A stretch of DNA of 64,000 nt, taken from IMG/VR virus record IMGVR_UViG_2713896899_000007, positions 7,041 through 71,040 of that record, one strand, 5' to 3'. The notes under the pieces are model-generated. The model did no database searches, was not told the DNA's origin, and worked only from the letters and a program-made list of their open reading frames with translations. How positions within the stretch are numbered: position 1 is the stretch's first letter; each line of letters opens with the position of its first letter. Position numbers and translations under genes: made by a program. Shown in pieces: positions 1-64,000 of the stretch. This DNA is from a virus. Taxonomy: Duplodnaviria; Heunggongvirae; Uroviricota; Caudoviricetes.

Positions 1-1448
1 TCCGACTCCATTCTGGCGGTATACAAAAGCCACAAACCAACTCGGTGAGCCTGGCCTCGGCTTGTACATCCAAATGCTACGACTTCTGTTTTACGCTCAC
101 CATAACGGCGCATTGCGTCCTGATCTTCAACGTACTCGATATTTTGCTTATAACCGTCCTCCTTGTTGTTGTAGGTTACGAGCGCAACGGATGGGCGATC
201 TTTACGCGCAGAACCTTTATAGGTAAACAGTCCATCTTTGACGTTGGAGTTGGTAAACATCATTACCGGATCTGATGGGCTATCCTGCATGATGTTAACC
301 ATGCCACCAGCCCAAAACACCATGCCGCGGAATGCACCGGCAATATCCTGAATTAATCGGTATGCGTCTTGTCGACTGGTGATCTGCGTATTGATTGCAA
401 AGCGTTTCTCTTTACCCCCAAAGCCATCATCGACCTCTTCGTCACAATATCGACCAATCTGGTAGAGCTGGCCGAGGTCAATCATGGATTCCGACACAAA
501 TTGCCCAAGACCATACCGAGTATTGGTAAGCAAATCGTAGAGAATCCACGCAGGGTTTGAAGAAGACAACAGCTTAAAAGTACCGTCCCATACGCCGACA
601 TAAGTATTGGTGTATTCGTTGTAGTTTGACGGTACTCGGATTTTGATACCGCGCACCAAATACGAACGGGAAGGCATTGTGCTACCAAACTGCTCTGAAT
701 TGACCTTCAAGCCAACAAGAGCAGAGTTAGGGTAGTTCATTGGCGTGTCGACAATCTCACCGATGGAATCAACCCATGTGTCGTTGTAGAGGTACTGGCT
801 ACTGTTATCATCTGTAAGACGAATTACCCTAACCTTGTATGCACGACCAGGCTTAGGCAGTTTCAGCTCATAGCTACGGTAATACACGCCGGTTTTCTTT
901 GCCGTTAGCGTGATATCAACGCTTTTCTCACCTTCTGCCACTACATCAGAAAATGTTGCGTCTCCGTTGGCGATCTGGAATTTGTACTTCACCGTAGTGC
1001 CGTTTGTATCGCCAGAGCTTTTATCAACGCTACGTAAAGAGGGGAATTTCATGATGACACGAACGCGATCAGCTTCATCGTTATCGATTGAAACCGTAAC
1101 GTCGTGTGTTTTTTTAAGCTGAATATTTACGGACTTAGGCGTTTCGACAAAATCAAAACCAGCCATTGGCGTCTGGTCTTGTGAGCCGTCACGAAAATCC
1201 CATGTAATACCGCTGAAGTTGGAAGAGCCATCTTCATTCAAGATCGGTAAATCGTCGATGAAGATCGACTTTGCGCCATTTACCAGGCCACCGATAACCC
1301 CCTCGCCAAGAAGGTCGAGGATGGCTGCCATAGCACGAGAATTGACAGTATCATCAGCTTCAACCGGTGTACGGCTGGAGCTTTTACTTTTCTTGCCACC
1401 AGCACCGGCAATAAGAAGCGGTAATTTTTTCTTCTTGAACTGTTCCAT
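1..1448 (-). CDS. Host-specificity / central tail fiber protein (lambda gpJ-like), N-terminal 482 codons; gene continues past window start
   Basis: ATG at 1446-1448 (minus); open frame to position 1, not in ORF track because it is truncated; translation MEQFKKKKLPLL...NYPNSALVGLKVNSEQFGS...FGCTSRGQAHRVGLW matches the conserved N-terminal region of lambda J as I recall it. Confidence 0.85.
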   Translation of the reverse strand, partial: MEQFKKKKLPLLIAGAGGKKSKSSSRTPVEADDTVNSRAMAAILDLLGEGVIGGLVNGAKSIFIDDLPILNEDGSSNFSGITWDFRDGSQDQTPMAGFDFVETPKSVNIQLKKTHDVTVSIDNDEADRVRVIMKFPSLRSVDKSSGDTNGTTVKYKFQIANGDATFSDVVAEGEKSVDITLTAKKTGVYYRSYELKLPKPGRAYKVRVIRLTDDNSSQYLYNDTWVDSIGEIVDTPMNYPNSALVGLKVNSEQFGSTMPSRSYLVRGIKIRVPSNYNEYTNTYVGVWDGTFKLLSSSNPAWILYDLLTNTRYGLGQFVSESMIDLGQLYQIGRYCDEEVDDGFGGKEKRFAINTQITSRQDAYRLIQDIAGAFRGMVFWAGGMVNIMQDSPSDPVMMFTNSNVKDGLFTYKGSARKDRPSVALVTYNNKEDGYKQNIEYVEDQDAMRRYGERKTEVVAFGCTSRGQAHRVGLWLLYTARMES

Positions 1449-1465
1449 GTCCAAAAAATCCTTGA

Positions 1466-2059
1466 TTACATAAGCTGGTCGATGGTGATAGAAGAACTCA
1501 CGACCTGTGAGCCAACTAAAATTTCCTCGCCATAGATAAGCTGTACAGGGTTCCCCTGGTTTGTTGTGTTTTGAGGTCCATCAAAGTAATAAGAGTTCGA
1601 GTTATCCGCCTGCCTCACACTTTCGTTAGTGGCTTGCGGAGATATGATTTGCGCTATACCGCCCATCATCAGTGACAAACCGAGAGGCGCAAGAGCGGGC
1701 AAGCCAAAAAAAGATGCCACCAATAAAGTGGCTCCAACAACCGTCTGAAACCACCCAAAAGCAGATCCGCCGCTTCCTCGCGGAACAGGGGTAATGCGAA
1801 TTTTGGCAATGTTTTCAGACTGCCCCATCATCTGATATTCACTCTCGTCCACAGACCACTTGTGGCCTTGTTTATTGGTGATCTGGATGTGGTATCTGTC
1901 ATAGGTTTTGATGTTGCGCTTCATCCATGCTTTAAACCCAGGCTTGTTGGCCTCAATTAAATCCAGAGCCTGTTTTGTATTGCGCACCTTTAGATGCCAG
2001 TGGCGGCCAAAATGTTTGGCCATAGGGCCGCCAAGCTGCACATGAACTAACTCAGACAC
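1466..2059 (-). CDS. Tail assembly protein (lambda gpI-like)
   Basis: 197-aa ORF between K-like and J-like genes; hydrophobic C-terminal half; assignment by synteny in a J-I-K-L-M block. Confidence 0.55.
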   Translation of the reverse strand: MSELVHVQLGGPMAKHFGRHWHLKVRNTKQALDLIEANKPGFKAWMKRNIKTYDRYHIQITNKQGHKWSVDESEYQMMGQSENIAKIRITPVPRGSGGSAFGWFQTVVGATLLVASFFGLPALAPLGLSLMMGGIAQIISPQATNESVRQADNSNSYYFDGPQNTTNQGNPVQLIYGEEILVGSQVVSSSITIDQLM

Positions 2060-2871
2060 GTCTCATCTCCCTTGAGCAAGTCTCTGTGACGCAAGTGATG
2101 CGTCGTATGTTTCTGATACATCCCGCCGTAATAAGCACGACAACTTAGGCGGTCGATCTGGTGATGAAGAATCATTCCATCGCCGATATAAACCGCGCAG
2201 TGGTCAGGCATTTTCCCGTATTGGATAAAGAAGATGTCCCCACGTTGAGGCTCTGTTCCGGGCGCAAGACGCACCAATCCCTCGTTACGGTAGTTCTGAT
2301 CGAGAATGTCGTTATCGCCGGTGTACCACGATGGAATATGCAGGTGTGCGTTCGGGTTTAGTTCGACGTTAAACTCACGCTTCAAATAGTCCCGACACAA
2401 CATCCAGCAATCGAATACGCCAAATACATACGGTCTGCCCAGGTATGGCATTTCGAAACCATCAGGTGTGATCACATTCATCTCGCTAAAATGGAAAGGG
2501 GCATCTCCCTCAACATTCTTGCGAATAGCCAGAATCATCCACGGAACTTCCGTCGCTTCGCAGCCTGCACGATCGGCATCAGATGCTTCTGCTGATTCAT
2601 CAGTATGTGAATGCCAGATTGCGATAACATCACCCGCATCCTCTGCCGCCATAATGTCGTCAACGTGCATTACAAAAGTGTTCTGCGGGTTCTCCGAAAC
2701 ATTCCGCGCTTCCATAAAGCGATATTTGTCGCCATTAGTTCTAACCAGAAAGCCACACGCTTCATTAGGGTAGCGATTTATGGCGCAGAGATAGATTTGC
2801 TGCATAACGTCAGAGCCAAGCTCAGGGATTGCTTTATTACCCATACCGCGTAGCTCCAATAAATCCGCCAA
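2047..2871 (-). CDS. Tail tip assembly protein (lambda gpK-like; MPN/JAMM plus NlpC/P60-like)
   Basis: Motifs EACGF, AIWHSHTDESAEASDADR and DHCAVYIGDGMILHH resemble lambda K; start may be the internal Met at 2805. Confidence 0.7.
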   Translation of the reverse strand: MADLLELRGMGNKAIPELGSDVMQQIYLCAINRYPNEACGFLVRTNGDKYRFMEARNVSENPQNTFVMHVDDIMAAEDAGDVIAIWHSHTDESAEASDADRAGCEATEVPWMILAIRKNVEGDAPFHFSEMNVITPDGFEMPYLGRPYVFGVFDCWMLCRDYLKREFNVELNPNAHLHIPSWYTGDNDILDQNYRNEGLVRLAPGTEPQRGDIFFIQYGKMPDHCAVYIGDGMILHHQIDRLSCRAYYGGMYQKHTTHHLRHRDLLKGDETCLS

Positions 2872-3568
2872 AATGGATCACACCGTCGGCAAAATAATTC
2901 CGACGCGCATTACAGGCGTCATAACGTTTTGTGCAGTAATCCGCACCAGACATAGACGTCTGCTGGTTATTTTTGTCGAAATATGGACCGGTATAGCCGC
3001 ATTCTGGCCCTCGGTATTTCCACGGGCAGGTGTTTTTAATGATCTGACGATACGGCAGTTGCACCCCCATCAAATCGAACACACTGGACAATTCAAACTC
3101 GACAACCTGATGAGTTTCGAGAGTTTTCTGTTCGATAAACCACATTTCATCCGGGAAATGTTGGTTTGGATCTGCTGTTGGGTTGCCGTCTTTAAAATTA
3201 ACGGCATCGAGGAAGCGAGCCAGCGTCATCTTGCGAATAATGCGGCAGCCAACAAGATCGTCGTTTGCCTGAACTTCCGCAGAGACGGTTCCGGCAAAGT
3301 TCGACACCTGAATTTTTGGACGTGGCAACGTTCCCTGGCCAGTTTTGTCAAAGCCTGATGCTTTGATTGGCCACGGCTCGTATGTCACTCCTTGCCAGAC
3401 GACCGGTTGCATCAGTTCGTTTGTTCCGGCATGGAAGAATAGCTTCCCCCCTGAAGTTGTGTTCGACATATCCAGTACGAACAACTCAATGAGTGCAGAG
3501 GGAGATAAGCTCTGAATATCAGCTTTAATTCCCATTGTTTCATCCTTGAAATAAGTAGGCGCTAACAT
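2837..3568 (-). CDS. Minor tail protein (lambda gpL-like)
   Basis: 243 aa; VVWQGVTYEPWPIKASGFD, ARFLDAVNF and TCPWKYRGPECGYTGP match conserved lambda L blocks. Confidence 0.8.
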   Translation of the reverse strand: MLAPTYFKDETMGIKADIQSLSPSALIELFVLDMSNTTSGGKLFFHAGTNELMQPVVWQGVTYEPWPIKASGFDKTGQGTLPRPKIQVSNFAGTVSAEVQANDDLVGCRIIRKMTLARFLDAVNFKDGNPTADPNQHFPDEMWFIEQKTLETHQVVEFELSSVFDLMGVQLPYRQIIKNTCPWKYRGPECGYTGPYFDKNNQQTSMSGADYCTKRYDACNARRNYFADGVIHFGGFIGATRYG

Positions 3569-3617
3569 CCTGTCAGCGCCACAATAATAGTAAATTAGTA
3601 CTTACTTATCCAGATAC

Positions 3618-3953
3618 TTAAGCCTCAAATACTTGTCTGAATGGAGCGGTTAATACTGCGTACCCTTGATATCGCTTGACCGTATGACTGTCGCATACAA
3701 CTACAATCCGTTTTCCTCTTGGATTAACCCAATAGAACGACTCAACACCTGCTCGCTCAGTCAGGAAGTCATCGATTGCATTAATTTCGTTGTATGATCT
3801 GGTAAAGGTTAACGACCATTCTTCTTTAATACGATTAAGACCTTGAGCCTGTCGCTGCTCGTAGTCATCACCAAAATTAAGTACCGTTACATTCGGTTTT
3901 ACGCTTTTTTCAGATTCGTAATCTGGATACCAATTAAACGTTTGTCTTTCCAT
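3618..3953 (-). CDS. Minor tail protein (lambda gpM-like)
   Basis: 111 aa; FGDDYEQRQAQGLN resembles lambda M FGDGYSQRAPAGLN; position between TMP and L. Confidence 0.7.
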   Translation of the reverse strand: MERQTFNWYPDYESEKSVKPNVTVLNFGDDYEQRQAQGLNRIKEEWSLTFTRSYNEINAIDDFLTERAGVESFYWVNPRGKRIVVVCDSHTVKRYQGYAVLTAPFRQVFEA

Positions 3954-3995
3954 CTCACATCCTTGTGAGACAGCCCCGACCGGGGCAGTCGATAG

Positions 3996-6900
3996 TTAGT
4001 TACGTTGAGTGTTTGGGTTGAGTGATCCGCCAGGGCGTTTTTCTTGAGCGATAGTCTCAAGTACGACGGCTTTCACCCGTTTAGCAGCATTGTTCCATAT
4101 GCTTTCTGTATCGCCGGATTCTGTCGTGCTACCGTCACTATGGACGTTGATCTCAATTGATACAGGAGAAAGAACATTTCCGCCTCCACTCATACCATCG
4201 GTACTGAGCGTTACAGGGATTGTTCGGCCATCAGGCAATGGAACATACGCCTCATTCATAGAACCTTCCCCAAACAACGCTAATTGAGGTGAGTTAGCAA
4301 TACCGCCTTTCTGGTATGCCCGGAGCGGGATCACGCCGTCTTTTCCGAATATTCCTCCATTTGCAAACTTCGGGATTGCAGGAATGCCTTTAGTTCCGTC
4401 AGCCACACTGCTAGTTGCGGTTTTAGCAGAGCTTGATGTCACACTGTCGAAACCACCACCTGCCCATACTGAAACCAACCCAGATGCAACTGTCGCGCCG
4501 AAATTCAACCACTTATTACCAGAGCCGGAAGCATTAGCTCCAAGCATTGCAAACGCGGCAGACAGAGCACCGGTAACAGAGCTGAGGTTCTGCATCGAGA
4601 AGATGGAATCCTTCACTGCTTTTGTCTCAGCATCTTTGGCTTCGGTGCTATCAAATAGCCCTGATACCCAGCTACCAATCGCATTTGTTGCTGTGCCAAT
4701 TGCGCTGGTGGTCTGCTGTGTCGTTTGCCCCAATCCAGTTACCGAACTGGACGTCTCCTTCGTGGCTTCTCCTACCGACTTGTCGCCGTTAACAGTGTTG
4801 CCCATTCGTACCCCTTGATTGGCAACGGCGGAAGCAACCCCGGTCAGCAAATTACCACTCTGTGAACTACCAGCTGCGGTGGTTCCCATCCCCAACATGT
4901 TCATTAGAGGCAGCGTGATCTGCGACTTCACGACCATATTGGTGATATCTTTCAAAATGGACTGAGACAGGCTGGAGAAGCTCATCTTCCCGTTAATAAC
5001 GAAATCAGTCAGGACATCAGTTAAGCCACTAAACAAATCAGTCCAGGTGCTTTCGATCTGCTCTGCCAGGTTTTCGTATTCCAGTGCCAACTTCTGCGTC
5101 GCAGTCCCCGTCTCTTTAATAAGCGCGGTATTGCCAGCAGCAATAAGTTGATTGATTTTCTTTGTATAAAGCGCCACGACTTTAGGATCAGACGCCTTAT
5201 CACGAAGTTCTATCAACGCTTTGAGATTGCGGTTGTAGGTGTCTTCGAAATCAGCAACTTTCTCTTCACGAGACGGCGTATAGCCAGCACTAATAATGGA
5301 ATCCGCCTCCGGTGCCCAAGTGGAGATCATCTGCTCAACATTGCGGCGATTAAACATCTCGCGATATTCAGGTGTCGCATTTTTGAGGTCCTCAAGACGT
5401 TTTTTCGCCTTGTCGATCATCTCTTGAGTGATGAACTCGTTAGGAACCGCATTAGCCAAATCTGTCAGCGATTTCGTTGTATCGCGAAGAGACTGATCAA
5501 ACGATACCGTAGCCTTAGAGCTTTCACCCATTTGCCCCATAAGCTGATCGGCTTTGTCCAGAGCCTTCTGGTATCCGGCTGCCAGTTTCTGTTGCGCTGC
5601 CTGTTCCTTCTTGGCCGCACGCTGCGAGGCGTTAGCTGATCGTTGGGCTGCTTTCTCGGCAGCTGCTGCATCCTGTTCACGAGCTTTAGTCAGTGCAGCA
5701 ATGGCTGCGGCACGCTCTTCATCGCTCATTTTCTCCAGAGAGCTGGCACTGGATGCTTTCTGCAAATTAAGCTGCGTCTTGAGTTGTTTAGGCCCAATAA
5801 TCGGCTTACCTTCGAAGTCCATCATCGGAGTGCCGTCAGGCAAAGTACGTTGATAAGTCGCAGAATCCATCTGGTTTCGCATATATTGCGCCAGCGCCTT
5901 CTGAGCTGCTTTATCAGTTGTACCTAACCCCAGAACAGTCCCCTGGTTTGACATTACGCCCTTACCAGTTTTGGCAGCGTTATCTCTCTCGAACTCTGCC
6001 TGAGTCAGTTCCTGAGCGACGACTTCCAAATTCTCCTGATAACCACGAATACTGCCTTGCAGTTTCTTGATCTGCTCGGTGTTTCCTTCCTTTTTCGCTT
6101 TTTCAAGCTGATCATTAAGAGTGGCTATTTGCCCCTCGACAGCATTCTTACGAGAAGAAAGTGAATCAACCAGTTTTTGCGCAGGCTCCAGATAGCTTTT
6201 GTTTACCGTTTCACGTAACGGTGCCAATAGTTTGTTCTTTTCGTCATCAGAAAGTGAATCGTCATCATTGATTTTTTGGATCTTCTCCAGAGCCTCTTGA
6301 CGAGCTTTAGCGAATGTTGCCGCAAAGTCTCTATTCTCTTCCCGTATTTTCTCTATCTGTGATTCTGCCGCATCTTTTGCAAGACGTTTGGCTACAGCAA
6401 TGTCTCCGCGTTCAATTGCCCCAGTAGTTTTATCGCGTTTCTTACGAAGGTCATTTAGCTCATTTTCTATACGCTTACGTTCATCCTGATTAATCTTTAC
6501 TGTAGTTCCGGCCATACCCGGCCCATAAACCACCTTTTCGCCAGATTTTAACTCTTGTTCCTTTTGCGTGATTTGTTGCTCAAGACGCGCTTTATACTCC
6601 GCCATCTGTGCACGTTTGGCCGCTGTCATCGCCTCTGGTATTTTCCTAATCTCGTCAACGACCTTTGAAGTTTCGCTGCGGAGCATGGTCATGTACGTGA
6701 TTAGGCCAGCAACAGCTACAGTGGCAACTGTAAATGCTGCCCCTATAGGGTTTGCTGCAATGAACGCCGTTAATCCAGCAAAAGCGCCTTTAAGCCCCGT
6801 AATCGCCCCACGGATGGCGAAAATAAGAGAGGGGATCGGAGCCAGCCCCATACGTGCCGCACGATTGAATCGAGTTACTGCTGTAGCGCCGAGGTTAAAT

Positions 6901-8582
6901 GGAGTCTGTATGGCGGTCGCCATCGTGGCAAAGGTGCTAACCATCTGGCTGCCAGCGCCAACTCCCCCCATGATCCCTGCTCGCATCAGTTTGAACGCAA
7001 CCATCGCGGCCACGACCTTACCGAGATTAATTACCAGCTCTTGGTTCTTTGCTAACCATTGAGCAAGCTGACGCAACCCATCGATTGCCGTCGTTAACCC
7101 CGAACCTAAAGAATTGGCAAACGAAATCCCTTCGGCGCTATTCATGATTGAAGCCAGTTCTTTCATCCCCTTTGATAGAGAATCCAGATATCCGGCCTGA
7201 CCAACTCGATCAGCAAATAACGTGAATGACGTCTGAAGTTGCGCCAGCGCACCTGTGTAGGTTTGCATCATGTCTTTCGCTGCGTTCTCGTTCTCCGCAC
7301 GCAGACCAACAAACATCAGAGACAACGCCTGCTTTGCCTCAACCGTACCGCTGGCAACGGCTTTAGTTAGTTCCCCCATAGTGATGCCTGCGGCGTCTGC
7401 CATTGCCTGCATCGCGTTAGGAACGGCTTCACCTAATTGCTGACGTAGCTCTTCCATTGACACGACGCCCTTACCGGACATCTGCTGAACGGCCACAGCC
7501 GCACGTTTCAACAGCTCACTATCACCACCAAAACGAGCAACGGAGTCCACCAGCGCCTTCAGAGAACCATCGGTTGGATCTAAGCCAGCAGAACGAAACT
7601 TCACGAAGGAGTCTGTTAACGCCTGCATCGCGAACGGCGCATTTTGAGCCATGTCTACGATGTACTTCATATCATCAGCGGCAGCCTGGCCAGGGTTGGA
7701 CTTCTCCTTATTCAACCCTCGAAGCATCACCCGCATACGTTCCATTTCGGCCGCAGCTTCAACAATAGGCTTCTGCCACCCAAACATGATGTCAGTAACC
7801 GTTCTGGCTGCATCTCCGATCTCGCCAAGCAGGAAAATGTTGCCACGAAGGCCAGAGAACATACCTCCTTCGTTATTTTTACCGCTGTGGCCAGAAGCGC
7901 CGCTACGCTGCCTGCTACCGCTACCACCATCGCCACTTCCAGATGTACGAACGCGTACCGGCTTGCTAATCAGTTGCTGACGTCCGATAACTTCGTCCAT
8001 CTGCTCACGAACCTTTTTCAGTCCCTCGGCAGCCTGACTCGTTGTGACACCCCAATTACTGAGTCGCTTCGTCGTGGTATTAAGGCGCGTATTCATGCCA
8101 CTCACGGACGCAGAGGCTTCTTTGACCTCCGTACCAAAGCGGCTTGCGCTTTTGCTTGCATAGGTCGCCCAATCAGAGAAATCATTTAGCTCTGATTGCA
8201 CTTTACGTAATGACGCGGTGAGTTTATCTACTGAAGAAGTTGTCGTATCGACGCGCTCAATCAGGGCTTTAAGACCAGAATTGAGGCTGGTGATGTTGCC
8301 ACGCATTTTACGCGTAGCATCTGAAGCAAGCTCAAAACCGGCAGCTACATCCTGTAGTTTATCTGCCGTAGAATCGAGCTTGCTTTCCAGAACGCCAATG
8401 ATACGGGCGACCGAACCCAAAGAGCGTTCAAAGGTTTGGATTTTTTGAGCAGGCTTTGTTACCTGCTCACCAAATCGAGTAAGCAGTTTCCCCGCACGAT
8501 CGATTGACGCTGTAAACTGTTTGTCTTCCAGCGACAGGATAAACTCTACGTTTTGTGACATTCCCTTGTCATCCTCTGCCAA
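3996..8582 (-). CDS. Tail tape measure protein
   Basis: 1528-aa ORF, long coiled-coil-rich centre, Gly/Ala/Ser-rich hydrophobic segments, directly upstream of the tail tip genes. Confidence 0.85.
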   Translation of the reverse strand: MAEDDKGMSQNVEFILSLEDKQFTASIDRAGKLLTRFGEQVTKPAQKIQTFERSLGSVARIIGVLESKLDSTADKLQDVAAGFELASDATRKMRGNITSLNSGLKALIERVDTTTSSVDKLTASLRKVQSELNDFSDWATYASKSASRFGTEVKEASASVSGMNTRLNTTTKRLSNWGVTTSQAAEGLKKVREQMDEVIGRQQLISKPVRVRTSGSGDGGSGSRQRSGASGHSGKNNEGGMFSGLRGNIFLLGEIGDAARTVTDIMFGWQKPIVEAAAEMERMRVMLRGLNKEKSNPGQAAADDMKYIVDMAQNAPFAMQALTDSFVKFRSAGLDPTDGSLKALVDSVARFGGDSELLKRAAVAVQQMSGKGVVSMEELRQQLGEAVPNAMQAMADAAGITMGELTKAVASGTVEAKQALSLMFVGLRAENENAAKDMMQTYTGALAQLQTSFTLFADRVGQAGYLDSLSKGMKELASIMNSAEGISFANSLGSGLTTAIDGLRQLAQWLAKNQELVINLGKVVAAMVAFKLMRAGIMGGVGAGSQMVSTFATMATAIQTPFNLGATAVTRFNRAARMGLAPIPSLIFAIRGAITGLKGAFAGLTAFIAANPIGAAFTVATVAVAGLITYMTMLRSETSKVVDEIRKIPEAMTAAKRAQMAEYKARLEQQITQKEQELKSGEKVVYGPGMAGTTVKINQDERKRIENELNDLRKKRDKTTGAIERGDIAVAKRLAKDAAESQIEKIREENRDFAATFAKARQEALEKIQKINDDDSLSDDEKNKLLAPLRETVNKSYLEPAQKLVDSLSSRKNAVEGQIATLNDQLEKAKKEGNTEQIKKLQGSIRGYQENLEVVAQELTQAEFERDNAAKTGKGVMSNQGTVLGLGTTDKAAQKALAQYMRNQMDSATYQRTLPDGTPMMDFEGKPIIGPKQLKTQLNLQKASSASSLEKMSDEERAAAIAALTKAREQDAAAAEKAAQRSANASQRAAKKEQAAQQKLAAGYQKALDKADQLMGQMGESSKATVSFDQSLRDTTKSLTDLANAVPNEFITQEMIDKAKKRLEDLKNATPEYREMFNRRNVEQMISTWAPEADSIISAGYTPSREEKVADFEDTYNRNLKALIELRDKASDPKVVALYTKKINQLIAAGNTALIKETGTATQKLALEYENLAEQIESTWTDLFSGLTDVLTDFVINGKMSFSSLSQSILKDITNMVVKSQITLPLMNMLGMGTTAAGSSQSGNLLTGVASAVANQGVRMGNTVNGDKSVGEATKETSSSVTGLGQTTQQTTSAIGTATNAIGSWVSGLFDSTEAKDAETKAVKDSIFSMQNLSSVTGALSAAFAMLGANASGSGNKWLNFGATVASGLVSVWAGGGFDSVTSSSAKTATSSVADGTKGIPAIPKFANGGIFGKDGVIPLRAYQKGGIANSPQLALFGEGSMNEAYVPLPDGRTIPVTLSTDGMSGGGNVLSPVSIEINVHSDGSTTESGDTESIWNNAAKRVKAVVLETIAQEKRPGGSLNPNTQRN

Positions 8583-8838
8583 ATATTTGCATCAGTTGCT
8601 CTTTGGCGTCAGGGTCTGCCTTATCCTGGCTTGGATCGTAGACTTTATCTGTTACGACTGGTCTTCCAATCCTGAGTTGCAAACCCTCCATGAACGCCTT
8701 CACAGCCTCGCCATCCGCCTGGGACGCACGGGCGACTTGTAAGTTGCGGACATCCTCTTCCGCACGCAGACGGTCTATATTGCGACTGAGCATCCAGAAC
8801 ATCGTGAGAGGTATGTTCAATAGCTCTAATGGCGACAC
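8569..8838 (-). CDS. Tail assembly chaperone extension segment (gpT-like, probable frameshift product)
   Basis: Short ORF in a different frame between the gpG-like chaperone and TMP, overlapping the TMP start; canonical position for a G/GT frameshift. Confidence 0.4.
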   Translation of the reverse strand: MSPLELLNIPLTMFWMLSRNIDRLRAEEDVRNLQVARASQADGEAVKAFMEGLQLRIGRPVVTDKVYDPSQDKADPDAKEQLMQIFGRG

Positions 8839-8918
8839 GGCGTAGTGAGCAACTACACGACTGAAATAGAATCCGAGATCTATTGAGACGGTCCTTGTCC
8901 CGGATTCATCACGGGAAA

Positions 8919-9236
8919 TTACTTTGCCCCTTCGCCAGCCGCTTTTTCGTTTTCTTCATCAATCACTTCCATAGCGAAGGTGAAGATCTGCTGGAGTTGC
9001 GGAACAGTCAGTTTTTCAAGAATTTCGTCAGGTACTGAAGGGATAACCTTACGAACCAGATCTGCATAAGCTGTCACTTGCTCAACAGGAGACATGTTCA
9101 TGAGATCTTTTCCTTCCATCTGCTTGATGGAAACGAACAGACCTACCGTCATTTCAACGATGGGATATTCCTGACCGCCAAATTTGATGCTTTTCTTCGG
9201 AGGCAGAATGGAATCTAGATCGAGTAATTTGGTCAT
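8919..9236 (-). CDS. Tail assembly chaperone (gpG-like)
   Basis: 105-aa acidic protein between major tail protein and TMP. Confidence 0.55.
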   Translation of the reverse strand: MTKLLDLDSILPPKKSIKFGGQEYPIVEMTVGLFVSIKQMEGKDLMNMSPVEQVTAYADLVRKVIPSVPDEILEKLTVPQLQQIFTFAMEVIDEENEKAAGEGAK

Positions 9237-9291
9237 TGGTTAAAATCCTTTTAAAAGAGAGGCCCATCCTGAGCCTCTGCTTAATTACTGA

Positions 9292-10074
9292 TTAATCTGC
9301 GGGGTTAATCGTTACTGACTTAGTTGCCTTCTTACCACCGCTATTGCTGGTGAAGGAGATATTTGTAGAACCCTGCGCCACACCACGTACCAGACCCGTT
9401 TGATCTACCGTGGCCTTTTCCTGGTCTTCGGATTCCCAAACACCGGTTTTGTCTGCGGCATCAGCTGGAGTGATTTCGGCTGTCAGTTGCACAGTTTCTC
9501 CAGCTTTTACGGTTGGAGATTCCGGTGAGATCGACACAGTTTTTACCGGTTTAGGGCCGCTCATTCTTCCCAGAACGCCTTCGTCATCAGGGTACGCACT
9601 GAACTGAACAGAGAACACACGAACATCATCAGACTGGTAAGTCATGGTGAAGTTACCTGCGGTCGCAGCTTTCGGGATAGTCAGAACGTAGTCGGTAGTG
9701 TCCTGCGGAGTCAGAACCAGCTCTTTGGCTACGTCGATCAGGTTGACACCCTGTGCGGAAGTGATGGTCACCGCATTGTCGTCTTCGTTCAGAGTAGACC
9801 CCGGCATCAGATCGACCATATTTTTCAACACAGACTCGGCCAGCGGCGCAGTAATGGTAATGTTACGACCCTGCACCAGCTCGGACATAATTGTCTGGCC
9901 GTGCTGGTCGACGGTGACTTTCAGCGTTTCAGTGGCTACTTCAACCTGAACACCACCTTTGGTGTAACCCAAATCCACACCACCAAACGACACCTTACAG
10001 GCACCAAGTTTGATGTTTTTTACATGGGTATTAGACATTGATGGAAAACTCCTTTTTCCGTTAATTCTACGCAT
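9292..10074 (-). CDS. Major tail tube protein with C-terminal Ig-like (Big_2) domain
   Basis: Position upstream of the chaperones; C-terminal segment PTVKAGETVQLTAEI...ATVDQTGLVRGVAQGSTNISF is a bacterial Ig-like fold as in lambda gpV C-terminus; likely start at internal Met 10038. Confidence 0.6.
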   Translation of the reverse strand: MRRINGKRSFPSMSNTHVKNIKLGACKVSFGGVDLGYTKGGVQVEVATETLKVTVDQHGQTIMSELVQGRNITITAPLAESVLKNMVDLMPGSTLNEDDNAVTITSAQGVNLIDVAKELVLTPQDTTDYVLTIPKAATAGNFTMTYQSDDVRVFSVQFSAYPDDEGVLGRMSGPKPVKTVSISPESPTVKAGETVQLTAEITPADAADKTGVWESEDQEKATVDQTGLVRGVAQGSTNISFTSNSGGKKATKSVTINPAD

Positions 10075-10112
10075 TCATTGCGCTAATGGTAAGTATATAC
10101 TTACCGATTAAC

Positions 10113-10469
10113 TTAATTCAATAAATAGCCAGCAAATTCAACAGGAATGCCTGCTTCTATTAATGCCCCATCATTTTTGGGATAAATGATTGGCATCGCC
10201 ATCGGTCGTACAAGTCGAAAATAAACACCACCAGATTCCGTTTCCTCTACTGGAAGCATCTCAATGATTTTATTGGCTTTCTCAACCGTCGTAGTGATTG
10301 ACGAACCACGCACAATGATTGTGAATGATTCGTGATAAAAGCCCTGTAGCTCATGATCGATGCTGATGCCGGTATTTGGGTTAATAAGCAGGACGCCAGA
10401 TTTCACATTGGCAGGCAAGTAGTGACAGAAAATGTCAGTCCCGACCGTGCCAATCTTTGCCTTCTGCAT
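10113..10469 (-). CDS. Hypothetical tail completion / terminator protein
   Basis: Track ORF 10113..10619 overlaps the upstream gene by 122 bp; internal Met (MQKAKIG) at 10469 removes the overlap; function by synteny only. Confidence 0.35.
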   Translation of the reverse strand: MQKAKIGTVGTDIFCHYLPANVKSGVLLINPNTGISIDHELQGFYHESFTIIVRGSSITTTVEKANKIIEMLPVEETESGGVYFRLVRPMAMPIIYPKNDGALIEAGIPVEFAGYLLN

Positions 10470-10497
10470 CAAACTTGCAAACGCTTCGATAAACACA

Positions 10498-10971
10498 TTA
10501 ACCTCTCGTAAAACCGGCTTTTCTGGCAGCCTCAAGAATCGCTTCTGAGAACTGCTTCTCGCTAATTTCCACCGCTCTTTCCAGAAAGTGTGGCCCAACA
10601 CGGGGTTTAACACCGGCAATTGGTGGGTTTGTCACGTTCTTCATTCGAGAAAGATAACCGAGTCGGTATTTACCCAGCTCCATGTACTTAGCATAGTCAC
10701 CTACTTCTACGCCCGGATGCCCCTGACGTGGTTTTGCTCCAGACACAGAAAGCTCAATACGCAGCCCTGAATAACCTTCTTTAATCACCCTGGCAAAGAT
10801 GGCTGTCTCCAGAGATCCGGTTTCCAGCGGGGCCATTGCACGGCTGAGACGCTCAACCAAACGCGCCAGCTTTTCCATGTCCCGAATAAGATATCGCTTA
10901 AATGCTTTCTGGCTGTTGTTGAGTCGATTCCCCGCACGTTTGAACTGATGCGCATCGTATTTCAGACCCAT
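10498..10971 (-). CDS. Hypothetical head-tail joining protein
   Basis: 157-aa ORF in the head-to-tail connector block; no motif recognised. Confidence 0.4.
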   Translation of the reverse strand: MGLKYDAHQFKRAGNRLNNSQKAFKRYLIRDMEKLARLVERLSRAMAPLETGSLETAIFARVIKEGYSGLRIELSVSGAKPRQGHPGVEVGDYAKYMELGKYRLGYLSRMKNVTNPPIAGVKPRVGPHFLERAVEISEKQFSEAILEAARKAGFTRG

Positions 10972-11402
10972 ATATTCGCCCCTACTTCAAGATGCCCTGG
11001 TCTTCCTCGTAGTCCCCAGCGGCGATGAACACTGGACACCTTTAATTTTTGACCTTCAAGGATCAGTACATCATCAAGTTGTACAGCCGCTCCCAAAGGG
11101 ACAACTAACACAGCATCAAACAGCTCCAGACTCGCCTTACCACGACTACCAGAGCTATCAGCACGAACTGACGATTTCTCATTACTCTGTTCGAACTTAA
11201 CCACGCCGACATTCGTCTTCCTGACGAATTGTAATTGCGCCTCACCGTAAACGTTCTTTGCGCCAAAGCGGTAGATCGCAATTTCTGTTTGCCATGAAAT
11301 ATTCATGCTCTCTCCCTGTTGTTGTCGGTCGCTCTCATTACTGGCCAAAAAACCTTTCGACCAAAAGTAAATAATGCGACTGGCGTTACGCACGGCGAAC
11401 AA
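10962..11402 (-). CDS. Hypothetical virion protein (head completion)
   Basis: 146-aa ORF in structural operon; synteny only. Confidence 0.4.
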   Translation of the reverse strand: MFAVRNASRIIYFWSKGFLASNESDRQQQGESMNISWQTEIAIYRFGAKNVYGEAQLQFVRKTNVGVVKFEQSNEKSSVRADSSGSRGKASLELFDAVLVVPLGAAVQLDDVLILEGQKLKVSSVHRRWGLRGRPGHLEVGANIWV

Positions 11403-12219
11403 TCATACGGTTGTTGATGTAACTGACCAGCAAGCGCCAGGTACTGCGAGCCACATGCACGTTTGCAGCTTTGCCGGTACGGTACATGTTGGTTGTTTCA
11501 CCGATGGACTCTGACAAAATGCCATCTTCTCGTGCTGCGGCAACATCATTGCCATTTGCGATCTCACACGCTTCGTTGACAACGGCAAGCATCAACGCTT
11601 CTTTGAAGTAGTCAGGGAACTCTTCAAACTTCTCCTGCGTCATCTTTTCCCAATCGACTAAATCATGCCGGTACGCTCCATCTGCTCCCCACGGAATGTC
11701 ATACACATTCAGCATATTTTGAGGGCGATCGTATCGGTCAAAGTCGATACGTAGAATTTTGCGGATTGAGAACGGTAAAGTTTTAATTCGTCTGGTAGCC
11801 TCAATGAGACGCTTGCGCATTAAGCCTTCACCATCCGACAGCAAAGTGTCCCCATTCAGCATATCGATCGCCTGCATTTGAGCATCAGCGACAGTTGCAA
11901 ACGACTGTTCTGGTATCGACAGTTCAAAACTATTCAGCAGAACATACATTTGCCGCTCTTCATGCGTCAGACCCGATGCAACAGCCTTCACAATGACGTA
12001 CCGCAGATCGCGTTCTTTCTCAGAGAGCTGGTTATATTCAGCCGACACGACAACCGGAATCGACATTTGACCGCTGGTAATTTCTAGCGGCTCGCCATCA
12101 ACGAGAATAGCCCCGGTGCTGTCCTTTACTGTGTAGGTGGCAGATTCGATATCCAGCACGTTGAAGGCAAATGAAAGAGAAACAGCTTCACCGCTACGAT
12201 ACGAGTCGATCTGCGCCAT
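11386..12219 (-). CDS. Hypothetical virion structural protein
   Basis: 277-aa ORF, tightly packed in structural operon. Confidence 0.4.
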   Translation of the reverse strand: MAQIDSYRSGEAVSLSFAFNVLDIESATYTVKDSTGAILVDGEPLEITSGQMSIPVVVSAEYNQLSEKERDLRYVIVKAVASGLTHEERQMYVLLNSFELSIPEQSFATVADAQMQAIDMLNGDTLLSDGEGLMRKRLIEATRRIKTLPFSIRKILRIDFDRYDRPQNMLNVYDIPWGADGAYRHDLVDWEKMTQEKFEEFPDYFKEALMLAVVNEACEIANGNDVAAAREDGILSESIGETTNMYRTGKAANVHVARSTWRLLVSYINNRMIVRRA

Positions 12220-12653
12220 TACTCACCGCCTTGTGCTTTCAGGATGCCTTCAATCATCTCGACAATTCCTTTCGCTTTGACACCAACCTGATTACCAATC
12301 ACACGTAGACCGGCAATGCCTTCATTGTCTGCAATTGACTCCAACTCTTCTCGTGTGAAAGTCTGGATCTGTTTGGCCGGTTCATCTGGTGTCCCACGTT
12401 TCATTGGCACAATGTCAGGTGCTGCTGGCTCGGTAATCAGGTCTGCGGTCAACTCGCCACGATCACTGTATGCGGCAGACGGAGAAACATTTTTGCCCTC
12501 GACTGTTGATGCTCGCATTGAGGCACAAATCCTTTGCTGATCGATAAAAGGCAACTCCGCTACGGACACCCCGTTCTCGAACTGAACGCCGCACAACATT
12601 CCCGAATAACCGGAAAATTGCGGTTCTAATAAAACAATTTTTGCTGGTTTCAT
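12219..12653 (-). CDS. Hypothetical virion protein
   Basis: 144-aa ORF; stop/start juxtaposed with neighbours. Confidence 0.4.
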   Translation of the reverse strand: MKPAKIVLLEPQFSGYSGMLCGVQFENGVSVAELPFIDQQRICASMRASTVEGKNVSPSAAYSDRGELTADLITEPAAPDIVPMKRGTPDEPAKQIQTFTREELESIADNEGIAGLRVIGNQVGVKAKGIVEMIEGILKAQGGE

Positions 12654-12697
12654 AACGCATTCTCTCTACATGGGCGGCTTTCGCCGCCCAATATTGA

Positions 12698-13618
12698 TTA
12701 TTCCTTTGCAGCAGTGACTTCTACGGTCGCTGTCGCTTTGTGGCTACCATCTTGGGTAGTAACCTCGATTGTGGCAGTACCAGCCGCAACGCCAGTTACA
12801 ACACCGGTTTCGCTATCCACCGTTGCAAATTCGGTATTTTTGGATTCCCAAGTAACGGTTTTATTTGTTGCTCCTGCCGGCTCGACATTTGCGGTCAGCT
12901 GAACAGTTTTGTTTGCCTCAACGGTTGTGCTATTTGGGTCGATTTCGACGCCGGTAACAGCCACAACAGGCGCAGTTACTTCCACCGTTGCAGTTGCCTT
13001 TTTGCTGCCATCTTGGGAAACGATCTCAATCGTCGCAGTGCCAACTTCTACACCAGTAACGTTCCCGCTCTGGTCTACCGTTGCCTTATCTTCATTTTTG
13101 GAAGACCAGGTAACAGTCTTATTCGTCGCATTTGACGGCTGAACATTCGCTTTCAGACTGACTGATTTCCCTTTCTCAACAGAGGTTGAGTCTGGCGTTA
13201 CCGTTACGGATTGAACGGCTACCGGATTTACGGTGACTTCCACTGAAGCGGAAAGCTGGGTTTCCTGATCAGTTGCAGTAATTTTTACTTTGCCTGGGGC
13301 TACGCCAGTTACTAATCCAGTGCCGTTAACGGTTGCAATTTGATCATTGGCTGACTTCCAGGTGAATGAACTGGCACTCTTACCCATACTAATACCTGCA
13401 CTAAGTTGAACAGTTTTCCCAACCAAAACTGATGGTGAAGCCGGAGTTATGTTTACGGATTGGGAGAGGGGAACCGCCTGCAAACAAGCAGATAGCTGAC
13501 TTTGTTGCCGCTCGGTTAAAGGTTCATCGGAGATAGAATTGGTAAATCCGGCACGGCACATATGCCCCGTAAAATCCGAAAATGCCTCTTCCGTAATCTT
13601 CATCTTTTGTTCTGGCAT
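12698..13618 (-). CDS. Ig-like (Big_2) tandem-domain protein, probable capsid decoration protein
   Basis: Three tandem about 90-aa repeats (e.g. KTVTWSSKNEDKATVDQSGNVTGVEVGTATIEIVSQDGSKKATATVEVTA); immediately downstream of major capsid gene. Confidence 0.65.
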   Translation of the reverse strand: MPEQKMKITEEAFSDFTGHMCRAGFTNSISDEPLTERQQSQLSACLQAVPLSQSVNITPASPSVLVGKTVQLSAGISMGKSASSFTWKSANDQIATVNGTGLVTGVAPGKVKITATDQETQLSASVEVTVNPVAVQSVTVTPDSTSVEKGKSVSLKANVQPSNATNKTVTWSSKNEDKATVDQSGNVTGVEVGTATIEIVSQDGSKKATATVEVTAPVVAVTGVEIDPNSTTVEANKTVQLTANVEPAGATNKTVTWESKNTEFATVDSETGVVTGVAAGTATIEVTTQDGSHKATATVEVTAAKE

Positions 13619-13691
13619 TTCTCGCTCCTACAAAAAGGGTGGGCGTATAGCCCACCCTTTAACATAGATAACTACCTATCTACTACACTGA

Positions 13692-14567
13692 TTAAATTTT
13701 TACATTGGTCAGTGCAGCGATAGCCTTATCGTGCTTATTCGCCAGAGAGCAGTACCACTTCACACGGGTACGTACTGCGTCTTTGTTCTGTACAGTACCA
13801 ATGTTTTCAACAACGATACCTGCGTTGTCGCCGCCATACAGACCAGTAACGCCGTTCTCTTCTGACAGATGCAGGCAGTAGATGCTTGCTTTGCCAGCAT
13901 CGGTCGGGATGAAGTCGTTGATGATGAACGGAACGCCGTTATGACACAGCATCGGACGACCGAAGTTCTCCATCATGATTTCAGACGGACCTACGTTTAC
14001 TGTACGCAGCAGCGCACGGTAAGCACGAAGGTGCTCTGAACGCATCATGATGCAGTCAGCACCAAGATCTTTCACCGCATCGACCAGTTCGTCGAACATA
14101 GAGAAAGTCATAGATGCACCGGCGATATCGATCTTCTGATCTGCGTGCATCAGGCGTGGAATGCCGTCAAACGCTTTGTTGTTGGTGCTGGAGTCACCCA
14201 AAATCAGATTGCGACGGAACGCACGAGCCAGACCTTTAACTTTCTGACGAACCTGAATAGCCAACTGGTTATTGGTGTCGGCCATAGTGGTCGCCAGGAA
14301 TTTATCAACGTCTACGTCACCAGCCAGAATACGCAGTTTCGCAACGCATTCTTCGAAGGTTGCTGCACCTTCCGGGATGGTGTCGTTAACGTCGATGAAG
14401 GTAGCTTCACTCAGCGTTTTTTCACGGTTGTACAGATATGCCTTTGAATTAATTTTCATAAAAGGCAGGATGGCAAACAGGTCATCGCGATCAATGATAG
14501 TTTCGATCACACCCTGTTCGAGTTCGTTGTTAGACAGCTTTTCAGCTTCTTCACGCAGTAATGGCAT
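13692..14567 (-). CDS. Major capsid protein (lambda gpE-like)
   Basis: 291 aa between scaffold-like and decoration genes; C-terminal GLYGGDNAGIVVENIGTVQNKDA resembles the lambda E C-terminal block. Confidence 0.6.
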   Translation of the reverse strand: MPLLREEAEKLSNNELEQGVIETIIDRDDLFAILPFMKINSKAYLYNREKTLSEATFIDVNDTIPEGAATFEECVAKLRILAGDVDVDKFLATTMADTNNQLAIQVRQKVKGLARAFRRNLILGDSSTNNKAFDGIPRLMHADQKIDIAGASMTFSMFDELVDAVKDLGADCIMMRSEHLRAYRALLRTVNVGPSEIMMENFGRPMLCHNGVPFIINDFIPTDAGKASIYCLHLSEENGVTGLYGGDNAGIVVENIGTVQNKDAVRTRVKWYCSLANKHDKAIAALTNVKI

Positions 14568-14592
14568 CTATCAATTCCCTTTGATTTAGATG

Positions 14593-15480
14593 TTACTTAA
14601 GTCCAATTTTCCCCAGACCGGAGGCCAACTTATCCATAGTCGACTTGTTCTTCGGTTGGGATATTGTGTAGGTCGATTTGGAATGTGAGCCTACACCCTG
14701 CTTGGCTTCGCTACGCATCAATGCGTCAGCTTCCGGATCTGCCCGCACAATGCGTTCAATCGCGGATTCAAACGGCAACGGCTTACCTTCACCGTCAACC
14801 AGAACAGCTCGTTCTTTATGACCTGCCGGTTTGTCATAACCCACTACGCTACCGTCTTCACCCACTTCAAAATGAGAACCGTAGATCACGCGGGCTTTTG
14901 CCGGAGTCATCAGAACTTTGTCACGTAGGAAGAGAGAGTTACTGAAGGAAGCGCCCACGGTCATCTCGACTAATTGAGATTTCAGTGATGCGTTTTCACT
15001 TTCCAGTGCTGCATAACGTTCGTCACGCTGTGCCAGCTCTGCCTGGTGTGCTTCGATCATCTGTTTTTTAACAGCATCGAACTCACCACGACGCTCCAGT
15101 TCAGCTTGCTCCGCCTCACGACGTGCGTTTTCTGCGGCCTGTTCAGCTTCTAAAAGCTGGCGAGCACGCGCCGGATCGATATCACCGTACTGAGCAAGCT
15201 GATCGGCCAATGTGCGCTCTTTCTCTTTGCGCTTCATGTTCTCCTTCAGCAGTTCAGCACCAGCTTTCTTGGTTTTACGAAGTTCGGCCAGTAACTCTTC
15301 CTGAGTCATGCCAGCGTATTCGTCATCGCCCTTCGGCTGCTCTTTTTGTTCACCCTGTTTGTCAGGATCTTGTGTACTCTGCTCATTATCAGCAGCTACA
15401 CCGCCAGCGCCTCCACGCTCATGCGCCTCAGCGACATCCATCAGACCACGACGGGCCAAAAGCATTTGCCACAGATTCAT
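14593..15480 (-). CDS. Scaffolding protein (putative)
   Basis: 295-aa highly charged, Ala/Glu/Gln-rich helical protein between portal and capsid genes. Confidence 0.45.
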   Translation of the reverse strand: MNLWQMLLARRGLMDVAEAHERGGAGGVAADNEQSTQDPDKQGEQKEQPKGDDEYAGMTQEELLAELRKTKKAGAELLKENMKRKEKERTLADQLAQYGDIDPARARQLLEAEQAAENARREAEQAELERRGEFDAVKKQMIEAHQAELAQRDERYAALESENASLKSQLVEMTVGASFSNSLFLRDKVLMTPAKARVIYGSHFEVGEDGSVVGYDKPAGHKERAVLVDGEGKPLPFESAIERIVRADPEADALMRSEAKQGVGSHSKSTYTISQPKNKSTMDKLASGLGKIGLK

Positions 15481-15501
15481 AAAAATTCCTTTTGTTACTT
15501 A

Positions 15502-17076
15502 TCACTCGTTCTCTTGAGTAGATGAGTCCCCATTCCCTCGGGGTTGATCTTGCCCGCTTTCTTGGGCTGCACCACGATCATAAGTAAGTGCTGACTTATT
15601 TTCAAGGGTATTTAGATCATTTTTTGGCGGAAAATTCAAGAGATCTTTATCAAATTCCTTTTTCATCGCCTCAGTAATGTTCGGGAAAATCTTCTCAATA
15701 AGCATTTCCATCTGGTGACGACGTACAGAGTCCGGTGCCTGAAGTAATGACAGTTTCTCGGCAACAGAAAATTCATCTGTAAGGCCACGAATATCGAAAC
15801 TTTCTGGATACGCTATTAAAGAGTGGTCTTCGTCCAGATCTACCCCCATCCATTTCGCAACCAGTAGCATGATTTGGCGTTCAGCCCTTTCCAGACGCTC
15901 TGCTTTTGTGACAAGCAAGCTATTTACACGCTGGAAGTCATACATTTTTGCGGCACCAGATGAGTTATCGATTCCCTGTGCGTTGTCCTGCTTCGTTCGC
16001 TCACCAGCTACACCAACTGAATGGTAGATTTCGTTAATCACCGTCTTAATCGTAGTGATGATCATCTGAGCTTGTTTCGGGTCTGGTGACAGATAAAACG
16101 GCTGGTTTCCACCTTCAGAATCGTAGGTGAAGACTCGCTTTGTGCCCATTTCAAGCACTTTAGTGTGGTTTTCATCACCAGGTAAAAGCGACTGTACCGG
16201 TATAGCCAACTGGCTAAATGTCTGATCCTGAATAATGGCATCAAGGTTTGACAGATAGTTTGCAACCGCACGATCAAGATAAGCGATATCATCGATCAAC
16301 GATGGGCTGAAATACGGTGATTCACTTTCTCCAATACAATCAACAGGAAACACAGGAACTACGCCGAGATTATGCTCACCGCTATCCTCTAAAATAACTT
16401 TTGCCTGACGGCGACCTGCTCCACCAGCGCCCTTCTTCACTTCCTCACGGAACAGATACCACTCGTTTTGTGTCCACAGACGATAACGTTGGTATTCCTG
16501 ACCTGTAGAAGTAAAAGGATCTGCGTCATCACGAGCGACTTCCACAATTAACGCCCACAACATATTCCCGTCGTCGTCCCATGCCACATCCAGCATTTGC
16601 TGAGGTGAAATCCAGTAGGCGTAGGCGCGAGCATCTTTCTTTTTCTCGTCAGCTACTGACTCAACATCACCACTCATCGTGCTATCGACAACAACCCATA
16701 TGCGACCGTAAATAGACGACTGCAAATCAATAGCGGCCATAAATGAGTCAATAGAGGCATTCTGGCGAGTCGCACGTTTCCAGAAATTGCGGATCTGCTC
16801 TGGTGCCTCTTCGATATTTCTATGAATGTCTTCTTTAAAGAGATATTTGTTGATGAGGTTTACCACCTCACGAGTGTGGTTGAAGCGATAAGCACGCTCA
16901 ACTCGCTCCTTAAACTCCTGATCTCCCTCTTTAAAGTAACGAAAGATATTGTCTGTAAACCAACCACGCCCGCCAGCGTAAGTGCTGGCGAGGAAGTCCC
17001 AATGTTCTTTTTTCTTTTCGTATTCCGGGTGGCGTCGCGCCACCAGATCCTTAATTTGTTTGTCGTTCAATTCCAT
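15502..17076 (-). CDS. Portal protein
   Basis: 524-aa ORF immediately downstream of large terminase. Confidence 0.6.
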   Translation of the reverse strand: MELNDKQIKDLVARRHPEYEKKKEHWDFLASTYAGGRGWFTDNIFRYFKEGDQEFKERVERAYRFNHTREVVNLINKYLFKEDIHRNIEEAPEQIRNFWKRATRQNASIDSFMAAIDLQSSIYGRIWVVVDSTMSGDVESVADEKKKDARAYAYWISPQQMLDVAWDDDGNMLWALIVEVARDDADPFTSTGQEYQRYRLWTQNEWYLFREEVKKGAGGAGRRQAKVILEDSGEHNLGVVPVFPVDCIGESESPYFSPSLIDDIAYLDRAVANYLSNLDAIIQDQTFSQLAIPVQSLLPGDENHTKVLEMGTKRVFTYDSEGGNQPFYLSPDPKQAQMIITTIKTVINEIYHSVGVAGERTKQDNAQGIDNSSGAAKMYDFQRVNSLLVTKAERLERAERQIMLLVAKWMGVDLDEDHSLIAYPESFDIRGLTDEFSVAEKLSLLQAPDSVRRHQMEMLIEKIFPNITEAMKKEFDKDLLNFPPKNDLNTLENKSALTYDRGAAQESGQDQPRGNGDSSTQENE

Positions 17077-17102
17077 TTGAATAACCTTAGATAATTACTT
17101 AC

Positions 17103-18359
17103 CTATCTAGAACCACCAAGAATAACACGGTTTTTGACTGGATACCTACGATGTACTGGATAGCCCAATGCGTCTGCACTATGCTCAATGCCACCTGTCT
17201 TATCCATATCTCGTGTTCCAGGCTTGTAGATGACTTTTTCCAGTGAATCAATCAAATGCTTGCACTTCGGATCGATATACAACCGGATATCTCCAGATGC
17301 GGTCATCAGCATTCGGTTAACAGCATTAACACGATCCGCAATTGGCGGGTGCTTTTTCGAATAATCGACACGTAAGAATCCCTTCTCTTTGAAAATGTCG
17401 ACGTCAGACTCCCCGCGAGCATGTTGGCGATAAGCACCTGCCGGATCTGGAAATACCGTTATCTGTGATTTCCAGCGCCAGAAGCGTCTCTCAAGCTCAT
17501 CACAAACCTCTGCCGTGTTAGAGGAAAAGAGCACCAATTCATCAATTGCCCATAGCTCACCATTTGGCTGAGGTTGCAAAATTACTGAAGACATCGGGTC
17601 AATGTTGAAGTCCTGCCCTACCCATATAGGCAACCGAGGGTTGAACTGAAGCGGTTTTACATGCACGTTACGATCGAACGGGTAGTAAACGCGCCCGGAC
17701 ATGTTCTCAAAGCTCGCCAGGTACTCCTGAGCGAACGATTTCGGGTCCATATCGTTCTTAGCAGCTTCAATTTCCGCCGTAGGTACAAACGGAGAATCGG
17801 CAGTTACAAACTGCCAGCTCTTCCACTGTCCCTTTCTTTGCAGCTCTACGTTCTGGCCTATAGTCCACAGTTTGTGAAATTCCGAGAAGCCTTTTGGCGT
17901 ACCAATGATCAGTGCACCGCCGCGTGTCGATGAAAGAGTAGGTCGTAACACCTTGTACCAGGTGTCAGCCTTCATATCCTGAAATTCATCAAGCACTACA
18001 AAATGCAACGCTACGCCGCGCAGAGTGTCAGGCTTATCAGCACCTTTGAGGGCGATCTCCGAACCGTTCTTCAACACGATTGTCATCGTGGTGTCGTTCT
18101 TTTTCCTAACCCACTTACGAGGCAGAACTTCCTGTAGATCGTCCCACAAAATCTGGCGAGCCATCTGGTAAGTAGGAGCGACATACCAGACTCTTTGCTT
18201 TTTTTCCTTTGCCGCCGCACGAATAATAGTGGAGATCGACAACCGGGATTTTCCCCAGCGTCGACCAGCACAAACAACTTTAAATCGATGCGGAGACTGG
18301 AAGACTTTCATCTGTCCAGAATGCAGTTGCACAAGACTGAGCGAGGACGGGATTGCCAT
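17103..18359 (-). CDS. Terminase large subunit
   Basis: Walker A-like VCAGRRWGKS, Walker B-like FVVLDEF, C-terminal nuclease-like region; follows small terminase. Confidence 0.8.
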   Translation of the reverse strand: MAIPSSLSLVQLHSGQMKVFQSPHRFKVVCAGRRWGKSRLSISTIIRAAAKEKKQRVWYVAPTYQMARQILWDDLQEVLPRKWVRKKNDTTMTIVLKNGSEIALKGADKPDTLRGVALHFVVLDEFQDMKADTWYKVLRPTLSSTRGGALIIGTPKGFSEFHKLWTIGQNVELQRKGQWKSWQFVTADSPFVPTAEIEAAKNDMDPKSFAQEYLASFENMSGRVYYPFDRNVHVKPLQFNPRLPIWVGQDFNIDPMSSVILQPQPNGELWAIDELVLFSSNTAEVCDELERRFWRWKSQITVFPDPAGAYRQHARGESDVDIFKEKGFLRVDYSKKHPPIADRVNAVNRMLMTASGDIRLYIDPKCKHLIDSLEKVIYKPGTRDMDKTGGIEHSADALGYPVHRRYPVKNRVILGGSR

Positions 18360-18991
18360 TATTCGTCCTCCCCTTCACTTCCATCATCTGTCGCATCAAA
18401 TTCGCTTAGAGCTTCTTCTTCCAACGTCTCAAGCAATTCGTCATCGATGATTTCAGGCTCGTCGTCTTCCTGACGTAATTTCGCCACCTGGGAAGGCGTA
18501 AGCTCACCAAATACCAGGTTCGGAATTTCTTCCTCGTCATTTTCAGCATGATCCATGCCCAATGCTTTGGACGAAACTTCAAAGCATTTTGCAAGGGTAT
18601 TACTGGCTCTCTGTAAGCTCTTGAGAGAATCCTCAATCGCCCCTAAAGGCTTACCATCACGTTTGGCCGTAGTGACTTCGACCATCACCATCTGCCCCAA
18701 CGCATACGCCCAGCCGTCATAACGTGTACGACGTTCTTCTATCTTTTCCGCACGGGCTTTAGCGCGAAGCTCTGCGTCAGATTTAAGAGACTCACGAACC
18801 ATCTTCCCAACAGAGTCCGCGCCTTTCTCTAATCCTCGCTTTTTGAAATGTCTGGAGAGTGTTTCACGACGAATGCCGTACTCTTCCTCCAGCTTTGAGA
18901 GTGTATATTCGCCTGACGTCCATTTGGCTTCAGCTTCGGCCCACTCCGCTGGTGTCAGGCGAGTTTTTACCTCGTCTTTTTCGACCGTCAT
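18359..18991 (-). CDS. Terminase small subunit (putative)
   Basis: 210 aa, N-terminal HTH-like segment, very acidic C-terminus, first gene of late operon; ATG at 18989-18991. Confidence 0.55.
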   Translation of the reverse strand: MTVEKDEVKTRLTPAEWAEAEAKWTSGEYTLSKLEEEYGIRRETLSRHFKKRGLEKGADSVGKMVRESLKSDAELRAKARAEKIEERRTRYDGWAYALGQMVMVEVTTAKRDGKPLGAIEDSLKSLQRASNTLAKCFEVSSKALGMDHAENDEEEIPNLVFGELTPSQVAKLRQEDDEPEIIDDELLETLEEEALSEFDATDDGSEGEDE

Positions 18992-19086
18992 AGATCCCTC
19001 TAAAACACACAGAGCGCGTCCATGCGCTCTAAAACAACTTGTTTACTGCGTATGCTAACCAACTTGTTTTCTGGGGTGTTTAATTA

Positions 19087-19185
19087 GGTCTGGGCATGTC
19101 TTACTAAGCCTGCTTCCGTATATATTTAATAAGTTACTTATTATTTATATATACGGAAGCAGGTCTTTAAATAAGCTCCCAGACC
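19087..19185. repeat. Long palindromic element, copy 1
   Basis: Inner 16-bp perfect inverted repeat CCTGCTTCCGTATATA (19109-19124 / 19148-19163) with 23-nt AT-rich loop; outer arms GGTCTGGG / CCCAGACC. Confidence 0.7.
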
Positions 19186-19187
19186 GA

Positions 19188-19454
19188 TTACATCACCAGT
19201 AACTTCGCTTTGGCTCGACCTAAAGTGGTTAACCCAAGAGTCCGGCGGTGATAGCGATTGTCACTGCGTTGGCGCGTATGCCCTTTCTCCACCAGCCCCT
19301 TTTTTATCAGAGCGCGAATTGAGAACTGAATACTTTGCTTGGTTGTCTTGTACGGCAAAACTTCAAGCAATTCGTCCAGATCAAGTAGATGACCTCGCTC
19401 ATAACCGAGATTGAGCGTTTTGATGATGTCCTTTTGTTTATCGGTTAACGTCAT
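19188..19454 (-). CDS. Small winged-helix-like DNA-binding protein (putative regulator)
   Basis: 88 aa, basic; predicted helix-turn-helix region. Confidence 0.35.
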   Translation of the reverse strand: MTLTDKQKDIIKTLNLGYERGHLLDLDELLEVLPYKTTKQSIQFSIRALIKKGLVEKGHTRQRSDNRYHRRTLGLTTLGRAKAKLLVM

Positions 19455-19463
19455 GGCAAATCC

Positions 19464-20354
19464 TTATGCCGGTAAAGCAATTTCTAACGGTTTATCCAAA
19501 GGTTGTTTGTCGAATGCCAGCAGTGGCAGCGTGTCAGGCAGTCGACGACCAAAGTCAGGGTTTCGATACACACCATACAACGGAGACGTAAAGCTCAGGT
19601 TGTGAATGTCCTTGAGCAGCTTCACAATGCTGGCCTCGTCCACCAGACTGTCGGCAATGTCCTGAATCGTCGTGCCACGATTCCGCCCAGCTTTTGCCAG
19701 GGAACTGTTCTTGTGGTAGTCCGCCACCAGATCACGCAGTGCACGGCGACGACGAGACTCGCTCATTGCGAACAACTCTTTGACGATCGCCTCGTTATCA
19801 CCCGGGTCAGAACGGAAATGGCGCTGGAATACACGCAGTGCACTTTCATAGCTCTTCGGTCGCTCAGGGCGGATGAACTTAAACCCCGCTTTCATGGCGA
19901 AGGGATTGTATTTGCTCATCGAGGACTGGATCTCAATGATTGGCCGGTCATGCATCCTGCTAACCAGGTTAATCATTCGATAAGAGACGCCTACGCCACG
20001 ATACTGAGTATCCACAACTGAGCGACTGATCACCGCAAAGTTGTTATTCACGTACCGACCCCAGTACTGGTTAGCCACGGTGGTATTAGTGGTTGGTTTC
20101 AACTTAGGAAACATGCGGTGGCGAGGTGCCAACAGTAGTTTCGGGTAAGCCATAACCACGACGCCCACCAGACGGTCATCAAGTTCGCAGCGATAGTAAG
20201 TTGGCGCGAAAGGTTTGCCGTCTGTTTTGTAGTGAAGCGACTTAAGAGCGTGCCAGTCCTCTACAGTTCCCTTTGTAACAGTCATTCGCTCCAGAAAGTC
20301 CAGATGACGCGGAAACTCTTCAGGGCGGTAGCGTTTAATGATGATGTCCGTCAT
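19464..20354 (-). CDS. GNAT-fold acetyltransferase-like protein with C-terminal extension
   Basis: GNAT motif A-like VVDTQYRGVGVSYRMINLV and motif B-like NPFAMKAGFKFI; 296 aa. Confidence 0.5.
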   Translation of the reverse strand: MTDIIIKRYRPEEFPRHLDFLERMTVTKGTVEDWHALKSLHYKTDGKPFAPTYYRCELDDRLVGVVVMAYPKLLLAPRHRMFPKLKPTTNTTVANQYWGRYVNNNFAVISRSVVDTQYRGVGVSYRMINLVSRMHDRPIIEIQSSMSKYNPFAMKAGFKFIRPERPKSYESALRVFQRHFRSDPGDNEAIVKELFAMSESRRRRALRDLVADYHKNSSLAKAGRNRGTTIQDIADSLVDEASIVKLLKDIHNLSFTSPLYGVYRNPDFGRRLPDTLPLLAFDKQPLDKPLEIALPA

Positions 20355-21016
20355 GAATGGACCTCATCGTGACTACCATTGTGATATTCCACCTTCACGC
20401 GTTCTTTGTAGTGCTTGGTGATCTGCATATCCGGGCGCAGCGCGTTCTTCAGGTCTTCGTGAGTCGTCGCCACCATTACCGTCGCACCAACCTTTCGAGC
20501 GGCACGCTGGAGGTTAGACGCCACAACCTGAGCGGTTACACGGTCGAGAACAGCGCCGAACTCGTCAGCAGCCCACACTTTAGCGTCTGACTCAATCAGT
20601 TTGGCAATCTTGAGACGATATTTCTGGCCGTCTGACATTTCAGAAGGCTTGCGAACAAACAGATATGCATCGTTCAGACCAGCCATAGATAACAACCCAA
20701 GCGCATCACTGGTCGTTTTGCCCAACTGATCGATGACGTTAACCTCATTATCGAAGGTAAAATCATCGATGGAGGCTACAGACAGCCCTTCATCCTTCAT
20801 CTGTCGTTGCAACTCGCGCAGCACAACGGATTTGCCGGAACCGGATTGGCCGGTGATGTACACCACATCGCCCTGCTTCACTTCCAGCTCCAGATTGTCG
20901 TAAAGCGTCCACTCTTTTTCGTCCAGGCCAAGCCCGAACGACTCAGCGATTTCCAATGTGCGCGTGGTTTTATTTACGCGTGTCTGAAACGATACGTTGA
21001 TGATGTATTTGCTCAT
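20351..21016 (-). CDS. Soluble ABC-type ATPase
   Basis: Walker A GQSGSGKS, ABC signature-like SDGQKYRL, Walker B VWAADEF, H-loop TTHE; no transmembrane domain; stop overlaps GNAT start. Confidence 0.65.
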   Translation of the reverse strand: MSKYIINVSFQTRVNKTTRTLEIAESFGLGLDEKEWTLYDNLELEVKQGDVVYITGQSGSGKSVVLRELQRQMKDEGLSVASIDDFTFDNEVNVIDQLGKTTSDALGLLSMAGLNDAYLFVRKPSEMSDGQKYRLKIAKLIESDAKVWAADEFGAVLDRVTAQVVASNLQRAARKVGATVMVATTHEDLKNALRPDMQITKHYKERVKVEYHNGSHDEVHS

Positions 21017-21681
21017 GCAGCCATCTCCCCGGAAGAGATCTTCTCCGCATATGCCACAAATGCGTCTACCCCGCTTTCTCCCGTCATTTCTTCCATGTGG
21101 GCAAGCAAATCACCAACAACAATGGCAGAGCCAGCAGGGAGCGTTTTAAAGCCCAATACGTCGACAACACGTACTTCTTCCGCTGCAACTTCACGACTGA
21201 TCTCGGTGTGTTCATCCTTCTGTCGTTTAGTTTCTTCGCCAAGATCGATAACTAGCGAGTCGGTGTCCATTTCTTCTGTCATACTGCCAACGAGAACATT
21301 CAACTCACGCTCTTCAAAGCCGAAAACCTCGATATCGTCCAGAACAAGCGACTCAAGCTCTTTCTGTAGCTTAATTGCATCGTAATCAATGCTGGCAAGT
21401 CGGTTATCTTCAAGGCGCTTCGCACGAACCTCGTCATCACTGAGATCATCGCGAACAATAACCGGTACGCGCTCAAGTCCAGCAAAAATTGCAGCCTCAC
21501 GGCGGCCGTGGCCAGTAATAATTACGTCGTTCTTATCGACCGTAATTGGCTGGTCAAATCCGCGCTTTTTAATGGCTGCGGCTAGATCTCGGATCTGCTG
21601 TTCATCATGCTTTTTGGCATTCATCTCATAGGGAATAAGATCTGCCGGGTCGCGATATACGATTTCAAACTTTTTGGTCAT
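21013..21681 (-). CDS. ParB/Srx-fold nuclease-domain protein 1
   Basis: ParB box-like ITGHGRREAAIFAGLERVPV; start set to ATG 21679-21681 (MTKKFEIVYR), which overlaps the stop of the upstream paralog. Confidence 0.6.
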   Translation of the reverse strand: MTKKFEIVYRDPADLIPYEMNAKKHDEQQIRDLAAAIKKRGFDQPITVDKNDVIITGHGRREAAIFAGLERVPVIVRDDLSDDEVRAKRLEDNRLASIDYDAIKLQKELESLVLDDIEVFGFEERELNVLVGSMTEEMDTDSLVIDLGEETKRQKDEHTEISREVAAEEVRVVDVLGFKTLPAGSAIVVGDLLAHMEEMTGESGVDAFVAYAEKISSGEMAA

Positions 21682-22361
21682 TACATACGCTCCTTGTAGT
21701 AGTCGACCAGCCACACCAGAGCCTCACCAGCGTTCTCCATTTCATTACCGGTGTTAATAGCCTGCTCTTTGATGATGTTTTTTATGGTTTCTGCAACACG
21801 ATCTGACGCATCGAAAGTTACTTTGAAGCGCATGGTCTGATGTTCCGCACCCACACGTTCGGTTTTCTCCCGTTTGTCGGTATCGACAGGCTCATCACTA
21901 CCACGAGACAACGCCTCCAGTGCTTCAAGGTCGATTGCCGCCTCTTTTGCTAAAACCATCGAGATTTCGTCGTCATACGGGGCGATTTCAGACAGTTGAT
22001 AGTCAAGTTCTGACTGAATTTCTTCAATGAAGCGTTGCAATGCGATTTGGTCGTCTTCACCGTATCGCTCGTTGTCCACCAGTGACATCTGTTTTGCCAC
22101 GACATCGCTAATTTTGCCCACAGAAAGCACCGGAACCGTTGAAATTCCTTGCTCAATAGCAGCACGCCAGCGATGTTCGCCGCCGAGGATTTCAAAAAAT
22201 CCATCTTCAAGTTCACGAGCCAAAATTGGCTTAAAAAAGCCCAATTTTTCGATAGAACCTTTCAGTTTTTCAAAATTCTGCGCACCAACCGAATTGGTGT
22301 TCCAGGTATTCGGGCGAAGGTTGGCAACATCAACCTGCAAAATCGTGATTTTTACATCCAT
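21681..22361 (-). CDS. ParB/Srx-fold nuclease-domain protein 2
   Basis: ILGGEHRWRAAIEQGISTVPVL ParB box; track start at 22379 is a GTG, the ATG at 22359-22361 is preferred. Confidence 0.55.
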   Translation of the reverse strand: MDVKITILQVDVANLRPNTWNTNSVGAQNFEKLKGSIEKLGFFKPILARELEDGFFEILGGEHRWRAAIEQGISTVPVLSVGKISDVVAKQMSLVDNERYGEDDQIALQRFIEEIQSELDYQLSEIAPYDDEISMVLAKEAAIDLEALEALSRGSDEPVDTDKREKTERVGAEHQTMRFKVTFDASDRVAETIKNIIKEQAINTGNEMENAGEALVWLVDYYKERM

Positions 22362-22443
22362 TTTATTGCTACAATCCACTAAGTAACTGCTTACTTATTA
22401 TAATAGCCAAATAACATACAAAAGGCACTAAGGAAAGAGGTTT

Positions 22444-24003
22444 ATGACTGTTCGGATTGTATCTAACGCAGTTAATGCGCTTATTTCTGGCGCAGATGAC
22501 AAGGTAAAGCAACTGGTGCAGCAAATGTTGAGCTACGAAGTCGAGACTGGCGACTGGAAGGGCACAAGCACGATGTTCAACTGGAGTAAAAACTCGTTCC
22601 CTGCTGGCTTTGCCAAGCCTGTAGCGGCGAACTTGAACAAGGCGGGCATCAAATGTGTTCATATCCGCAAAGACAAAGCCCCGGCGCTTGGTAAACCAAA
22701 TCCGGCGGTTAACCCATTCCCATACAATCCTGATTATGCGTATCAGGATCAGACTGTGGAAACACTGGTTCGAGAGGGAATGATGATTGCGCAGATCGCT
22801 ACTGGTGGCGGGAAATCTAACGTTGCCTGCAAAGCAGCTGCACGTATCGGTCGAATGACATTATTTTTAACAACCCGCTCTGTTCTGATGTTTCAAATGG
22901 CCGAAAACTTCCAGAGATCCATCGACTACCGCGCCGAAAATGGCGAACCGTGGTTAAAAGACCAAAAGGTTGGAGTCATTGGCTCGGGTGAGTTCCAGGT
23001 ATCACGACATATCAACGTCGCTACAGTTCAAACTCTTGCAAGTTTCCTCGAAGAACCACCACGCGATGCAACACCAGATAAGAAAAGCTACCACCTCAAA
23101 CGTCGGGAGTTGGTGAAACGCTTCCTTTCAAGTGTCTCTCTTCTTATTCTGGAAGAGGCGCATGAGTCTTCAGGCTCAAATTTCTATGACATCGCCAGAT
23201 TATGTGTGAACGCAGACTATCGTCTGGCGCTTACAGCCACGCCGTTCATGAAGGATTCGACGGAAGCCAACATGCGCCTGATGGCGGTGGCCGGGCGAAT
23301 TGAAATTAAAGTCACAGAAAAGTACCTGATTGATCGAGGCATTCTGGCAAAGCCGTACTTCCTTTATCATAAAGTTGCCTACAAACCAGACGAGGCCAGA
23401 ATCAAGGCAGAACTTGCCAACAAACACCTCAATTTTAGAGTAGGTATGAGTACTGCCTACCAAAAGGCTTATCAGTTGGGGATCGTGTATAATTTGGGAC
23501 GTAACGAGGCCATTGTTCGCGAAGCATTGCTCTATAAGCAACATTCTCTCAATTGTATGACTCTGGTTCGCCTTAAACGCCACGGGCAAATCCTGATGGA
23601 AATGATGAAAGAGTCCGGCCTTAGAGTTGACTTCATCTATGGGGAATCTAACCAGGCGACAAGGCAAGCAAAGCTGAACAGTTTAGCGTCTGGAGAAATA
23701 GATGTTTTAATAGGCTCGACTATTCTGGATGTCGGTGTTGATGTGCCAAGCGTTGGTGCGGTCATTCTTGCTGGTGGTGGGAAAGCAGAAGTTGAAATGA
23801 GGCAGCGTGTCGGTCGTGGCTTACGAGCCAAGAAGAATCAGGCAAACGTGTGTTTTATCACTGATTTCATTGACACTAGCAACAAATACCTGTTGTCTCA
23901 CTCTTATGAGCGAAAACACATCATCGACACCACACCTGGCTTTGCAGAAGGTGTATTGCCTATTGATGGCGCATTCGATTTTGGAGTTCTGAAACGAGAT
24001 TAG
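22444..24003 (+). CDS. Superfamily II DNA/RNA helicase
   Basis: Motif I ATGGGKS, motif II ILEEAHE, motif III TATP, motif VI QRVGRGLR. Confidence 0.8.
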   Translation: MTVRIVSNAVNALISGADDKVKQLVQQMLSYEVETGDWKGTSTMFNWSKNSFPAGFAKPVAANLNKAGIKCVHIRKDKAPALGKPNPAVNPFPYNPDYAYQDQTVETLVREGMMIAQIATGGGKSNVACKAAARIGRMTLFLTTRSVLMFQMAENFQRSIDYRAENGEPWLKDQKVGVIGSGEFQVSRHINVATVQTLASFLEEPPRDATPDKKSYHLKRRELVKRFLSSVSLLILEEAHESSGSNFYDIARLCVNADYRLALTATPFMKDSTEANMRLMAVAGRIEIKVTEKYLIDRGILAKPYFLYHKVAYKPDEARIKAELANKHLNFRVGMSTAYQKAYQLGIVYNLGRNEAIVREALLYKQHSLNCMTLVRLKRHGQILMEMMKESGLRVDFIYGESNQATRQAKLNSLASGEIDVLIGSTILDVGVDVPSVGAVILAGGGKAEVEMRQRVGRGLRAKKNQANVCFITDFIDTSNKYLLSHSYERKHIIDTTPGFAEGVLPIDGAFDFGVLKRD

Positions 24004-24005
24004 TT

Positions 24006-24284
24006 ATGAGCGAAAAGAAAACAACTTATTGCCAAGTGGCATTGTCTGATAAGGCCAATGAAAAACTTGGAAAATTTCAAATAAAACTCAAAGAGAAAAA
24101 AATCAAGATGTCTAAGGCTGAAGTTATCAATGCCATTCTGGAGACGATGACTATGGCTGAATTTGACAAAGTCACATCTGCCGTTGGGGTTTCCGCTAAG
24201 ACGCGTGAGAAAATCATGCGCATCTATGAAAACTCCAATATGACAAAAAAAGATCTAGAGGAAATACTGAGCAGGTTGCCGTAA
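24006..24284 (+). CDS. Hypothetical small protein (possible RHH-type DNA binder)
   Basis: 92 aa, starts 3 bp after helicase stop; Lys-rich. Confidence 0.4.
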   Translation: MSEKKTTYCQVALSDKANEKLGKFQIKLKEKKIKMSKAEVINAILETMTMAEFDKVTSAVGVSAKTREKIMRIYENSNMTKKDLEEILSRLP

Positions 24285-24316
24285 CATTTCATATTTACCC
24301 CCTATCAACTAATTCT

Positions 24317-24351
24317 ATGATGTGCTCACTTGTTAGAAAGGAGCACATCAT
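24317..24351 (+). promoter_or_regulatory. 11-bp perfect inverted repeat occluding RBS and start codon
   Basis: ATGATGTGCTC (24317-24327) pairs with GAGCACATCAT (24341-24351); AAGGAG RBS and the ATG at 24350 lie in loop and stem. Confidence 0.4.
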
Positions 24352-24916
24352 GAGTTGGTTAAAAGAATTATCATTTGTTGACACCACTGGCGCTAAGAAA
24401 AATCATTCTTTCTGGAAAGTCAGCGATCCTTCTGATTTTCTTGTTGGTGCTAATGCTGCTTTTGAATTGCTTAACTTTTATCAACGTTATCCTGAAATGA
24501 AACACAGTCCACTCCTGTACAGAATAACAAACGATATGAATAGGTCTGGTTTATTATCAAGTGAGTCAGCGAAAGGCTTTTTTAGCAAAATTACGCCACA
24601 CATATCATTCGATGCAGCAAACGAAATTGATTGTCTATCCACGAAACCTCAAGAACAATTATCTGTACCACCTGAGAAAAAACAAAGACGAATTGCCAGC
24701 ATTGAAAATATATCGAAAGAGCTTCGCACAACAACGTTGAGGCTGCTGAACTTTCTTACGCTACTTAATTGGATAGATGATCAAACATTGATTCCATCAA
24801 CCGATGCGTTGGATAACAGAGTACTTAGGCTGAACAAAAAATCGCAATTTGGTTTTGTGTTCACCAAAAAAGGTGAAGATTTAATCAAAAGAAAATATAG
24901 ATTATTGAATGATTAA
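24350..24916 (+). CDS. Hypothetical protein (AT-rich island)
   Basis: RBS AAGGAG 8 bp upstream of ATG 24350; track start 24317 lies inside an 11-bp inverted repeat. Confidence 0.45.
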   Translation: MSWLKELSFVDTTGAKKNHSFWKVSDPSDFLVGANAAFELLNFYQRYPEMKHSPLLYRITNDMNRSGLLSSESAKGFFSKITPHISFDAANEIDCLSTKPQEQLSVPPEKKQRRIASIENISKELRTTTLRLLNFLTLLNWIDDQTLIPSTDALDNRVLRLNKKSQFGFVFTKKGEDLIKRKYRLLND

Positions 24917-24923
24917 TAGTCTA

Positions 24924-24970
24924 CATGCAGGTGTATGAGAGCACCTGCATGTGATATTCATCACATTTTT
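24924..24970 (+). terminator. Hairpin(s) plus T-run after gene 24350..24916
   Basis: 10-bp stem CATGCAGGTG/CACCTGCATG followed by short stem GTGAT/ATCAC and T6. Confidence 0.4.
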
Positions 24971-25061
24971 TGAAGTACACACCTCCGGCTGAAAAAATTT
25001 CTTGATTGGCAGAACGATATTTGTAGGCTTTTCAATTGATAACTAAGGTCGGATACTGTAG

Positions 25062-25550
25062 ATGAGTATTTCCATAAACAAAATAATTAACTCTTTACGA
25101 CATAAAATATCACATGGAAAAGATGTTCTTTTTAAAGACAAATATTATCTATTCAACCTAGAGTTGTACAAATGCACAAAATTTTATATCACTCGGAACC
25201 GTAAATATTCAGCTTCAATCACAAAAGACATGAAGAAAATCTCTTCAGAAGAGTACTTCATATCACATATTTATATCTACCCATTTAAATTAGAACCATT
25301 AAATATAATTCTTCCAACAATAAAAGGGGTTGAACTTGAAGGTTATACTTTAAGCTCTAACTTTAATGATATGGGTGTACAAAAACCAGGGACAAGGTCA
25401 TACTACGCCTACAAAGTAAAATGCAATAACTACAACGCACTTAACATGCTAATCAGCAAACTTGAAACGGAGATAGTCGAAGGAAATCTAAATGATGATC
25501 ATGAAAAATTAGAACAAATAGAAAAACTTAGAAAGTGTGATGTTAAATAA
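25062..25550 (+). CDS. Hypothetical protein (AT-rich island)
   Basis: 162-aa ORF, very low GC, Lys/Asn/Ile-rich. Confidence 0.4.
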   Translation: MSISINKIINSLRHKISHGKDVLFKDKYYLFNLELYKCTKFYITRNRKYSASITKDMKKISSEEYFISHIYIYPFKLEPLNIILPTIKGVELEGYTLSSNFNDMGVQKPGTRSYYAYKVKCNNYNALNMLISKLETEIVEGNLNDDHEKLEQIEKLRKCDVK

Positions 25551-26165
25551 TTGGATTATCATGATATGAAAATGAAAATTTCGTTACTCCTTGCTTGTAT
25601 ATGCCTCCCGGCGTTTTCCGCCAACGCATTATCAGATTTCGTCTCTGACATGCAAAAAACGTACAGCATGTTTACCTCCGAAGACGTAGTAGAATACAAA
25701 TCACGAGGTCTGAATCAGCCAGTTTGGTTCAGATTCTCAGACAACGCAGAAGAAACAATACTTAATGGAGGAAAAGAAAGATTACGGTTGCAAATTAACG
25801 GGACCGCTGTACCAGAAAACGTTAATGTAAACTCTGACGAAGCCATGAAGCCATCTGGAATTGTTTTAGAAGTTCAAGACGGCACACTTTACTGTGATGA
25901 AATGGCTACAACAGGTTGCCAAGTAAACATTAGGGTTGGCAATGAAGAGCCTATCGTTACTTACGCCAAGGCTGAAGGGAATACAAGTGGAAAGGTATTG
26001 TTTATCGATGAAAATATCTCAAAACGTATCGTTCGTGACATACAGAAAACAGCTAACTCTAAATCCGTCGATAAAAAAATCTATGTTGAGGTTCCCTTCT
26101 TTGTCGTTGGTAACAAAGAATTTAAATTTGGGTTGCTGAAAACACCTCTAAGAGTATCAGAATGA
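25551..26165 (+). CDS. Secreted/periplasmic protein of unknown function
   Basis: Signal-peptide-like MKMKISLLLACICLPAFSANA (probable start 25566); two Cys in mature part. Confidence 0.5.
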   Translation: MDYHDMKMKISLLLACICLPAFSANALSDFVSDMQKTYSMFTSEDVVEYKSRGLNQPVWFRFSDNAEETILNGGKERLRLQINGTAVPENVNVNSDEAMKPSGIVLEVQDGTLYCDEMATTGCQVNIRVGNEEPIVTYAKAEGNTSGKVLFIDENISKRIVRDIQKTANSKSVDKKIYVEVPFFVVGNKEFKFGLLKTPLRVSE

Positions 26166-26686
26166 GAACATTGGACATCACCTACGGCATACCGGCTGAA
26201 GTCTGGCCGCGAGACTACGAACATGCTGAAAACATACTTATGTTCTGGCGGAAGAACAACATTCCTGTAAGAGTCACGCTTGAAGACGGTCAGGTGTTTT
26301 GCATGTACGTTCAGGGGACAATGCCTTCCCGCAATAAGCTAGATTTATGCCCGCTTCCATATGATAAAGAAAATCGTATAAGACTCCCACTTGAGCGCAT
26401 TAGCACAATTGAATCAGGTGTAATCGATGGCATTGCTCGCGAGTTCAAAGGTAGGCTAACAATACATCCAGACTATGTTGACAATCAGCCATCACGCCGT
26501 GACTTTTTTGCGATATGTCGCAAGGCTTATCAAAACGACCAATCTATAAGGGTCTACATGGCAGACGGTCGTGAAATTGAAGGGGTGTCAAGAGGCGTTG
26601 ATGCTTGCCAGGTCACTCTTAAGTTAGAAGACGGCAGAAAAATACTTGTTTTCTTCGATTGGGTTGAACGAATCCTTCCATTTTAA
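26162..26686 (+). CDS. Hypothetical protein with internal duplicated segment
   Basis: Repeated VRVTLEDGQVFCMYVQG / IRVYMADGREIEG / VTLKLEDGRKILVFF units; ATGA overlap with upstream gene. Confidence 0.45.
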   Translation: MRTLDITYGIPAEVWPRDYEHAENILMFWRKNNIPVRVTLEDGQVFCMYVQGTMPSRNKLDLCPLPYDKENRIRLPLERISTIESGVIDGIAREFKGRLTIHPDYVDNQPSRRDFFAICRKAYQNDQSIRVYMADGREIEGVSRGVDACQVTLKLEDGRKILVFFDWVERILPF

Positions 26687-26878
26687 ATCTATAAGGGTAA
26701 TAACCGGCTAAGCCCGGTTATTATTTTACATGCCATTCATTTAAAACTCTTTCAATGCCACTCTGTATAAATATATAAGGTTAAAGGCCCGAATTGATTA
26801 TTTATTTAGGGAACACCTTCGACGATCTCGCTTTTATTTCTAGGACTTTCACCCCTGCAAAAAATTTAAAAAAAACAC

Positions 26879-26906
26879 TTGCAATCTTTTTTCACGTATC
26901 GATAAT
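26879..26906 (+). promoter_or_regulatory. Sigma70-like promoter with A-tract UP-like element for AT-rich island genes
   Basis: -35 TTGCAA (26879-26884), 16-bp spacer, -10 GATAAT (26901-26906); A-rich tract 26859-26876. Confidence 0.5.
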
Positions 26907-26981
26907 TGAACTCGTCGAAAGCGAGCTGGCTAACGACAGTAAAAAATAAATTCATTTTAATTTTTCGTAAGGATGTCCATC

Positions 26982-27632
26982 ATGGCTAACATTATCATTT
27001 CTAAAAAATCCATCATTGAAGCTGCTTCCATTGTATCCGATGAACTGCGCGAAAAAGCAGATCTGGCAACTCAAACATATAACGAACATTATAAAAATGG
27101 TACGCACACTAAAGCAGACAAAGCAAATATGCAAGCTGCGACCACTAAACTTGCTTACTTCATCAACAACGTCGTAAACGCAGTAGAAGACGAAAAATTA
27201 TGCTCTGTTTTCTACTATGCGATTAAAGCAAGCAAACAAGCGCCAGAAGTATTTTTCCGTGATGCTATGACTAATAGTTATTCACTGGAAAAACTGGTTT
27301 ATCTGGTTAAATCCATTAAAGCTGGTAAATGCGTTTATTCCGTCGCTGATATGTCAGGATCTCGTGTATTCGCTTTAATCGATATGATTAACGACGAGAT
27401 CGACACGTTCACCAATGGCGCTGTTTTCGATTTAATGAATGAAGCTAAAAAAGCGTGCGAAATTAAATTGGACGCTGGCTATACTCAAGCCAACCAGTTG
27501 ATCAATCTTTGCGAACGTCTCGGACTTGTTGAAAAAGTCAAAGGAGCTGGGAGCGCCAAAGCTGGTACGCAGCAATATCGCTTCATTAAAAATGATTTCT
27601 ACAATTATTTAGCTGATGCTTTTAAAGCGTAA
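26982..27632 (+). CDS. Hypothetical protein (AT-rich island)
   Basis: RBS AAGGA 9 bp upstream of ATG 26982; preceded by sigma70-like promoter at 26879-26906. Confidence 0.5.
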   Translation: MANIIISKKSIIEAASIVSDELREKADLATQTYNEHYKNGTHTKADKANMQAATTKLAYFINNVVNAVEDEKLCSVFYYAIKASKQAPEVFFRDAMTNSYSLEKLVYLVKSIKAGKCVYSVADMSGSRVFALIDMINDEIDTFTNGAVFDLMNEAKKACEIKLDAGYTQANQLINLCERLGLVEKVKGAGSAKAGTQQYRFIKNDFYNYLADAFKA

Positions 27633-27644
27633 TTAATGAAATCA

Positions 27645-27663
27645 AGCGCCCACTATGGGCGCT
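27645..27663 (+). terminator. Hairpin AGCGCCCACTATGGGCGCT (internal attenuator-like)
   Basis: Same stem sequence as terminator at 28141; weak T-run. Confidence 0.35.
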
Positions 27664-27681
27664 TTAAAGGAGCTTTCAAAA

Positions 27682-27885
27682 ATGGTCAGCTATGACAAGA
27701 TCCGCGCGGAATATCGCGCAAAGTATCGCGCTTATAAACTGGAATTAATCGACGATTTGATCGCGCAACGCGACCAATTAAATTTTACGTTTTCTGATTT
27801 GCTTAACAGTAAACGAGATTGTAAGCGTAAGCGTGAATATTTACGTTTAAGCGCATTAATCGGAAAACTTCAAAATTCTATTTAA
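27682..27885 (+). CDS. Hypothetical small basic protein
   Basis: RBS AAGGAG at 27669-27674 then ATG 27682; track start 27655 lies inside a terminator hairpin. Confidence 0.4.
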   Translation: MVSYDKIRAEYRAKYRAYKLELIDDLIAQRDQLNFTFSDLLNSKRDCKRKREYLRLSALIGKLQNSI

Positions 27886-27905
27886 TTTTTTTAAGGAGCT
27901 TAATC

Positions 27906-28133
27906 ATGGTTATTTTCATCTCTGGCGTAAATATCAATAATCATACTCTTGTTTATGATATTGCTGGTTTAGCTGGATATGCTCTAAGTTCTGAAGTGGT
28001 TGATGAAACAACGTTTAAAATAAACATCAATGACGTAGAACATAGAGCGCGCGTAGGAATCAATGAAGCTGATGTTACTTTAATGCTTCAAGAATTTTTA
28101 AACGCTGGCTTTAATATTCACTTAGAAAAATAA
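27906..28133 (+). CDS. Hypothetical small protein
   Basis: RBS AAGGAG at 27890-27895, ATG 27906; followed by strong terminator. Confidence 0.4.
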   Translation: MVIFISGVNINNHTLVYDIAGLAGYALSSEVVDETTFKININDVEHRARVGINEADVTLMLQEFLNAGFNIHLEK

Positions 28134-28140
28134 AAACAAT

Positions 28141-28165
28141 AGCGCCCACTATGGGCGCTTTTTTC
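28141..28165 (+). terminator. Rho-independent terminator closing the AT-rich island
   Basis: AGCGCCCACTATGGGCGCT followed by TTTTT. Confidence 0.7.
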
Positions 28166-28187
28166 GTTTACAATACACCCACCATAA

Positions 28188-28210
28188 CGCGCCAATAATG
28201 GCGCTTTTTT
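28188..28210 (+). terminator. Second stacked rho-independent terminator
   Basis: GCGCCAATAATGGCGC followed by TTTTTT. Confidence 0.65.
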
Positions 28211-28623
28211 ATTGTCTTTAACTCACTCCAACAACATAAAAATAAGCGCCAAAATAACGCCATAGACGCGCTTTTATATCCTTGTCAGTACATACCCATT
28301 ACTTAACACATTAACGCGCTTAAAATGCGTTATATTGCGCTATAACGTATGGCTAATCATTAATTTTTATTCTTGCTATGTGATCCGCGTTTAATTGTCG
28401 GCGCGGATCGGCATTTTGTTTTGTTCCGTATCCGCTCGCGTATTATGTGCGCGTGATTTTTCACATAATCACACCACTTAATCACGTATGTGATTATGCT
28501 ACGAAAGAAATCTGGATGTCTCAGGCGACGAAAGTCATCATAATTTTCCCCGCTCACCTGTCCGACAACCGCTGGTTGGATTCCACCAGCTTCCCGATGT
28601 TTTTTCTACATAAAGGCGAATGC

Positions 28624-28745
28624 AGCCGTTTCCCGAAAAAATCCTGGCCGTTTCCCGTCGGCTCATGAATGCGTTCCTTGCCGTTTCTGAAAATTTCCCT
28701 GCGGCAGCTGGTGGCTATAGAGAAAGGGCCGTTTCTGGCCCTCTT
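28624..28745. repeat. Array of GCCGTTTCCC/GCCGTTTCT repeats (4 copies) plus CCCTGCGGC-TATAGAGAAA box
   Basis: GCAGCCGTTTCCCGAAAAAATCC, GGCCGTTTCCCGTCGG, TGCCGTTTCTGAAAAT, GGGCCGTTTCTGGCCC. Confidence 0.6.
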
Positions 28746-28750
28746 CTCAG

Positions 28751-29233
28751 TTACACGCCATCAAGGATGTGGATGCGGTTGCTTGCGTATACATTCAGCA
28801 TAAAGTTAGCGCAAAACAGTTTCCATGTATCAACGCCAGCGGTATACGTAATGTTTTTGCATTTAATTGCATTGTTGGCGATCTGCGTAGCCAGTGATAT
28901 GGCTTCATGGTCAGTAAAGCCGTATGACGTTTGGGTCTTCATCCAGACAGAAATCTGCGTAGCGAACTCAATCAGCTTGGACTGGCAGAATCGCCCGGAG
29001 CGCACCGGAAAGACGAACGTTCCGAATCCAGAATTTACCACATACGCTTTCTCAAATACCCGAGAGTAACGACGATTGCCAATGATGTCGCGTGCAATAA
29101 TGCATTTTTCTTGTTCTGACAGTTCTACCGTCTCATTGTGACGCCAGGCACCAAGTACTCGTTTTTCAATGTCAGAGAACGTTACAGCGATATTGCCATG
29201 TGCGGGTGCGTTTACAGTAGCGATAAAATTCAT
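28751..29233 (-). CDS. Hypothetical early protein
   Basis: 160-aa ORF preceded by conserved leader motif at 29253-29275. Confidence 0.45.
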   Translation of the reverse strand: MNFIATVNAPAHGNIAVTFSDIEKRVLGAWRHNETVELSEQEKCIIARDIIGNRRYSRVFEKAYVVNSGFGTFVFPVRSGRFCQSKLIEFATQISVWMKTQTSYGFTDHEAISLATQIANNAIKCKNITYTAGVDTWKLFCANFMLNVYASNRIHILDGV

Positions 29234-29438
29234 GATTAATTCCTTATCGTAAATAACAAATTGTTTTCTTGTTGGCGTTAATTATCGTTGTACGAATAAG
29301 GCGTCAAAGTGGAAAGTTGCGGTAGCCGGACGGGAACAGGTGGGTTTGTCGGTTGCCTGGAGGTAAGAGGTTGGTGTTTTTAGCCTGCGGGGAACAGGAT
29401 GGTCATTTAAGGCCACCAGCGTTAACTGGTGGCGTTTG

Positions 29439-30137
29439 TCATGCTGGAATCATATCTAATTGAAAAGATTCCATTATATATGTTGGTTCATCGATGTAGT
29501 CCTTCAGCCTATTGTCAAATGACTCAAGCGGATTGTATGGCGGATGATGCCGCTCCGAGTATTCATTTAAAAGATGCCCCATTATCAGTTCGATACCCAT
29601 CTCTACTCCTGAAACTCCGAACCATACATTGTGCGTTAGTTGCTGGGCGTCTGTATCCAGTACGCGAACGCCATCAACAAGATTTATTAGATTCCTGTGG
29701 TTTTCGTGTACTGTAACCTCTCCGCTGGTTAAGTCTATTTCAGCGAGAAAATATGGTCTTTTGCTTCCGTCGGACTTTTTGAAATGACCGTCATAAGCGA
29801 TAGCAAACCACGCTTTACTAAAGTCCTTGTTGGCGTAAGTGGTGCACATACAACTAGGATAATCATCAATGTTAAACCAATCAGGAAACGGATCATCTTT
29901 AGACGAGCCAGCAAAATCATCAGCTAGTTCGTAGCTAATGTCTGGGTTGTACTTGCTGACAAAATCATCTACATCCTCTACATCCTCAACACCTTTCCAA
30001 ACTTTACATCTCTCCGACCAAAAGAATCTCGCAATATCCGAAATGACTGGGAAACGTTTTTCAATTGAATTTATCAACTCTGCATGTTCTTTAAGAGATT
30101 TACGCTTGTTGATAAGCTTCTGAAGATGCGTACTCAT
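29439..30137 (-). CDS. Hypothetical early protein
   Basis: 232-aa ORF; conserved promoter motif plus GATAAT at 30150-30211 upstream. Confidence 0.45.
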   Translation of the reverse strand: MSTHLQKLINKRKSLKEHAELINSIEKRFPVISDIARFFWSERCKVWKGVEDVEDVDDFVSKYNPDISYELADDFAGSSKDDPFPDWFNIDDYPSCMCTTYANKDFSKAWFAIAYDGHFKKSDGSKRPYFLAEIDLTSGEVTVHENHRNLINLVDGVRVLDTDAQQLTHNVWFGVSGVEMGIELIMGHLLNEYSERHHPPYNPLESFDNRLKDYIDEPTYIMESFQLDMIPA

Positions 30138-30188
30138 TTTTAATTCCTCGTTTGTTTTTGATGTGATAATTATCGCAGTCAGATTAAG

Positions 30189-30211
30189 GCAGAAAACAAA
30201 TTGTTATCGGG
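30189..30211 (-). promoter_or_regulatory. Early promoter/operator motif instance
   Basis: GCAGAAAACAAATTGTTATCGGG, with GATAAT-like hexamer downstream in the transcription direction. Confidence 0.45.
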
Positions 30212-30251
30212 CATAAGAAAATGGCGCGGTTTACGCGCCATTTAAAGAGGA

Positions 30252-30647
30252 TTAAGCGAATACGCTTTCAGGGATTAAGGTGTCAGCAGGAATGCCGGAG
30301 GTAATACGCAGACCGTACTGACCAATCCAGGTGGTGCTGGTGTTCAGGCTGGAGGTGAATACGGAATTAACCATATTCATCATGGTTTCAAACACCTCTT
30401 CATCAACCTGGCGGAAGTAGTTCTCGATTTTCAGCAGCAGCGGGTCAGTTGCATCGAGAATGGACTGGTATTGCGTCGCGTACTCGCCGCCGGAGGCATC
30501 ACCTTTACGCACGATCGTACTGGCCTGTACTTCGGCACCAGTTTCGGTGTTGTACGTAACAACGGTGATTTTTGCCACATTCTTACCTTCGGCGGTTTCA
30601 GAGGCATAGTAAACATCAACTGTCAGTTTTTCGCGTTTAACGGTCAT
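30252..30647 (-). CDS. Hypothetical early protein
   Basis: 131-aa ORF following terminator 30712-30739. Confidence 0.45.
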   Translation of the reverse strand: MTVKREKLTVDVYYASETAEGKNVAKITVVTYNTETGAEVQASTIVRKGDASGGEYATQYQSILDATDPLLLKIENYFRQVDEEVFETMMNMVNSVFTSSLNTSTTWIGQYGLRITSGIPADTLIPESVFA

Positions 30648-30711
30648 TTCACTCTCCGTAGTGTCTTGGTTATTTTTCTATTTTATAGCCGTAAGTATGT
30701 ACTTACAATAC

Positions 30712-30739
30712 AAAAAAGCCCCGTAAGGATGGCGGGGCT
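30712..30739 (-). terminator. Rho-independent terminator after gene 30774..31085
   Basis: minus-strand GCCCCGCCATCCTTACGGGGC followed by U6. Confidence 0.6.
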
Positions 30740-30773
30740 GTCGTACTGTCGACTAATTACCACTTGCACATTA

Positions 30774-31085
30774 TCAGGCTATTGCCATCACTGATGCTCT
30801 CTGAATTTCTTGTTGGGCCACGCGGTTAACTTCCATCAAAGCCAGTTCGAGCTGATGTTCCGGCCACATTCTTTGAAATGCCACCCAGCCTTTTCCACGC
30901 TGGCGACGAACATTCATTACATAACGAGTAAAGGTGTTTTTATCGAAAGACACCGCTGTTTCACGGAACAGACGAATAGAGGTTCCATTGGCAACGATGT
31001 CCAGCAAAGTTAATTGAGCAACTAGCGCAGGCTTCTCTTTTCGCTTCTGGTCTTTGTCCAGACCAAGAACCAATGATTTTTTCAT
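30774..31085 (-). CDS. Hypothetical early protein
   Basis: Start moved to ATG 31083-31085 (MKKSLVL) so the gene follows leader motif 31095-31120 and an ACGGAG RBS. Confidence 0.4.
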   Translation of the reverse strand: MKKSLVLGLDKDQKRKEKPALVAQLTLLDIVANGTSIRLFRETAVSFDKNTFTRYVMNVRRQRGKGWVAFQRMWPEHQLELALMEVNRVAQQEIQRASVMAIA

Positions 31086-31238
31086 CACAACTCCGTAAAC
31101 AACTTGTTTTCTCAATGGCGTAAATAATACCAGTAAGAAAACGGCTACAAAGCATAATGATCAGGTGCATGATCGATATGCAGGTTCCTCCCTGCGGCTA
31201 TAGAGAAATTAAGCCAGCATTGCTGGCTTTGGTTGAGG

Positions 31239-31568
31239 TTACGCGAATACTTCAAGAAACTCCTGAACGTCCCAATGCTGGACAAGGTGAAGATAGACCT
31301 TAGAAATCACGTCATTCTCGCTATCGCATGTGAAGTAGTACTTCTGGCTGCGGTTGTATGTGTCCACACAAAATTCGCTCATATCCATAAAGTCAGCATC
31401 TTCTCCCATGTCGCAAATCATCAAAGCAGGTGCGTCATCACGAGTCATCAGCTCAAGCACCCACCGCGAATTGATCAGAGTGGAAGACCAACCTTCCAGC
31501 TCACAGAACTGGTCAAACTCTTTTTGAGTCAATTTCTTAATTTGGTTGATGTCGATATGTGCAAACAT
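31239..31568 (-). CDS. Hypothetical early protein
   Basis: Start set to ATG 31566-31568 (MFAHID) with AAGGA RBS; the track start ATG lies inside the promoter motif. Confidence 0.4.
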   Translation of the reverse strand: MFAHIDINQIKKLTQKEFDQFCELEGWSSTLINSRWVLELMTRDDAPALMICDMGEDADFMDMSEFCVDTYNRSQKYYFTCDSENDVISKVYLHLVQHWDVQEFLEVFA

Positions 31569-31580
31569 AAAGCAATCCTT

Positions 31581-31614
31581 AAACAACATGTTTTCTTATT
31601 GGTGTTATTATCGC
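31581..31614 (-). promoter_or_regulatory. Early promoter/leader motif instance
   Basis: minus-strand GCGATAATAACACCAATAAGAAAACATGTTGTTT then AAGGA RBS. Confidence 0.45.
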
Positions 31615-31926
31615 AATAACGCACAGGCGAAAAAGGATTTTATTCCGGTGAATGTGGTTTTGGCAGTGAGTTTTCAGGTTCAGTACCGAGTACACTTTTT
31701 ACATTATTCTGATTTAGTGGCCGAAGATGGCTGGTGGGCAGAATAATCCTCTCCCCGAAAACCTACTGAAATCGATTGTGACCCGCTGGCTGTCTGGCAC
31801 AATTACGCTGTAGCTGGGCATTCAGAGGGAATCCAGCGGTAAGTTCGCCTGCACGTGAGCGCCTCTCTTCTTACCGCACATTACAGGTGGGTAGCCGCAA
31901 CTCTCCCTCACGCTATACCGGTACGC

Positions 31927-32060
31927 CACCGTTCCTGAACCGGCATCGAGCCTTTTCCCGAAATCCACACAGGCAACTCTACCGTTTCCCTGAAAATCCC
32001 CAGCCGTTCCCCGAAGGCAACCCAGCCGTTTCTGTAGCGGGATGCAGCCTTTCCCTGTAT
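31927..32060. repeat. Second array of CCGTTTCCC-type repeats (6 copies)
   Basis: ACCGTTCCTGAA, GCCTTTTCCCGAAATCC, ACCGTTTCCCTGAAAATCC, AGCCGTTCCCCGAAGG, AGCCGTTTCTG, AGCCTTTCCCTG. Confidence 0.6.
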
Positions 32061-32169
32061 GGACCGAAGGCTGACCGTAGGGGTGTTACGGGGGATAAAA
32101 TCAGGAGTTGAATAAATACGAAAAAGGAGGCGACACCCCTACTTCCCTCTCCACTTATACATACCAGGC

Positions 32170-32950
32170 TTCTTCGCTATACATGTTGTGTTTTCTTCGT
32201 GTTTTATCTGTCTCAACCTCTCTATAGGCGTTAATGCTCACTCCTACCAGAACGTTCTATACGGCGACTATTTCTGTTGGTGGATTAGGTGTGTTGTTTT
32301 CTCTGTCGGTGTATGTGGTTTCGTTCGTTTTGCGGTGGTTCTTCTATGGGGTGTTCTCGTCGTTTTGGTGATTGTTCTTCTCCGTATATGGAGTAATGGC
32401 AGGTGGGCGATTGCTTTCGTTATTGTGTTTGAGTTGTTTGTCTGGAGTGTGTGAAAGGCTTTTGTAGTTATTCGTGTATTGGGTAATGGCGTTTCCCGTG
32501 ATTGTTATGTTTCGTGTCTTTTGGGATTGAGAGAAACCTTGCGGTTACAGGCTTCGTTGGGGTTTCAGTGATTCTGGTGTTTCTTCGCTGTTTGGGGAAT
32601 GGCGTGTCGTGGGTATCGCGCGTGTGAATGTTTTCGGATTGCCTGTGAAAGTTAGGTTGGTTATCCGGTAGCCTGGGAAGAAGAGGTGGGTCTTTTCGGT
32701 AGCCTGCCATAAAGAGGTTGGTTGTTTTTGGGAATGGCATGTGTGTTATTTAGTTGTTTTGTTATGCCTGAAAATAAGTTGTTTATATGGTTGTGTAACG
32801 CAACGGGAGCGATTTTGAGCGTGTGTTTTTGTTGGTAGTGTGTTGAGTCGTCTGTGGTGAAAATTGGACGCTGTGGAGCTGTCTGCTGCGTAGGATTACG
32901 GGTATAAGAAGTGATGTGTGAAAACGTCAATTTTTTAGACCAAATCGGGA
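32170..32950. other. ORF-poor, strongly G+T-skewed repeat-rich region (candidate origin, centromere-like site or noncoding RNA locus)
   Basis: Top strand about 80-85 percent G+T in spot counts; at least 10 same-orientation GTTGTTTT(C) half-sites; four GGnAATGGC repeats at about 100-bp spacing (about 32395, 32485, 32598, 32730); only low-complexity ORFs. Confidence 0.5.
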
Positions 32951-33136
32951 GAAAGCGTTGATGTTTCGTTGATCTGTTATTTAGTTGTTTTCTTATTGGT
33001 ATAAACAACTGTAACCTATTGATATTTAAGGATGTGATTGCAGGCATGGAAGGGGAGTAGTGGCGATCAACGGATTCTTATAGAAAAGAATCAAATTGTG
33101 ACCGCCATTATCAACGGTTTGAATATGTTTGCAGAT

Positions 33137-33445
33137 TTACCAGTTCCAGCACTCAAGCCCTTCAACGACCGGCGCACCACAATCAAAATGTACAGAGTCA
33201 AAGCCTACATCAAGTACTTTCTGAATGTTAGCAATCGCGCCTTCGGATATACCATATCGACGCAAGTCGTCTTTCCAGACATCATCCTGTAACCCGGCGT
33301 GGACAATACAACCGCCATCAATTTGTGAAACCCAATCCAGCTCATTGCTTGCGATCATGAATCGGCGAGCATCTTCCTCTGATGTATGAGATGAACTGAT
33401 CAATGCCACCTGGTAGGCTTGGGTAATGTTCAACATTTCAACCAC
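33137..33445 (-). CDS. Hypothetical early protein
   Basis: 102-aa ORF; upstream both motif variants and a GATAAT hexamer (33448-33510). Confidence 0.4.
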   Translation of the reverse strand: MVEMLNITQAYQVALISSSHTSEEDARRFMIASNELDWVSQIDGGCIVHAGLQDDVWKDDLRRYGISEGAIANIQKVLDVGFDSVHFDCGAPVVEGLECWNW

Positions 33446-33496
33446 TCCAAAACAAGTTGTTTTCTTATGTGGCTTATTATCTCTAACAACAAAAGG

Positions 33497-33636
33497 CAGA
33501 AAACAAATTGTTTTAGGTACTGTGTAAATCAGAAGGGATTGTGTCTATATGAAAATGCCCGGCGTGTTGCCGGGCATTGCGAAGAGAGGTTGTTTAATTA
33601 CTTAACCTGGTGGCCAGGTTTAGCACCGGCATCCGG
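33497..33636. repeat. metG 3'-end repeat copy 1 (promoter motif + terminator + last 13 codons of metG)
   Basis: 140 bp, about 88 percent identical to 34367-34506; carries [12 protein letters not shown]-stop in frame. Confidence 0.8.
33554..33578 (-). terminator. Terminator hairpin within metG-end repeat copy 1 (serves the degenerate HD gene)
   Basis: AATGCCCGGC...GCCGGGCATT stem with U-run on minus strand. Confidence 0.5.
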
Positions 33637-34327
33637 CTGCAGGATGGGAGGTTACGTTCGCGCTATGTTGATATTCTGATTGACGCCATTTGTGCCAAAT
33701 CATCTCCTTATAGGATTCATATTGCGTTCGGTACTCTGGCTTCAAGTCAGATATGCCTTTATTCACTACCGCTCGTACGTTTACTAATAATTCGTGCTCA
33801 ATGCCTTTACTCTCTAAATATTCTACAACACCAGCATCGGGGCCAATTGCCCTGCCGTTAAAGACCATTTCCAGCATAAGCTCTGTTTCAGCAAAATAGA
33901 TAGGTGAGGAACCAGGTGCACACAGCTTAATAGCAGTAAGATTGTCCAACAGGTCGGCCAATTTAATCATTCGCGTCTGCATATCCAACGTCTTTTGCAA
34001 TTCGCGAACATTAATAATGAATCTCGCAAGACTATCGCCGTCGTCTGGTTTGGCAACGTTTGCCAGCGCCAGTACCATCTCAGCTACACGATTCCCGAAA
34101 TACTCGCGTACCATTTCGATAGTGATATGGGTATCTTCAATAACACCATGTAATAATGCAGCAGCCTGCATTTCGACAGTGCCTCCGTGCCAAGCAACAA
34201 TCTCACGCACAGAAACTGGGTGTGTAACGTAGTCTTCCCCCGTATATCTACGCTTCTTACCTACACCACCATACACTCCAACGGCAAACATATGAGCTTT
34301 ATCAACAATCGACATAATTTGCTCCAT
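33620..34327 (-). CDS. RelA/SpoT-type HD hydrolase paralog with substituted catalytic residues (probable pseudo-enzyme)
   Basis: About 65-70 percent identical to the hydrolase at 42687..43328, but AH-GQ became VY-GK and both HD became HG (WHGG, LLHGVIEDT); C-terminus runs into the duplicated metG 3' fragment in another frame. Confidence 0.6.
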   Translation of the reverse strand: MEQIMSIVDKAHMFAVGVYGGVGKKRRYTGEDYVTHPVSVREIVAWHGGTVEMQAAALLHGVIEDTHITIEMVREYFGNRVAEMVLALANVAKPDDGDSLARFIINVRELQKTLDMQTRMIKLADLLDNLTAIKLCAPGSSPIYFAETELMLEMVFNGRAIGPDAGVVEYLESKGIEHELLVNVRAVVNKGISDLKPEYRTQYESYKEMIWHKWRQSEYQHSANVTSHPAAGCRC

Positions 34328-34366
34328 TATTTTGTTAATACTGTTACTCTAACTGATAATAGAACG

Positions 34367-34506
34367 CAGAAAACAAATTGTTTTAGGGGCTGAGTAAATC
34401 AGAAGGGATTGCGTCTATATGAAAATGCCCAGCAATACGCTGGGCATTGTGAAGAATGGTTGTTTAGTTACTTAACTTGGTGGCCTGGTTTAGCACCAGC
34501 ATCCGG
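34367..34506. repeat. metG 3'-end repeat copy 2 (authentic metG terminus and terminator)
   Basis: Direct repeat of 33497-33636, offset 870 bp. Confidence 0.8.
34420..34448 (-). terminator. metG rho-independent terminator (within repeat copy 2)
   Basis: AATGCCCAGC...GCTGGGCATT stem followed by UUUU on minus strand, 20 bp after metG stop. Confidence 0.6.
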
Positions 34507-36501
34507 GCTTAACAGGAAGATATCTTTCCCGCCGGGGCCAGCAGCCATCACCATGCCTTCGGAGATACCGAAGCGCATTTTACGCGGAGCCAGGTTAGCC
34601 ACCATAATTGTGTGACGACCAATCAGTGCCTGTGGGTCTGGATAAGCAGAACGGATGCCTGAGAAGACATTACGCTTTTCACCACCGAGATCCAGTGTCA
34701 GGCGCAACAGTTTGTCAGAACCTTCAACAAACTCCGCGTTTTCAATCAGCGCCACACGCAGGTCAACTTTGGCGAAGTCGTCAAAGGTGATGGTTTCCTG
34801 AATCGGGTCGTCAGCCAGTGGGCCAGTAACTGGCGCGGCAGTAGCTTTCACTTCTTCTTTGGATGCTTCCACCAGTGCTTCCACCTGTTTCATATCGATA
34901 CGGTTATACAGTGCCTTGAACGGATTCACTTTATGGCCCAGCAGCGGTTGCTGGATACCATCCCAGGTCAGTTCTGTATTCAGGAATGCTTCTGCACGTT
35001 CAGTCAGTTTCGGCAGTACCGGTTTCAGATACGTCATCAGCACGCGGAACAGGTTAATGCCCATAGAGCAAATCGCCTGCAGATCTGCATCGCGACCTTC
35101 CTGCTTCGCCACCACCCACGGAGCCTGTTCATCGACATAGCGGTTAGCCAGGTCAGCCAATGCCATGATTTCACGGATAGCTTTACCAAATTCGCGGCTT
35201 TCCCATGCTTCGCCAATCACTTCAGCGGCATCAGTAAAGGTTTTGTACAGTTGCGGGTCAGCCAGTTCGCTTGCCAGCACGCCGTCAAAACGCTTGTTGA
35301 TAAAGCCTGCATTACGGGAGGCCAGGTTAACCACTTTGTTAACAATATCGGCATTCACTCGCTGAACGAAATCCTCCAGGTTGAGATCGATATCATCAAT
35401 GCGCGAAGAGAGTTTCGCAGTGTAGTAGTAACGCAGGCTGTCAGCGTCAAAATGATTCAGCCAGGTGCTGGCTTTAATAAAGGTGCCGCGAGACTTGGAC
35501 ATCTTCGCACCGTTCACCGTCACATAGCCATGAACAAACAGGTTGGTCGGCTTGCGGAAGTTGCTGCCTTCCAGCATGGCAGGCCAGAACAGACTGTGGA
35601 AGTAAACGATATCTTTACCGATGAAGTGGTACAGCTCGGCGGTGGAGTCTTTCTTCCAGTATTCATCGAAGCTGGTGGTATCGCCGCGCTTGTCGCACAG
35701 ATTCTTGAAGGAACCCATGTAGCCAATCGGTGCGTCCAGCCAGACGTAGAAATATTTACCCGGCGCGTTCGGAATTTCAAAACCGAAGTAAGGTGCGTCG
35801 CGGGAGATATCCCACTGTTGCAGACCAGATTCAAACCACTCCTGCATTTTGTTTGCCACCTGCTCCTGCAACGCACCGCTGCGGGTCCATGCCTGCAACA
35901 TTTCGCTGAAAGAGGGCAGATCAAAGAAGAAGTGTTCAGAATCACGCATTACCGGGGTAGCACCAGAAACCACCGATTTCGGCTCGATCAGTTCAGTCGG
36001 GCTGTAGGTCGCGCCACAAACTTCACAGTTATCGCCGTATTGATCTGGCGCTTTACATTTCGGGCAGGTGCCTTTCACAAAACGATCCGGCAGGAACATG
36101 CCTTTTTCCGGGTCGTACAACTGAGAGATAGTGCGGTTTTTAATAAAACCGTTCTCTTTCAGGCGAGTATAAATAAGCTCAGACAGCTGGCGGTTCTCTT
36201 CGCTGTGCGTCGAGTGATAGTTGTCATAGCTGATGTTAAAGCCTGCGAAATCAGTCTGGTGTTCCTGACTCATTTCGCCAATCATCTGCTCCGGTGTGAT
36301 ACCAAGTTGCTGTGCTTTCAGCATGATCGGCGTACCGTGGGCATCGTCGGCACAGATGAAATTAACCTCGTGGCCGCGCATTCGCTGGTAACGAACCCAG
36401 ACATCAGCCTGGATGTGCTCCAGCATATGGCCGAGGTGGATTGAGCCGTTAGCGTACGGCAGCGCGCACGTCACCAGAATTTTCTTCGCGACTTGGGTCA
36501 T
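34468..36501 (-). CDS. metG: Methionine--tRNA ligase
   Basis: 677 aa from ATG 36499-36501 ([26 protein letters not shown]...KMSKS...[10 protein letters not shown]); near-identical to E. coli MetG over full length as I recall it; the track ORF is extended upstream. Confidence 0.95.
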
Positions 36502-36658
36502 AGTAGGCATTACTTCTTTGTAGTGAAAAGGGGCTTGATAGTAACAAAATGGCCTTATGTCTGCCATGTGATAACAGCATTTCTCATAAATGATTAAATG
36601 TCGTAGCTGGAGTACACTACAAGGCGACAATTGCGCAAATTAAAATAAAGGAGACGGG

Positions 36659-37759
36659 ATGAGCGAGTCCAAATCGCCGGATGCCCTGAGAGCAATGGTA
36701 GCCGGTACGCTGGCTAATTTTCAGCACCCAACCCTGAAACACAACCTGACTACGCTTAAAGCGTTACACCATGTTGCGTTGATGGATGACACACTGCATG
36801 TCGAACTAATCATGCCTTTCGTGTGGAATAAGCCTTTTGAAGACCTGAAAGAGCAATGTAGTGGTGATCTGCTCCGTATCACTGGCGCAAAGGCTATTGA
36901 CTGGAAGCTGTCGTACAACATTGCCACGCTTAAGCGCGTCAAAAACCAACCAGGCATTAATGGTGTTAAGAATATTATCGCCGTAAGCTCAGGCAAGGGC
37001 GGTGTAGGCAAATCGTCCACAGCAGTAAACTTGGCACTGGCGTTGGCTGCTGAAGGTGCGAAAGTTGGTATTTTGGATGCCGATATCTACGGGCCATCAA
37101 TACCAACCATGCTGGGCGCGGAAAACCAACGTCCAACCTCACCGGACGGTACTCACATGGCACCTATCATGTCTCATGGCCTGGCAACCAATTCAATTGG
37201 CTATCTGGTCACCGACGACAATGCAATGGTGTGGCGTGGACCGATGGCCAGCAAGGCGCTGATGCAGATGTTGCAGGAAACACTGTGGCCTGATCTGGAC
37301 TATCTCGTTCTCGATATGCCGCCGGGCACTGGTGATATTCAGTTGACGCTGGCGCAGAACATTCCTGTAACTGGTGCGGTTGTGGTAACTACGCCGCAAG
37401 ACATCGCGCTGATCGATGCGAAGAAAGGCATTGTGATGTTCGAAAAAGTCGAAGTGCCAGTACTGGGTATCGTTGAAAACATGAGTGTGCATATTTGCAG
37501 TAACTGCGGTCATCACGAGCCAATTTTTGGCACCGGTGGCGCACAGAAACTGGCCGAGAAATACAACACGCAGTTGTTAGGCCAAATGCCACTTCATATC
37601 TCTCTTCGTGAAGATCTGGATAACGGAACACCAACCGTTATTAGTCGTCCAGATAGTGAATTTACGGCTATTTATCGTGACCTCGCAGATCGCGTTGCTG
37701 CCCAAATGTATTGGCAAGGTGAAGTAATACCTGGCGAAATCGCATTCCGCGCAGTGTGA
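36659..37759 (+). CDS. apbC: Fe-S cluster carrier ATPase Mrp/ApbC
   Basis: 366 aa, SGKGGVGKS P-loop, CxxC motif; near-identical to E. coli Mrp; divergent from metG as in Escherichia chromosomes. Confidence 0.95.
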   Translation: MSESKSPDALRAMVAGTLANFQHPTLKHNLTTLKALHHVALMDDTLHVELIMPFVWNKPFEDLKEQCSGDLLRITGAKAIDWKLSYNIATLKRVKNQPGINGVKNIIAVSSGKGGVGKSSTAVNLALALAAEGAKVGILDADIYGPSIPTMLGAENQRPTSPDGTHMAPIMSHGLATNSIGYLVTDDNAMVWRGPMASKALMQMLQETLWPDLDYLVLDMPPGTGDIQLTLAQNIPVTGAVVVTTPQDIALIDAKKGIVMFEKVEVPVLGIVENMSVHICSNCGHHEPIFGTGGAQKLAEKYNTQLLGQMPLHISLREDLDNGTPTVISRPDSEFTAIYRDLADRVAAQMYWQGEVIPGEIAFRAV

Positions 37760-37764
37760 TAAAA

Positions 37765-37785
37765 AGGTGGTGCATTGCACCACCT
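37765..37785. terminator. Bidirectional hairpin between apbC and the UmuD'-like gene
   Basis: Perfect 9-bp stem AGGTGGTGC/GCACCACCT with 3-nt loop; A5 tract on plus side gives U5 for the minus-strand transcript. Confidence 0.55.
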
Positions 37786-37796
37786 AAACAGTTCTC

Positions 37797-38186
37797 CTAC
37801 ATCACAGGACAATCATCAAACTCGCCACTTCTTGCGTCGTTGATAATGTGAGTGATCACACCAAACACGGCATTGCTGCCCGTGCATCCATCGTCATCCT
37901 TTGGCAATGCTTCCTTCTTACCAGTTCTTAAATCCTCCAGATGCTGACGTGGATACTTCCGGTATCTTTTTACGCGATATTCCCCATCCAGAGCGCATAC
38001 AAGCAGAGAACCATCAACCGGGGTAAGTGAGGAATCGACCACCAGCAATGCGCCCTGCAATATTCCCTCACGATGATGGCTGTCAGCCGCTCTCATGAAG
38101 TAGGTCGCTGAAGGATGTCTAATTATCTGCTGATCAAGAGAAATACGGCTCTCAGCATAATCCGCCGCAGGAGAAGGGAAGCCCAT
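37797..38186 (-). CDS. UmuD'-like S24 peptidase (begins at the position equivalent to the UmuD Cys24-Gly25 cleavage site)
   Basis: MGFPSPAADY... aligns with UmuD from Gly25; Ser (AADS) and Lys (RVKR) of the catalytic dyad retained; in-frame stop 5 codons upstream of ATG; LexA box 20 bp upstream. Confidence 0.75.
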   Translation of the reverse strand: MGFPSPAADYAESRISLDQQIIRHPSATYFMRAADSHHREGILQGALLVVDSSLTPVDGSLLVCALDGEYRVKRYRKYPRQHLEDLRTGKKEALPKDDDGCTGSNAVFGVITHIINDARSGEFDDCPVM

Positions 38187-38202
38187 AGCGTTTTGCCCTC
38201 AA

Positions 38203-38222
38203 TACTGTTCATTTATACAGTA
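38203..38222 (-). promoter_or_regulatory. LexA operator (SOS box) upstream of UmuD'-like gene
   Basis: TACTGTTCATTTATACAGTA = CTGT-N8-ACAG palindrome, 16/20 match to E. coli LexA consensus; about 20 bp upstream of ATG 38186. Confidence 0.75.
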
Positions 38223-38358
38223 TACATGAAAGAAGCTCACTCAGTGCAACTGATCGGTACATAGCACCAGACAAAGGAACATTATTTTCTCGAACAAGAA
38301 AAGGTAGAAAACAAATTGTTTAAGGCCACAGCTAGTGGCCTTAATGGAGAAGGGATGC

Positions 38359-38922
38359 TTATTGGCTATGGCTAAAAATCAAATGAGACACTTCATTTGG
38401 TTGTAGCTCGTCAAGATCCGGGGCCACAAAACCTTTTCCGAAAGACTTCACAAGTGATTCACCTGCCGCATCATTGTCACCTATTACGCGAAAGTCATAC
38501 GGCAGCATTGCCAGTTGACGACGTAATCCTGCTGAGAAAGTCGAACCTAACAGCGCCCACGAATTTCCGCCCGCGTTGTGCACTGCTGCACTTTTAAAAA
38601 TCGACTCAGTTATCCATATCGGTCCATCTTTTAAAGGAAGATAGGTTCCCCATAGTAGCTGTCTGCCGTGCGCACGTGTGAAATACCGGGCCATCTTCGG
38701 ATTGCTATGCTGCTTAGGAGCGCCTGGTCTGTATGTCTGATACCCGGCCAACATCCCATCAAACCTGTATAGAGGGAATGTAACAACTCCTTCGCTTTCA
38801 TCGATCCACTGTCTATATGGATGCACATCATGGCGGTAGTTACGAGTTAGCAAATGAGCTTCCAGCTTTCCAAATTTAGTCATAACTTCGCATCCCTCAT
38901 AACACTTCCCATTTATCACCAT
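38359..38922 (-). CDS. Toprim-domain protein (primase C-terminal-like)
   Basis: DxDxAG-type Toprim motif VIGDNDAAGE and upstream ITES acidic motif. Confidence 0.5.
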   Translation of the reverse strand: MVINGKCYEGCEVMTKFGKLEAHLLTRNYRHDVHPYRQWIDESEGVVTFPLYRFDGMLAGYQTYRPGAPKQHSNPKMARYFTRAHGRQLLWGTYLPLKDGPIWITESIFKSAAVHNAGGNSWALLGSTFSAGLRRQLAMLPYDFRVIGDNDAAGESLVKSFGKGFVAPDLDELQPNEVSHLIFSHSQ

Positions 38923-39751
38923 ATTTCTCCATAGCTCTTAGCCAATAAACATGGCCACTAGGCATAGTGATGTGAGGCTCGCCAAACTCTTCTCCATGCA
39001 CATCAAAGATGTCCCCAACAGAGAATTGGGGGATTTCTGTGCCGTTTTCACCTATATGCGTAATTCGTATACGTTTCGGTTGAGATTCGCCCCCTTTGAG
39101 CGAGTTGTTCACGGCTCTTGCAATCTTCTCCCGCAATTGCTGCGTTCCGTGATACGTAACCGCAATATCCCTCAACTCGTTCACCAGTTCTCGAATCTGG
39201 TGATCTTTAAGCTCATTATTTGAGTGATTGGCAACAACTCTGGTTAATTCACCCTTGTCTTTTGCTCTTACGTATGCAGCTCTTGTGCATTCGACCCATG
39301 TATTACCGCCTACATTAACTTCGTAGATTAGGCTGGACTTATCTGTCAATTCGGAACAAATACGGGCCGTGGTCTGGCAACTAGAGCATTCGCAGTTATC
39401 GCGGAAACCGTGGTCTACTGGCTTCGGTTTCACATCATCAACTTTTTCTACCCTATTGGAATTTAAATACTTCGAAGCCTTGCTATGCCAATCGCTGGTT
39501 TTAGGATCTTGTCCATCCATCAAACGCCAGGCTTCAGCGATTAACTCATAACTAGTGACTGTAGCTTCCTGAGCATCACCAATAAGTCGTGTAATCTCTC
39601 TTTCAAGCCGACCGCCTAACTCCGTTTTAGTGCAATGTTCTGACCAATCGCCAGCCTCAAGAAGCGCGAGAATGTTTAAAATATCGTCCAATAGAACGGT
39701 AGTATTTTCGACTTCCTTCTGAAGCTCTCCGGCTGCTGATTTATGCGTCAT
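38897..39751 (-). CDS. Zinc-binding protein, possible primase N-terminal module
   Basis: Cys cluster DNCECSSCQTTARIC; overlaps the Toprim ORF by 26 bp in another frame. Confidence 0.35.
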   Translation of the reverse strand: MTHKSAAGELQKEVENTTVLLDDILNILALLEAGDWSEHCTKTELGGRLEREITRLIGDAQEATVTSYELIAEAWRLMDGQDPKTSDWHSKASKYLNSNRVEKVDDVKPKPVDHGFRDNCECSSCQTTARICSELTDKSSLIYEVNVGGNTWVECTRAAYVRAKDKGELTRVVANHSNNELKDHQIRELVNELRDIAVTYHGTQQLREKIARAVNNSLKGGESQPKRIRITHIGENGTEIPQFSVGDIFDVHGEEFGEPHITMPSGHVYWLRAMEKYGDKWEVL

Positions 39752-40002
39752 TCATCATCCTCATCACAGGTTGAGAGTAGTGGGTTAGTCATTCGTCCTA
39801 CTTGAGTGGCGTAGCCACGCCGACAGAGATTGCGCAGCACACTGTATATTTCGAACATCTCGGTTCGTTCATCGCCAACATCAAGCTCAGATGCCATAGC
39901 GTGGCATTCAGCCGCGAGAGCCGATATTTTCTGAAATAACTCTGCTTTATTCACTGTTCGACTCCTGCGGCGGTTCTGGTAGTGGCATCCAGTGTGTGAC
40001 AT
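39748..40002 (-). CDS. Hypothetical small protein
   Basis: 84-aa ORF in tightly packed minus-strand early operon. Confidence 0.3.
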   Translation of the reverse strand: MSHTGCHYQNRRRSRTVNKAELFQKISALAAECHAMASELDVGDERTEMFEIYSVLRNLCRRGYATQVGRMTNPLLSTCDEDDE

Positions 40003-40246
40003 TGCTAATCAGACCATATTCATTAGTTTGAGGATGATTGCCGTTATCGTCTCCGTATTTAAGACTCTCCATAAAGCCATAATGCCTATCACCATTAACG
40101 CTCACAAAGCCGTAATAAGCAGGTATAACGCCGATCTCACACGTAACCAGCAAAGGAAAACTAGTTCTCCAATTTAGCTCGCCGATTACAGGCATCTGCT
40201 CACTACAGCTTATCCAACCATCAGGAGTAACCGGATAGTTGCGCAT
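39947..40246 (-). CDS. Hypothetical small protein
   Basis: 99-aa ORF, overlapping neighbours. Confidence 0.3.
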   Translation of the reverse strand: MRNYPVTPDGWISCSEQMPVIGELNWRTSFPLLVTCEIGVIPAYYGFVSVNGDRHYGFMESLKYGDDNGNHPQTNEYGLISNVTHWMPLPEPPQESNSE

Positions 40247-40596
40247 TGCGACCTTAAATGCCTCATTTTCAGATTATTGAACTGACGCCCGTTTAGAGGG
40301 CCATGTTCTGTCAACATGTTGTGTAATTTCCATGCCGCGTCGTTAACTTCGTTGGATGATCTGGGAGGCAACTTGCAAGTTTGGCTTACAGGTTCTGCAC
40401 TATCAGCTTCGCGCCGCTTCTGTAGCTCTGCTGCCATCGCTCTCACGACTTCAACTGGTGCCCTTGCAGCAAACTCTATGTTGGTGATCAGCTCATTAAG
40501 ATATTGCTCGCCTGGATACTGTTTCTTATCGGTTATAGTAGTCATATCACTCTCCTTTTCCCTGAAGCATAGCGGCACGGCAGGCGTTCCATCCAT
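40210..40596 (-). CDS. Hypothetical protein
   Basis: 128-aa ORF in early operon. Confidence 0.35.
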   Translation of the reverse strand: MDGTPAVPLCFREKESDMTTITDKKQYPGEQYLNELITNIEFAARAPVEVVRAMAAELQKRREADSAEPVSQTCKLPPRSSNEVNDAAWKLHNMLTEHGPLNGRQFNNLKMRHLRSQCATIRLLLMVG

Positions 40597-40969
40597 CTGC
40601 GTAACAATCTCTGTGCGTCTTGAAATTTGTCACCGCTCTTGGTACATCCTTTACATCTATTTCATCAGGCACAATCGGCGCTGGAGGGGCTGCGTAGACC
40701 TCAATAACTCCATTATCAATAGGCCACTCCCCATCCTTGATGTAGTCACTTGTGCCGTCAACTTGCTGTTCTGCAATGTGGAATGCACCTATTGGTTTTG
40801 CTTCCAGCGAGGCCAGTGCAATTCGTGCCAGTTTTAGATCTCGTTCAACCATCTCAATAACAACTTTGCAGTCCGCACCTTCTTTACTAACACGTCCTTT
40901 CAAGTCTTCCAGATAACTAACGCTTTCGCGTGCATGGGAGATTAACTGTTCTTTGGTTAAGGTGGTCAT
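40547..40969 (-). CDS. Hypothetical protein
   Basis: 140-aa ORF in early operon. Confidence 0.35.
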   Translation of the reverse strand: MTTLTKEQLISHARESVSYLEDLKGRVSKEGADCKVVIEMVERDLKLARIALASLEAKPIGAFHIAEQQVDGTSDYIKDGEWPIDNGVIEVYAAPPAPIVPDEIDVKDVPRAVTNFKTHRDCYADGWNACRAAMLQGKGE

Positions 40970-41154
40970 TAGGCAGCTCTCTCAACAACAAGCAATTCGT
41001 CGTAGTCATAATCAGTTTCGGAACCATCCGTACCGAACAGAGTCACTTTGTCATCTTCCATCCAAAAAGATTTAACCGCACATTGTTGACCTTTAGATGT
41101 TATGAGCACATCACCAGGGATTACGTCTTCAGCGCGAACTTCTAGTGTTCTCAT
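40969..41154 (-). CDS. Hypothetical small protein
   Basis: 61-aa ORF with start/stop juxtaposed to neighbours. Confidence 0.3.
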   Translation of the reverse strand: MRTLEVRAEDVIPGDVLITSKGQQCAVKSFWMEDDKVTLFGTDGSETDYDYDELLVVERAA

Positions 41155-41696
41155 CGTGCTGACCCCTCTTTGGTTAAAATGCCTGCTGCAATGCTGTTTA
41201 TGATGCTGTCAGTGCATGGAGTAGAAAGCTGGGCATCTCCAGCAATTTTCATGACTTCGACATCCGCATATCGAATACCGAGGTGTATCAGACCTGCTAT
41301 ACCTGACTTAAGTCGAACATTTTCCATAAACAGATCCTTTTCCCGCTGTTTAACGGTCTCCAGCTCAACACGCAGTTTCTCAAGCGTTAGGGCCATCTCT
41401 ACGTTCTCCTGCTCAAGACGTCGGATGTGTTGCTGTCTTTTATCCATTTCGTCCAGCAGTGCAATCACATCGGGATCACTATCATCAACTACTGTTACGC
41501 GTGATTTTTCATAATGTTCGTCTGCAAAAGTACGCCCTATCTTAAAATATCCGTCATCACCCTCACCGGAACAGGCATAAACAACATGTGCTCCAGATAT
41601 GCGCTGTATTGACATTTCCTCGCCACAAACAGAGCATTTAGGCGCTGGTTTTGGTGAATAACGTTCACGTAACGTCAGGTAGTAAATCTCGCTCAC
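41151..41696 (-). CDS. Hypothetical zinc-ribbon / coiled-coil protein
   Basis: CSVCGEEM...YACSG zinc-ribbon-like N-terminus, central coiled coil. Confidence 0.4.
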   Translation of the reverse strand: MSEIYYLTLRERYSPKPAPKCSVCGEEMSIQRISGAHVVYACSGEGDDGYFKIGRTFADEHYEKSRVTVVDDSDPDVIALLDEMDKRQQHIRRLEQENVEMALTLEKLRVELETVKQREKDLFMENVRLKSGIAGLIHLGIRYADVEVMKIAGDAQLSTPCTDSIINSIAAGILTKEGSAR

Positions 41697-42148
41697 TGTT
41701 TATTTCCTTTGCGAAGATCAGCGGCGAAGGCTACTGCGTGATCATGATGTTCAAGTGTGTATGCACACTCAGCAAACATCTCCACGCCCTGCGCACGTAC
41801 TTCAGCCAGAAAAGCATCGGTGGCTGGAGTCTCCGTTAATTCGCTAACCCAATTATCTCCGTGTTCCTCGGCACACATCGCATCGAATGCTCGCTCAGAT
41901 TCTTTCAGGGCTGCATTCTCCGCCGCTAATGCGTCTCTCTGCGCCCGCAACTTCTCAATTTCGGCAGCCATGTAGTAACCAACCATAGCGAAAGTGGCGA
42001 AAGGGTAGTCCGAATCATCAGGAGATACGGAGGCCATTAGCAGACCATCGTGCATGTTCTGGCTTCCATCAGTGATAGATACCGCATAAGAATCGCTGGT
42101 TTCCCGCTTATACAATACGACGACCGGGTTCTTGATTTTCTCTCTCAT
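41693..42148 (-). CDS. Hypothetical protein
   Basis: 151-aa ORF, Ala/Glu-rich helical. Confidence 0.4.
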   Translation of the reverse strand: MREKIKNPVVVLYKRETSDSYAVSITDGSQNMHDGLLMASVSPDDSDYPFATFAMVGYYMAAEIEKLRAQRDALAAENAALKESERAFDAMCAEEHGDNWVSELTETPATDAFLAEVRAQGVEMFAECAYTLEHHDHAVAFAADLRKGNKQ

Positions 42149-42702
42149 TACGATGCCTCTAACTTGTCTAACTCTTTCAGCCCTTCACGTACCGCGTTCA
42201 CAATGCGTTCCAGATACTGGTATTTCGGGTTTGGTACCGTTGGCCAGTCGGCATACCACGGATCATCACCAAAGAGATTCAGTAGTTTGTTACCGACGCC
42301 GAAACAGCAGCAGCTTTCTTTTACGTCATCGGCGTTTTCCGCCTCGTCCCACATTTCGCGAGCCAGTACGGCGTCTATTTCTCTCTCTCTTCGTAACTTT
42401 ATGATTTCTGACTTCACGAAAAGCAGATTTGCATCGTTGTCATCGTCGACCGTGCTTCGCAGTTGAGGGTCGAAATAGCCGATTAGATACTCGTTGCTGA
42501 CCCGCTTAATGAACGTCTGCACATCATCACCGCCCATAGCAAACCAAGCCGCAGTCCACGCTTTTCCGTAGCAGGTGATGGTGATTCTTCCCTTACCAGG
42601 TTCGTAGTTTTCAATCATCACTCGAACCGGATCGAGGCGTTCCAGATCCGTCAGCACAAAGGAAAGAACATCTATTTTTTCGATCTTCATGCAGCCTCCC
42701 AC
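42148..42702 (-). CDS. Hypothetical protein
   Basis: 184-aa ORF; probable start at internal Met (MKIEKIDV). Confidence 0.4.
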   Translation of the reverse strand: MGGCMKIEKIDVLSFVLTDLERLDPVRVMIENYEPGKGRITITCYGKAWTAAWFAMGGDDVQTFIKRVSNEYLIGYFDPQLRSTVDDDNDANLLFVKSEIIKLRREREIDAVLAREMWDEAENADDVKESCCCFGVGNKLLNLFGDDPWYADWPTVPNPKYQYLERIVNAVREGLKELDKLEAS

Positions 42703-43328
42703 GCGCTCCAGATCAGCGATTTGTGTTTTTCATAACGTTTGATGTGTACCGGTTTCAGAAGCGCAATACCTTCAGTGACTTTCGCCATTGCGCTTAATAA
42801 CAACGGGTGTTCTATACCTATCCTCTCCATGTACTCGACAACATCAGCGTTGGCACCAATCTCCTTCCCGTTAAAAAGTACGTCCAGCATCAGCTCTTTC
42901 TCTGCAAGGTAGATAGCTGAAAACTCAGGATCGCGACTCACGATAGAAGAGGTATTGTCGAGCAGGTCAGCCAGCTTGATCATGCGCGTCTGCATGTCGA
43001 GATTTTGCTCCAGCTCCCGGACATTGATGATGAAACGCTGTATTCGATTGCCGTCTTCTGGCCTTGCGATGTTGGTCAGAGCCTGAACCATTTCAGCTAC
43101 GCGCTCACCGAAGTGATCACGAACCATCTCTATGGTTACATTGGTGTCTTCGACCACATCATGCAGAAGCGCCGCGATTTGCATCTCCACGGTTCCGTCA
43201 TGCAATGCAACAATCTCTCGGACAGCAACCGGGTGGTTGATGTAGTCTTCGCCGGTATATTTTCTTTTCTGACCAACGCCACCATGAGCGCCAGCGGCGA
43301 ACATATGTGCTTCGGAAATACTAGACAT
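42687..43328 (-). CDS. Small alarmone hydrolase (RelA/SpoT-type HD-domain (p)ppGpp/(p)ppApp hydrolase)
   Basis: Complete RSH hydrolase motifs AHGGVGQKRKYTGEDYINHP, ALHDG, LLHDVVEDT; single-domain 213 aa. Confidence 0.7.
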   Translation of the reverse strand: MSSISEAHMFAAGAHGGVGQKRKYTGEDYINHPVAVREIVALHDGTVEMQIAALLHDVVEDTNVTIEMVRDHFGERVAEMVQALTNIARPEDGNRIQRFIINVRELEQNLDMQTRMIKLADLLDNTSSIVSRDPEFSAIYLAEKELMLDVLFNGKEIGANADVVEYMERIGIEHPLLLSAMAKVTEGIALLKPVHIKRYEKHKSLIWSAWEAA

Positions 43329-43447
43329 TCTTAACTCCGTTGTTTTCTAGTTGTGGTTATTTTCACAAATAAGAAAAGGTAGAAAACAATTTATTTAAGG
43401 CCACAACTTATGGCCTTTATTTATTCATGCAGAAGAATTTGTAGCGT

Positions 43448-43828
43448 CTAATTGCCGGATAAAATGGGGTGAGGTGCTTGCCAGTAGGCTCCACCGTTCC
43501 ATGTGAACCCCATGCGAATAAGAGTGTTTATTGCGGCTTTGGTAGACTCCGATTCGACACTGGCTTTTCGAAACTCTTGAACCTCTTTCGCCAACTTGTA
43601 TGTAATTGTGCAGGGTACGATTGCAGCCCAGCCTTTCTCATGACTGTTAATGACCATCTGGATGTGACCATCCAGAATAGGTTGATCAGGCATGTTATTG
43701 AAAACGTCTGCCTGTTTTTGAATGTGAAGAAAAAGCCTTGCCAGCTCCATTTGCTCACTACGAGACAAGGGATTATCAAGAGGGCTTTTTGCAAAAGCGG
43801 CTATACGCTGTGCGTCAATGCCAAACAT
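43448..43828 (-). CDS. Hypothetical protein
   Basis: 126-aa ORF. Confidence 0.4.
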   Translation of the reverse strand: MFGIDAQRIAAFAKSPLDNPLSRSEQMELARLFLHIQKQADVFNNMPDQPILDGHIQMVINSHEKGWAAIVPCTITYKLAKEVQEFRKASVESESTKAAINTLIRMGFTWNGGAYWQAPHPILSGN

Positions 43829-44532
43829 CAGCGCACCTCACCATCTTTATGGCTGGAGTTAACTTCCGCCATTAAATGTCTGACGTAATCGACAAGAGAG
43901 CCACCTGGTGGAATCTGGCATTCCTCAACTAACTGGAAGTAGATATCCGCTGCATTACGTGTATTGCTACCCGCGCATATTCTTTCTTCCCGAAGTGCAT
44001 GAAGCTCGTTGACCAAACGGTCACACTCTCCGTTACGCTGATCCACAACGGCCTCAAGCTCTGCGACGCGTTCACCTGGCGTCTTACCTTCTTTGCGTTG
44101 GATGGTAACGACGAAATCGCCAATTGCAGGGACGTTGTAATCCAGCTCAAGGTAGTTTTTGGCACCGCTGCGGACGAACTCACCCGCGAACATGGTGGCG
44201 AACATCGCAGAGGCCACTTCGCCGTTGAAAAGTGACTCCAGATCTAACGGAGTCCCGGCAGCAATAGCCTCTTTTGCTGTATCCATTGCATCCATGAACC
44301 GATCAAACTCACTAGCGCGCTTTTCCAGGTCTTTCCATTGCTCGCTCCAACGTTTGGCAACGAAGTCTATGAATGTTTTCGCGGATTCATCAAAATTCCC
44401 CTCAAACTTAACGATGCCTTTATCAATAATGATCTGGCCTACCGCATCCTCTGCATAACCTTTCAATGTAAACTTGAAAGGAAAATCAGAATGGCCTGTG
44501 ACGTTAAAATGCTCTAACTGGAGGTCGTTCAT
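43828..44532 (-). CDS. Hypothetical protein
   Basis: 234-aa ORF. Confidence 0.4.
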   Translation of the reverse strand: MNDLQLEHFNVTGHSDFPFKFTLKGYAEDAVGQIIIDKGIVKFEGNFDESAKTFIDFVAKRWSEQWKDLEKRASEFDRFMDAMDTAKEAIAAGTPLDLESLFNGEVASAMFATMFAGEFVRSGAKNYLELDYNVPAIGDFVVTIQRKEGKTPGERVAELEAVVDQRNGECDRLVNELHALREERICAGSNTRNAADIYFQLVEECQIPPGGSLVDYVRHLMAEVNSSHKDGEVR

Positions 44533-44593
44533 GTGTTTTTCTCTTATCGTTTAGTTACTACATTCTTACACAAATTAAGTAAGTATTTACCTA

Positions 44594-46279
44594 TCATTTA
44601 ACGCGTTTGAAAACGTATACGCTGACTGTGATCCCTGTGTCTTCAAACTCGTTGGTAAACGACTTCCCTCTGGCATAAACGTAATTATCCATCGTCATCC
44701 AGTCCAGTATTGGCGCAGTGCCCGGCAATACTGCTACAAGACGCCCGCCGACTTTCAGATGCCCCAGCGCAGCCATCGTGTGCTCTCTATGACGACCAAG
44801 CGAGTACGGCGGGTTCATAACGATTTTGTCGAACTGATAACCTGCGTTGTCCTCAGACCACTTTATGAAGTCGCAGCAAATCGTGTTCGTATACCCTTTT
44901 CCACGCAGGATATCAGCGAAGAGAGGTGCGATTTCTATGCAGGTAACATCTTCCAGATCGGCGTTAATATAGGCCAGAAGATCCCCACGTCCGGCTTGAG
45001 GCTCCAGCAGCTTCTCACCAGGCTTCAATTCAGTGGCTCTGGCAACGTACTCAGCAATCAAGCGTGGGGTAGGGTAGAACTGGTGTGATTTTGTATCCGG
45101 TATTAAACCGGTAGCCACAATCGTATTTAGCGTATGGCCGATGTCATACGGGAACTGCCAGTGCTTTTTCTCCTGCACGCCGCCAATGAAGCTCAGTGTG
45201 CGCTCAAGCTCTTCCACCTGCGACTTCTGGAGAGCTGAATCAGAGAAGTACCATACGCCTTTGTCTTTGCTCAATCGCCCGTCACGAAGCGCAGTGCGAA
45301 CCGGCACGGAGATCGTCTTCTGGATTAACCCGAACTGCTTTGGTGCCCGTGTTTTTGGCGCAGTGCGGCATGGCGCGGGGATTGCAGCAGGCATACTGTA
45401 AGCCAGCACCTCATTCAACTTCCAGGCCACGTCAGGATGTATTTCAAAGTGAACGTTGCCGTTCTTGAACATCTTCACGCGCATCAGATTTCCATCGACG
45501 TTCATCCAGTCACCGGTCTGGCAGTCGTTTGCCCGATACGCAGCTGATAGCACCTCAGCAGTGCGGTTGATGGTAATAAATTCTTTGTGCGCGAAGAAAT
45601 GAAGCAAGACACGCAGATCGTCGATGTAGTCCTCTTTGCGATAGTTCACGCTAACGCTGTCCCGCCAGAAATCAGAAATGCAGTCAGCGATTATCAGCCG
45701 CTCGCTGAAACCGTTTGTCTTATTCGTCTTGTGCGCAGGACTCAGCGCCTTAAACAAGCCATACACGCGCTCAGAGAGATATTTGTGCCTGTCATTCAGC
45801 AAATTAAGCATCGTGGGTATGACCGTTTCTGCTTTGAACTCCGGTACACCAACGAACTCTTTAACCTTCATCTGGTAGCCGGTTCTGTCAGTTTTGATGA
45901 CTTCCTGTTTGCCCTCTATAAACTGCTCGCGCCACTCATCTCGACGGGAAGCTGGCATGATCAGCAAAACGTTAGTCATGTCCGTGACCTTCCTCCAGTA
46001 CTCGGCCCAAATATTCTGTTTCACCCATTCCAGATCGACTTTATCCAACCAACCTCGATTTAAACGCGAGCGATCTTCATCTGGTCGATGGTTTAGTCGC
46101 AGCAGGCGATTAATCATGTTGTGGCGTTCGTCGCCATAAACGAAGTCGTGTACCTGATACATGAAGGCGATCTCTTTCTCGCACTCGGCCACGATTTCGT
46201 GGATGACATTCATTTCCTGACGATAGTCGATAGCCGTGTTTGAGCTGGCATCGTCGATGATGGAAAGGGCTGTATTCAT
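44594..46279 (-). CDS. Large protein with C-terminal gamma-class N6-adenine DNA methyltransferase domain
   Basis: FYPTP motif, AdoMet motif I LLEPQAGRGDLL, catalytic motif IV NPPY in the C-terminal 180 aa; about 380-aa N-terminal region of unknown function. Confidence 0.6.
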   Translation of the reverse strand: MNTALSIIDDASSNTAIDYRQEMNVIHEIVAECEKEIAFMYQVHDFVYGDERHNMINRLLRLNHRPDEDRSRLNRGWLDKVDLEWVKQNIWAEYWRKVTDMTNVLLIMPASRRDEWREQFIEGKQEVIKTDRTGYQMKVKEFVGVPEFKAETVIPTMLNLLNDRHKYLSERVYGLFKALSPAHKTNKTNGFSERLIIADCISDFWRDSVSVNYRKEDYIDDLRVLLHFFAHKEFITINRTAEVLSAAYRANDCQTGDWMNVDGNLMRVKMFKNGNVHFEIHPDVAWKLNEVLAYSMPAAIPAPCRTAPKTRAPKQFGLIQKTISVPVRTALRDGRLSKDKGVWYFSDSALQKSQVEELERTLSFIGGVQEKKHWQFPYDIGHTLNTIVATGLIPDTKSHQFYPTPRLIAEYVARATELKPGEKLLEPQAGRGDLLAYINADLEDVTCIEIAPLFADILRGKGYTNTICCDFIKWSEDNAGYQFDKIVMNPPYSLGRHREHTMAALGHLKVGGRLVAVLPGTAPILDWMTMDNYVYARGKSFTNEFEDTGITVSVYVFKRVK

Positions 46280-46292
46280 AATTACACCATTA

Positions 46293-46326
46293 AATAATTT
46301 GTTTTCTTATTGGTGTAATTATCGCA
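46293..46326 (-). promoter_or_regulatory. Early promoter/leader motif instance upstream of methyltransferase gene
   Basis: minus-strand GCGATAATTACACCAATAAGAAAACAAATTATTT, near-identical to 31581-31614. Confidence 0.45.
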
Positions 46327-46420
46327 AACTTGAAAAGGCATAAAAGCTGCATTCATAGGCGTTACAGCAGATTTAAGGCGTAAAAATGGGGGCTTTCGCC
46401 CCCTGTCGACTGGTGCAGTA

Positions 46421-46987
46421 TTAGAGTGCGTATTGCGTTTTGTGCGGCTGCTTATTCAAGTCATGGCGATGCGTGAGCTCCCGCATCATGTCTTCAAGGC
46501 GACTCTTTGTGTCGTCGAGCTGGTCGGCCATTGCACCTAAAAGCTGGCGAACGGCCATCGGATTGTCGCTGTTTAGTGATGGCATTTTATAACCTGCTTT
46601 AGAAGACATAAGGTTAATTGCAGACATCAACATCGTTAGAGAGGATTTAAGCCCGGCAATTTCACGATCTTTGCTGGCAATAATCGTCTCACTTTTGTTA
46701 CCGTCATGAGTTCCTTGAGTCTCGCTCACCATATCCAAAGTCGCTTGCAACTTATCGGCTCTCTCTTTTTCAGCAAGGTAATGAACGCCGAAATGATGTG
46801 CTAAAGCTACAACCTGAGTTGGTTCTTCAAAGGTGGAATTAAAATTAAGTACTGTAAACAGTCTCTCAAATATGGAAACGTCTTCTGTTCCCCGAACAAT
46901 GCCTAACATTTTGACAAGTTCATTAGCATCCATTTCTTCGAATAGGGCGTTTTGTTCATCAGCTATTGCTTTGCATTTCTCGCACAT
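46421..46987 (-). CDS. Hypothetical early protein
   Basis: 188-aa ORF with conserved leader (motif 47003-47028, AAGGAAAACAC before ATG). Confidence 0.4.
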   Translation of the reverse strand: MCEKCKAIADEQNALFEEMDANELVKMLGIVRGTEDVSIFERLFTVLNFNSTFEEPTQVVALAHHFGVHYLAEKERADKLQATLDMVSETQGTHDGNKSETIIASKDREIAGLKSSLTMLMSAINLMSSKAGYKMPSLNSDNPMAVRQLLGAMADQLDDTKSRLEDMMRELTHRHDLNKQPHKTQYAL

Positions 46988-47002
46988 GTGTTTTCCTTAA
47001 TG

Positions 47003-47028
47003 CTTAAACAAGTTGTTTTCTTATTGGC
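47003..47028 (-). promoter_or_regulatory. Early promoter/leader motif instance
   Basis: CTTAAACAAGTTGTTTTCTTATTGGC, followed in the gene direction by AAGGAAAACAC-ATG. Confidence 0.45.
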
Positions 47029-47284
47029 TTTATTGTGATGTGGCATATAAGGGGAGCAAGCTAAACGTAAAGGTGCAAACTCTCTATTTTGGTCAACGAA
47101 ACACAAGGGCCATTTGGCCCTTGTCATTAACACTTTGCTTTACGGACTAGCGGATAGGCGAAGTAGATCGCCAAACCAATGAGGACGCCATCAGAAATGA
47201 CAGACATCATCTTTCCCGTAAAATCCACCAACACCGCCATCACCAGAAGAGCAATGACGGTCACAAGCCGGAATCTCTCAAGCA

Positions 47285-47710
47285 TTAGAGATAAGCATCC
47301 AGTGACAACTGAAGCGCCTGGGCGATCTTTTTCAGTGCCTGCTCTTCTTGTTCACCAATGCCGTCCTGGTCGGCAATATCAAGGCACAGACACAGAACAT
47401 CGACCGCCTCTGGAGTGCCCGCAATATCAGCCAGCTCACGCATAGCCTGTGCATTAGCGGAACGAGGGGACGCTTCGTAACGAGCACGGATATTGGCGCT
47501 CATTTGGGCAATCTCACCAGCAAACGGAGAAAACGCAGGCAGAGCTGCAATTGTCTTCTCAAGAATGGCAATTTCTTTTGCGTCACATGTGCCGTCGGCA
47601 TAGGAGATCATGTACGCGCCCCACACGGTGGCCTCAACCGCATCACGGTTCTCCATTTTTTTGACTTCGATAACTGCTTTACGAGTTTTCTTTTTGAAGA
47701 AACCTAACAT
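47285..47710 (-). CDS. TerB-like domain protein (putative)
   Basis: 141 aa; helical with YADGTCDAKEIAILE and DQDGIGEQEEQALKKIA segments typical of TerB-fold proteins; conserved leader upstream. Confidence 0.35.
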   Translation of the reverse strand: MLGFFKKKTRKAVIEVKKMENRDAVEATVWGAYMISYADGTCDAKEIAILEKTIAALPAFSPFAGEIAQMSANIRARYEASPRSANAQAMRELADIAGTPEAVDVLCLCLDIADQDGIGEQEEQALKKIAQALQLSLDAYL

Positions 47711-47765
47711 GTGTTTTCCTTTTGTTATTTGTCAAAACAAGTTGTTTTCTAGTTAAATAAATTGC

Positions 47766-47996
47766 TTACGCAAAGACGGTCAATGCATATGCACTAACAA
47801 CCGTCAGAAGTAACCAAGTACCGAACCGACTGGAAAAATAAAAATCCCAACTACACGAGCCAAGGTCATGCCAGCCTGAAACTGGAGATCGCCAGAGCAA
47901 ACAAGTTTTATAATGTTCGATACCCAACCGGCGGCCATGAGGGCCAGAATTGCCAGCCAAATTTTTCCAAAGTGATTTGAAAACCAGTTCATACAA
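47766..47996 (-). CDS. Small membrane protein (putative)
   Basis: 76 aa with two hydrophobic stretches. Confidence 0.3.
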   Translation of the reverse strand: MYELVFKSLWKNLAGNSGPHGRRLGIEHYKTCLLWRSPVSGWHDLGSCSWDFYFSSRFGTWLLLTVVSAYALTVFA

Positions 47997-48001
47997 CCGC
48001 C

Positions 48002-48496
48002 TTAGTCACAGCATGATCCTGAGTAACTGGATGAATTTGAGGTATCGCATCCACCGCCATCCCATCCAGAGTGACAGGACGCTCCACTGGAGTGGTGGTA
48101 ATTGTCGTCGACGAAGGTGTGGTGATGGATGAATCCGGCATCAAAAGGCTCTGACCGGCTGGAACTGCTACCGTCGCCAGTGAAACTATAATGAGAACGT
48201 AGGCCATTGGTTTCAGCCTCTTTCTTTGAAAATTTTCCATTCGAACTGTCCTTGTTGTTTTTCTCCTTCACTAAAGGCCGTGCATTTTTCGCTTCGCGTG
48301 AAGAACCAGAGGCAACAATCGCCCCCACGTTCGCAACAACTGACGCTTGATTATCTAAACGTTCATTCAGCAACCGAACGGTAGTCTCTAGTTCATCAAG
48401 ACGTGACATAACACGACCGCTAAATAATTCGGCCAAAATTTGACGTAAAGAACGAGGACGTTTAGTTGCAGAAGTGAAATAGGTTTGACGTGCCAT
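48002..48496 (-). CDS. Hypothetical protein (alternative: embedded secreted peptide 47989..48240 is the real product)
   Basis: 164-aa ORF whose C-terminal half is low complexity; a second ORF in another frame has a convincing signal peptide MAYVLIIVSLATVAVPAG. Confidence 0.3.
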   Translation of the reverse strand: MARQTYFTSATKRPRSLRQILAELFSGRVMSRLDELETTVRLLNERLDNQASVVANVGAIVASGSSREAKNARPLVKEKNNKDSSNGKFSKKEAETNGLRSHYSFTGDGSSSSRSEPFDAGFIHHHTFVDDNYHHSSGASCHSGWDGGGCDTSNSSSYSGSCCD

Positions 48497-48644
48497 GTGG
48501 ACTCCATCCAGTGTCAGAAAGAGTTGCGGCTGGCGATTGCCAGCCGCCTTTCTCGTTCCATCCTGGAACTGTGTCTTACCGACACATTGTCATCCTGACG
48601 CCGATAAGATACATGATTTAAAATAATAGGTAAATACTTACTTA

Positions 48645-49289
48645 CTAATTGTTATAAACAAAACCAATATCTTTCTTGTGAGGCATATCTGCTGCTGAAA
48701 AAGCTGCGATCTTCGCGAGTCGATCACATATTTCATTTTCACGATGCCCGGCGTGACCTTTAACCCACTTCCAGCGAACATTATGTCGACTTGCGGCCTC
48801 ATCCAGACGCTTCCACAGATCAACATTCTTTACCGGTTTTTTGTCAGAAGTCATCCATCCATTGCGTTTCCACCATTTCATCCACTGTGTCATGCCGTTT
48901 TTCAGATACTGGCTATCAGAGTGCAAAATAACGTTGCATGGATATTTCAAACGCTCCAGCCCGATAAGTGCCCCCATCATCTCCATGCGGTTATTGGTGG
49001 TGCTATGAAAACCATCTGAGAACTCGCGTTCCTCACCACGATACTGGAGAACTATACCGTAACCGCCCGGGCCACCCGGATTTTTAAGGCAAGAGCCATC
49101 ACTGAAGATTTTCACGGTTTTAAGCTGGGGATTGAACTCTACGACAGGCGTTGTGGGATTGGTGCGGGGAGAATTTTTGTTTTTGTCTTTTTTGCGAGTT
49201 TTTGCTTGCGATCGGGCTGGTGTCTTCGACGTCATATAAACTCCTGAATCAAGCGCCGCGCCGATTTTTTTCCTCGCGCGTGCGCACAC
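48645..49289 (-). CDS. rnhA: Ribonuclease HI with basic N-terminal extension
   Basis: [27 protein letters not shown]...[16 protein letters not shown]...HSDSQY...[18 protein letters not shown] matches RNase HI catalytic core; about 45-aa Lys/Thr/Pro-rich N-terminal extension. Confidence 0.8.
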
Positions 49290-49817
49290 GCGTGCGTGTA
49301 ATAATTATTAAAATAAACAAATTACTTCCCAGTACAGGTTTTTATAAACCTGAACTGAACGAACGAAGTGAGTGAAGTTCACCTCGAACGAAGTGAGAGG
49401 TTGTCTTTTCAGGTAATACTCTCCCAGGGAGGTGAGTATAAAATTCCTCACCAACCTGGTCGTTTCATAACCTGAAAAGCTATGGTCTAAGTCTACTGCC
49501 AGCTTAGACTTGGGAAGTTATGGATGACAGCACCCCAGAACCGAGATCTTCCCACACTTTATGAAGGGGAGTACTGGATTCAACCTCTCGAAACACCCCA
49601 GACTCGACAATCATAAAGTGACCCTTGTCTCTGCTCACTTTGGTTCCCCCTTCCCCGACACCTAAACGGCACCGGTTCTACGCTGGTAGTGAGCTTTTTT
49701 AAACCTGACGCCAGTGACGCTTACCCCCACCCATCAGGTCGAGTCTCCAGTCTATGACTGGAAACTATCAGATCTTAGCACTTACAATTCATCTTATGAA
49801 TAGTTTGTACTTATCTA

Positions 49818-50048
49818 TCATTTCGATTGATTATTTTCTCGACCATGTAGTTGAACATTCAAGGCAAACACCTCGTTGATCAACTCACCTAAAAGCTGTT
49901 CAACAAGTTCGCGATGCTCCCCAAGATGCAAGCACTTAATTGCCCATTCGTACAAGTTGAAAGCCTGCTCGCGATCTTTCATCATTTCACGAGCCTTAGC
50001 CAGAAAATCGCTCTCTACGAGCGCAACAACATTGGTCGGGTATGACAT
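49818..50048 (-). CDS. Hypothetical small protein
   Basis: 76-aa ORF. Confidence 0.35.
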   Translation of the reverse strand: MSYPTNVVALVESDFLAKAREMMKDREQAFNLYEWAIKCLHLGEHRELVEQLLGELINEVFALNVQLHGRENNQSK

Positions 50049-50130
50049 GTTAGTTTTCCTTAAAGTGGTTCATAAAATCGATTTTAAAGCGTCTGAGAAG
50101 GGGTTCTAGTGGATTCTGTAGTGGTGTTCA

Positions 50131-50210
50131 GGTCTGGGAGTCTCTGATACAAAACAGCCTGCTTCCGTATATTAATAATTAATATGTAGTTATTTATATA
50201 CAGAAGCAGG
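50131..50210. repeat. Long palindromic element, copy 2
   Basis: GGTCTGGG then CCTGCTTCCGTATAT (50158-50172) / ATATACAGAAGCAGG (50196-50210), one mismatch, AT-rich loop. Confidence 0.65.
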
Positions 50211-50233
50211 TTAATTACACTCGCCAGAACAAA

Positions 50234-50827
50234 CTAAGCAGCCTTCTTTGATGGTCTTTTTTTCCTGACCACATTCGCAGGATCATACCCTCCCAGACTT
50301 TTCATTACGTCCAAAGGGATCTTGCTTATAGAGTGCCCAGCGTCCTGACAGAATCCTCGAAAAACAACGAGCATACTGCCACCGGGGTTGATGTTTACTT
50401 CTACCTGACCCAAATTGACGTCAGGCTCGACAAACGCTACGCGGCCACCAGACAGAATAATCGTCTCATTCGCATACTCTGTTGCACGCTCATACCACTT
50501 TGTATCGAGGGATTGAGGAATTAGCATCACTGTTGTAACTCCGCGAGCCTGCTCACGTATAGCAGCATCAATCCAGGGGGAGATTTTGGAGTAGGGTGGA
50601 TTGAGGAAGGCAATTGTACCTGGCTGTCCCCATTCAGATTTCAAAGCATCGCGCTCAACGCCTATGAAATTAGGCAGCTTTGCATTGTCCTTGTTGCAGG
50701 CAACGTCAACATCAAATGTCACTCCAAGATAACGTTGAATGGCAGAAAACAGCCAATCAGGTGTTCTCCAGAGGTCACGAAGAGAGTTGTCGCGCTTTCG
50801 CTGTTTGATTTTTTCGGCTGCAATCAT
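50234..50827 (-). CDS. Phage-type DNA N6-adenine methyltransferase (Dam family)
   Basis: LWRTPDWLF, FLNPPYS catalytic motif, 197 aa. Confidence 0.65.
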   Translation of the reverse strand: MIAAEKIKQRKRDNSLRDLWRTPDWLFSAIQRYLGVTFDVDVACNKDNAKLPNFIGVERDALKSEWGQPGTIAFLNPPYSKISPWIDAAIREQARGVTTVMLIPQSLDTKWYERATEYANETIILSGGRVAFVEPDVNLGQVEVNINPGGSMLVVFRGFCQDAGHSISKIPLDVMKSLGGYDPANVVRKKRPSKKAA

Positions 50828-51009
50828 CTTCTTTCTCGATAGGTAAGTGATTACCTATTTTTGCATTTGATTTTATGTATGGCAATCAAATAAAACACGC
50901 CAGAAATGCGAACAAGAAGCTCTCTGGCGCGTTTTTGTGGTGCTGGGTATGGGTTAGCTTACCCAGCACTATAAAGCTCTCTATGGGCTTTATTTTCAGT
51001 AGGGGAACG

Positions 51010-51819
51010 TCATCCAATAGTGTACTCCGCGACAAACTTCTTAACGATCGGTGATTCTTCGTTCAATGTTAGATTTCCACCGTCTCTAACAGCAATTCCT
51101 GTAGCTGGAAATACAGCCATCATTTGCCCAGCCTGAGTTGACGCAGTGTTAAGCGGATACGGTTTTTCTGGATTGCTCATTAAAGCAATCTTAATACTAT
51201 TACTTGTAGCCTTCCTTTCTGTGAGAAGGTGTCTCATGGAAATTACCGTGTAAACACTAATATCTGGACCTCCGCTAAACCAATTAAGAAGGTTTAATAT
51301 CTTATCCTTTGCTTTGACAGGCGCGTTTTCGTAAGCGTCTAAGAAAATATCTTTTTCTAAGCCTGCTTTATTGAAAAACGAATCATCTTTATCACTTAAA
51401 GTAAAACGAGGACCTCTTGCAGTACGAGCTTTTTTATTTGTATTGCTATCATTTGACTGTTGAACTTTTAATTCATCATTAACCTCAACACAATCTTCAA
51501 CCTCAATAAATCCCAATTGTTCTGGCTCGTTTTCGGCAGCTTCACCACTTTCAGTGTTAATTACGTTTATAGGCTCATGCGCTAACTCCAACTCATTTAA
51601 AGCGGAGCTGAAATCACCTGCTTTTTCTTCATTGAACAGTTCTTCGGCAACATCATCAGAACTCATGGCTACGCCAGCATCGAGGCCTAGAAGCAGATCG
51701 TCAATATCATCAGTATTCTCAACCTGTGCAGCTTTTTTTACCGGTTCATCAAGTGATTGCAACATAGCTGTCAGTTCGTCCAGATCATCATTTGTCATTA
51801 CATTTTCAACCGAACTCAT
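51010..51819 (-). CDS. Acidic protein of unknown function
   Basis: N-terminal about 120 aa with very high Asp/Glu content; C-terminal basic/hydrophobic domain. Confidence 0.4.
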   Translation of the reverse strand: MSSVENVMTNDDLDELTAMLQSLDEPVKKAAQVENTDDIDDLLLGLDAGVAMSSDDVAEELFNEEKAGDFSSALNELELAHEPINVINTESGEAAENEPEQLGFIEVEDCVEVNDELKVQQSNDSNTNKKARTARGPRFTLSDKDDSFFNKAGLEKDIFLDAYENAPVKAKDKILNLLNWFSGGPDISVYTVISMRHLLTERKATSNSIKIALMSNPEKPYPLNTASTQAGQMMAVFPATGIAVRDGGNLTLNEESPIVKKFVAEYTIG

Positions 51820-51979
51820 GTAAGTCTCCTTCTGTTTGGTTACATTTGCGTTTCGATGGCTACATTTTGACTAAACCTATCAGGCGGAAAAGTATTAAAT
51901 ACAGGCAGGAAATGATTGAAAGGCGACTGTTCTTTAAAAGAAAGCCTACTTTAAACTCTCTTTAAAGTAGGCTTTTGCT

Positions 51980-52537
51980 TTACACAATTTCAGAGGGTAA
52001 TTTAAAAAATCCGTACTTATTACGTGCCTTAAAGAAGCATTGCATCATTAAGTTTGTGTCATATAAGGCACTATGTGCTTTGGCATGATCGTATATAAAG
52101 CCAAGAGAGAAGGCCAACTCTTCAAGGCGGGGACGTTTACCGTCTTCTGTGGCCCACAATCCCGATAACATAGTATCTATAACAGGAACGTCTGGCAGTC
52201 TTACTCCATACCCTGAAAACTCGTGTCGAATAAATGGTATATCAAACGCTTCACCGTTATGAGCAATCCACGCACTACATGCCCCCATATAAGCGCCAAT
52301 TTCGCTGGCATGATTTGACAACAAAGGTTCAGCTGCGAGCTGTTCCAATGAAATGCCATGAACGGCTTGAGCTTTCGGATCTATGTTTCTGCGAGGGTTA
52401 AAACGCATCTCCAGACTATCAATATGTCTCTGTGTCTCCAGTTCATAGCGGGTAATTGCGATTTCAATAATTTTATGACCAGCAAGGAAATCCAGTCCCG
52501 TAGACTCGATATCGATGCCTGCAACAATCGTTGTCAT
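51980..52537 (-). CDS. DEDDh 3'-5' exonuclease (DnaQ-like)
   Basis: Exo I AGIDIESTG, Exo II HNGEAFDIPFI, Exo III HSALYDT. Confidence 0.7.
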   Translation of the reverse strand: MTTIVAGIDIESTGLDFLAGHKIIEIAITRYELETQRHIDSLEMRFNPRRNIDPKAQAVHGISLEQLAAEPLLSNHASEIGAYMGACSAWIAHNGEAFDIPFIRHEFSGYGVRLPDVPVIDTMLSGLWATEDGKRPRLEELAFSLGFIYDHAKAHSALYDTNLMMQCFFKARNKYGFFKLPSEIV

Positions 52538-52546
52538 CAGAACTCC

Positions 52547-52966
52547 TTACAACTTCTTAGCGCCCTTAAGTAGTGCGCTACGTACAAATTGAGCCGCTTT
52601 TTTCAAAGTTTCTTCACTGGTTTCACAGACAATCGGATCTTTCCACTTACCTGACGCAGTGTTGAGAATATTGATTTGGTTGCTATCCAGACAAACAGAG
52701 ATATAAAGCACCGTGCCACCAGCCAGCATCAAATGCATAGGAAACAGAGGCTTTTTACTGTCTTCACTGAACTGAGACATGGCGATGTTAATGGCTTCAC
52801 CTACTTGTGCGCCAACAAGCCCCTGCGCAGTTTCGAATATGGCACGAATAGCCAGACGAGCCTCTCGATCGGTCATAAGCGACCGGGAATGTTCGTCCGC
52901 TACACGAATCAAAGCCTCTGTTGTTTTCCGATCCAGTTCATCTTCAAGCAACATTTCACTAAACAT
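52547..52966 (-). CDS. Hypothetical protein
   Basis: 139-aa ORF. Confidence 0.4.
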   Translation of the reverse strand: MFSEMLLEDELDRKTTEALIRVADEHSRSLMTDREARLAIRAIFETAQGLVGAQVGEAINIAMSQFSEDSKKPLFPMHLMLAGGTVLYISVCLDSNQINILNTASGKWKDPIVCETSEETLKKAAQFVRSALLKGAKKL

Positions 52967-53027
52967 TTTTTATCCTTAACCCATTTTGAGAGTTTTATTG
53001 TCGCAATGTCGAAGAGGCGAACAATTT

Positions 53028-53672
53028 CTAATGAACGGTTACTCGGCCACAGAACCGGTTTTCTATCTTTTCTACAGCGTTATCTAGCATTCTCATCACT
53101 GATCTGGCTCTTGCTTCAACCGTGCGATATCGGTTGGAAACGACGAAGGTTTGCAGATCTCCCCTTTGCGGATGCAGGTGAATTTTTGTCAGTTCCCCGC
53201 ACATCAACGCATCAATACGAGCGACATACAGACGGTCTAATGATGCTCGTTGTGATCGCAAGTAATCTCGCTCTGAGAGAGCGACTCCCGGGCGTAAGCC
53301 AGCAATGGCGTTAAAGTTTGAAATAGCAGTTTTGTGGCAAAACTTTTCGATATCGAGGGCTAACTCAATACACCGATCTTCATTTGTATGGCCGACCAAA
53401 TCCAACGTGTAGGCCATAACATCAGCAGGTGTGCGATCGATAACAAAGCCTTCAACACCACGCGTAAGTAGCTCTATATGCTTTGCTATTTCCATTTGAA
53501 TCTGAAGCCGCTCATATAGAGGCATAGACTCACCTACTCGAACACCGAGGCGGCTCATCAAACTTCCGACACCAGCATCCACGTAAGGGATTCCGTAATG
53601 TTTGTCGATATATTTAGCCAGGGTTGTTTTCCCACTGCCCTGAGCACCAGTGATCCCAATCCGGTAATCCAT
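53028..53672 (-). CDS. P-loop nucleotide kinase (deoxynucleoside monophosphate kinase-like)
   Basis: Walker A GITGAQGSGKTT at N-terminus; 214 aa; sits in nucleotide-metabolism block. Confidence 0.5.
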   Translation of the reverse strand: MDYRIGITGAQGSGKTTLAKYIDKHYGIPYVDAGVGSLMSRLGVRVGESMPLYERLQIQMEIAKHIELLTRGVEGFVIDRTPADVMAYTLDLVGHTNEDRCIELALDIEKFCHKTAISNFNAIAGLRPGVALSERDYLRSQRASLDRLYVARIDALMCGELTKIHLHPQRGDLQTFVVSNRYRTVEARARSVMRMLDNAVEKIENRFCGRVTVH

Positions 53673-54148
53673 TACGACCTTCTGTATACGATCTGCGAAA
53701 AGCCAGGCTCTTCCTCGCTGGCTCGTTGGGTATAAGCTGTTTCAACAGGCACAAAGCCTAAGTTACGCATCATGCTTGCCGGGAAGAATGCATCGGCGTT
53801 TGGTACATCAACGCCGATGTGGGAGAGCCAAATCTCTTCAACATGCGGCATGAATAGCGAGTAAATTTGTTCCCCGCCAATCACCCACACAGGCTCTGGT
53901 AATCGCAACACATCATCCACACCAGCAGGGTAGAATCCATTTGGTACAAAGCCATGAGAGCGCGTCAAAACGAGGTTATGACGCTCTGGAAGAGGGCGTT
54001 TGAGACTTTCCATCGTTTTACGCCCCATAACGACAGTGGCGTTTTTGGTGAGTCTCTTAAATAGCTTCAGATCGGTAGAACAACGCCAGGGCAGTTCGTT
54101 CGCTATGCCGATCTCATAGTTACGGCCAACAGCAGCTATCATCTTCAT
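53672..54148 (-). CDS. folA: Dihydrofolate reductase
   Basis: MIAAVGRNYEIG...LPWR...VVMGRKT...VIGGEQIY pattern typical of DHFR; 158 aa. Confidence 0.85.
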   Translation of the reverse strand: MKMIAAVGRNYEIGIANELPWRCSTDLKLFKRLTKNATVVMGRKTMESLKRPLPERHNLVLTRSHGFVPNGFYPAGVDDVLRLPEPVWVIGGEQIYSLFMPHVEEIWLSHIGVDVPNADAFFPASMMRNLGFVPVETAYTQRASEEEPGFSQIVYRRS

Positions 54149-54558
54149 TTGCTCACCTCATAGATGACCGGTCTATGATGAGAGTCAGCTAAAGCGGCAC
54201 GGAGTCGAGGATCGTGCACCAGCGCAGCGATAAGCAGATCGCCTTTATGCTCCGCTAATGTGCGCTTAATATGCTTCTCATAACTGGTGCCATTCGGTAC
54301 AAGATGAAGCCAGTCGTAATCAACGCCAAAATCTTTCAGCCATCGTTTAGTGGGCGCTTCAAGAGTTTCAGAGCGGCTACTGATAAGCACCACTTCAGCC
54401 CCTGAGCGAGCAAAACCACGCAACATACGGCTGGTGGGGAAAATGAGTTCATCACCGGCAATGAGCTGGCCTGCATCCGCGTCAGATACAGATTTACGAT
54501 GGCTGGTATTTGCCAGCACACCTTCAATTTCGCATAAGACATACATACCTCTTGCCAT
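54145..54558 (-). CDS. Hypothetical protein (possible HAD-like phosphatase)
   Basis: Start set to internal Met 54558 to avoid a 47-bp overlap with thyA; no canonical DxD motif seen. Confidence 0.35.
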   Translation of the reverse strand: MARGMYVLCEIEGVLANTSHRKSVSDADAGQLIAGDELIFPTSRMLRGFARSGAEVVLISSRSETLEAPTKRWLKDFGVDYDWLHLVPNGTSYEKHIKRTLAEHKGDLLIAALVHDPRLRAALADSHHRPVIYEVSK

Positions 54559-54559
54559 A

Positions 54560-55690
54560 TCACACCGCCACTGGAACCTTGATCCACGGTAGAGGGTCAT
54601 AGCCAAGAATCAGAATATCGTCCCATTTGAAATCATCCAGCTCAGACCATTCATGAGGGAAAATAACGACCGGATCTGAATGCTCTGGAGCCTGTCGTTT
54701 CATTAGCTCACACACACTTTCCATGTGGTTATTGTATAAATGCACGTCAAAGCCAAAATGCACAAATGCACCGGCCATGTGACCCGTAATCTTCGCGAGA
54801 AAATGAGTGAGAATGCCATAGCCAGCAATATTGAATGGCATACCAACAAAAGTGTCTACGCTACGCTGTACGAGGCAGGAGTTGAGGATGCGTTTGGGGA
54901 TTCCAAGTTCATCCAGTTCAGTTTCAGTAACACTGCCGTCCATCTCCAGATCGTATAGCATCTTGGTGTAGATAGACTCGTAACCGAGGCGACTGTGTTG
55001 AAGACCAATGTCTGTTGCCATCGTTAAACGAGTTTCAAAATCAAGCTCACGACTCCACAAAGAGAAGGCAAAGTGGCAAGGTGGCAGTTTCATATCCTCA
55101 AGCTCGCCTACGTTCCATGCGTTAAGCATGATGCGACGATCGGTAGGGTTCGTGCGCAGTGTATCGACAATACGCTGTAGCTGATCGATTTCACGGGACA
55201 GCACTACGCGATCTTCACTGATACCCAGGTATCCCTCGACTTTGTACCCGCGTTCACGGAAAGTATCGATCTTGCTCAGATATTCACTATGGCTCACGAT
55301 GCGGGTATCTTCCCATCGACGCCACTGCTTACCGTAAACCGGCCCCAAATCGCCATTCTCATCGGCCCATGCATCCCAAATTTTAACGCCGTTATCCTTG
55401 AGAAATTGGATGTTGCCCGTGCCTTTCAGATACCACTCAAGTTCGACAAGTAGTGGCTTAAGATTTACCGCCTTTCCAGAAATAAGCGGCACAGTCCCAC
55501 CAGTAAGCATGTAGTAAGAGGGAACGTAGCAGGTGCTTAAAGTACCAGTGCCTGTGCGATCATCAGCCTGCACGCCGCTTTTAAGCACCGTCTCAATAAC
55601 TTTTGCATACGATGCGTTTGTTACCTGACCGTTCGTATGCTCACGATTCAAAAGGAGTGACACAAAAACCTCACAAAGATAAGTAACCAC
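54560..55690 (-). CDS. thyA: Thymidylate synthase with two large insertions
   Basis: DRTGTGTLS, DENGDLGPVYGKQWR, catalytic PPCH, FNIAGY, HLYNNH, GYDPLPWIKVPVAV all aligned to ThyA; about 35-aa and 50-aa insertions relative to E. coli ThyA. Confidence 0.8.
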   Translation of the reverse strand: MVTYLCEVFVSLLLNREHTNGQVTNASYAKVIETVLKSGVQADDRTGTGTLSTCYVPSYYMLTGGTVPLISGKAVNLKPLLVELEWYLKGTGNIQFLKDNGVKIWDAWADENGDLGPVYGKQWRRWEDTRIVSHSEYLSKIDTFRERGYKVEGYLGISEDRVVLSREIDQLQRIVDTLRTNPTDRRIMLNAWNVGELEDMKLPPCHFAFSLWSRELDFETRLTMATDIGLQHSRLGYESIYTKMLYDLEMDGSVTETELDELGIPKRILNSCLVQRSVDTFVGMPFNIAGYGILTHFLAKITGHMAGAFVHFGFDVHLYNNHMESVCELMKRQAPEHSDPVVIFPHEWSELDDFKWDDILILGYDPLPWIKVPVAV

Positions 55691-55834
55691 TTATTCATTG
55701 CGTGAGTTTACATTCATTGAGAGAACAAGACCAGACAGATAAAAAAATGGTGGCCATAGGCCACCAAAAACGAATAGTTGTTTCAGAAATTTAACGCGCC
55801 AACGCAATATACACAGATAGATAACTACCTACAA

Positions 55835-56704
55835 TTATTTTTTGATCATTCCGTACATTGCTGAGGCTTTAGCTTGCTCAACAAAGGAGGATAAATCGAC
55901 ATCACTATAGGTTGGAGACTTCAGAATCTTTCCATCGGAAATTCGAAAACCGATCATCTTATCGGTGCCATCAGCATGGCGAAATCCCAGGTCAGAAGAG
56001 TCGTATTTGCAGTTGGCCACAGCATGGCGACGCTCTTCGGCATCTGCAGGCCATAATTTTGTCATGTTGGACCGATGAATTTCGCCAACCAGCTCGACGA
56101 CATTGATACCGAGGAAATCAGCCAGTCGATAGGTCATCATGCACGCCACATAGATTTTGTTCATTACACGGCGCAGTTCCTGAATCAGCTCAGAATCCTT
56201 AACAGTCTTGTTCTCAAGTTTATCTGCCAGCTCTTCGAGCATACATGACGCCTCACGAGCTTCCTGAAATGGCATTGCCATATCATCGAAAACAGTGTTA
56301 CCAGGCACAAAAATTGTCTGCATAAAGCGATCAATGCTCTGTTCCTGCGTGTAATAGGTCATGCCGGTAGAAATACCACCTTTGATGGCGACCATCGTAC
56401 CAACACCAACGTATAAAAAGTCGGCCATTGCATCCAGCAGTTGCTCAATATCCCCATTCATTGCGGCTGGAATACCTTCCACTACAGCTTCTTCATGAAT
56501 CAGGCTTGCACGGAGACGAAGCAGCTCTGGTGTCGGCATAACGCGTCTCGGATGCTGGAAGAGTTCATGAAACTGATCGACCATCTTGTAAATACTTTCA
56601 GTGGCTACACCATGGCCTTCATGCAACTCATATGGTTCTGGCTTAAATCCAATGAGTCGATCGGTGGCAAGTTTCAGGTGGTCAGTCAGTTTGGTAAAGT
56701 TCAT
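55835..56704 (-). CDS. Hypothetical protein
   Basis: 289-aa ORF between thyA and nrdB. Confidence 0.4.
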   Translation of the reverse strand: MNFTKLTDHLKLATDRLIGFKPEPYELHEGHGVATESIYKMVDQFHELFQHPRRVMPTPELLRLRASLIHEEAVVEGIPAAMNGDIEQLLDAMADFLYVGVGTMVAIKGGISTGMTYYTQEQSIDRFMQTIFVPGNTVFDDMAMPFQEAREASCMLEELADKLENKTVKDSELIQELRRVMNKIYVACMMTYRLADFLGINVVELVGEIHRSNMTKLWPADAEERRHAVANCKYDSSDLGFRHADGTDKMIGFRISDGKILKSPTYSDVDLSSFVEQAKASAMYGMIKK

Positions 56705-56781
56705 GCTAGTTTTGTTCCTTCTTAATTCTTGTGATCCATTGTGGCCCAGCGTTGCCAGGCCACATAATGCTTTGTATCGGT

Positions 56782-57924
56782 TTACAGGTCTGCAAACTGG
56801 CTTAGAGAAGCCTTATCCACAGTAGAATCGATCTGACCTACCAGATATGTGCTTTGCTCTGCCTCTTGTGGTGCAATTTGCAGTGTGTCGGTTAACAACC
56901 ACTTGTTCATCCAGACCAGCGGATCGGTGGTAACCTCTGGAAATAAAGCCTTCAGGCCAAGACGATTCATAGCCAGATTGGTGCGGTATTTTACATAGGT
57001 CTTCAGAATATCCGCGTTTAAACCAATCATCGAACCGTCTTTGAAGAGATAGTCTGCCCAGTTCATTTCTTGTTCGGCGACTGATTTCATGGTGTCGTAA
57101 ATGACGTTTTCTTCATCAGCAGCAATCTCTTTCCACAATAAACCTTCGCGACCGGTACGCATGAAGCGGATCATGCGTTCAGTTCCTTCGCAATGCAGAG
57201 CTTCATCACGGGCAATAAAGCGCATAATTTTGGTGTTACCCTCAAGCAACTTCCGTTCGCCAAAGGCAAACGTACATGCAAAACTTACATAGAAACGGAT
57301 CGCCTCAAGCGCATTAATGGACACCAACGTGCGGAAAAGCTGACGGTGCAAAGGGTATGGCTCCCAGCCATATTCATTTACGTACAGACGTTCAAACTCC
57401 TTCTCACCTAACGACTGGCGCTCGCAGGTCATCCCATAAAGCCTGTCATATTCAGCAGAGATACTGATCGCTCGGTTGATGATTTCTTCATCCGTAACAA
57501 TACCGTCAAAAACAATGCTCGGATCGTCCACCATGCCACGAATAATGTGGGTGTAGCTGCGGCTATGGATAGTCTCAGAGAAAGACCATGTTTCAACCCA
57601 CGTTTCCAGTTCAGGAATAGAGATAAGCGGCAGCAACGTTGCATTTGGGCTACGTCCCTGAACTGAATCGAGTAACGTTTGATAACGGAGATTGCTCAGA
57701 AAAATGTGACGTTCGTGGTCCCGCAGCTTCGTGTTGAAGTCGATACGATCGCTCGAAATATCAACTTCTTCCGGCCGCCAGAAGAAAGACAATTGACGTT
57801 CAATCAACTTTTCAAAATCACGGTATTTTTGCTGATCGTAACGTGCCACGTTGACAGATTGTCCGAGGAACATAGGCTCTTTGGTTGCATCATTAGCACC
57901 CAAACGGAACGTTGAATATGACAT
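56782..57924 (-). CDS. nrdB: Ribonucleotide reductase class Ia beta subunit
   Basis: [34 protein letters not shown]...FFWRPEEVD closely parallels E. coli NrdB; start set to ATG 57922-57924. Confidence 0.9.
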
Positions 57925-57950
57925 GTGTTTTTCCTTTTGCTTTTTGATGT

Positions 57951-57976
57951 GTTTAAACAAGTTGTTATCTTATTTG
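57951..57976 (-). promoter_or_regulatory. Early promoter/leader motif instance upstream of nrdB
   Basis: GTTTAAACAAGTTGTTATCTTATTTG, followed by AAGGAAAAACAC-ATG. Confidence 0.45.
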
Positions 57977-58029
57977 TTTAAACAAGGCTTACAAATCAAA
58001 GAGAAGGTGGGGATATACCCCACCATATG

Positions 58030-60345
58030 TCAGATTTTGCAGGCTCCGTCGCACTCATCTTCTGGCTCGACGGCAACAGCTTGCGTAAGTGGATTCTTCG
58101 GTTCGTCGTCATCACGCTTTCCTGCCCCATCTCTGGTGTTGTGGTAGTAAAGCGTTTTAACTCCCATCTTGTAGGCGAGAAGCAAATCTGACAGTAGCGT
58201 CATCATTGGGACTTTATCGCCTTCAAAGCGAGAAGGGTCATAGTTGGTATTGGCTGAAATAGCCTGGTCAAAGAACTTCTGGATGATCGCCACCTTTGTC
58301 AGATAGCCGCGGTTGTCCGGCATATCCCACAGGTATTCATACTGTTCCTTCAGTTTTTCAAACTCAGGCACGACCATCTTAACGATGCCGTCCTTAGAAG
58401 ATTTCACCGACACCGGTCCACGAGGCGGTTCGATGCCGTTGGTGGAATTAGTGATCTGGCTGGAAGTCTCGCATGGCATTTGTGCCGTCAGTGTGGAGTT
58501 GCGAAGACCGTATTTTGCAATACGTTCACGCAGTTCTTCCCACGGCATCTTTAACTCAAAGTTGGTTTCGCCACTTTCGTCTAATGAAGAACGGTAATGG
58601 TCGATCGGCAACTGACCAATTGCGTACTTGGTCTGCTCAAACCAGTCACACTCACCTTTTGCTTCAGCAAGTCGGCAGCTGGCATCAAGAAGGTAATACT
58701 GGATAGCTTCGAACGTTTCATGCACCAGTTTATTGCCAGCGGTATCAGAATAACGAACGCCATTCTTTGCCAGGTAATAAGCAAAGTTGGTTACACCGAT
58801 TCCCAGGCTACGACGAGCTTTGGCAGGCACTTCAGCTGCCTCCATCGGATAGTCTTGATAATCCAGTAACGAATCCAGTGCAGCAACGGCATAGAACGCC
58901 ACCTCTTTAAGAGACTCCAGTGAACGGATGGCTCCGAGGTTAAAAGCAGATAGAGTACACAACGCGATCTCACCGTTCGGGTCGTCGGTAAATGTCAGTG
59001 GACGGGTGGGTAGGGTGATCTCCATACACAGGTTTGACTGGCGGACAGGTGCAAGAGCAGGAATGAAAGCGCCATGCTCGTTAATATGATCGACGTTCGC
59101 AATATAAATTCGGCCCGTGGACGCTCGTTCCTGCATCAGAGATGAGAACAGCTCAATGGCAGGTACTGACTTCTTGCGAATTGAATCATCGGCTTCGTAT
59201 TTATGGTACAGCTTTTCAAACAGATCCTGGTCTGTGAAGAAGGCTTCGTACATATCAGGCACATCATGCGGGCTGAACAGAGTGATGTTCTCGCTTCTGA
59301 CGAGTCGACGGTACATTAGACGGTTACTCATGACGCCGTAATCAAGATGGCGAACGCGGTTTTCATCAATACCACGGTTATTTTTCACCACCAGCAGACT
59401 TTCAACTTCAAGATGCCAGATCGGGTAAAACGCTGTTGCTGCGCCACCACGAACACCACCTTGCGAACAAGATTTAACAGCAGTCTGGAAATGCTTCAGG
59501 AATGGAATAACTCCGGTATGGGTGGCTTCACCATTGCGGATCTCGCTGCCAAGCGCACGGATACGGCCAAAACCAATACCAATTCCAGCACGACGTGAAA
59601 CGTAGTCGATAATTGCGGCTGAAGCTGCACTAATACCTTTCAGACTATCGCCAGACTCAATCAGCACACAACTGGAGAACTGACGGGTTGGAGTACGGAC
59701 GCCGGCCATGATTGGTGTGGGCAGAGACAGTTTGAACGTACTTGTAATGTCATAGAAACCTTTGACCATCTCCATACGTGTTTTGCCCGCGCAGTCGTCT
59801 TCCCAATTCTGGAACAGACACATGCCAACCAGCATATAGATATGTTGCGGACCTTCGTGAATCTCACCAGTAACACGGTTTTGTACGAGATATTTGCTTT
59901 GCAGCTGCACCGTAGCCGCATAGCCAAAAAGATCGTCACGTTTAGGCTTAATGTAATTGCCGAGTTCTTCGATCTCTTCAAACGAATAATGTGTCAGCAA
60001 ATCCTTGTCATAAACGCCCTTGTTAACGTTCTTGACAATGTGTTGGTAGAAGTTCGGATAGTCGTAACGACCGAAGGCATCTTTGCGGATTTTAAAAATG
60101 TTCAGGCGGGCAGCCACCTGTGAGTAATTTGGTGCTTCTGGTGAGATCAAATCAGCGGCAGATTTAACCAAAGCCTCATGCAACTGGCTGGTGGTCATCC
60201 CATCAAAAATGCTGGCCACAGCTCCCATTGCTACAGCGGATGCGCTTACGCCACGAATGCCTTCTACGCCATACATTACGACGCGGTTGTATTTTTCTTC
60301 GGATAACGGCTCTGTTTGGCCGTTACGTTTTACGATGCTTATCAT
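58030..60345 (-). CDS. nrdA: Ribonucleotide reductase class Ia alpha subunit
   Basis: 771 aa; conserved blocks LPTPIMAGVRTPTRQFSSCVLIE, NLCMEI, C-terminal GACKI. Confidence 0.9.
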   Translation of the reverse strand: MISIVKRNGQTEPLSEEKYNRVVMYGVEGIRGVSASAVAMGAVASIFDGMTTSQLHEALVKSAADLISPEAPNYSQVAARLNIFKIRKDAFGRYDYPNFYQHIVKNVNKGVYDKDLLTHYSFEEIEELGNYIKPKRDDLFGYAATVQLQSKYLVQNRVTGEIHEGPQHIYMLVGMCLFQNWEDDCAGKTRMEMVKGFYDITSTFKLSLPTPIMAGVRTPTRQFSSCVLIESGDSLKGISAASAAIIDYVSRRAGIGIGFGRIRALGSEIRNGEATHTGVIPFLKHFQTAVKSCSQGGVRGGAATAFYPIWHLEVESLLVVKNNRGIDENRVRHLDYGVMSNRLMYRRLVRSENITLFSPHDVPDMYEAFFTDQDLFEKLYHKYEADDSIRKKSVPAIELFSSLMQERASTGRIYIANVDHINEHGAFIPALAPVRQSNLCMEITLPTRPLTFTDDPNGEIALCTLSAFNLGAIRSLESLKEVAFYAVAALDSLLDYQDYPMEAAEVPAKARRSLGIGVTNFAYYLAKNGVRYSDTAGNKLVHETFEAIQYYLLDASCRLAEAKGECDWFEQTKYAIGQLPIDHYRSSLDESGETNFELKMPWEELRERIAKYGLRNSTLTAQMPCETSSQITNSTNGIEPPRGPVSVKSSKDGIVKMVVPEFEKLKEQYEYLWDMPDNRGYLTKVAIIQKFFDQAISANTNYDPSRFEGDKVPMMTLLSDLLLAYKMGVKTLYYHNTRDGAGKRDDDEPKNPLTQAVAVEPEDECDGACKI

Positions 60346-60418
60346 GTATCACCAAATAAAGAGGGCCACTAAATATAGTGGCCCATGTTAATAGATAAGC
60401 ACTTACCTATCAATGAAA

Positions 60419-60988
60419 TCAAATGAGAGACTTAAGAACATCGCGCACCTGGCGGAACTGATCCGTTTGCATACCGGTATGGATGGCAGCCACCGCATCA
60501 GCCAAATGTTCGTTTTTGTTCACGAGAACATCCTGTCCAGATTGCTTACGACGCAGCCACGGTGCTTTAGGGTGTTTTTTCGTAGCCCACTGGATAATCT
60601 CTTCTTTCGATGTAGTAAGTTTATTGCCGACAAAATGCTTAATTTCGTTTGGAGTAACCTGGATCAATGGCTTATCCACACACGCAAGTACACCGATACA
60701 AATACCGTAAGACGTCTGCGAACGAGAGTTTTGGCTCCCAACCGGTAGCTCACAAAAAACCATATTTGCCTTATCAATGATTGGCTTCGCAACACGCCAT
60801 ATTTCACTGGCCCGGCGCAGATCGTCACTGTTCACACGAACGGTCTTTTTGTTACTCCCCGCTTTAGTCTCAACAAGAGTAAGGCCGTTAATCTCAAGTT
60901 CGTCCGTCTCAAGGTCTAAAGTGCCCACAGCAAGCCCAAAGTTGCTCATTGAGGGATCAACACCAACTACGCTGATTTTTTTACTCAT
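60419..60988 (-). CDS. RuvC-like Holliday junction resolvase (putative)
   Basis: N-terminal VVGVDPSMSNFGLAV and C-terminal EHLADAVAAIH resemble RuvC-fold catalytic motifs. Confidence 0.55.
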   Translation of the reverse strand: MSKKISVVGVDPSMSNFGLAVGTLDLETDELEINGLTLVETKAGSNKKTVRVNSDDLRRASEIWRVAKPIIDKANMVFCELPVGSQNSRSQTSYGICIGVLACVDKPLIQVTPNEIKHFVGNKLTTSKEEIIQWATKKHPKAPWLRRKQSGQDVLVNKNEHLADAVAAIHTGMQTDQFRQVRDVLKSLI

Positions 60989-60997
60989 ATAGTCTCC

Positions 60998-61741
60998 TTA
61001 CCATGTTCCCCATATAGGGTTTTCCAATAATCTCGCCTCCAACGAATTGGCTACTATTGCCGTTTGCAACGTTGGTTGGGGATAGTTTGTAAAACCTGAA
61101 TACTCATTTTCCTGCGTGACAAGTTTATCTGCGGCATGTTTAACGCCACTTGCTATGAAATGACGCATGATACCCAACAGCCTCCGACTGTCTGCACTAT
61201 CGTTTGCTAAAACATGAGGGAGCTGAAGTTCGATTTCTACCATTTCTCCATACTTACCAATAAACTGTAGTTTGTCCGCACTGTACTTTTTATCCCTCCT
61301 TTGGATAAGGAAATCAGTAAAAGCATCACCTGGCGATGCCAAACTATCCACCCGCTTATTGGCAAGTCGAATAAGGTTCGTGAAAGCCATACAGTGATGC
61401 GCCCCCATTCCCCCAAAGAACCCTTCGCTATTAATGTTAAGATCTTCAGTTTCATGGGATGCAATAAACCCAGGCCCGACGTTGGGAAGATATCCCCCCT
61501 CAACAAAAGGATTAATCAGGATCGGCGCAATACATCCAGGTGGTAGTGATTTCAAACTTTGCATCAATGGTGTCTCGGATATTAGACCAAGCAACGCGGC
61601 GAATTGTACTCCGTCAATATTGTTGCTGCCCCACAGAATACGTGGAGCCGCACCATTGGAAGTATGCCCATTGATCAGTTTTATCGACTGCATCACTGCA
61701 AATACCTGCAAAAACTGCGAGCGGCTTAATTTAAACGACAT
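60998..61741 (-). CDS. Hypothetical protein (possible partner of SbcC-like ATPase)
   Basis: 247-aa ORF immediately downstream of the SbcC-like gene; no Mre11/SbcD phosphoesterase motifs seen. Confidence 0.35.
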   Translation of the reverse strand: MSFKLSRSQFLQVFAVMQSIKLINGHTSNGAAPRILWGSNNIDGVQFAALLGLISETPLMQSLKSLPPGCIAPILINPFVEGGYLPNVGPGFIASHETEDLNINSEGFFGGMGAHHCMAFTNLIRLANKRVDSLASPGDAFTDFLIQRRDKKYSADKLQFIGKYGEMVEIELQLPHVLANDSADSRRLLGIMRHFIASGVKHAADKLVTQENEYSGFTNYPQPTLQTAIVANSLEARLLENPIWGTW

Positions 61742-63647
61742 AGCTGCGCCCCTCTTTAACTTCCAGCGTAATAGTTTCCCGGAACCATGACTTCATCTCT
61801 TTATGGGAGATAATCAGCACAGTACCTCGCTCGCGAGCTTTGGACTCCAGAATACCCATGAGGCGTTCAAGACCGGCTGTATCGAGTGCATCGTCAATTT
61901 CGTCGCCGATAAACAAATCGATGTTTTTACTCGCCCGGTTACTAACCAGATCCTGCAATGCCAAAGAACACGCAATGCGAACCTTCCGCTTCTCACCACC
62001 AGAGAGGGTCTGGAACGACTTACTTGAACCTTTCTTCTGCACACTAATGTTGAATTTGTCGCGATACTCACCTTTTTTAGTGACATCCATCGTCGACCAC
62101 TCAGCAGTAATATTCCCGTCAGACAACGTATTGAGATACTCAGCTGTACGTGTATTCAGGAAAGGCGTAACAGACGTCAAAATATGAGAACGCCCCCCGG
62201 CAGGAGAGTAGACCTGACGAGCTTTTTCCAATAGCAACGTTTGTTCCTGAATAGCCTTCAACTCATCTTTTAAGGACTTGAAGGTAGACTTACTGGATGC
62301 CAGGTTATCTTCGTGTCTGGCGATAAGTGCAATAAACGGATTAACCTCTTTTGAGATACGATCTACCTCTGCACGAGCACGAGTAACAAGAGACTCAATA
62401 GCAACAACCTCCTTCTCACGATGACGCAAAGATGAGAGTTGTTTAGTAAGCTCCTCAATCCGGGCAATGATAGCCGTTACATCAGGTGTCGTTTTAACAA
62501 GGGCAGACTCAATGCTTAACGCTTTCTCAAGATTCGTTTTGTGTTTAGCCATTGCCTCTGCAAGTGTCTTCGCCTGACCAATTTCCTGACGTGCTTGTTC
62601 AATGAAATTCTCCTTCACCGTTGATAGATCTTCTTCGCAGTAGGCTTTGCCACAAGTAGGGCATGGCGATCCCACTTTAGTGCCAACCTCTTCTGCTTTA
62701 GTCTTAAAATTGCGCGCGCGGCTCATTGCATCAGCCTGACTATTTTCTGTAGCTTTGATGCTTGCCCGAATATCAGTTATCGCACCACGCACTTTGAGCA
62801 ACTTGGCGTCATGTTCTTCTTTTGAGGCTAACTTTTTGCGCTCACTTTCGATTGCCTTCTCGGTATCACGGATCTGTTCGGGAAGAGTGCGGATCTCAAG
62901 TTCAACTTCCGTTAACTCAACTTCGGCACTTGCCAGCCCAGCCAAGGCATCGTCATAACGTTTAGAACGCTCTTGTTCCCATGATTCAGAGGAGGCTTTC
63001 GCGGACTCAATTTCTGACTGTGTTGCCTCAATGGTCGAGATTGTCGACTCCAATTTGGTTTTAACCACATCCATACGTGCGGCAGCTGCATTAGCTCGCT
63101 CACGAGCAATAGCGTAGGCGCGTGTCAGTCTGTCAACGCCAGCGGCTTCTTCTACGATGGTTTTGAGGTTTTTGTCGGACATTCCAGGTAAATCTGGCAT
63201 AGCTTCTTGGCTCGCATAGATGGAAGCCATGAAAACCTCTTTAGATGCACCGATCAGACGCTCGACGAACTCCTGCGTCAGCGCATCTTTGCCTTTCGTC
63301 ATATCGCCATCTTCACCACGAACGATAAGACGATTTTTGAACTCTTTGTGTTTACGGTGACGAATGATCGCATATCTCTTGCCTTCATCCTCGATGGTTA
63401 CTGCAACACGACAGTTCTTTTCATGGTCGGTAGACAACACATCGTCACCCTTCACACTATGAGCTGTTTCGCCATAAAGACACCACATCAGGCTATTCAT
63501 TAGAGTTGACTTTCCAGAGCCATTACTTGATGCGGAACTATCATCACTATTAACGCCCTGAATTAGCACTAAACCACGCTGATCTAACTCGACCTCCGCG
63601 CTGGCGATAGCCATAAAATTCTCAACCTGGAGCTTTAAAAACTTCAT
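61731..63647 (-). CDS. SbcC/Rad50-like recombination ATPase
   Basis: N-terminal Walker A NGSGKST, long coiled coil with CPTC zinc-hook-like motif, C-terminal signature SGGEKRK and Walker B LFIGDEIDDALD. Confidence 0.75.
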   Translation of the reverse strand: MKFLKLQVENFMAIASAEVELDQRGLVLIQGVNSDDSSASSNGSGKSTLMNSLMWCLYGETAHSVKGDDVLSTDHEKNCRVAVTIEDEGKRYAIIRHRKHKEFKNRLIVRGEDGDMTKGKDALTQEFVERLIGASKEVFMASIYASQEAMPDLPGMSDKNLKTIVEEAAGVDRLTRAYAIARERANAAAARMDVVKTKLESTISTIEATQSEIESAKASSESWEQERSKRYDDALAGLASAEVELTEVELEIRTLPEQIRDTEKAIESERKKLASKEEHDAKLLKVRGAITDIRASIKATENSQADAMSRARNFKTKAEEVGTKVGSPCPTCGKAYCEEDLSTVKENFIEQARQEIGQAKTLAEAMAKHKTNLEKALSIESALVKTTPDVTAIIARIEELTKQLSSLRHREKEVVAIESLVTRARAEVDRISKEVNPFIALIARHEDNLASSKSTFKSLKDELKAIQEQTLLLEKARQVYSPAGGRSHILTSVTPFLNTRTAEYLNTLSDGNITAEWSTMDVTKKGEYRDKFNISVQKKGSSKSFQTLSGGEKRKVRIACSLALQDLVSNRASKNIDLFIGDEIDDALDTAGLERLMGILESKARERGTVLIISHKEMKSWFRETITLEVKEGRSYVV

Positions 63648-63922
63648 ATAACACCTTTGATACCGTGTGTTAGCTTTTGACCTTCTTTCAATCTGAACTC
63701 CGTATGCGCCGGGAAGGATCTGCGTCTCAATACGCCTTTTCTTGTTAACCTTCCAAGATAAAACGCTACGGGATTTCCTTGTGGCGGGTAGGGCTTGTGA
63801 AACATCACCGTCTGGCCTCGTTCAAGTCTTTTCATCGTGATGGCAAAGTCTCGAAAGCTCCCATAACGACTTTGCCTCACACAGCCTCCGAACTCTCCGC
63901 TTCGGTGAGGATTTCCTGACAC
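63644..63922 (-). CDS. Hypothetical small basic protein
   Basis: 92-aa ORF overlapping the SbcC-like start by 4 bp. Confidence 0.3.
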   Translation of the reverse strand: MSGNPHRSGEFGGCVRQSRYGSFRDFAITMKRLERGQTVMFHKPYPPQGNPVAFYLGRLTRKGVLRRRSFPAHTEFRLKEGQKLTHGIKGVI

Positions 63923-64000
63923 AAAATGGATTTGCCCCTATATTTCCAGACACCTGTTATCACTTAACCCATTACTGGCCTGCTGCCGCAGATATTCCCG

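Follow-up and report, generated by a model that had tools for sequence, protein, structure and literature searches.

In the phage-plasmid P1, one protein, C1, controls many units through operators dispersed over separate promoters. The C1 operator is an asymmetric 17-mer, ATTGCTCTAATAAATTT, and the C1 protein has 283 amino acids. In mycobacteriophage L5 the narrow gaps between genes contain some 20-30 stoperators, all copies of a single short site for the gp71 repressor; they are asymmetric and orientation-dependent and block elongation at variable distances from promoters. Phage lambda gathers the palindromic dimer sites of CI and Cro, which overlap promoters, in two clustered operator regions (OR/OL). 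In N15, four palindromic SopB sites are scattered near promoters; a partition protein binds them, and they are linked to late-gene expression. MarR operators are palindromes or pseudopalindromes of 16-20 bp over the -35/-10 region or the start, where a winged-helix dimer occludes, and the typical regulon is one divergent operon.

The palindrome described here lies in a 64,000-nt stretch (the window) of an SSU5/Cyrano-like phage-plasmid. It resembles the P1 operators in its dispersal over many separate promoters of a phage-plasmid, but it is a symmetric 13/19-mer held in two fixed positions, AAACAAnTTGTTT in place of the asymmetric P1-type consensus, and the candidate binder has 71 amino acids. 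It shares with the L5 stoperators a high copy number in small intergenic gaps, and its copies downstream of promoters would likewise act within transcribed DNA; unlike them, it is palindromic and locked to the -10. About 20 sites are dispersed, compared with the two clusters of lambda and the four sites of N15, and in contrast to N15 they are promoter-locked and do not track the ParB-like genes. The phage-plasmid encodes two proteins with a predicted MarR-like winged-helix fold, but these have 71-88 amino acids and lack the long N- and C-terminal dimerization helices and the ligand pocket, and the proposed regulon is genome-wide. Some 16 copies of a 13-19-bp palindrome before non-structural genes look like a familiar type of phage circuit, one undescribed for the SSU5-type family. 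The palindrome is probably the operator of a dimeric DNA-binding regulator that the phage-plasmid itself encodes and that governs a dispersed regulon.

Results

Copy number and symmetry of the palindrome

The 13-bp core AAACAAnTTGTTT occurs in eight exact copies in the 64,000-nt window, where none is expected. The pattern AAACAANTTGTTT has 8 perfect matches (0.00 expected) and 16 matches with at most one mismatch (0.51 expected; maximum of 3 in 100 shuffles). A symmetric 19-bp position weight matrix for the full element, AGAAAACAAnTTGTTTTCT, returns 15 sites that score 18 bits or more, and shuffled sequences yield 0-2 matches at 12 bits or more. Each of the 16 copies falls between genes, in the region from 19.0 to 58.0 kb of the window. 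The full sites, all upstream of minus-strand genes, are centered at 19038, 19063, 29260, 30200, 31103, 31587, 33456, 33507, 34377, 38315, 43390, 46298, 47012, 47741 and 57961. A sequence-only reading of this DNA had listed 16 positions for the motif as intergenic sites upstream of minus-strand genes. The excess over chance (8 versus 0 and 16 versus 0.5 expected) bears it out, and 15 of the 16 positions are full sites; the other, '32974', is a half-site cassette only. The location upstream of minus-strand genes also stands, but the range given for the set, 29253-57976, leaves out the pair at 19.0 kb.

Arm positions ±1 to ±6 of the matrix are conserved in 27-30 of 30 cases and the central base is unconstrained (A7 C8 G8 T7). 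Variants of the near-invariant arms are one-sided and carry no compensatory changes. Taken by itself, the palindrome hairpin has a folding energy of -2 to -3 kcal/mol, which does not beat that of shuffled sequences, and 42 leaders gave no RNA structure signal (mean z = +0.29). One-sided changes together with the lack of leader RNA structure indicate that the palindrome works as double-stranded DNA, presumably as the target of a dimer. The opposing idea is that the element acts as RNA, in the form of a leader hairpin serving as a nut/boxB-like antitermination element, a translational operator or a 5' stabilizer. Downstream copies would be transcribed if the -10 assignment is correct, and the leaders at 46298 and 33456 show additional 5' CACC pairing with the Shine-Dalgarno region. 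However, the loop would be 1-3 nt and its base is random, and an upstream copy would not be part of the RNA made from its own promoter. A nut/boxB-like element needs a stable hairpin, a conserved loop and a covarying stem, and the palindrome has none of the three. The RNA reading is scarcely credible and is largely refuted.

Two fixed positions around the -10

On the coding (minus) strand, the palindrome takes two fixed positions around putative GATAAT promoters that have no -35. Upstream-type copies (class B) are centered at about -38 in the arrangement TTGTTT-N19-(GATAAT/TAGAGT/GAAAAT), usually right after a terminator hairpin. Downstream-type copies (class A) are centered at about +14 in the arrangement (GATAAT-like)-N10/11-AGAAAACAA. 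Promoter positions were taken from -10-like hexamers alone, and the +14 centre (core +8..+20) presumes a transcription start 7 nt past the -10. The two geometries proposed earlier, over the -35 region and just downstream of GATAAT, thus both exist and both are fixed; the downstream copy had been placed at +1, which the same assumed start moves to near +14. A consensus scan of the cassettes found no canonical sigma-70 -35 (TTGACA-like, 16-18 bp from a TATAAT-like hexamer), only -10 boxes, many with a TGn extension. The sites and associated features of the window are as follows.

19054..19072, minus strand: palindrome AGAAAACAAGTTGGTTAGC, distal copy of the tandem pair upstream of terS; 18.2 bits; orthologue in SSU5
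19029..19047, minus strand: palindrome AGTAAACAAGTTGTTTTAG, proximal copy of the terS pair; 26.3 bits; abuts the terminator-like hairpin; kept in SSU5, pJN2-26 and pVH1-2-1
19002..19030, minus strand: intrinsic-terminator-like hairpin AGAGCGC-N6-GCGCTCT followed by GTGTGTTTT, read from the sequence
19188..19454, minus strand: 88-aa MarR-like winged-helix protein (gp123) by AlphaFold2 and Foldseek, a candidate binder named earlier
29251..29269, minus strand: class A copy; GATAAT at 29281-29286; downstream gene 28751-29233 (160 aa)
30191..30209, minus strand: class B copy that follows a terminator hairpin; TTGTTT-N19-GATAAT, with TGC before the GATAAT at 30169-30174; gene 29439-30137
31094..31112, minus strand: class A copy; 27.4 bits; TATTAT at 31124-31129; gene start 31085 (103 aa)
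31578..31596, minus strand: class A copy; TGC-GATAAT at 31607-31612; gene start 31568
32769..32787, minus strand: weak or degenerate copy (32778), additional to the earlier list; 14.8 bits; weak orthologues in Cyrano, SSU5 and pJN2-26
32985..33008, minus strand: half-site cassette TTGTTTataCCAATAAGAAAACAActaaat / TTGTTTataCCAATAAGAAAACAA without the right arm (the earlier '32974')
33447..33516, minus strand: complete cassette with class B copy 33498-33516, GATAAT 33476-33481 and class A copy 33447-33465; downstream gene ~33137-33433 (DUF5983-like); same arrangement in Cyrano, SSU5 and pJN2-26
34368..34386, minus strand: class B copy; TTGTTT-N19-TAGAGT (34346-34351); 231-aa gene, start 34315
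38306..38324, minus strand: class B copy right after the hairpin AAGGCCAC-N5-GTGGCCTT; upstream of UmuD-like gene 37797-38186
43381..43399, minus strand: class B copy right after a hairpin; TTGTTT-N19-GAAAAT (43359-43364), with a degenerate half-site on the downstream side; gene start 43328
46289..46307, minus strand: class A copy; TGC-GATAAT at 46318-46323; gene 44594-46279 (DUF4942, putative methylase)
47003..47021, minus strand: class A copy; CACAAT at 47032-47037; gene 46421-46987 with AAGGAAAACACATG start
47732..47750, minus strand: class A copy; upstream of TciA-like gene 47285-47710 with AAGGAAAACACATG start
57952..57970, minus strand: class A copy in front of nrdB (start 57924), with a terminator hairpin and an everted TTGTTTAAACAA repeat before it; orthologues in SSU5 and pJN2-26

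The promoter at 33447-33516 has both a class A and a class B copy, with centers 51 bp apart. In the pooled set, 45 of 68 copies, about two thirds, lie downstream of the -10. Class A copies are 11-30 nt from the start codon, so the +14 copy cannot stand upstream of a promoter. The shared AAGGAAAACACATG translation start, earlier said to follow the motif often, is exact twice (46985 and 47708) and recurs as a 1-nt variant at nrdB; 'often' overstated it. The hairpin at 19002..19030, which separates the double palindrome from the terS ATG (18991), folds and is kept in SSU5 and pJN2-26. Since terS opens the late (structural) operon, the double site in front of it means that the set is not confined to early genes.

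The LexA box (CTGT-N8-ACAG) differs from the palindrome, and only two places in the window fit its pattern, 30956 and 38205. The one at 38205-38220 lies between the class B palindrome at 38306..38324 and the UmuD-like gene.

Conservation of the site in related elements

Cyrano has 20 palindrome sites, SSU5 25, pJN2-26 18 and pVH1-2-1 21, at orthologous promoters. Between lineages the 12 core bases are 97% identical, versus 40-53% for the flanks and 39% for the central base. Distances between the palindrome and the -10 are fixed even in divergent relatives with different spacer sequence, where mainly the upstream position is used. At the same genes in pVH1-2-1 the site is kept, but upstream of the -10 and not downstream. 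This switch of sides indicates that the site is selected and not merely inherited with the cassette.

The switch bears on the proposal that there is no dedicated regulator and that the palindrome is the terminator U-tract or the initial transcribed sequence of a portable terminator-promoter-leader cassette. Upstream copies do follow directly after GC-rich hairpins, and a 144-nt repeat (33493-33636 = 34363-34506) runs from the upstream side into the class B palindrome at 34368..34386. Homology breakpoints cluster at the cassettes (12 of 64 versus 2.6 expected), and part of the leader (..ATAAT-N-CAATAAGAAAA) persists in Drgb1, which has no palindrome. Against this, both arms are conserved symmetrically at 97% whereas the rest of the cassette drifts, the position relative to the -10 differs between lineages at the same gene, and the promoter-distal arm has no obvious promoter or terminator role. 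A cassette without a regulator is very improbable.

The palindrome is absent from two distant syntenic plasmids, Drgb1 and pW18-2-b (Pectobacterium, Moellerella). The two ParB/Srx-family genes in the operon upstream of terS raise the possibility that the palindromes are centromere-like or packaging sites for these ParB-like proteins (21013-22379), in the style of N15 SopB. However, the ParB-like genes are kept in the palindrome-free Drgb1 and pW18-2-b, 20 sites are far above the need of partition, and a partition site has no reason to hold fixed -10 distances; a ParB function is highly improbable.

A scan of IMG/VR viral contigs showed that all loci with at least four sites are SSU5-like by nucleotides or lie on SSU5-sized (~112 kb) contigs, and the only dissimilar three-site locus matched SSU5-like genomes at the protein level. 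A scan of a genome collection gave singletons only, among the matches listed. The binder could be an Enterobacteriaceae host transcription factor recruited by the phage-plasmid, since the identical motif is found in elements from Escherichia, Salmonella and Klebsiella and is missing in those from Pectobacterium and Moellerella, hosts of other families. The confinement of multi-site loci to SSU5-like or SSU5-sized contigs argues against a host factor, as does the existence of phage-encoded winged-helix proteins with a matching distribution. No regulator known to us from E. coli has such a consensus, which also counts against a host protein, and this origin is very improbable. An element-encoded regulator is the preferred reading.

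Candidate binders

The gp123 protein at 19188 was modeled by AlphaFold2 (pLDDT 82.8) and matched MarR-type proteins in a Foldseek search of the PDB (E 1.7e-4, TM 0.69-0.76). The winged-helix fold assigned to it earlier therefore stands, as MarR-like. Its candidacy as binder does not: gp123 is present with an invariant recognition helix in Drgb1 and pW18-2-b, and it was rejected for this mismatch in distribution. The earlier alternative, a small early protein, fits better; the 71-aa gp37 co-occurs with the palindrome.

The gp37 family (CYRAN_37, SSU5_046) is the best candidate, a tentative one. gp37 is encoded outside the window at the end of a helicase-primase-ligase operon; that operon carries an operator, and gp37 would thus be autoregulated. 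It follows the presence or absence of the palindrome in 7 of 7 elements: palindrome, gp37 and gp62 (Cra-like) are all present in the window/Cyrano, SSU5, pJN2-26 and pVH1-2-1 and all absent from Drgb1 and pW18-2-b. The two palindrome-less lineages may reflect a single evolutionary event, which makes this co-occurrence thin support, and the pattern equally fits gp62 and several unannotated small proteins. Among 11 genes with a matching distribution, gp37 is the sole one with a DNA-binding fold. Its model (pLDDT 78) matches MarR-type winged-helix cores at TM 0.62-0.70 with weak Foldseek E values (0.04-0.5), and the family shares 56% overall identity and an invariant W(K/R)PKTRAKLE block. Both gp123 and gp37 match only the winged-helix core of MarR-type proteins, and neither has a Pfam or NCBIfam match above cut-off. 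The CI-like CYRAN_45 has another palindrome, GGTAAGtgCTTACC, beside its own gene, and is missing in SSU5, where all sites are kept.

Expression in the lysogen and the sign of regulation

In a published transcriptome of the LF82/Cyrano lysogen, 12 of the 15 genes that come first after a site are near background (5.7-12.9 versus a median of 9.8), yet the parA operon, which carries a site, is 5-9-fold over background (PMC9928086 S1 table). gp37 is itself at background, at 6.4 (same table). Traces of the protein may be enough, or else the lysogen is silenced by something different and the regulator would act during lytic growth. Negative control is the most likely sign of regulation.

Positive control would have a phage activator at about -38 replace the missing -35 after induction, in a class II-type or MotA-box-like manner. 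The promoters have no -35 and the upstream copy overlaps that position at a fixed N19, a -38 site is compatible with activation too, and the upstream position predominates in divergent relatives. The lysogen, moreover, expresses neither these genes nor the two winged-helix candidates gp37 and gp123. Downstream copies would be secondary or autoregulatory in such a scheme. However, 45 of the 68 copies lie where an activator cannot act, the -38 centre is off the usual -41.5 register, and the TGn on many -10 boxes makes a -35 dispensable. Activation is therefore unlikely.

Discussion

The sequence-only reading took the palindromes for operators of a dimeric repressor and the genes for a regulon. 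Operator-like character is indirectly supported by symmetry, phylogenetic footprint, fixed spacing and the occurrence at ~20 promoters per genome; repression is what we infer. The ~15 promoter sites in the window and ~20-25 per genome would form one regulon that takes in genes of nucleotide metabolism and of DNA modification, a large number of small genes and the way into the late terS operon, and would also cover the replication and par operons, which in relatives lie outside the window. The promoters are predicted to be of sigma-70 type, without a -35 and with a GATAAT -10, often with an upstream TG. An operator would flank the RNA polymerase footprint on one side or on both, at about -38 in place of the -35 or at about +14 in the initial transcribed region, and the 51 bp between paired centers would correspond to about five helical turns. 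Bound at -38, a dimer would mask the -35/UP region; bound at +14, it would keep the open complex from forming or the polymerase from escaping the promoter. Where both positions are filled, the dimers could act cooperatively across the promoter. A Cro-like role, that of a small repressor made early that turns early promoters down, is plausible by analogy.

More speculatively, SSU5/pHCM2/pMT1-type phage-plasmids may possess an unrecognized master switch: an autoregulated 71-aa MarR-like winged-helix protein, encoded in the replication operon, that clamps ~20 promoters without a -35 from one side or both and gates terS together with a terminator, with the cassettes serving as recombination joints. 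If so, control would have a further layer, distinct from the CI-like repressor that SSU5 does without, and the cassettes would plug new genes, such as the HD-hydrolase-like gene at 33.6-34.4 kb and umuD, straight into the regulon.

The palindrome and its host element

The stretch from 29 to 49 kb is 95–97% identical to the Escherichia phages PhiR41_1, Cyrano and CMS-2020a, and Salmonella phage SSU5 and Klebsiella phage-plasmids are its more distant relatives. The window is taken to represent some 60% of a phage-plasmid of the SSU5 siphovirus type, roughly 108 kb long, because of its similarity to the Cyrano group and SSU5. The minus-strand layout was read with the Cyrano annotation as a guide:

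1–19 kb, minus strand: structural/late operon, first gene terS (18359–18991)
19–22.4 kb, minus strand: ParB-like/ABC-ATPase operon, last product an 88-aa protein (19188–19454)
22.4–28 kb, plus strand: low-GC island
28–64 kb, minus strand: many small genes together with metRS, umuD-like, methylase, RNase H, nrdAB, thyX and folA genes

The island has 36-39% GC at 24000-28000 and is transcribed opposite to the rest of the window. The full-length methionyl-tRNA synthetase gene, named MetRS in the Cyrano annotation, occupies 34468-36630 (minus strand).

The pattern AAACAANTTGTTT has eight exact matches in the window against 0.00 expected, and 16 matches with at most one mismatch against 0.51 expected; the maximum in 100 shuffles was three. 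A symmetric position weight matrix finds 15 sites of at least 18 bits, and shuffled sequence yields 0–2 matches of at least 12 bits. All full sites are intergenic and fall within 19,029–57,970, an additional weak copy lies at 32778, and the scan found no full site in the 19 kb of structural genes. These counts bear out the recurrent motif described in the sequence-only reading, and 15 of its 16 listed positions are full sites, the other one (32974) being a half-site only. The AAGGAAAACACATG translation start that it described as shared exists, in exact form in two cases only.

The full element on the coding (minus) strand is AGAAAACAAnTTGTTTTCT. Its 13-bp core is nearly invariant around a random central base (A7 C8 G8 T7 in the weight matrix), and three outer bases are conserved on one side only, which always faces a −10-like hexamer. 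Two site classes are defined by the side of the element on which this hexamer lies. Class A copies are downstream of the hexamer in the order GATAAT (or TATTAT, CACAAT), N10–11 (consensus ..aCaCCAAtA) and AGAAAACAAnTTGTTT, and the Shine-Dalgarno sequence and start codon follow merely 11–30 nt beyond the palindrome. Class B copies are upstream of the hexamer, where a GC-rich terminator-like hairpin is followed by AAACAAnTTGTTTTCT-gCCTTTT, and the distance from TTGTTT to the hexamer (GATAAT/TAGAGT/GAAAAT) is exactly 19 nt. If transcription starts 7 nt past the hexamer, at the A of CC-AATAAG, the palindromes would be centered at about +14 and −38. One GATAAT at 33447–33516 is flanked by both copies, 51 bp apart, and a degenerate half-site occupies the downstream position in two class B promoters (30200 and 43390). 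The cassette promoters have no −35 box, TGn precedes the hexamer in about half of them, and a standard −35/−10 scan detected none.

At 57971-57985, upstream of the nrdB site, the same half-sites are found everted (TTGTTTAAACAA), and the lineage of the divergent Klebsiella plasmid pVH1-2-1 (L017, L014) has additional TTGTTTTCT half-sites ahead of class B sites. These arrangements hint at higher-order or multi-dimer binding.

The palindrome as a double-stranded DNA element

As RNA, the palindrome would form a 5–6-bp stem of A·U pairs and a loop of 1–3 nt. Six leaders folded at −2 to −3 kcal/mol, which is not better than shuffles, and 42 class A leaders from four genomes had a mean z of +0.29 compared to controls. 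An RNA-level function was rejected on the basis of these leaders, whose structure does not exceed chance; an Rfam search of the whole window gave no match at the gathering threshold. The changes in variant copies are one-sided and uncompensated, and class B copies are predicted to lie outside the transcript of their own promoter. Because of the weak folds, the uncompensated changes and the position of the class B copies, the palindrome is read as a double-stranded DNA element, and its symmetry points to binding by a dimer.

Conservation of the sites in related elements

In whole-genome scans Cyrano has 20 sites, SSU5 has 25 and Klebsiella pJN2-26 has 18; pVH1-2-1 has 21, of which 16 are exact. 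The sites in these relatives precede the same genes as in the window, and also parA, the replicative helicase operon and cobT, all of which are outside it. Between lineages, identity over eight orthologous promoters is 97% for the 12 core positions, compared to 40–53% for the flanks and 39% for the center. IMG/VR fragments with 45–75% protein identity keep the palindrome and the N19 spacing and differ in spacer sequence. The operator proposed in the sequence-only reading thus has consistent indirect support from arm conservation, −10-locked spacing and lack of RNA structure. The DUF4942, gp106 and gp111 genes of pVH1-2-1 have a class B site and their window counterparts a class A site. This switch at the same genes argues that selection acts on having a site at the promoter, not on a single inherited cassette.

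The syntenic, distant plasmids Pectobacterium Drgb1 and Moellerella pW18-2-b contain no copy of the palindrome and no other recurrent palindrome; a few Drgb1 promoters retain the −10 box and the CAATAAGAAAA part of the leader. In a pattern scan of viral contigs, loci with at least four sites were all SSU5-like or from an SSU5-sized contig, and two sites each on a few unrelated contigs were taken as chance. The same kind of scan over a genome collection gave, among the matches listed, chance singletons only. The searchable literature has no description of the palindrome and no transcription-start data for SSU5-like phage-plasmids, and a 2026 preprint of apparent relevance concerns an unrelated 49-kb phage-plasmid.

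Expression in the lysogen and direction of control

The transcriptome of LF82, an E. coli lysogen of Cyrano, has a median Cyrano gene level of 9.8 (PMC9928086, S1 table). Twelve first genes downstream of a site, with levels of 5.7–12.9, are silent in this lysogen.

Table. Levels of first genes downstream of a site in the LF82 lysogen (PMC9928086, S1 table)
terS: 7.1
CYRAN_47: 7.8
CYRAN_58: 5.7
nrdB: 12.9
CYRAN_85: 7.0
CYRAN_87: 7.1
CYRAN_93: 6.3
CYRAN_101: 7.5
CYRAN_105: 12.8
CYRAN_106: 12.2
CYRAN_108: 5.7
CYRAN_110: 6.7

The exceptions among first genes are helicase (21), CYRAN_111 (25.5) and parA (49.8) (PMC9928086, S1 table). Promoters clearly active in the lysogen (those of toxin–antitoxin pairs, repA, int, CYRAN_45 and CYRAN_43) have no site. 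This pattern fits negative control without proving it; parA is hard to reconcile with it, and the same picture would arise if the palindrome promoters required an activator. Class A copies, as placed, cannot serve as upstream activator sites because no promoter would fit before the start codon. Under negative control, each of the two site positions would lie at one edge of the RNA polymerase footprint. Binding at the upstream position would occlude the −35/UP region and binding at the downstream position would block open-complex formation or escape; two dimers, separated by about five helical turns, would possibly cooperate. The terms "repressor" and "early" and the identity of the regulator are inferences. 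The ratio of LF82 expression in macrophages to that in LB was dropped as a test of the regulon because nearly all Cyrano genes rise together.

CYRAN_43 (Cyrano OV696614 40268-40822, outside the window) encodes a 184-aa hypothetical protein next to int and the CI-like repressor gene. It is transcribed about 700-fold over background in the lysogen and is absent from SSU5.

Candidate binding proteins

The candidates were compared by sequence with Pfam, PHROGs, NCBIfam and PDB, and no functional name resulted. The sequence-only reading had put forward the 88-aa protein at 19188–19454 (gp123), which models as a small MarR-like winged helix (pLDDT 82.8; Foldseek E 1.7e-4, TM 0.69–0.76). It is now disfavored as the regulator, because both plasmids without the palindrome encode it and its recognition helix (TTKQSxQFSxRAL) is invariant there. 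A homologue search with gp123 and tblastn against phage records found SSU5-like elements only and therefore does not discriminate between candidates. The gp123 gene adjoins a ~120-bp inverted repeat (19075–19197) located between it and a double palindrome, with 51-nt arms of 71% complementarity and a near-perfect inner 16-nt pair around 19135. The repeat may be a cos/pac region and the real target of gp123, because the linear GenBank records of SSU5 and Cyrano start and stop inside it. A role for gp123 at the genome end or in packaging appears at least as likely as one in transcription control.

The CI-like protein CYRAN_45 was excluded as the binder; SSU5 is without it and yet has 25 sites. 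The different palindrome in its control region, GGTAAGtgCTTACC, also counts against it. In Cyrano OV696614 42575-42825 (outside the window), between CYRAN_45 and CYRAN_46, GGTAAGtgCTTACC is accompanied by further GGTAAG/CTTACC half-sites. This palindrome differs from the regulon motif and probably serves as operator for the CI-like repressor. The RHH-looking protein gp117 (24006–24284), which is expressed in the lysogen, was rejected: the strand residues predicted to face the DNA vary (Y/H/S, A/Q/K) where the palindrome is identical, and it is missing from pVH1-2-1 with its 21 sites. The FljA-like "transcriptional regulator" at 26162–26686 (plus strand) is a full-length "repressor of phase-1 flagellin" gene (Pfam Flag1_repress, 5e-81). 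It is likely accessory rather than a phage regulator and could alter flagellar expression in the host.

Cyrano genes kept in SSU5, pJN2-26 and pVH1-2-1 and missing from Drgb1 were screened after removal of antisense shadow ORFs. The screen leaves CYRAN_34, a 60-aa ORF, gp37, gp38, gp61 and gp62 (Cra-like), plus RNase H, 83, 101, 106 and 111. Profile searches of Drgb1 and pW18-2-b found neither gp37 nor gp62 in either plasmid. Among the screened genes, a DNA-binding fold is seen in the structure model of gp37 only (CYRAN_37/SSU5_046, 71 aa), which consists of a helix, a recognition helix, a β-wing and a C-terminal helix (pLDDT 78). It is structurally most similar to MarR-family winged-helix domains (TM 0.62–0.70, weak E-values). 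The basic block W(K/R)PKTRAKLE is invariant among gp37 proteins, whose overall identity is 56%. We tentatively favor gp37 as the best candidate binder; its absences from Drgb1 and pW18-2-b may be a single evolutionary event. Located outside the window, the gp37 gene closes the helicase–primase–ligase operon. This operon carries a class A site of its own, so gp37 would be autoregulated. In the LF82 lysogen gp37 mRNA is at background, 6.4 (PMC9928086, S1 table).

Late-operon entry, module junctions and other loci

Tandem copies of the palindrome upstream of terS (19029–19072) abut a terminator-like hairpin with a T-tract (19002–19030). This hairpin separates the double palindrome from the terS start and is kept in SSU5 and pJN2-26, which suggests that entry into the late operon would need read-through or antitermination. 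The palindrome-less Drgb1 (L130, ~18150-18247) and pW18-2-b (L256) have in common a TATAAATACTATGGGA...CACTGCGGAAAAAGGAATTTTCGAGTG block upstream of terS. The block contains a TATAAATA box, which is the T4 late-promoter consensus, and late-gene control may differ between lineages.

Homology to Cyrano, SSU5 and pJN2-26 ends within 60 nt of a palindrome in 12 of 64 cases compared to 2.6 expected, with intergenic DNA generally attracting such ends. The terminator-operator cassettes appear to behave as module junctions. Between metRS and the following gene lies an inserted 231-aa gene (33620-34315), which has a class B promoter of its own and is flanked by a 144-nt duplication of terminator and operator (33493-33636 and 34363-34506). 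It has about 70% nucleotide similarity to SSU5 85603-86232, annotated there as a metal-dependent (HD) phosphohydrolase, and Cyrano is without the insertion. This suggests that accessory genes join the phage program by arriving with a cassette or recombining at one.

A good LexA box, CTGTTCATTTATACAG, is located at 38205-38220, downstream of a class B promoter and directly upstream of the UmuD-like S24 peptidase gene (37797-38186). Because both elements are upstream of it, this gene appears to be under SOS and palindrome control.

About 500 nt at ~49300-49800 (minus strand) are non-coding and highly conserved; the Cyrano annotation has a dubious 44-aa GTG ORF there, CYRAN_81 (98% identical in SSU5, 91% in pJN2-26). 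In the LF82 lysogen the stretch is expressed 12-fold over background; no Rfam family matches it, and an Rfam E-value search of 49.2–50.3 kb gave nothing meaningful. It may be a non-coding RNA, because it is expressed and conserved with no Rfam family matched.

Discussion

The closest logic is that of the C1 operators of the phage-plasmid P1 and the stoperators of mycobacteriophage L5, where one short site likewise serves many transcription units. In neither of these two is the site a palindrome locked to the −10 box, as it is here. Unlike lambda-type switches, the sites are dispersed and separate from the CI-like repressor. MarR-type operators are alike in site type and in the probable fold of the binder, whereas the candidates are only half as large as MarR and have no family match by sequence.

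SSU5-like phage-plasmids are very common in Enterobacterales. About 800 PLSDB plasmids have homologues of one SSU5-like marker gene, among them Yersinia pestis pMT1, Salmonella pHCM2-type and Klebsiella plasmids. To our knowledge, lysis–lysogeny and gene-expression control are essentially unstudied in this family. The 13-bp motif marks nearly all non-structural transcription units, gives a map of about 20 promoters per genome and offers a direct experimental handle on their regulation. It is also a simple lineage marker, missing from the Pectobacterium, Providencia-type and Moellerella lineages. The dispersed-operator principle is already known from P1 and L5, so the value of the palindrome lies in opening up the SSU5-like family and not in a new mechanism: it is a clear, testable entry into the regulation of a very widespread family of phage-plasmids.

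Follow-up and report, generated by a model that had tools for sequence, protein, structure and literature searches.

A conserved non-coding module of SSU5-family phage-plasmids: a proposed Rho-type transcription barrier overlaid with sites for regulatory proteins

The window, a stretch of 64,000 nucleotides of viral DNA analyzed at its full length, matched the ~108-kb Escherichia phages Cyrano, PhiR41_1, and CMS-2020a at 93 to 97% identity and plasmid p009_B (NZ_CP048306) at 99.8% identity (100% over positions 34468 to 37900). Judged by its sequence, it is an SSU5-family E. coli phage-plasmid (p009_B). Phage-plasmids of the SSU5 type are among the commonest extrachromosomal elements in clinical Klebsiella, E. 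coli, Enterobacter, and Salmonella, and resistance genes are found on them as well; one example is pHCM2 of S. Typhi. To our knowledge, their regulation is essentially unstudied. In the PGAP annotation of p009_B, no gene is placed between window positions ~31590 and ~33136. This gene-free gap of 1.55 kb (31590 to 33136), the core of which is formed by a G+T-rich stretch at 32170 to 33000, is bordered by minus-strand genes at 31239 to 31589 and 33137 to 33445, and the minus strand carries nearly all genes around it, including all of those flanking it. Because all neighboring genes lie on the minus strand, we suggest that the G+T-rich stretch should be read on that strand, as the core of a conserved non-coding module. 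The order of the module, given here 5' to 3' on the minus strand, was constant: a hairpin, operator-like and promoter-like sites, an A+C core, a G-rich block, and 22-bp-phased GGGAAACGGC repeats. Its parts, together with elements of the flanks, are as follows.

31590 to 33136, minus strand: whole conserved gene-free module (the PGAP gap), aligned across 9 homologs
33060 to 33117, minus strand: (a), hairpin with two tiers of stem, immediately 3' of the upstream gene block
32983 to 33010, minus strand: (b), early-gene motif in an operator-like copy that lacks the GATAAT -10: AGTTGTTT-N12-AAACAACT, CCAATAAGAAAACAAC
32902 to 32930, minus strand: (c), promoter-like TTGACG-17-TTATAC(CC), with an inferred start near 32895
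32753 to 32785, minus strand: (d), second operator-type site, TAAACAAnTTrTTTT...AAAACAAC
32636 to 32722, minus strand: (e), three direct repeats of ~31 nt, ACCnACCTnTT-N5-7-CAGGCTACCG, the third degenerate
32393 to 32738, minus strand: (f), four GCCATT[AC]C units (GCCATTAC units; G[GT]AATGGC on the plus strand), at 32738, 32603, 32490, and 32400
32110 to 32152, minus strand: (g), G-rich run, pyrimidine run, then CGTATTTATTCAA; from a pattern scan, conserved, terminator-like by pattern only
31948 to 32055, minus strand: (h), RGRAA(A)MGGCTG in five units, with a 22-bp spacing among the first four
29260, 31587, 33456, 46298, 47012, 57961, and others, minus strand: early promoter/operator module
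Right flank, cargo types: HD-domain gene with metG/apbC; 1.2-kb gene; DUF262 plus R-M island; CYRAN_102

The promoter of the next gene comes after (h), and the left flank is made up of early genes, a conserved set in which every member has a GATAAT promoter and a AAACAAnTTGTTT operator. The early promoter/operator module, (TG)CGATAAT-N6-CCAATAAGAAAACAAC/TTGTTT, is found directly upstream of many minus-strand genes, and exact AAACAAnTTGTTT palindromes number ten in the whole plasmid. The right flank consists of variable cargo that differs among relatives. Directly upstream of hairpin (a), Cyrano (L001, 9325 to 10059) has CYRAN_102, SSU5 and Klebsiella have a 1.2-kb gene, and other relatives have a DUF262 gene with a restriction-modification (R-M) island; this junction is an insertion hotspot for cargo genes. 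Proteins neighboring the gap belong to PHROGs without known function. The product of the gene at 33623 to 34327 (minus strand), which adjoins the element, matched Pfam HD_4, a RelA/SpoT-type HD hydrolase domain (E = 2e-15), and is possibly a small alarmone hydrolase. At 34468 to 37900 lies a divergent metG-apbC (mrp) pair with ~90% DNA identity to the E. coli chromosomal pair, which is arranged in the same way; among complete E. coli genomes, this cargo was found at 226 locations on plasmids.

Hairpin (a) was the only structured part of the module. It has an outer stem of GGCGGTCA/TGATCGCC, an inner stem of GATTCTT/AAGAATC, and a loop within TTTCTATAAG, and its fold of -19.1 kcal/mol (z = -3.6) was matched by 0 of 200 shuffles. 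The motif TTTCTATAAG-N5-GTTGATC of this hairpin was present in 22 of 22 non-redundant homologs; in the L069 lineage, the hairpin is kept with a different stem. Scanned against 185,579 species genomes, the same motif gave two Kluyvera loci that look genuine and other matches that look like chance, a sorting made by record titles, with only L086 compared with the element alignment. Downstream of the hairpin, the motif overlapping (b) had been noted initially as a promoter-motif copy facing leftward into the region, and indeed it lies at 32984 to 32999 with a 16/16 match to the element at the 5' ends of many minus-strand genes. Site (c) is a putative promoter: its TTGACG and TTATA are invariant in 9 homologs, it is the sole match in the 64 kb, and it is kept in distant lineages as TTGACA and TTGATC. 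The -10 of this site lacks either -11A at a 17-nt spacer or -7T at an 18-nt spacer, and the pattern scan omits the site. Block (g) was tried as a terminator hairpin and rejected. Although 87% of its cells are paired in 17 sequences, covariation was no better than in slid or shuffled controls, and the energy was unremarkable (-11.2 kcal/mol, z = -0.5); covariation fails to exceed the controls since a purine run can pair with a pyrimidine run whatever the register.

The region was detected by blastn in 835 plasmids from at least seven genera (Klebsiella, 427; Escherichia, 224; Enterobacter, 90; Salmonella, 49; also Citrobacter, Cronobacter, Shigella, and others), and phage SSU5 itself also has it. 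The module is retained in more than 800 plasmids, in fixed order, and the stretch is, as the initial annotation implied, a real functional element. In the comparison of the window with SSU5, the gap aligned at 68% over 1.3 kb, whereas the flanking genes did not align in DNA save for the repeated promoter motif. Among 55 IMG/VR loci fetched through the neighboring protein, 49 matched at least 1150 of 1330 profile positions by nhmmer, 5 matched in part, and L043 did not match; the matches include a second Klebsiella lineage, L069-71, in which the neighboring protein is 52% identical. In pCP102, with a neighboring protein only 34% identical, the element sequence was almost unalignable and the architecture intact. 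Our literature search found no description of the region.

Several of these homologs bear traces of rearrangement. The element of the E. coli BHD6 plasmid is chimeric, with the first ~480 alignment columns of the window type (85 to 95%) and the rest of the SSU5 type (88 to 98%), which indicates that recombination occurs inside the module. In three large Klebsiella plasmids (L013, L016, and L017), the right ~450 to 750 bp of the element survives as an insertion sequence (IS)-bounded remnant beside a DUF262 gene, corresponding to window positions ~32666 to 33125 by blastn and reaching further left by eye. In L013 and L016, a type I R-M system follows the DUF262 gene, and in L016 a PrrC anticodon nuclease is annotated. 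The remnant recurs in several 140- to 270-kb plasmids other than phage-plasmids. Since these right-half remnants are IS-bounded hitchhikers beside a DUF262/type I R-M island, they are uninformative. In L047, (a) to (c) are replaced; this locus is weak evidence, as it has undergone a rearrangement associated with IS3 in which a gene became fused into the core.

The base composition of the core is extreme. Over 32170 to 33000, the top strand has A 16.2, C 13.2, G 30.2, and T 40.3%, for a G+T content of 70.5%. In 100-nt windows, G+T was 70 to 77% from ~32250 to 32850. Across 400-nt windows of the whole 64 kb, it averaged 49.5% (SD, 3.5%) and reached its maximum of 74.3% at 32251, and the segment 32230 to 32900 stood ~7 SD above the mean of the window. 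The initial annotation was thus right to call the top strand extremely G+T-rich. On the minus strand, the core reads A 40, C 31, G 14, and U 15%, and a continuous run with C/G above 1.5 extends for 898 nt (32232 to 33130), the longest in the 64 kb; the next-longest such runs are 228 to 278 nt. From (c) to (g), the core spans 644 to 811 nt, mostly 727 to 754, in eight lineages including pCP102, with A 35 to 40, C 26 to 33, G 14 to 22, and U 14 to 16%, and A+C of 64 to 71% on the minus strand. This C-over-G skew is shared by all homologs, and is weaker in pCP102 and L069 (G, 21 to 22%), where the architecture is intact. Even the variable alignment columns are 66% A+C, with A/C the commonest pair of states, ahead of transitions. 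This pattern argues that the composition of the core is itself under constraint.

The description of the region as ORF-poor and non-coding likewise held up. PGAP calls no gene, and a search of both strands for a conserved translated protein found that neither the position nor the frame of ORFs is kept among 9 homologs. In the minus sense, 774 nt contain only 4 ATG triplets and 6 Shine-Dalgarno-like tetramers. The minus-sense core RNA, of ~740 nt, would thus be hardly translated. Nor could it fold. A long structured non-coding RNA on either strand, among the roles proposed at the outset, would account for a long conserved non-coding sequence; however, neither strand folded better than shuffles (z = -0.7 in the minus sense and +2.1 in the plus sense), the RNAalifold energy was ~0 across the core with no consensus structure and no covariation support, and the A+C-rich strand cannot self-pair. 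Rfam searches gave no match at E ≤ 10 in the region and, for the whole window, nothing at the gathering threshold. We regard a folded RNA as extremely improbable, whereas an unstructured minus-sense transcript is a live option.

C/A-rich RNA is a known type of target of the GcvB R1 seed. A sponge for this host G/U-rich small RNA, similar to AgvB or SroC and acting by C/A-rich pairing with R1, would therefore fit such a transcript, and the window holds CACAACAU at ~32190. The GcvB sequence used for comparison is present at 100% identity in each of 5426 E. coli genomes and scores 199 bits against Rfam RF00022. Duplex energies with R1 were no better than those of dinucleotide shuffles for the window, Cronobacter, and L069, and were worse for SSU5 (35 sites versus 46 ± 3.7) and Klebsiella (35 versus 49 ± 4), and the CACAACAU site lies within an insertion specific to the window lineage. 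Since R1 complementarity was not above composition, we rejected a GcvB sponge as very unlikely.

Short motifs within the core were counted against expectation. G[GT]AATGGC occurs four times on the plus strand (32393, 32483, 32596, and 32731), compared with 0.05 expected from dinucleotide shuffles, 0 of 500 of which reached four. Of the four GGnAATGGC units first reported, three are exact copies and the fourth is AGTAATGGC. The spacing of ~100 bp attributed to them did not stand: it is irregular, being 90, 113, and 135 here, with values among relatives that include 142, 135, 41, and 52. On the minus strand, these (f) units number 3 to 5 in 9 aligned homologs and 4 in the most distant relative, pCP102, with GCCATC variants in their place in the L069/L070 lineage. 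The statement that the region holds at least ten copies of GTTGTTTT(C) was an overcount, as four exact GTTGTTTT copies were found, two of them followed by C. Allowing one mismatch, there are 8 copies versus 5.1 expected, which is not significant, and their bias to one orientation follows from base composition. GTTGTTT is present in 6 copies versus ~1 expected, and only three AAACAA positions are conserved in relatives. Tandem Repeats Finder (TRF) detected no tandem repeats in the region, and no tandem or helically phased units were found inside 32170 to 33000. Chi, KOPS, DnaA box, and IHF patterns were neither conserved nor enriched in the core. By-eye candidates in the core for Ter/Tus, dif, hix/gix, sigma-54 -24/-12, RfaH ops, and lambda boxA/boxB were rejected as misfits or as resemblances that are not conserved.

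The phased repeats recur at a second locus, around an ordinary gene (28751 to 29233).

29318 to 29392, minus strand: three (e)-type repeats of 30 to 31 nt, between the post-gene hairpin and the promoter of gene 28751-29233
28620 to 28702, minus strand: GGGAAACGGC repeats of the (h) type, phased at 22 bp and following the stop codon and hairpin of this gene

Across the 110-kb plasmid, repeats of types (e) and (h) are confined to the module and this second locus (for strict (h), 31948 to 32055 and 28620 to 28702). The (e)-type repeats of the second locus lie just upstream of the -35 of the gene, and the arrangement is conserved in Klebsiella, Cronobacter, Enterobacter, and Buttiauxella. Because the repeats bracket an ordinary gene, they mark both ends of transcription units. 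A distance of 31 bp corresponds to about three helical turns and 22 bp to about two, and the (e) and (h) repeats look like candidate sites for proteins that bind duplex DNA. The (h)-type cluster falls in a non-coding zone (28127 to 28745) where plus- and minus-strand gene blocks converge; this zone holds the 22-bp GGGAAACGGC repeats, inverted repeats CACATAATCACA/TGTGATTATGTG, and two hairpins with GC stems and T runs. The post-gene hairpin at ~29400 to 29422 (GCCACCAG-TTAAC-GCTGGTGGC) consists of a Chi site and its complement, and more Chi sites lie near the repeat clusters at 28707 (plus), 28590 (minus), and 31730 (plus).

Given these repeats, roles at the level of DNA were considered. The initial annotation had proposed a ParB-bound centromere or a plasmid-mode iteron origin, a proposal with which the direct repeats in one orientation agree, as does the presence, elsewhere in the window, of genes for two proteins that have a ParB N-terminal domain. 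However, the RepA ORF lies at plasmid coordinate 1 to 1095, ~34 kb from the stretch, and cumulative GC skew over the whole plasmid is monotonic with a single jump at repA (coordinate ~0) and none at 32170 to 33000. The stretch has no phased units and no adjacent rep gene, as an iteron array would, and the repA region lacks its repeat motifs. It also lacks a parS-like palindromic or tandem array and adjacent par genes, and a putative gene for a small ParA-type ATPase is found instead at plasmid 32.2 to 32.9 kb. Finally, disruption is tolerated: the 113-kb Kluyvera plasmid pSCW13-2 persists with an IS3 inserted inside the core. A centromere or iteron origin is accordingly a highly improbable explanation. 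A replication terminus was also dropped, because RepA was located at coordinate ~0.

A platform for replication in the lytic mode is a separate matter. Such an origin would be activated by transcription, with the phased (e), (h), and (f) elements binding an initiator and both strands free of hairpins once unwound. The three-turn (31-bp) phasing of (e) and the two-turn (22-bp) phasing of (h) point to proteins bound to the duplex, hairpin (a) retains a GATC, shuffles of the plus strand are more structured than the strand itself (z = +2.1), and the BHD6 chimera implies that the element swaps as a module by recombination. Moreover, a DnaB-like helicase, DnaE, RNase HI, and a ligase are among the phage gene products, with no recognized lytic initiator or origin. 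Against this, the (e) and (h) repeats also surround an ordinary gene, which makes them look regulatory rather than origin specific; the element has no AT-rich unwinding element or conserved DnaA box (G+C, 45%); cumulative GC skew jumps only at repA; the replication genes are ~45 kb away; and the IS3 insertion is tolerated by pSCW13-2 as a plasmid. The 22-bp-phased repeats, which lie outside the stretch (31948 to 32055) and recur after another gene, leave a lytic-mode origin with some chance, and we consider it unlikely.

Expression data bear on the remaining readings. In RNA-seq of LF82/Cyrano (PMC9928086, supplementary file 2), the upstream moron CYRAN_102 reached log2 values of up to 9.2. 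CYRAN_103, which covers window positions ~32661 to 33017 and thus overlies (b) to (e), had values of 2.3 to 3.6 in 9 of 10 samples and 4.27 in one, against a floor of 2.32 (PMC9928086). These data show that the region is silent in lysogens even though transcripts of the gene upstream are present.

The textbook substrate of Rho is RNA of this kind: rich in C, poor in G, free of structure, and untranslated. Taking these observations together, we propose, as a tentative reading to which we would give less than an even chance, that the module is a Rho-loading transcription barrier combined with regulatory DNA sites, placed between accessory genes and repressed early genes. It would act as a polar barrier, or insulator, separating the variable cargo expressed in lysogens (right) from the operator-controlled early genes (left). 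Transcripts arriving from the right would first cross the strong hairpin (a); naked C-rich RNA would then be exposed, Rho would load, and transcription would terminate, after which 3' exonucleases may trim the terminated transcripts back to hairpin (a). Sites for phage regulators would overlie the barrier, namely, the two operator-type sites around the promoter-like element, the 31-bp repeats, the GCCATTAC units, and the 22-bp repeats, and they may modulate passage in lytic growth.

Several findings support a barrier of this kind. The 898-nt minus-sense run with C/G above 1.5 has no fold and no conserved ORF, and the module contains at least ~78 nt of untranslated sequence with C above G and little structure, as expected of a rut site. 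Its position is that of a boundary, between variable cargo and conserved early genes. Hairpin (a) directly follows the upstream gene block, is universal among homologs, and is stable (z = -3.6). Expression falls from CYRAN_102 to the near-floor level of CYRAN_103, possibly at hairpin (a) itself; because the drop occurs already at or before this hairpin, (a) alone could be the terminator. A similar layout in miniature follows the gene at 29442 to 30137, where a stop codon and a hairpin precede 218 nt with C/G above 1.5 that hold 31-nt repeats. On the other side, Rho terminators normally conserve composition, not sequence, and several blocks of the module are 85 to 92% conserved across genera, including the GCCATTAC units, the 31-nt repeats, and the promoter-like site. 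The core is, at ~740 nt, ~10 times the ~78 nt taken as the length of a rut site; block (g) is weak (z = -0.5, no significant covariation); and the excess of C over G is weaker in pCP102 and L069 (G, 21 to 22%) despite intact architecture. The barrier is held only tentatively because the conserved motifs, the promoter-like site, the length, and this weaker skew stay unexplained by it.

Owing to these features, a lytic-origin platform keeps some probability, and so does a trans-acting unstructured RNA of the lytic phase that would serve as a protein sponge or decoy. Once the early repressor is gone, promoter (c) would fire and yield a minus-sense RNA of ~0.75 kb, in which 4 to 5 accessible GCCAUUAC(C/U)C sites, or the C-rich track, would titrate a protein that binds RNA, either Rho itself or a factor of the phage. 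Site (c), with its invariant -35, is conserved between the operator-type sites (b) and (d), a short motif is repeated in the same orientation (3 to 5 copies in 9 aligned homologs and 4 in pCP102), the context is free of structure as a sponge needs, core length is conserved, and expression in the early or lytic phase would agree with the silence in lysogens. However, the available data sets show no expression, with lysogens at the detection floor; the -10 of (c) is poor; and no 3' end is defined, since (g) is weak. We found no enrichment of Hfq-type A-R-N runs in the core (4 observed versus 5.1 expected), on which ground an Hfq sponge was rejected, and no GGA/CsrA-type features there. A sponge is therefore somewhat unlikely in our estimate. 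In its fullest form, which we consider rather doubtful, SSU5-family phage-plasmids would make an early-lytic, structure-free, C/A-rich decoy RNA of ~0.75 kb that soaks up Rho or another RNA-binding protein in trans, with selection acting on length, composition, and the 4 to 5 GCCAUUAC sites. We know of no described class of phage effector that consists of a structure-free decoy RNA.

On balance, a Rho-type barrier overlaid with sites for regulatory proteins is the likeliest reading of the stretch, ahead of an origin, a centromere, and a folded RNA. The module is the largest non-coding element of SSU5-type phage-plasmids and aligns by DNA across genera where neighboring genes fail to; it offers a defined 1.5-kb target with named sub-elements at the border between cargo expressed in lysogens and silent early genes. 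A Rho-based insulator would explain how the phage stays dormant while cargo genes are inserted and expressed. If the module instead gives rise to an effector RNA or is a lytic origin, it would be a handle on induction and host takeover, and a decoy RNA that soaks up Rho would be a global antitermination switch made of RNA.

Known systems resemble the module in part. The dispersed AAACAAnTTGTTT operator system of this SSU5-type phage-plasmid resembles the scattered C1 operators of P1. Iteron clusters such as P1 oriR/incA, RepFIB, and P4 ori/crr share its 22-bp-phased direct repeats, here in two clusters ~3.3 kb apart; in contrast to those clusters, the 22-bp repeats of the module lie outside the G+T-rich stretch, away from any rep gene, and are absent at repA, and one cluster simply follows an ordinary gene. 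Like CsrB/RsmZ (CsrA) and CrcZ (Hfq/Crc), the core repeats a short motif in one orientation in what would be accessible single-stranded RNA, but it is three to four times longer and without GGA or A-R-N enrichment. AgvB and SroC are likewise C/A-rich RNAs from mobile elements, whereas the module is about tenfold longer and lacks complementarity to GcvB R1 beyond composition. With lambda tR1 rutA/rutB and the Rho silencing of acquired genes, the module shares C-rich, G-poor, unstructured, untranslated RNA downstream of a gene, a position where read-through into repressed phage genes would harm, and an upstream stem-loop that could serve as the trimmed 3' end. It differs from such Rho terminators in its size, ~10 times ~78 nt, in the conservation of that length, and in its internal conserved motifs and promoter-like site.

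Follow-up and report, generated by a model that had tools for sequence, protein, structure and literature searches.

The window, a 64,000-nucleotide stretch of viral DNA, is by its sequence part of a known SSU5-supergroup phage-plasmid, a temperate phage of about 110 kb that is maintained outside the chromosome and has the partition system of a plasmid. It carries a captured module (34468-37759), the enterobacterial divergent metG/apbC(mrp) gene pair, cut at both stop codons. In the joint reading that we consider likely, the phage-plasmid captured metG-apbC anciently, the captured alleles have since been overwritten by those of the hosts, and the lysogen is merodiploid for both genes, with an effect exerted through gene dosage.

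The metG gene (34468..36501, minus strand) encodes an intact methionyl-tRNA synthetase of 677 amino acids that matches NCBIfam NF001100 (1019.8 bits, cutoff 587) and contains the Pfam domains PF09334 and PF01588. The full-length match, the HIGH motif (HLGH, residues 22-25), KMSKS (333-337), the Zn knuckle CxxC...CxxC (C146-C162) and the C-terminal tRNA-binding domain place it among the long bacterial MetRS enzymes (class I aminoacyl-tRNA synthetases). The protein is identical to K-12 MetG at 669 of 677 residues, with 93.8% nucleotide identity. The apbC/mrp gene (36659..37759, plus strand) encodes an intact Fe-S cluster carrier P-loop NTPase of 366 amino acids (NCBIfam NF008669, 759.3 bits, cutoff 348), and its full-length equivalog match, deviant Walker A motif (GKGGVGKS, 112-119) and CxxC motif (CSNC, 280-283) are those of an ApbC/Mrp Fe-S carrier. 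It shares 346 of 365 residues with K-12 Mrp, yet only 81.7% of nucleotides; phage-plasmids from four host species have this same protein, annotated as WP_000004356.1. Alignment to K-12 showed that the intergenic region (36502..36658) is the native divergent one, with about 50 nt nearest metG conserved and the apbC-proximal part diverged and containing indels. A promoter scan of this region found no strong sigma-70 consensus. With both genes located, the profile scores above cutoffs and the catalytic motifs present, the preliminary description of an intact host-type metG-apbC pair inside a phage genome holds.

Both flanks of the pair are phage DNA, as had been claimed. The left flank (1-25 kb) encodes tail and terminase genes and the right flank (39-64 kb) encodes nrdAB, thyX and sbcC, with rnhA also among the nucleotide and DNA metabolism genes of the element. 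The two flanks are 95-98% identical to phages Cyrano (OV696614), PhiR41_1 (PV340561) and CMS-2020a, and the near-identical genomes Cyrano and PhiR41_1 were deposited as phages. A 5.5-kb segment (window 33000-38500) was 100% identical to p009_B, a circular E. coli plasmid (strain 9) of 110,182 bp whose relatives are typed rep_cluster_488 or IncFIB. Partition genes (ParB/Srx and ParB/RepB/Spo0J) are located at about 21.0-22.4 kb, and window 4-19126 is 81.2% identical to SSU5 across the tail, tape-measure and terminase genes. A circular extrachromosomal replicon of about 100-115 kb with partition genes and this homology to SSU5 belongs to the SSU5 supergroup. Salmonella phage SSU5 and the pHCM2-type phage-plasmids are among the closest known systems. 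The structural, replication and accessory backbones of SSU5 and the window are homologous at 67-87% nucleotide identity, including the HD_4 hydrolase gene SSU5_099, but SSU5 has no metG, apbC or humD, and other small genes fill the slot between the orthologous flanks.

The flanks also share regulatory-like motifs, a further claim that was confirmed. The palindrome AAAACAAnTTGTTTT occurs in 10 copies in the window, against 0.04 expected, on either side of metG-apbC; one of the ten sites is the operator-like AAAACAAATTGTTTT at 34370..34384 (repeat family D3). A 44-nt promoter/operator-like element (repeat family D2) lies upstream of humD (38282..38325) and is also found at 33474 and 34344. The humD gene (37797..38186, minus strand) encodes a P1-type UmuD'-like S24 protein of 129 amino acids (NCBIfam HumD equivalog, 219.8 bits, cutoff 120), and the humD flank is 87% identical to phage P1. 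Scans of the window for tRNA genes and Rfam families returned no matches, so there is no tRNA-Met partner in the window.

The order of the two genes and their internal organisation are the same as at the chromosomal locus yehE-mrp-metG-yehF, as would be found if the segment were host chromosome between two prophages, a prophage edge or an assembly chimera. We give this explanation practically no weight. The source is recorded as a circular plasmid of 110 kb, and the same gene order is present in four phage genome records and 201 plasmids, which excludes two separate prophages with host DNA between them and supports the claim of one mobile genome. The window contains none of the chromosomal neighbour genes; homology to the E. 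coli K-12 chromosome is confined to 34468-37755 (88.1% identity) and ends at the stop codons. The palindrome regulon is the same on either side of the pair. The divergence from the E. coli chromosome is 6% in metG and 18% in apbC, which makes mis-joined host reads impossible, and since none of the chromosomal alleles examined is the same and hundreds of independent assemblies contain these alleles, the chimerism that had been raised is excluded.

The module is bracketed by phage-specific hairpin terminators. Just 3' of metG is an intrinsic terminator specific to the phage-plasmids (34419..34448, minus strand; 10-bp stem and U-run, dG -17.6 kcal/mol, z -4.0) that differs from the chromosomal metG terminator and has a compensatory A:T to G:C change relative to Cyrano. 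At the other end, a hairpin with a 9-bp stem (37765..37785, minus strand in the terminator scan) sits between the stop codons of the convergent apbC (37759) and humD (37797) genes, with its T-run on the humD strand and a dG of -16.5 kcal/mol on one strand and -19.5 kcal/mol on the other (z about -3). It also shows a compensatory change, relative to Cyrano and the Shigella sonnei copy. The right junction is thus the single hairpin shared with the UmuD'-like gene that had been noticed before. Because the pair lies between phage genes, is absent in SSU5, and retains its native intergenic (predicted promoter) region with terminator hairpins on both sides, it has the properties of a phage moron.

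Directly downstream of metG, the window has an inserted gene for an HD_4 SpoT-like, small-alarmone-hydrolase-like protein (33620..34327, minus strand; Pfam HD_4), the PDB sequence matches of which are Lmo0812, MESH1 and a (p)ppApp hydrolase. A second HD_4 hydrolase gene (42687..43328, minus strand) is the ortholog of SSU5_099 (86.7% nucleotide identity to SSU5), and the two paralogs, predicted earlier as a feature common to both flanks, are 63% identical. The window also has a 180-nt direct repeat (33457..33636 and 34327-34506, 81% identity, family D1); its first copy contains the palindromes, 39 nt left over from the metG 3' end (33598-33636) and another terminator hairpin (33554-33578). Like the window, Cyrano, PhiR41_1 and CMS-2020a have metG-apbC-humD, annotated as MetRS and 'MinD', but Cyrano lacks the HD_4 gene at this site and the duplicated metG 3' remnant (window 33457-34362). 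The accessory slot is hypervariable and lies in the leftward-transcribed region of the phage-plasmid. Its neighbours across phage-plasmids include humD, der, a polysaccharide deacetylase gene and type I restriction-modification genes, and in some a CTX-M-like beta-lactamase gene that adjoins a DDE transposase.

Both genes are under very strong purifying selection in the phage-plasmid lineage. Among the phage-plasmid copies, dN/dS was 0.005-0.045 for metG and 0-0.016 for apbC, with 46 synonymous differences versus 1 non-synonymous difference in one apbC comparison. The ApbC protein was identical in five of six phage-plasmid copies, from four host species, and the copies diverge from one another by up to 7% of nucleotides with almost no amino acid change. 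The GC3 of apbC (0.51) is close to that of the backbone (0.48) rather than the chromosome (0.62), and the GC3 of metG (0.59) is slightly below that of the chromosome (0.63). In a donor scan of 80 enterobacterial loci, which did not include chromosomes of E. fergusonii, E. marmotae and E. ruysiae, the best chromosomal alleles were 93.8% identical for metG and 82.2% for apbC. From the allele divergence, the GC3 amelioration and a dN/dS of about 0.01, we infer that the capture is old and domesticated. Of the host-gene capture considered in the preliminary description, the moron-type acquisition therefore stands and the recent transducing-type pick-up does not.

A recent, neutral and transient passenger, acquired in an accident of recombination or through aberrant excision resembling specialised transduction, would fit the hypervariable slot with its changing neighbours, and the ESBL242 record seems to lack most of the module. 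We rejected plasmid ESBL242 (NZ_KP792123.1) as a metG-less relative, as its record merely begins 130 nt inside the metG 3' end; given this record start and the MG1655 background, a deletion is indistinguishable from an assembly break. A recent passenger is very improbable in view of the nucleotide divergence among copies that show nearly no amino acid change, the ameliorated GC3 of apbC, the compensatory changes in the terminators and the spread of the module across E. coli, S. sonnei, E. albertii, E. marmotae and Salmonella.

The captured genes appear to have been repeatedly overwritten by the alleles of the resident host. The Salmonella phage-plasmid is 93.3% (metG) and 97.1% (apbC) identical to Salmonella chromosomal DNA and only 86% and 80% identical to the window, and yet it has, as in the window, the phage-plasmid-specific terminator and palindrome 3' of metG; the terminator is present there in a diverged form and absent from both chromosomes. 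Furthermore, metG of the S. sonnei phage-plasmid contains a 344-nt run identical to K-12. These Salmonella-type alleles behind a shared left junction, together with the K-12 tract, point to replacement by host alleles. Of the integration or recombination at metG that had been suggested, integration was not seen here, and recombination with chromosomal metG is found in the form of gene-conversion tracts.

Alternatively, the Escherichia-type and Salmonella-type phage-plasmids could have captured metG-apbC independently from their own hosts. In neighbour-joining trees, the phage-plasmid alleles indeed grouped with the host genus (100% bootstrap for Salmonella and for Escherichia), and all phage-plasmid copies together never formed one clade (0%). 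However, the two types agree in the slot that the module occupies and in its cut at the metG stop codon, and they share about 110 nt of phage-plasmid-specific sequence immediately downstream (terminator and palindrome) that neither chromosome has. The S. sonnei copy, with its partial conversion tract, shows the replacement mechanism at work. Independent captures are thus unlikely. The grouping of apbC with Escherichia had 99% bootstrap support for the full gene and 28% for the first 591 nt; this placement hangs on a long branch, so that a different or unsampled apbC donor is possible.

We propose that the phylogenetic pattern reflects a single ancient capture of the module from the Escherichia lineage, after which RecA-type recombination with the host chromosomal copy would have repeatedly replaced parts of it. 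Such overwriting would explain why an E. coli-like metG stands beside a long-diverged apbC at backbone-like GC3, and why the Salmonella phage-plasmid has Salmonella-type alleles behind the common left junction. The lysogen would then be merodiploid, with an additional MetRS that is fully active and essentially wild-type and an additional ApbC, both expressed from native-type signals.

Chromosomal metG tolerance alleles are partial loss-of-function point mutations with altered tRNA-Met charging and lag time. Tolerance or persistence alleles of E. coli metG were reportedly found by Girgis et al. in 2012 and Fridman et al. in 2014. The enzyme is the same as that of the window, but those alleles are mutations in a single gene and the window has an added near-wild-type copy on a mobile element. 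The mupA/mupB IleRS genes are, like the metG of the window, extra aminoacyl-tRNA synthetase genes on mobile elements, and confer inhibitor resistance. However, the MupA/MupB enzymes are highly divergent and drug-insensitive. Since the MetG of the window shares 99% identity with the host enzyme and scored 33 bits against the MupA/MupB models (cutoff 1900), target replacement is not the mechanism. Relative to chromosomal Escherichia MetG, it has a single lineage-specific change, A554T, and any effect would probably be due to gene dosage and not to a mutant enzyme.

As cited in PMC12452169 and in bioRxiv 10.1101/2025.09.12.675607, metG borne on the phage-plasmid pWPMR2 mediates antimicrobial survival (Tam et al. 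2024, medRxiv 10.1101/2024.10.27.24316207, the summary of which emphasises highly variable metG copies); the bioRxiv paper describes a pWPMR2 clade of SSU5-like phage-plasmids. The finding of metG on a phage-plasmid is therefore real but already known. Literature searches found nothing further on pWPMR2 or on tRNA synthetases of SSU5-like elements, and no relevant match for plasmid-borne metG with apbC. The window shares with pWPMR2 a metG borne on an SSU5-like phage-plasmid. It also resembles S. sonnei pAUSMDU00010534_01, a pWPMR2-like proxy, in the metG-apbC-humD order, with 96.7% nucleotide identity and an identical ApbC. On the other hand, the two MetG proteins are not the same variant (7 amino acid differences, of which G134C, A410T and D565E occur only in S. 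sonnei), the metG of the window lacks the K-12-identical conversion tract, and the S. sonnei plasmid lacks the extra HD_4 gene and the 180-nt duplication downstream of metG. By analogy with the summarised findings of Tam et al. 2024, expression of the phage-plasmid metG would produce tolerant or persister cells, a subpopulation able to survive antimicrobials, which would be a gain for host and element alike. Because the MetG of the window has only A554T and none of G134C, A410T and D565E, this allele may show the published phenotype more weakly or not at all.

It is conceivable, although doubtful, that the module mainly serves the phage. An extra MetRS (charging initiator and elongator tRNA-Met), ApbC and the SpoT-like hydrolases would then sustain translation and damp the stringent or alarmone response during lytic growth, or would counter translation-targeting defences. 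Two HD_4 genes flank the module, one directly behind metG, the element also encodes nrdAB, thyX and rnhA, and selection acts on apbC as well as metG. This explanation is purely inferential; SSU5 has the hydrolase without metG, so that their linkage is not obligatory, the window has no tRNA genes, and the sole experimental report known here, as summarised, concerns antimicrobial survival of the host. A broader version, to which we likewise assign a low probability, is that the module is a long-domesticated phage auxiliary unit, a 'host-tracking' cargo maintained by gene conversion, that acts with the adjacent SpoT-like hydrolases on tRNA-Met charging and stringent signalling. Lysogens might thereby become tolerant, or lytic growth be shielded from translation- or alarmone-based defences, with ApbC as a required partner and not a hitch-hiker.

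In PLSDB, 201 plasmids contained at least 80% of the metG-apbC segment; for the 5.5-kb query, the same threshold was reached by at least 162 of the 5,426 complete E. coli genomes. The exact MetG protein of the window had index entries in 3,442 blocks of the collection, most of them on contigs of 50-200 kb. The presence of the pair in relatives was confirmed for the three phages and about 200 Escherichia/Shigella plasmids, and a megablast of related Klebsiella phages gave no metG match. NZ_CP043541.1 is a chromosome-size contig with a phage-plasmid context. The Klebsiella 'plasmid' OW969824.1 (82% match) was rejected as a phage-plasmid copy, for it has yehZYXW, yehUT and housekeeping genes on both sides, a chromosomal-type context.

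Phage-plasmids with metG-apbC, which spread as viruses, are common among E. coli and Shigella and were present here in about 3-4% of the complete E. coli genomes. A second metG on such an element has been connected with the survival of antibiotics and, in epidemic S. sonnei, with cephalosporin resistance that evolved later. The window is a further example of this known element, and the evolutionary points that it adds are modest but real: the cargo is of ancient origin, the conservation of apbC is as tight as that of metG, and the alleles are apparently overwritten by those of the current host.

The circular 110,182-bp plasmid p009_B of E. coli strain 9 is 100% identical to the window over 33000-38500 (5.5 kb), with record position 43,991 corresponding to window position 1. 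Tail, tape-measure, head-tail connector and terminase genes occupy 1-25 kb of the window, partition genes of the ParB family are located around 21.0-22.4 kb, and nrdAB, thyX, an SbcC-like nuclease gene and methylase genes are found at 39-64 kb. Both flanks of the metG-apbC pair share 95-98% identity with the isolated Escherichia phages Cyrano, PhiR41_1 and CMS-2020a; with the Salmonella phage SSU5 the identity is about 79-81%. Because the flanks match phages and ParB-family partition genes are present, the element is classified from its sequence as an SSU5-supergroup phage-plasmid (P-P), and the two flanks are assigned to a single replicon that is probably packaged also as a phage. The preliminary description had read both flanks as one mobile genome, as the circular plasmid and the phage matches on either side confirm. 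A low-GC island at 24001-28000 (GC 0.35-0.40, about 0.47 elsewhere) separates the accessory region from the partition/helicase genes. About 1.5 kb at ~31620-33130 has no annotation, and its centre (~32160-32900) is strongly G+T-rich on the plus strand (GC skew +0.31 and AT skew -0.35 over 32001-33000). This 1.5-kb region yielded neither tandem repeats nor an Rfam match; Cyrano retains it (96%), its conservation in SSU5 is weak (68%), and it could be a non-coding RNA or cis-acting region.

The pair is intact and of host type, as had been proposed. The products of metG (34468-36501, minus strand, 677 aa) and apbC (36659-37759, plus strand, 366 aa) score far over the curated NCBIfam equivalog cutoffs, and all motifs checked are intact in MetG (HLGH, KMSKS, zinc knuckle) and in ApbC (Walker A GKGGVGKS, CSNC). 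BLASTN against the K-12 chromosomal locus yehE-mrp-metG-yehF gave one match (34468-37755, 88.1%), so the chromosome-like DNA is exactly the two coding sequences with their common 157-nt intergenic region, and junction alignments showed that chromosomal homology stops at the stop codons of both genes. On the metG side, a P-P-specific terminator (34419-34448; dG -17.6 kcal/mol, z -4.0) is followed by the palindrome AGAAAACAAATTGTTTT. On the apbC side, the junction is the single hairpin shared with a UmuD'-like gene that had been described: one hairpin with a 9-bp stem (37765-37785) lies in the 37-nt gap between apbC and the convergent humD (37797-38186; HumD equivalog, 219.8 bits). Since the stems of both hairpins differ from those of Cyrano by compensatory changes, the hairpins are likely functional. 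The analysis shows that a lysogen would have an additional copy each of the MetRS gene, intact and essentially wild-type, and of the ApbC gene, and that the pair keeps its own intergenic region, with predicted terminators insulating both genes. Directly right of apbC, identity to phage P1 is about 87% over 37807-41462 (humD, a LexA-regulated function gene and Eaa-like genes), so that the module adjoins a P1-derived mosaic segment, which SSU5 lacks.

At least 80% of 34300-37800 is present in 201 PLSDB plasmids, and 187 of the matching records have 95-99% identity. The matching PLSDB records (n=208) are from Escherichia (191; E. coli, E. albertii and E. marmotae), Shigella (6), Salmonella (5) and Klebsiella (5). 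The 5.5-kb query is covered to 80% or more in 162 of 5,426 complete E. coli genomes, and there are 215 matching records at 95% or above. Blocks of the public collection that index the exact MetG protein number 3,442, the great majority on contigs of 50-200 kb. SSU5 has no such module, with unrelated small genes filling the interval between the orthologous flanks, and related Klebsiella phages gave no metG match by megablast. From its distribution in plasmids and E. coli genomes and its absence from SSU5, the module is, by comparative evidence, clade-specific accessory cargo in a hypervariable slot. Of the origins put forward in the preliminary description, host-gene capture stands, and assembly chimerism falls because the same arrangement recurs in 201 plasmids and in phages; a prophage edge is likewise excluded, as is a position between two adjacent prophages, the module being cargo of one replicon.

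The slot varies among relatives. In the 166-kb E. marmotae plasmid NZ_CP146383.1 (6656-8128), the place of humD beside apbC is taken by a gene annotated as der (ribosome-biogenesis GTPase), so that the metG-apbC slot holds a further housekeeping gene of host type. In some other relatives (L095, VDEX01000010.1, 1608-4001; L098 and L100, 1-5608), the variable slot beyond humD holds resistance or defence genes within a few kb of metG-apbC, either a class A beta-lactamase gene (291 aa; CTX-M-like as judged by size and Pfam hits) adjoining a DDE transposase or a type I restriction-modification system. The exact MetG is also found on two chromosome-size contigs (VCZV01000001.1, 4.89 Mb; CP043541.1, 5.57 Mb) with P-P genes throughout ±8 kb around metG, which would reflect either P-P integration or a cointegrate (not at metG), or assembly joins. 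The record of the related plasmid ESBL242 (NZ_KP792123.1, 101.9 kb) opens 130 nt inside the 3' end of metG, and the rest of metG-apbC-humD is missing from it; either the plasmid is a deletion derivative or the MG1655 chromosomal metG caused an assembly break. The K. pneumoniae 'plasmid P1' (OW969824.1, 232 kb) was rejected as a P-P-type carrier, as its metG-apbC context is of chromosomal type (yehZYXW, yehUT, housekeeping genes), and it is probably a mis-assigned chromosomal contig.

The two genes differ in their distance from the chromosome. P-P metG has 93.8% nucleotide identity to K-12 (dS 0.31) and 92.9% to E. albertii, and apbC has 81.7% identity to K-12 (dS about 1.7). For apbC, Escherichia is no nearer than Citrobacter, the best match among 80 enterobacterial loci compared being 82.2%, yet despite this nucleotide divergence the ApbC protein is 95% identical to K-12 Mrp. 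MetG differs from K-12 at 8 of 677 residues; seven of these have the E. albertii chromosomal state, and six of the seven also occur in a chromosomal fragment from Salmonella. The one change specific to the Escherichia P-P copies compared is A554T, which lies in the linker preceding the C-terminal domain. Six Escherichia/Shigella P-P copies diverge by up to 7% in metG and 4.7% in apbC, with dN/dS of 0.005-0.045 and 0-0.016, respectively, and one identical ApbC protein (WP_000004356.1) is present in P-Ps of E. coli, S. sonnei, E. marmotae and E. albertii. In the composition comparison proposed in the preliminary description, GC3 is 0.51 for P-P apbC (0.62 on the E. coli chromosome) and 0.59 for P-P metG (0.63), and apbC has shifted most of the way to the backbone mean of 0.48 (31 window ORFs). 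Taken together, the divergence, dN/dS and GC3 data show that the module has long resided in the P-P and that selection acts directly on both proteins. In the case of apbC, this signal cannot be a re-import artefact, since no similar chromosomal allele was found among those examined.

The Salmonella plasmid CP053410.1 (107.7 kb, rep_cluster_488), whose backbone is 67-83% identical to the window, carries metG-apbC in the same slot. Compared with the Salmonella fragment, which was confirmed as chromosomal through synteny with Citrobacter, the identity is 93.3% for its metG and 97.1% for the initial 591 nt of its apbC; against the window the values are only 86% and 80%. In neighbour-joining trees (500 bootstraps), the Salmonella P-P copy grouped with Salmonella (100%), the Escherichia P-P metG copies grouped with Escherichia (100%) and were nearer to E. 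coli than E. albertii is (93%), and one clade of all P-P copies had 0% support. The Escherichia P-P apbC was a long-branch sister of E. coli plus E. albertii with 99% support for the full gene, but only 28% for the first 591 nt. Such grouping by host genus, with no all-P-P clade, would be expected if the pair had been captured independently at an identical junction. However, in CP053410.1 homology to the Salmonella chromosome stops at the metG stop codon, and homology to the Escherichia P-Ps runs about 110 nt further, through the P-P-specific terminator and palindrome. This shared P-P-specific sequence at an identical junction makes independent captures less likely. The simplest reading is that a P-P captured metG-apbC once, anciently, and that the P-P copy was later partially overwritten, repeatedly, by homologous recombination with the resident chromosome. 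In the S. sonnei plasmid pAUSMDU00010534_01, a P-P taken as a proxy for pWPMR2-like elements, metG (3101-5134) contains a 344-nt run identical to K-12, which has the look of a conversion tract; the surrounding region is 97-100% and the remainder of the gene 90-96% K-12-identical. In the Escherichia P-Ps, the breakpoint between 'refreshed' metG and 'old' apbC is intergenic, about 50 nt upstream of the metG start.

The motifs reported to be shared across the flanks were recovered. The palindrome AAAACAAnTTGTTTT has 10 copies in 19031-47748 (0.04 expected), for example at 33449, 33500, 34370, 38308 and 47734. The sites examined in 32.5-39 kb follow directly on a terminator hairpin and precede the next gene transcribed leftward, and the palindrome looks like a putative operator for a P-P regulator. 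A 44-nt element occurs three times (33474, 34344, 38282), and the HD_4 proteins of 33620-34327 and 42687-43328 are 63% identical to each other. Compared with Cyrano, ~870 bp are added 3' of metG in the window, and this insert is the HD_4 gene at 33620-34327 (SpoT-like, small alarmone hydrolase-like). This gene lies between direct repeats of 180 nt (33457-33636 and 34327-34506; 81% identity), each including the palindrome, a terminator hairpin and the final 39 nt of metG, whereas Cyrano has one repeat copy and no HD gene there. This arrangement explains why the feature had been taken to begin at 33497. The 39-nt metG remnant of the left copy (33598-33636), in which the HD_4 stop codon falls, shows that the metG 3' end has served as a recombination joint between P-P variants.

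Expression of P-P metG is described in PMC12452169 as giving rise to a subpopulation predisposed to gain resistance to third-generation cephalosporins, and pWPMR2-like elements are presented in bioRxiv 10.1101/2025.09.12.675607 as a clade of SSU5-like P-Ps found also in E. coli CC131, CC23 and CC73. By analogy, we infer that the window element would act in the same way in kind as pWPMR2, via MetRS dosage or imbalance. The S. sonnei P-P copy has the private substitutions G134C, A410T and D565E, and these, with its tract, may be the 'mutated' pWPMR2-type allele as the literature terms it; unlike that copy, window MetG has none of the three, so any phenotype of the window allele may be weaker or absent. 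The MetRS dosage model also leaves the equally strict conservation of apbC unexplained. This conservation, and the two SpoT-like HD_4 hydrolases flanking the module, are consistent with a possible phage-centred role in which the pair, jointly with these hydrolases, would sustain translation or damp alarmone signalling. The preliminary observation is correct and its capture interpretation right, but the feature itself is not new: annotated database records of the plasmid and phages exist, and earlier work has described P-P metG and studied its function. What is added here is evidence for ancient domestication of the pair, for strong selection on apbC and for host-tracking allelic replacement.

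Follow-up and report, generated by a model that had tools for sequence, protein, structure and literature searches.

A small-alarmone-hydrolase homolog with a degenerate active site, possibly a retained pseudoenzyme, on an SSU5-type phage-plasmid of E. coli

[quoted passage not shown] It is found in the window, the whole stretch of 64,000 nucleotides analysed here, together with a second gene of the same family (gene 2) that is intact by its motifs. With roughly even chances in our judgement, gene 1 is a pseudoenzyme, derived from the PaSpo of another lineage, acquired as a cassette and kept for a non-catalytic, perhaps partner-binding role.

We assign the window to the E. coli phage-plasmids of the SSU5/pHCM2 type on the grounds of its gene content, its synteny with Salmonella phage SSU5 and related Salmonella plasmids of pHCM2 size. 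Its positions 32000-37000 are 99.9% identical to the 110-kb E. coli plasmid p009_B (NZ_CP048306.1), which is annotated with tail, capsid, portal, terminase, ParB, helicase, RepB, nrdAB and thyA genes, with a metG-apbC block resembling that of the host, and with two 'HD domain-containing proteins'. This host-derived block lies at 34468-37760 of the window, with metG directly upstream of gene 1 (Table 1). Every one of the 5426 complete E. coli genomes has a partial chromosomal match to the metG-apbC region, in most cases at 90-95% identity, and the full-length block is common to about 169 plasmids. Besides, at about 53680-54160 (97672-98148 of NZ_CP048306.1) a trimethoprim-resistant dihydrofolate reductase, dfrA51, is annotated, adjoining thyA and nrdAB in a block of nucleotide metabolism. 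A 1.5-kb stretch at about 31570-33130 is without annotated gene in the identical record, has no Rfam match, and contains repeated 22-mers TGTTATTTAGTTGTTTTGTTAT at 32744, 32959 and 32975; it might serve an iteron-like or regulatory purpose. Overall, Rfam and tRNA scans gave no matches, no defence-system model of PADLOC or NCBIfam was matched, and the RelA/SpoT matches were all below threshold.

The two single-domain RSH-hydrolase-like reading frames pointed out in a preliminary description of this DNA are both present, and both pass the Pfam HD_4 gathering threshold (57.3 bits for gene 1, with a cut-off of 27.2). Their products share 63% identity over 210 aa (E = 1e-100). The span first given for gene 1, 33620-34327, has the reading frame in the right place but starts at an upstream ATG (34327), an alternative start that would yield 235 aa. 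We instead adopt the second ATG, at 34315, since it is preceded at 6 nt by a GGAG Shine-Dalgarno sequence, is the PGAP start in the 99.9%-identical record, and aligns with residue 1 of gene 2, whose own start region is similar (GGAG, 7 nt, then ATG).

Table 1. Coordinates of the features discussed, in window positions
Feature	Position	Strand	Basis or remark
Gene 1, 231-aa PaSpo-family small-alarmone-hydrolase homolog, degenerate active site (Y15, K20, G57)	33620..34315	-	ORF, Pfam HD_4, PGAP start
Gene 2, 213-aa SAH, catalytically intact by motifs	42687..43328	-	ORF, Pfam HD_4, synteny
phiTE_072-family gene (PF26211), overlapping the gene 2 stop	42148..42690	-	Synteny; no counterpart beside gene 1
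metG (methionine-tRNA ligase)	34468..36501	-	Host-derived; directly upstream of gene 1
GGAG Shine-Dalgarno, 6 nt upstream of ATG 34315	34322..34325	-	Sequence read
Direct repeat copy 1 (metG 3' fragment, terminator hairpin, 23-nt motif)	33457..33636		Type found in related plasmids without gene 1
Direct repeat copy 2 (real metG 3' end, hairpin, motif)	34327..34506		81% identical to copy 1
23-nt motif CCTAAAACAATTTGTTTTCTGCG, 50 nt upstream of gene 1 start	34365..34387	-	Left end of homology to the P0002 locus
23-nt motif, the same, 50 nt upstream of gene 2 start	43378..43400	-	Motif search
34-nt filler, begins with CAA replacing the ancestral TAA stop; encodes most of the C-terminal extension	33637..33670	-	P0002 3' end alignment, sequence
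39-nt copy of metG 3' end	33598..33636	-	Gene 1 reads the first 17 nt out of frame

By structure prediction, gene 1 is a single-domain, all-helical HD_4 fold of the SAH type. AlphaFold2 gives a mean pLDDT of 86.2 and a pTM of 0.84 for gene 1, and 91.8 and 0.89 for gene 2, with the same helices in the two models; the confidence for gene 1 dips only at residues 11-30, at residues 131-140 and in the last nine residues. A Foldseek search of the PDB with the gene 1 model retrieves MESH1, RelH, PaSAH, a (p)ppApp hydrolase, and the Rel and SpoT hydrolase domains. Structure prediction had been proposed as a check for a lost metal site and a kept nucleotide pocket; the SAH fold is predicted to be kept, and preservation of the pocket is argued against by the substitutions around it described below.

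The two proteins differ in the active site. Gene 2, with the motifs AHGGVGQKR, HP, LLHDVVEDT and KLADLLDN, has the full catalytic set that had been ascribed to it, namely all six published RSH-hydrolase motifs (PMC9293644): HD1 R22, HD2 H32, HD3 H56-D57, HD4 E60-D61, HD5 D121 and HD6 N125. The same motifs in gene 1 read VYGGVGKKR, HP, LLHGVIEDT and KLADLLDN. Gene 1 thus keeps the HD1 Arg (R22), the ED diad of HD4 (E60, D61), the HD6 Asn (N125) and a conserved Tyr, Y29. The Mn-binding 2H2D site (HD2 His, HD3 His-Asp, HD5 Asp) is incomplete, with H32, H56 and D121 present and the HD3 Asp replaced by G57, and the AH..GQ.R element carries Y15 and K20. Among 152 homologs, which are representatives of 50%-identity clusters, D57 and H56 are found in all 152, H15 in 150, and Q or H at position 20 in 150, showing that the His-to-Tyr and Gln-to-Lys changes noticed at first sight are located at near-invariant positions. 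The preliminary description also held that both Asp of the HD pairs had changed to Gly, and proposed an alignment to characterised RSH hydrolases as a check. This alignment separates the two. In the HMMER alignment, LLHGVIEDT of gene 1 stands opposite LLHDVIEDT of Acinetobacter baumannii SpoT, so that G57 corresponds to SpoT D79, a part of the 2H2D Mn site which is proposed to contact the second metal too (PMC11554896), and D57G therefore strikes the HD3 metal ligand. In contrast, D44G is irrelevant to catalysis, since the experimentally active SSU5 PaSpo itself has G44 and the position is not conserved.

On the whole, the gene 1 cluster includes 17 distinct proteins on about 170 contigs, nearly all of them E. 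coli elements of about 110 kb, and an IMG/VR scan gives only one further copy. Y15, K20 and G57 are common to all 17 variants wherever these residues are covered (two partial variants are without the N-terminus), and D57 is restored in none. As they are shared by all covered variants on so many contigs, the substitutions are neither chance nor sequencing error. In the sister allele (NZ_CP027369.1; variant P0018, 54 contigs), the HD3 His is lost as well, giving LLNG (H56N), a second loss of a metal ligand that would be expected once the metal site stops mattering. Rarer variants have P33L in 'HP' and T62P in 'EDT'.

Judged from its sequence and from mutagenesis of homologs, the gene 1 protein is very probably without pyrophosphohydrolase activity. 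In ATfaRel, the D54A mutation of the homologous Asp abolishes the neutralisation of FaRel (PMC7229694), and D78A in RelSeq is reported to abolish hydrolysis (Hogg 2004, as cited in PMC13299517). With D57G, the loss of H15 and Q20, and H56N in one sublineage, the protein would most likely be unable to remove the 3'-pyrophosphate by hydrolysis, be it from (p)ppGpp, (p)ppApp or pyrophosphorylated tRNA. That it is still an enzyme, with a remodelled site, altered metal ligation or a new substrate, we consider highly unlikely: the window allele does have the ED diad and all 2H2D ligands but one of the four, and PaSAH gives a precedent in being active despite a Leu at HD1 (PMC9293644), but the HD3 Asp is invariant among the 152 homologs, its mutation kills related proteins (PMC7229694, PMC13299517), and the sister sublineage is missing two of the four metal ligands.

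Gene 2, by its sequence and gene order, is a syntenic ortholog of SSU5 PaSpo (SSU5_099), with 87% identity; gene 1 has 68% identity to the same protein. SSU5 PaSpo neutralises all five toxSAS toxins tested (PMC7229694, Table 1), strips the tRNA modification put on by FaRel2 (PMC11245113), and is in routine use for detoxifying CapRel during expression (PMC9712102). In every PaSpo-bearing locus examined (the window, L016 and L018-L022), the phiTE_072-family gene overlaps PaSpo and lies downstream of it, and the two are jointly absent from the plasmid locus L014; the pair looks like a two-gene module. Truncated or chimeric derivatives are recurrent in the PaSpo family (P0009, P0010, P0013-P0015). 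They include a 139-aa truncation on 139 contigs, a fusion of an AAA-ATPase N-terminus with the C-terminal two-thirds of PaSpo, and a fusion of the N-terminus of an upstream 234-aa protein with the PaSpo C-terminus; all three fused types are without the catalytic N-terminal half.

The origin of gene 1 can be read from its surroundings. In relatives without gene 1, for example pSEV1_2, metG is followed by a hairpin, a 23-nt motif and then a DUF5983 gene, while the window has an extra 870 bp between the copies of a 180-nt direct repeat. Of the two repeat copies, the one lying between metG and gene 1 represents a diverged allele of this plasmid region, and only its metG coding part has a match on the E. 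coli chromosome. The closest intact relative of gene 1 (P0002/P0031), 215 aa long, with intact HD motifs and 74% identity, is located in another E. coli phage-plasmid lineage, downstream of a DUF4942 gene, which is broadly the PaSpo position. The blastn match of the gene 1 DNA to the P0002 locus has 78.8% identity over 716 nt; it starts precisely with the 23-nt motif and extends to the P0002 stop. Gene 1 is thus, on this sequence evidence, best described as a xenolog that was acquired by insertion of an 870-bp cassette after metG: its ancestor would be the PaSpo allele of another lineage of SSU5-like phage-plasmids, and a cassette of the 23-nt upstream motif, the leader and the gene would have recombined into the site directly after metG. 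The earlier term paralog is loose, since synonymous sites between the two genes are saturated and the nearest relative belongs to a different plasmid lineage; on the same grounds tandem duplication of gene 2 is ruled out. An integrative element at a metG att site is ruled out too, as an integrase is missing, plasmid-specific intergenic sequence forms part of the repeat, the divergent copy of the repeat is a plasmid-region allele, and the chromosome shares nothing of it beyond metG coding sequence.

The 23-nt motif CCTWAAAYAAWTTGTTTTCTRCC occurs five times in the window, always on the minus strand (30188-30210, 33495-33517, 34365-34387, 38303-38325 and 43378-43400), with 0 copies expected by chance, and comes after a hairpin in the four copies inspected. 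It gives no sigma-70 match, and in scans for sigma-70 promoters and terminators around genes 1 and 2 the minus-strand matches do not exceed what shuffled sequence yields. The motif might serve as a promoter or operator specific to this family, or as the boundary of a recombination module.

The C-terminal extension into metG-derived repeat sequence, already noticed in the preliminary description, is real. P0002 ends in ...WRQSEY-TAA, and gene 1 has CAA in place of this stop and reads through the filler into the metG 3' fragment, where its stop codon is found (33620-33622). In the NG sublineage the tail is different, with a 4-nt deletion and an AAA-to-TAA change. As the tail is sublineage-specific, predicted by AlphaFold2 to be disordered, and made of filler and an out-of-frame fragment after a lost stop, it looks like a by-product of the junction.

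We now consider whether gene 1 is retained or decaying. Thirteen of the 17 variants have full length (230-235 aa), none of the 13 having an early stop, and the others are partial or late-starting. The window and NG alleles are separated by 9-11 synonymous and 6-8 nonsynonymous changes, giving an omega of 0.18-0.20, and neutrality is rejected for this pair (binomial p = 0.0007-0.0017), an estimate based on 15-19 substitutions and two sublineages. For comparison, gene 2 of the same plasmid pair has an omega of 0.055 at equal dS, and gene 1 against the intact P0002 has 0.15 at a dS of 0.93. Thus gene 1 looks retained, probably under purifying selection and not freely decaying, in accordance with the initial impression of a retained but inactivated copy, the inactivity being judged by homology and the metal-site Asp being lost in all covered variants.

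The changes are unevenly distributed along the protein. In a relative-rate test, gene 1 is the faster-evolving of the two, with 28 lineage-specific replacements to 11 in P0002 (chi-square 7.4). We define the active-site shell as residues 12-33, 54-62 and 118-140, which cover the HD motifs and both loops by which RelSeq closes over its substrate (PMC13299517). Within the shell gene 1 has 12 lineage-specific changes and P0002 none, while outside it the numbers are 16 and 11, a difference that is not significant. The excess of gene 1 is concentrated in the shell, 12 of 17 changes falling within 26% of the codons (p = 1e-4), with the counts being small and the boundaries, though following published motifs and loops, having been drawn after the substitutions were seen. 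Among the changes are A12V, A14V, H15Y, Q20K and K23R in the HD1 loop, and S127T, R132C, D133A, F136S and A138P in the loop after HD6, with L141F and K144T nearby; these two segments are otherwise near-invariant among PaSpo alleles. No shift in charge or pI that might be a sign of lost tRNA binding is found in gene 1. This pattern supports a pseudoenzyme, in which the active site would be freed from constraint with the scaffold still constrained.

The main rival, which we hold unlikely, is the decay of a redundant copy: gene 1 would be superfluous beside the resident PaSpo and on its way to a pseudogene, its reading frame staying open only owing to a recent inactivation. Gene 1 is indeed redundant with gene 2 in nearly all carriers, has lost its stop, and has lost catalytic residues in a stepwise way (D57G, then H56N, P33L and T62P) within a family rich in truncated and fused derivatives. 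It is also rare, being present in two of the 5426 complete E. coli genomes (gene 2 is in about 36-41), and this rarity and the sublineage-specific tail fit a dispensable gene. However, the omega above, significantly below 1, is reached after the inactivating change, and the rate outside the shell equals that of the intact sister. Under neutrality of the whole gene the excess would be spread evenly with codon numbers, which it is not, and the reading frame, Shine-Dalgarno sequence and upstream motif are intact in both sublineages.

A third possibility is the one favoured at first, that the nucleotide pocket is kept and the protein serves as an alarmone or nucleotide sponge, or a substrate trap, with (p)ppGpp, (p)ppApp or a relative bound uncleaved in the old pocket. 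Alarmones reach high concentrations in the cell, so that binding them one by one would be costly. R22, the HD1 Arg that contacts the base, is kept, as are Y29, N125, E60, D61, H32 and D121, but the pocket shell, including both gating loops (for their roles see PMC13299517), is the fastest-evolving part of the protein, and further motif residues vary inside the clade (H56N, P33L, T62P). A metal-poor site should moreover bind weakly, since Mn and the 3'-diphosphate mutually stabilise each other's binding (PMC11554896). The sponge proposal is weakened by these results, and we regard it as very unlikely.

We return to the pseudoenzyme with a partner. As constraint appears to be lifted only in the active-site shell, the remainder of the protein being under purifying selection, we infer that gene 1 is probably kept for a non-catalytic role that depends on the fold or the surface. 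The recipient plasmid would have had its own active PaSpo in nearly all cases examined: gene 2 is present within 10 kb in nine of the 11 gene-1 loci, with a probable further case in a tenth, which is truncated at its edge, while about 23% of related complete plasmids have gene 2. SAHs are dimers that associate via N-terminal helices (PMC9293644). Considering this dimerisation and the co-occurrence with gene 2, our best guess for the role is partner binding, either as a hetero-oligomer with the co-resident PaSpo or as a PaSpo stand-in; the identity of the partner is a guess. The co-occurrence may also be mere shared ancestry, and strict dependence of gene 1 on gene 2 is not required, since the natural plasmid of L014 (GCA_020657075.1) has an identical gene 1 and no gene 2. 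This plasmid also has a small ORF at 17694-17993 of the locus with a weak match to PF26829 (ValRS_modifier).

A more far-reaching version of the pseudoenzyme, quite unlikely in our view, is that gene 1 is a functional pseudo-hydrolase forming a third layer in the toxSAS-SAH conflict, as a PaSpo-shielding decoy or partner, or as a tuner. In the shielding variant, gene 1 could keep an inhibitor or sensor of the host away from the active PaSpo; in the tuning variant, it could moderate PaSpo in the plasmid (lysogenic) state and spare the (p)ppGpp signalling of the host.

Phage SAHs are known as a catalytic counter to toxSAS abortive-infection toxins. In the full-text literature searched, neither a stand-alone inactive SAH nor a pair of active and dead SAHs on a phage or plasmid turned out to be described, in agreement with the preliminary description, which knew of no such pair. 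If retained and inactive, gene 1 would be the first stand-alone pseudo-SAH found described within this literature, and one standing beside an active enzyme; it would mean a non-enzymatic function of the SAH fold in phage-host or plasmid-host conflict. If inert, it would still be a clean case of redundancy after cassette acquisition eroding the active site first. The HG and NG alleles, together with the 74%-identical intact relative, make a natural comparison set, and the case is relevant to the fields of RSH enzymes and of phage counter-defence.

Finally, we compare gene 1 with known systems. Gene 1 shares with SSU5 PaSpo the family, the fold and the length class, including a C-terminal helical part that other SAHs lack, and differs in having lost the HD3 Asp as well as H and Q in AH..GQ.R, in its 16-aa unstructured tail, in its site after metG, and in having no phiTE_072 neighbour. 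As its descent and fold fit the PaSpo SAH family and the defining metal site fails, gene 1 should, on present sequence evidence, be filed as a degenerate PaSpo-family derivative and not as a hydrolase. The phage proteins Tad1, Tad2 and Acb2 are nucleotide sponges, which neutralise a signal by binding and not by degradation; they have no sequence or fold relation to gene 1, whose pocket conservation is unlike what is expected of a sponge. ATfaRel and PbcSpo of phage PVP-SE1 share with gene 1 the single-domain RSH-hydrolase type and the location on mobile elements. These two counter toxSAS and need catalysis to do so, as the failure of ATfaRel D54A shows (PMC7229694), whereas in gene 1 the corresponding Asp is naturally lost. 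In concept, the closest precedent is found in RelA, whose pseudo-hydrolase domain has the RSH hydrolase fold, has lost catalysis and yet is kept, its role being regulatory (PMC8012599, PMC3153485). The dead domain of RelA, however, is part of a multidomain protein and acts intramolecularly, while gene 1 is stand-alone, is carried by a phage-plasmid, and is far younger and less diverged.
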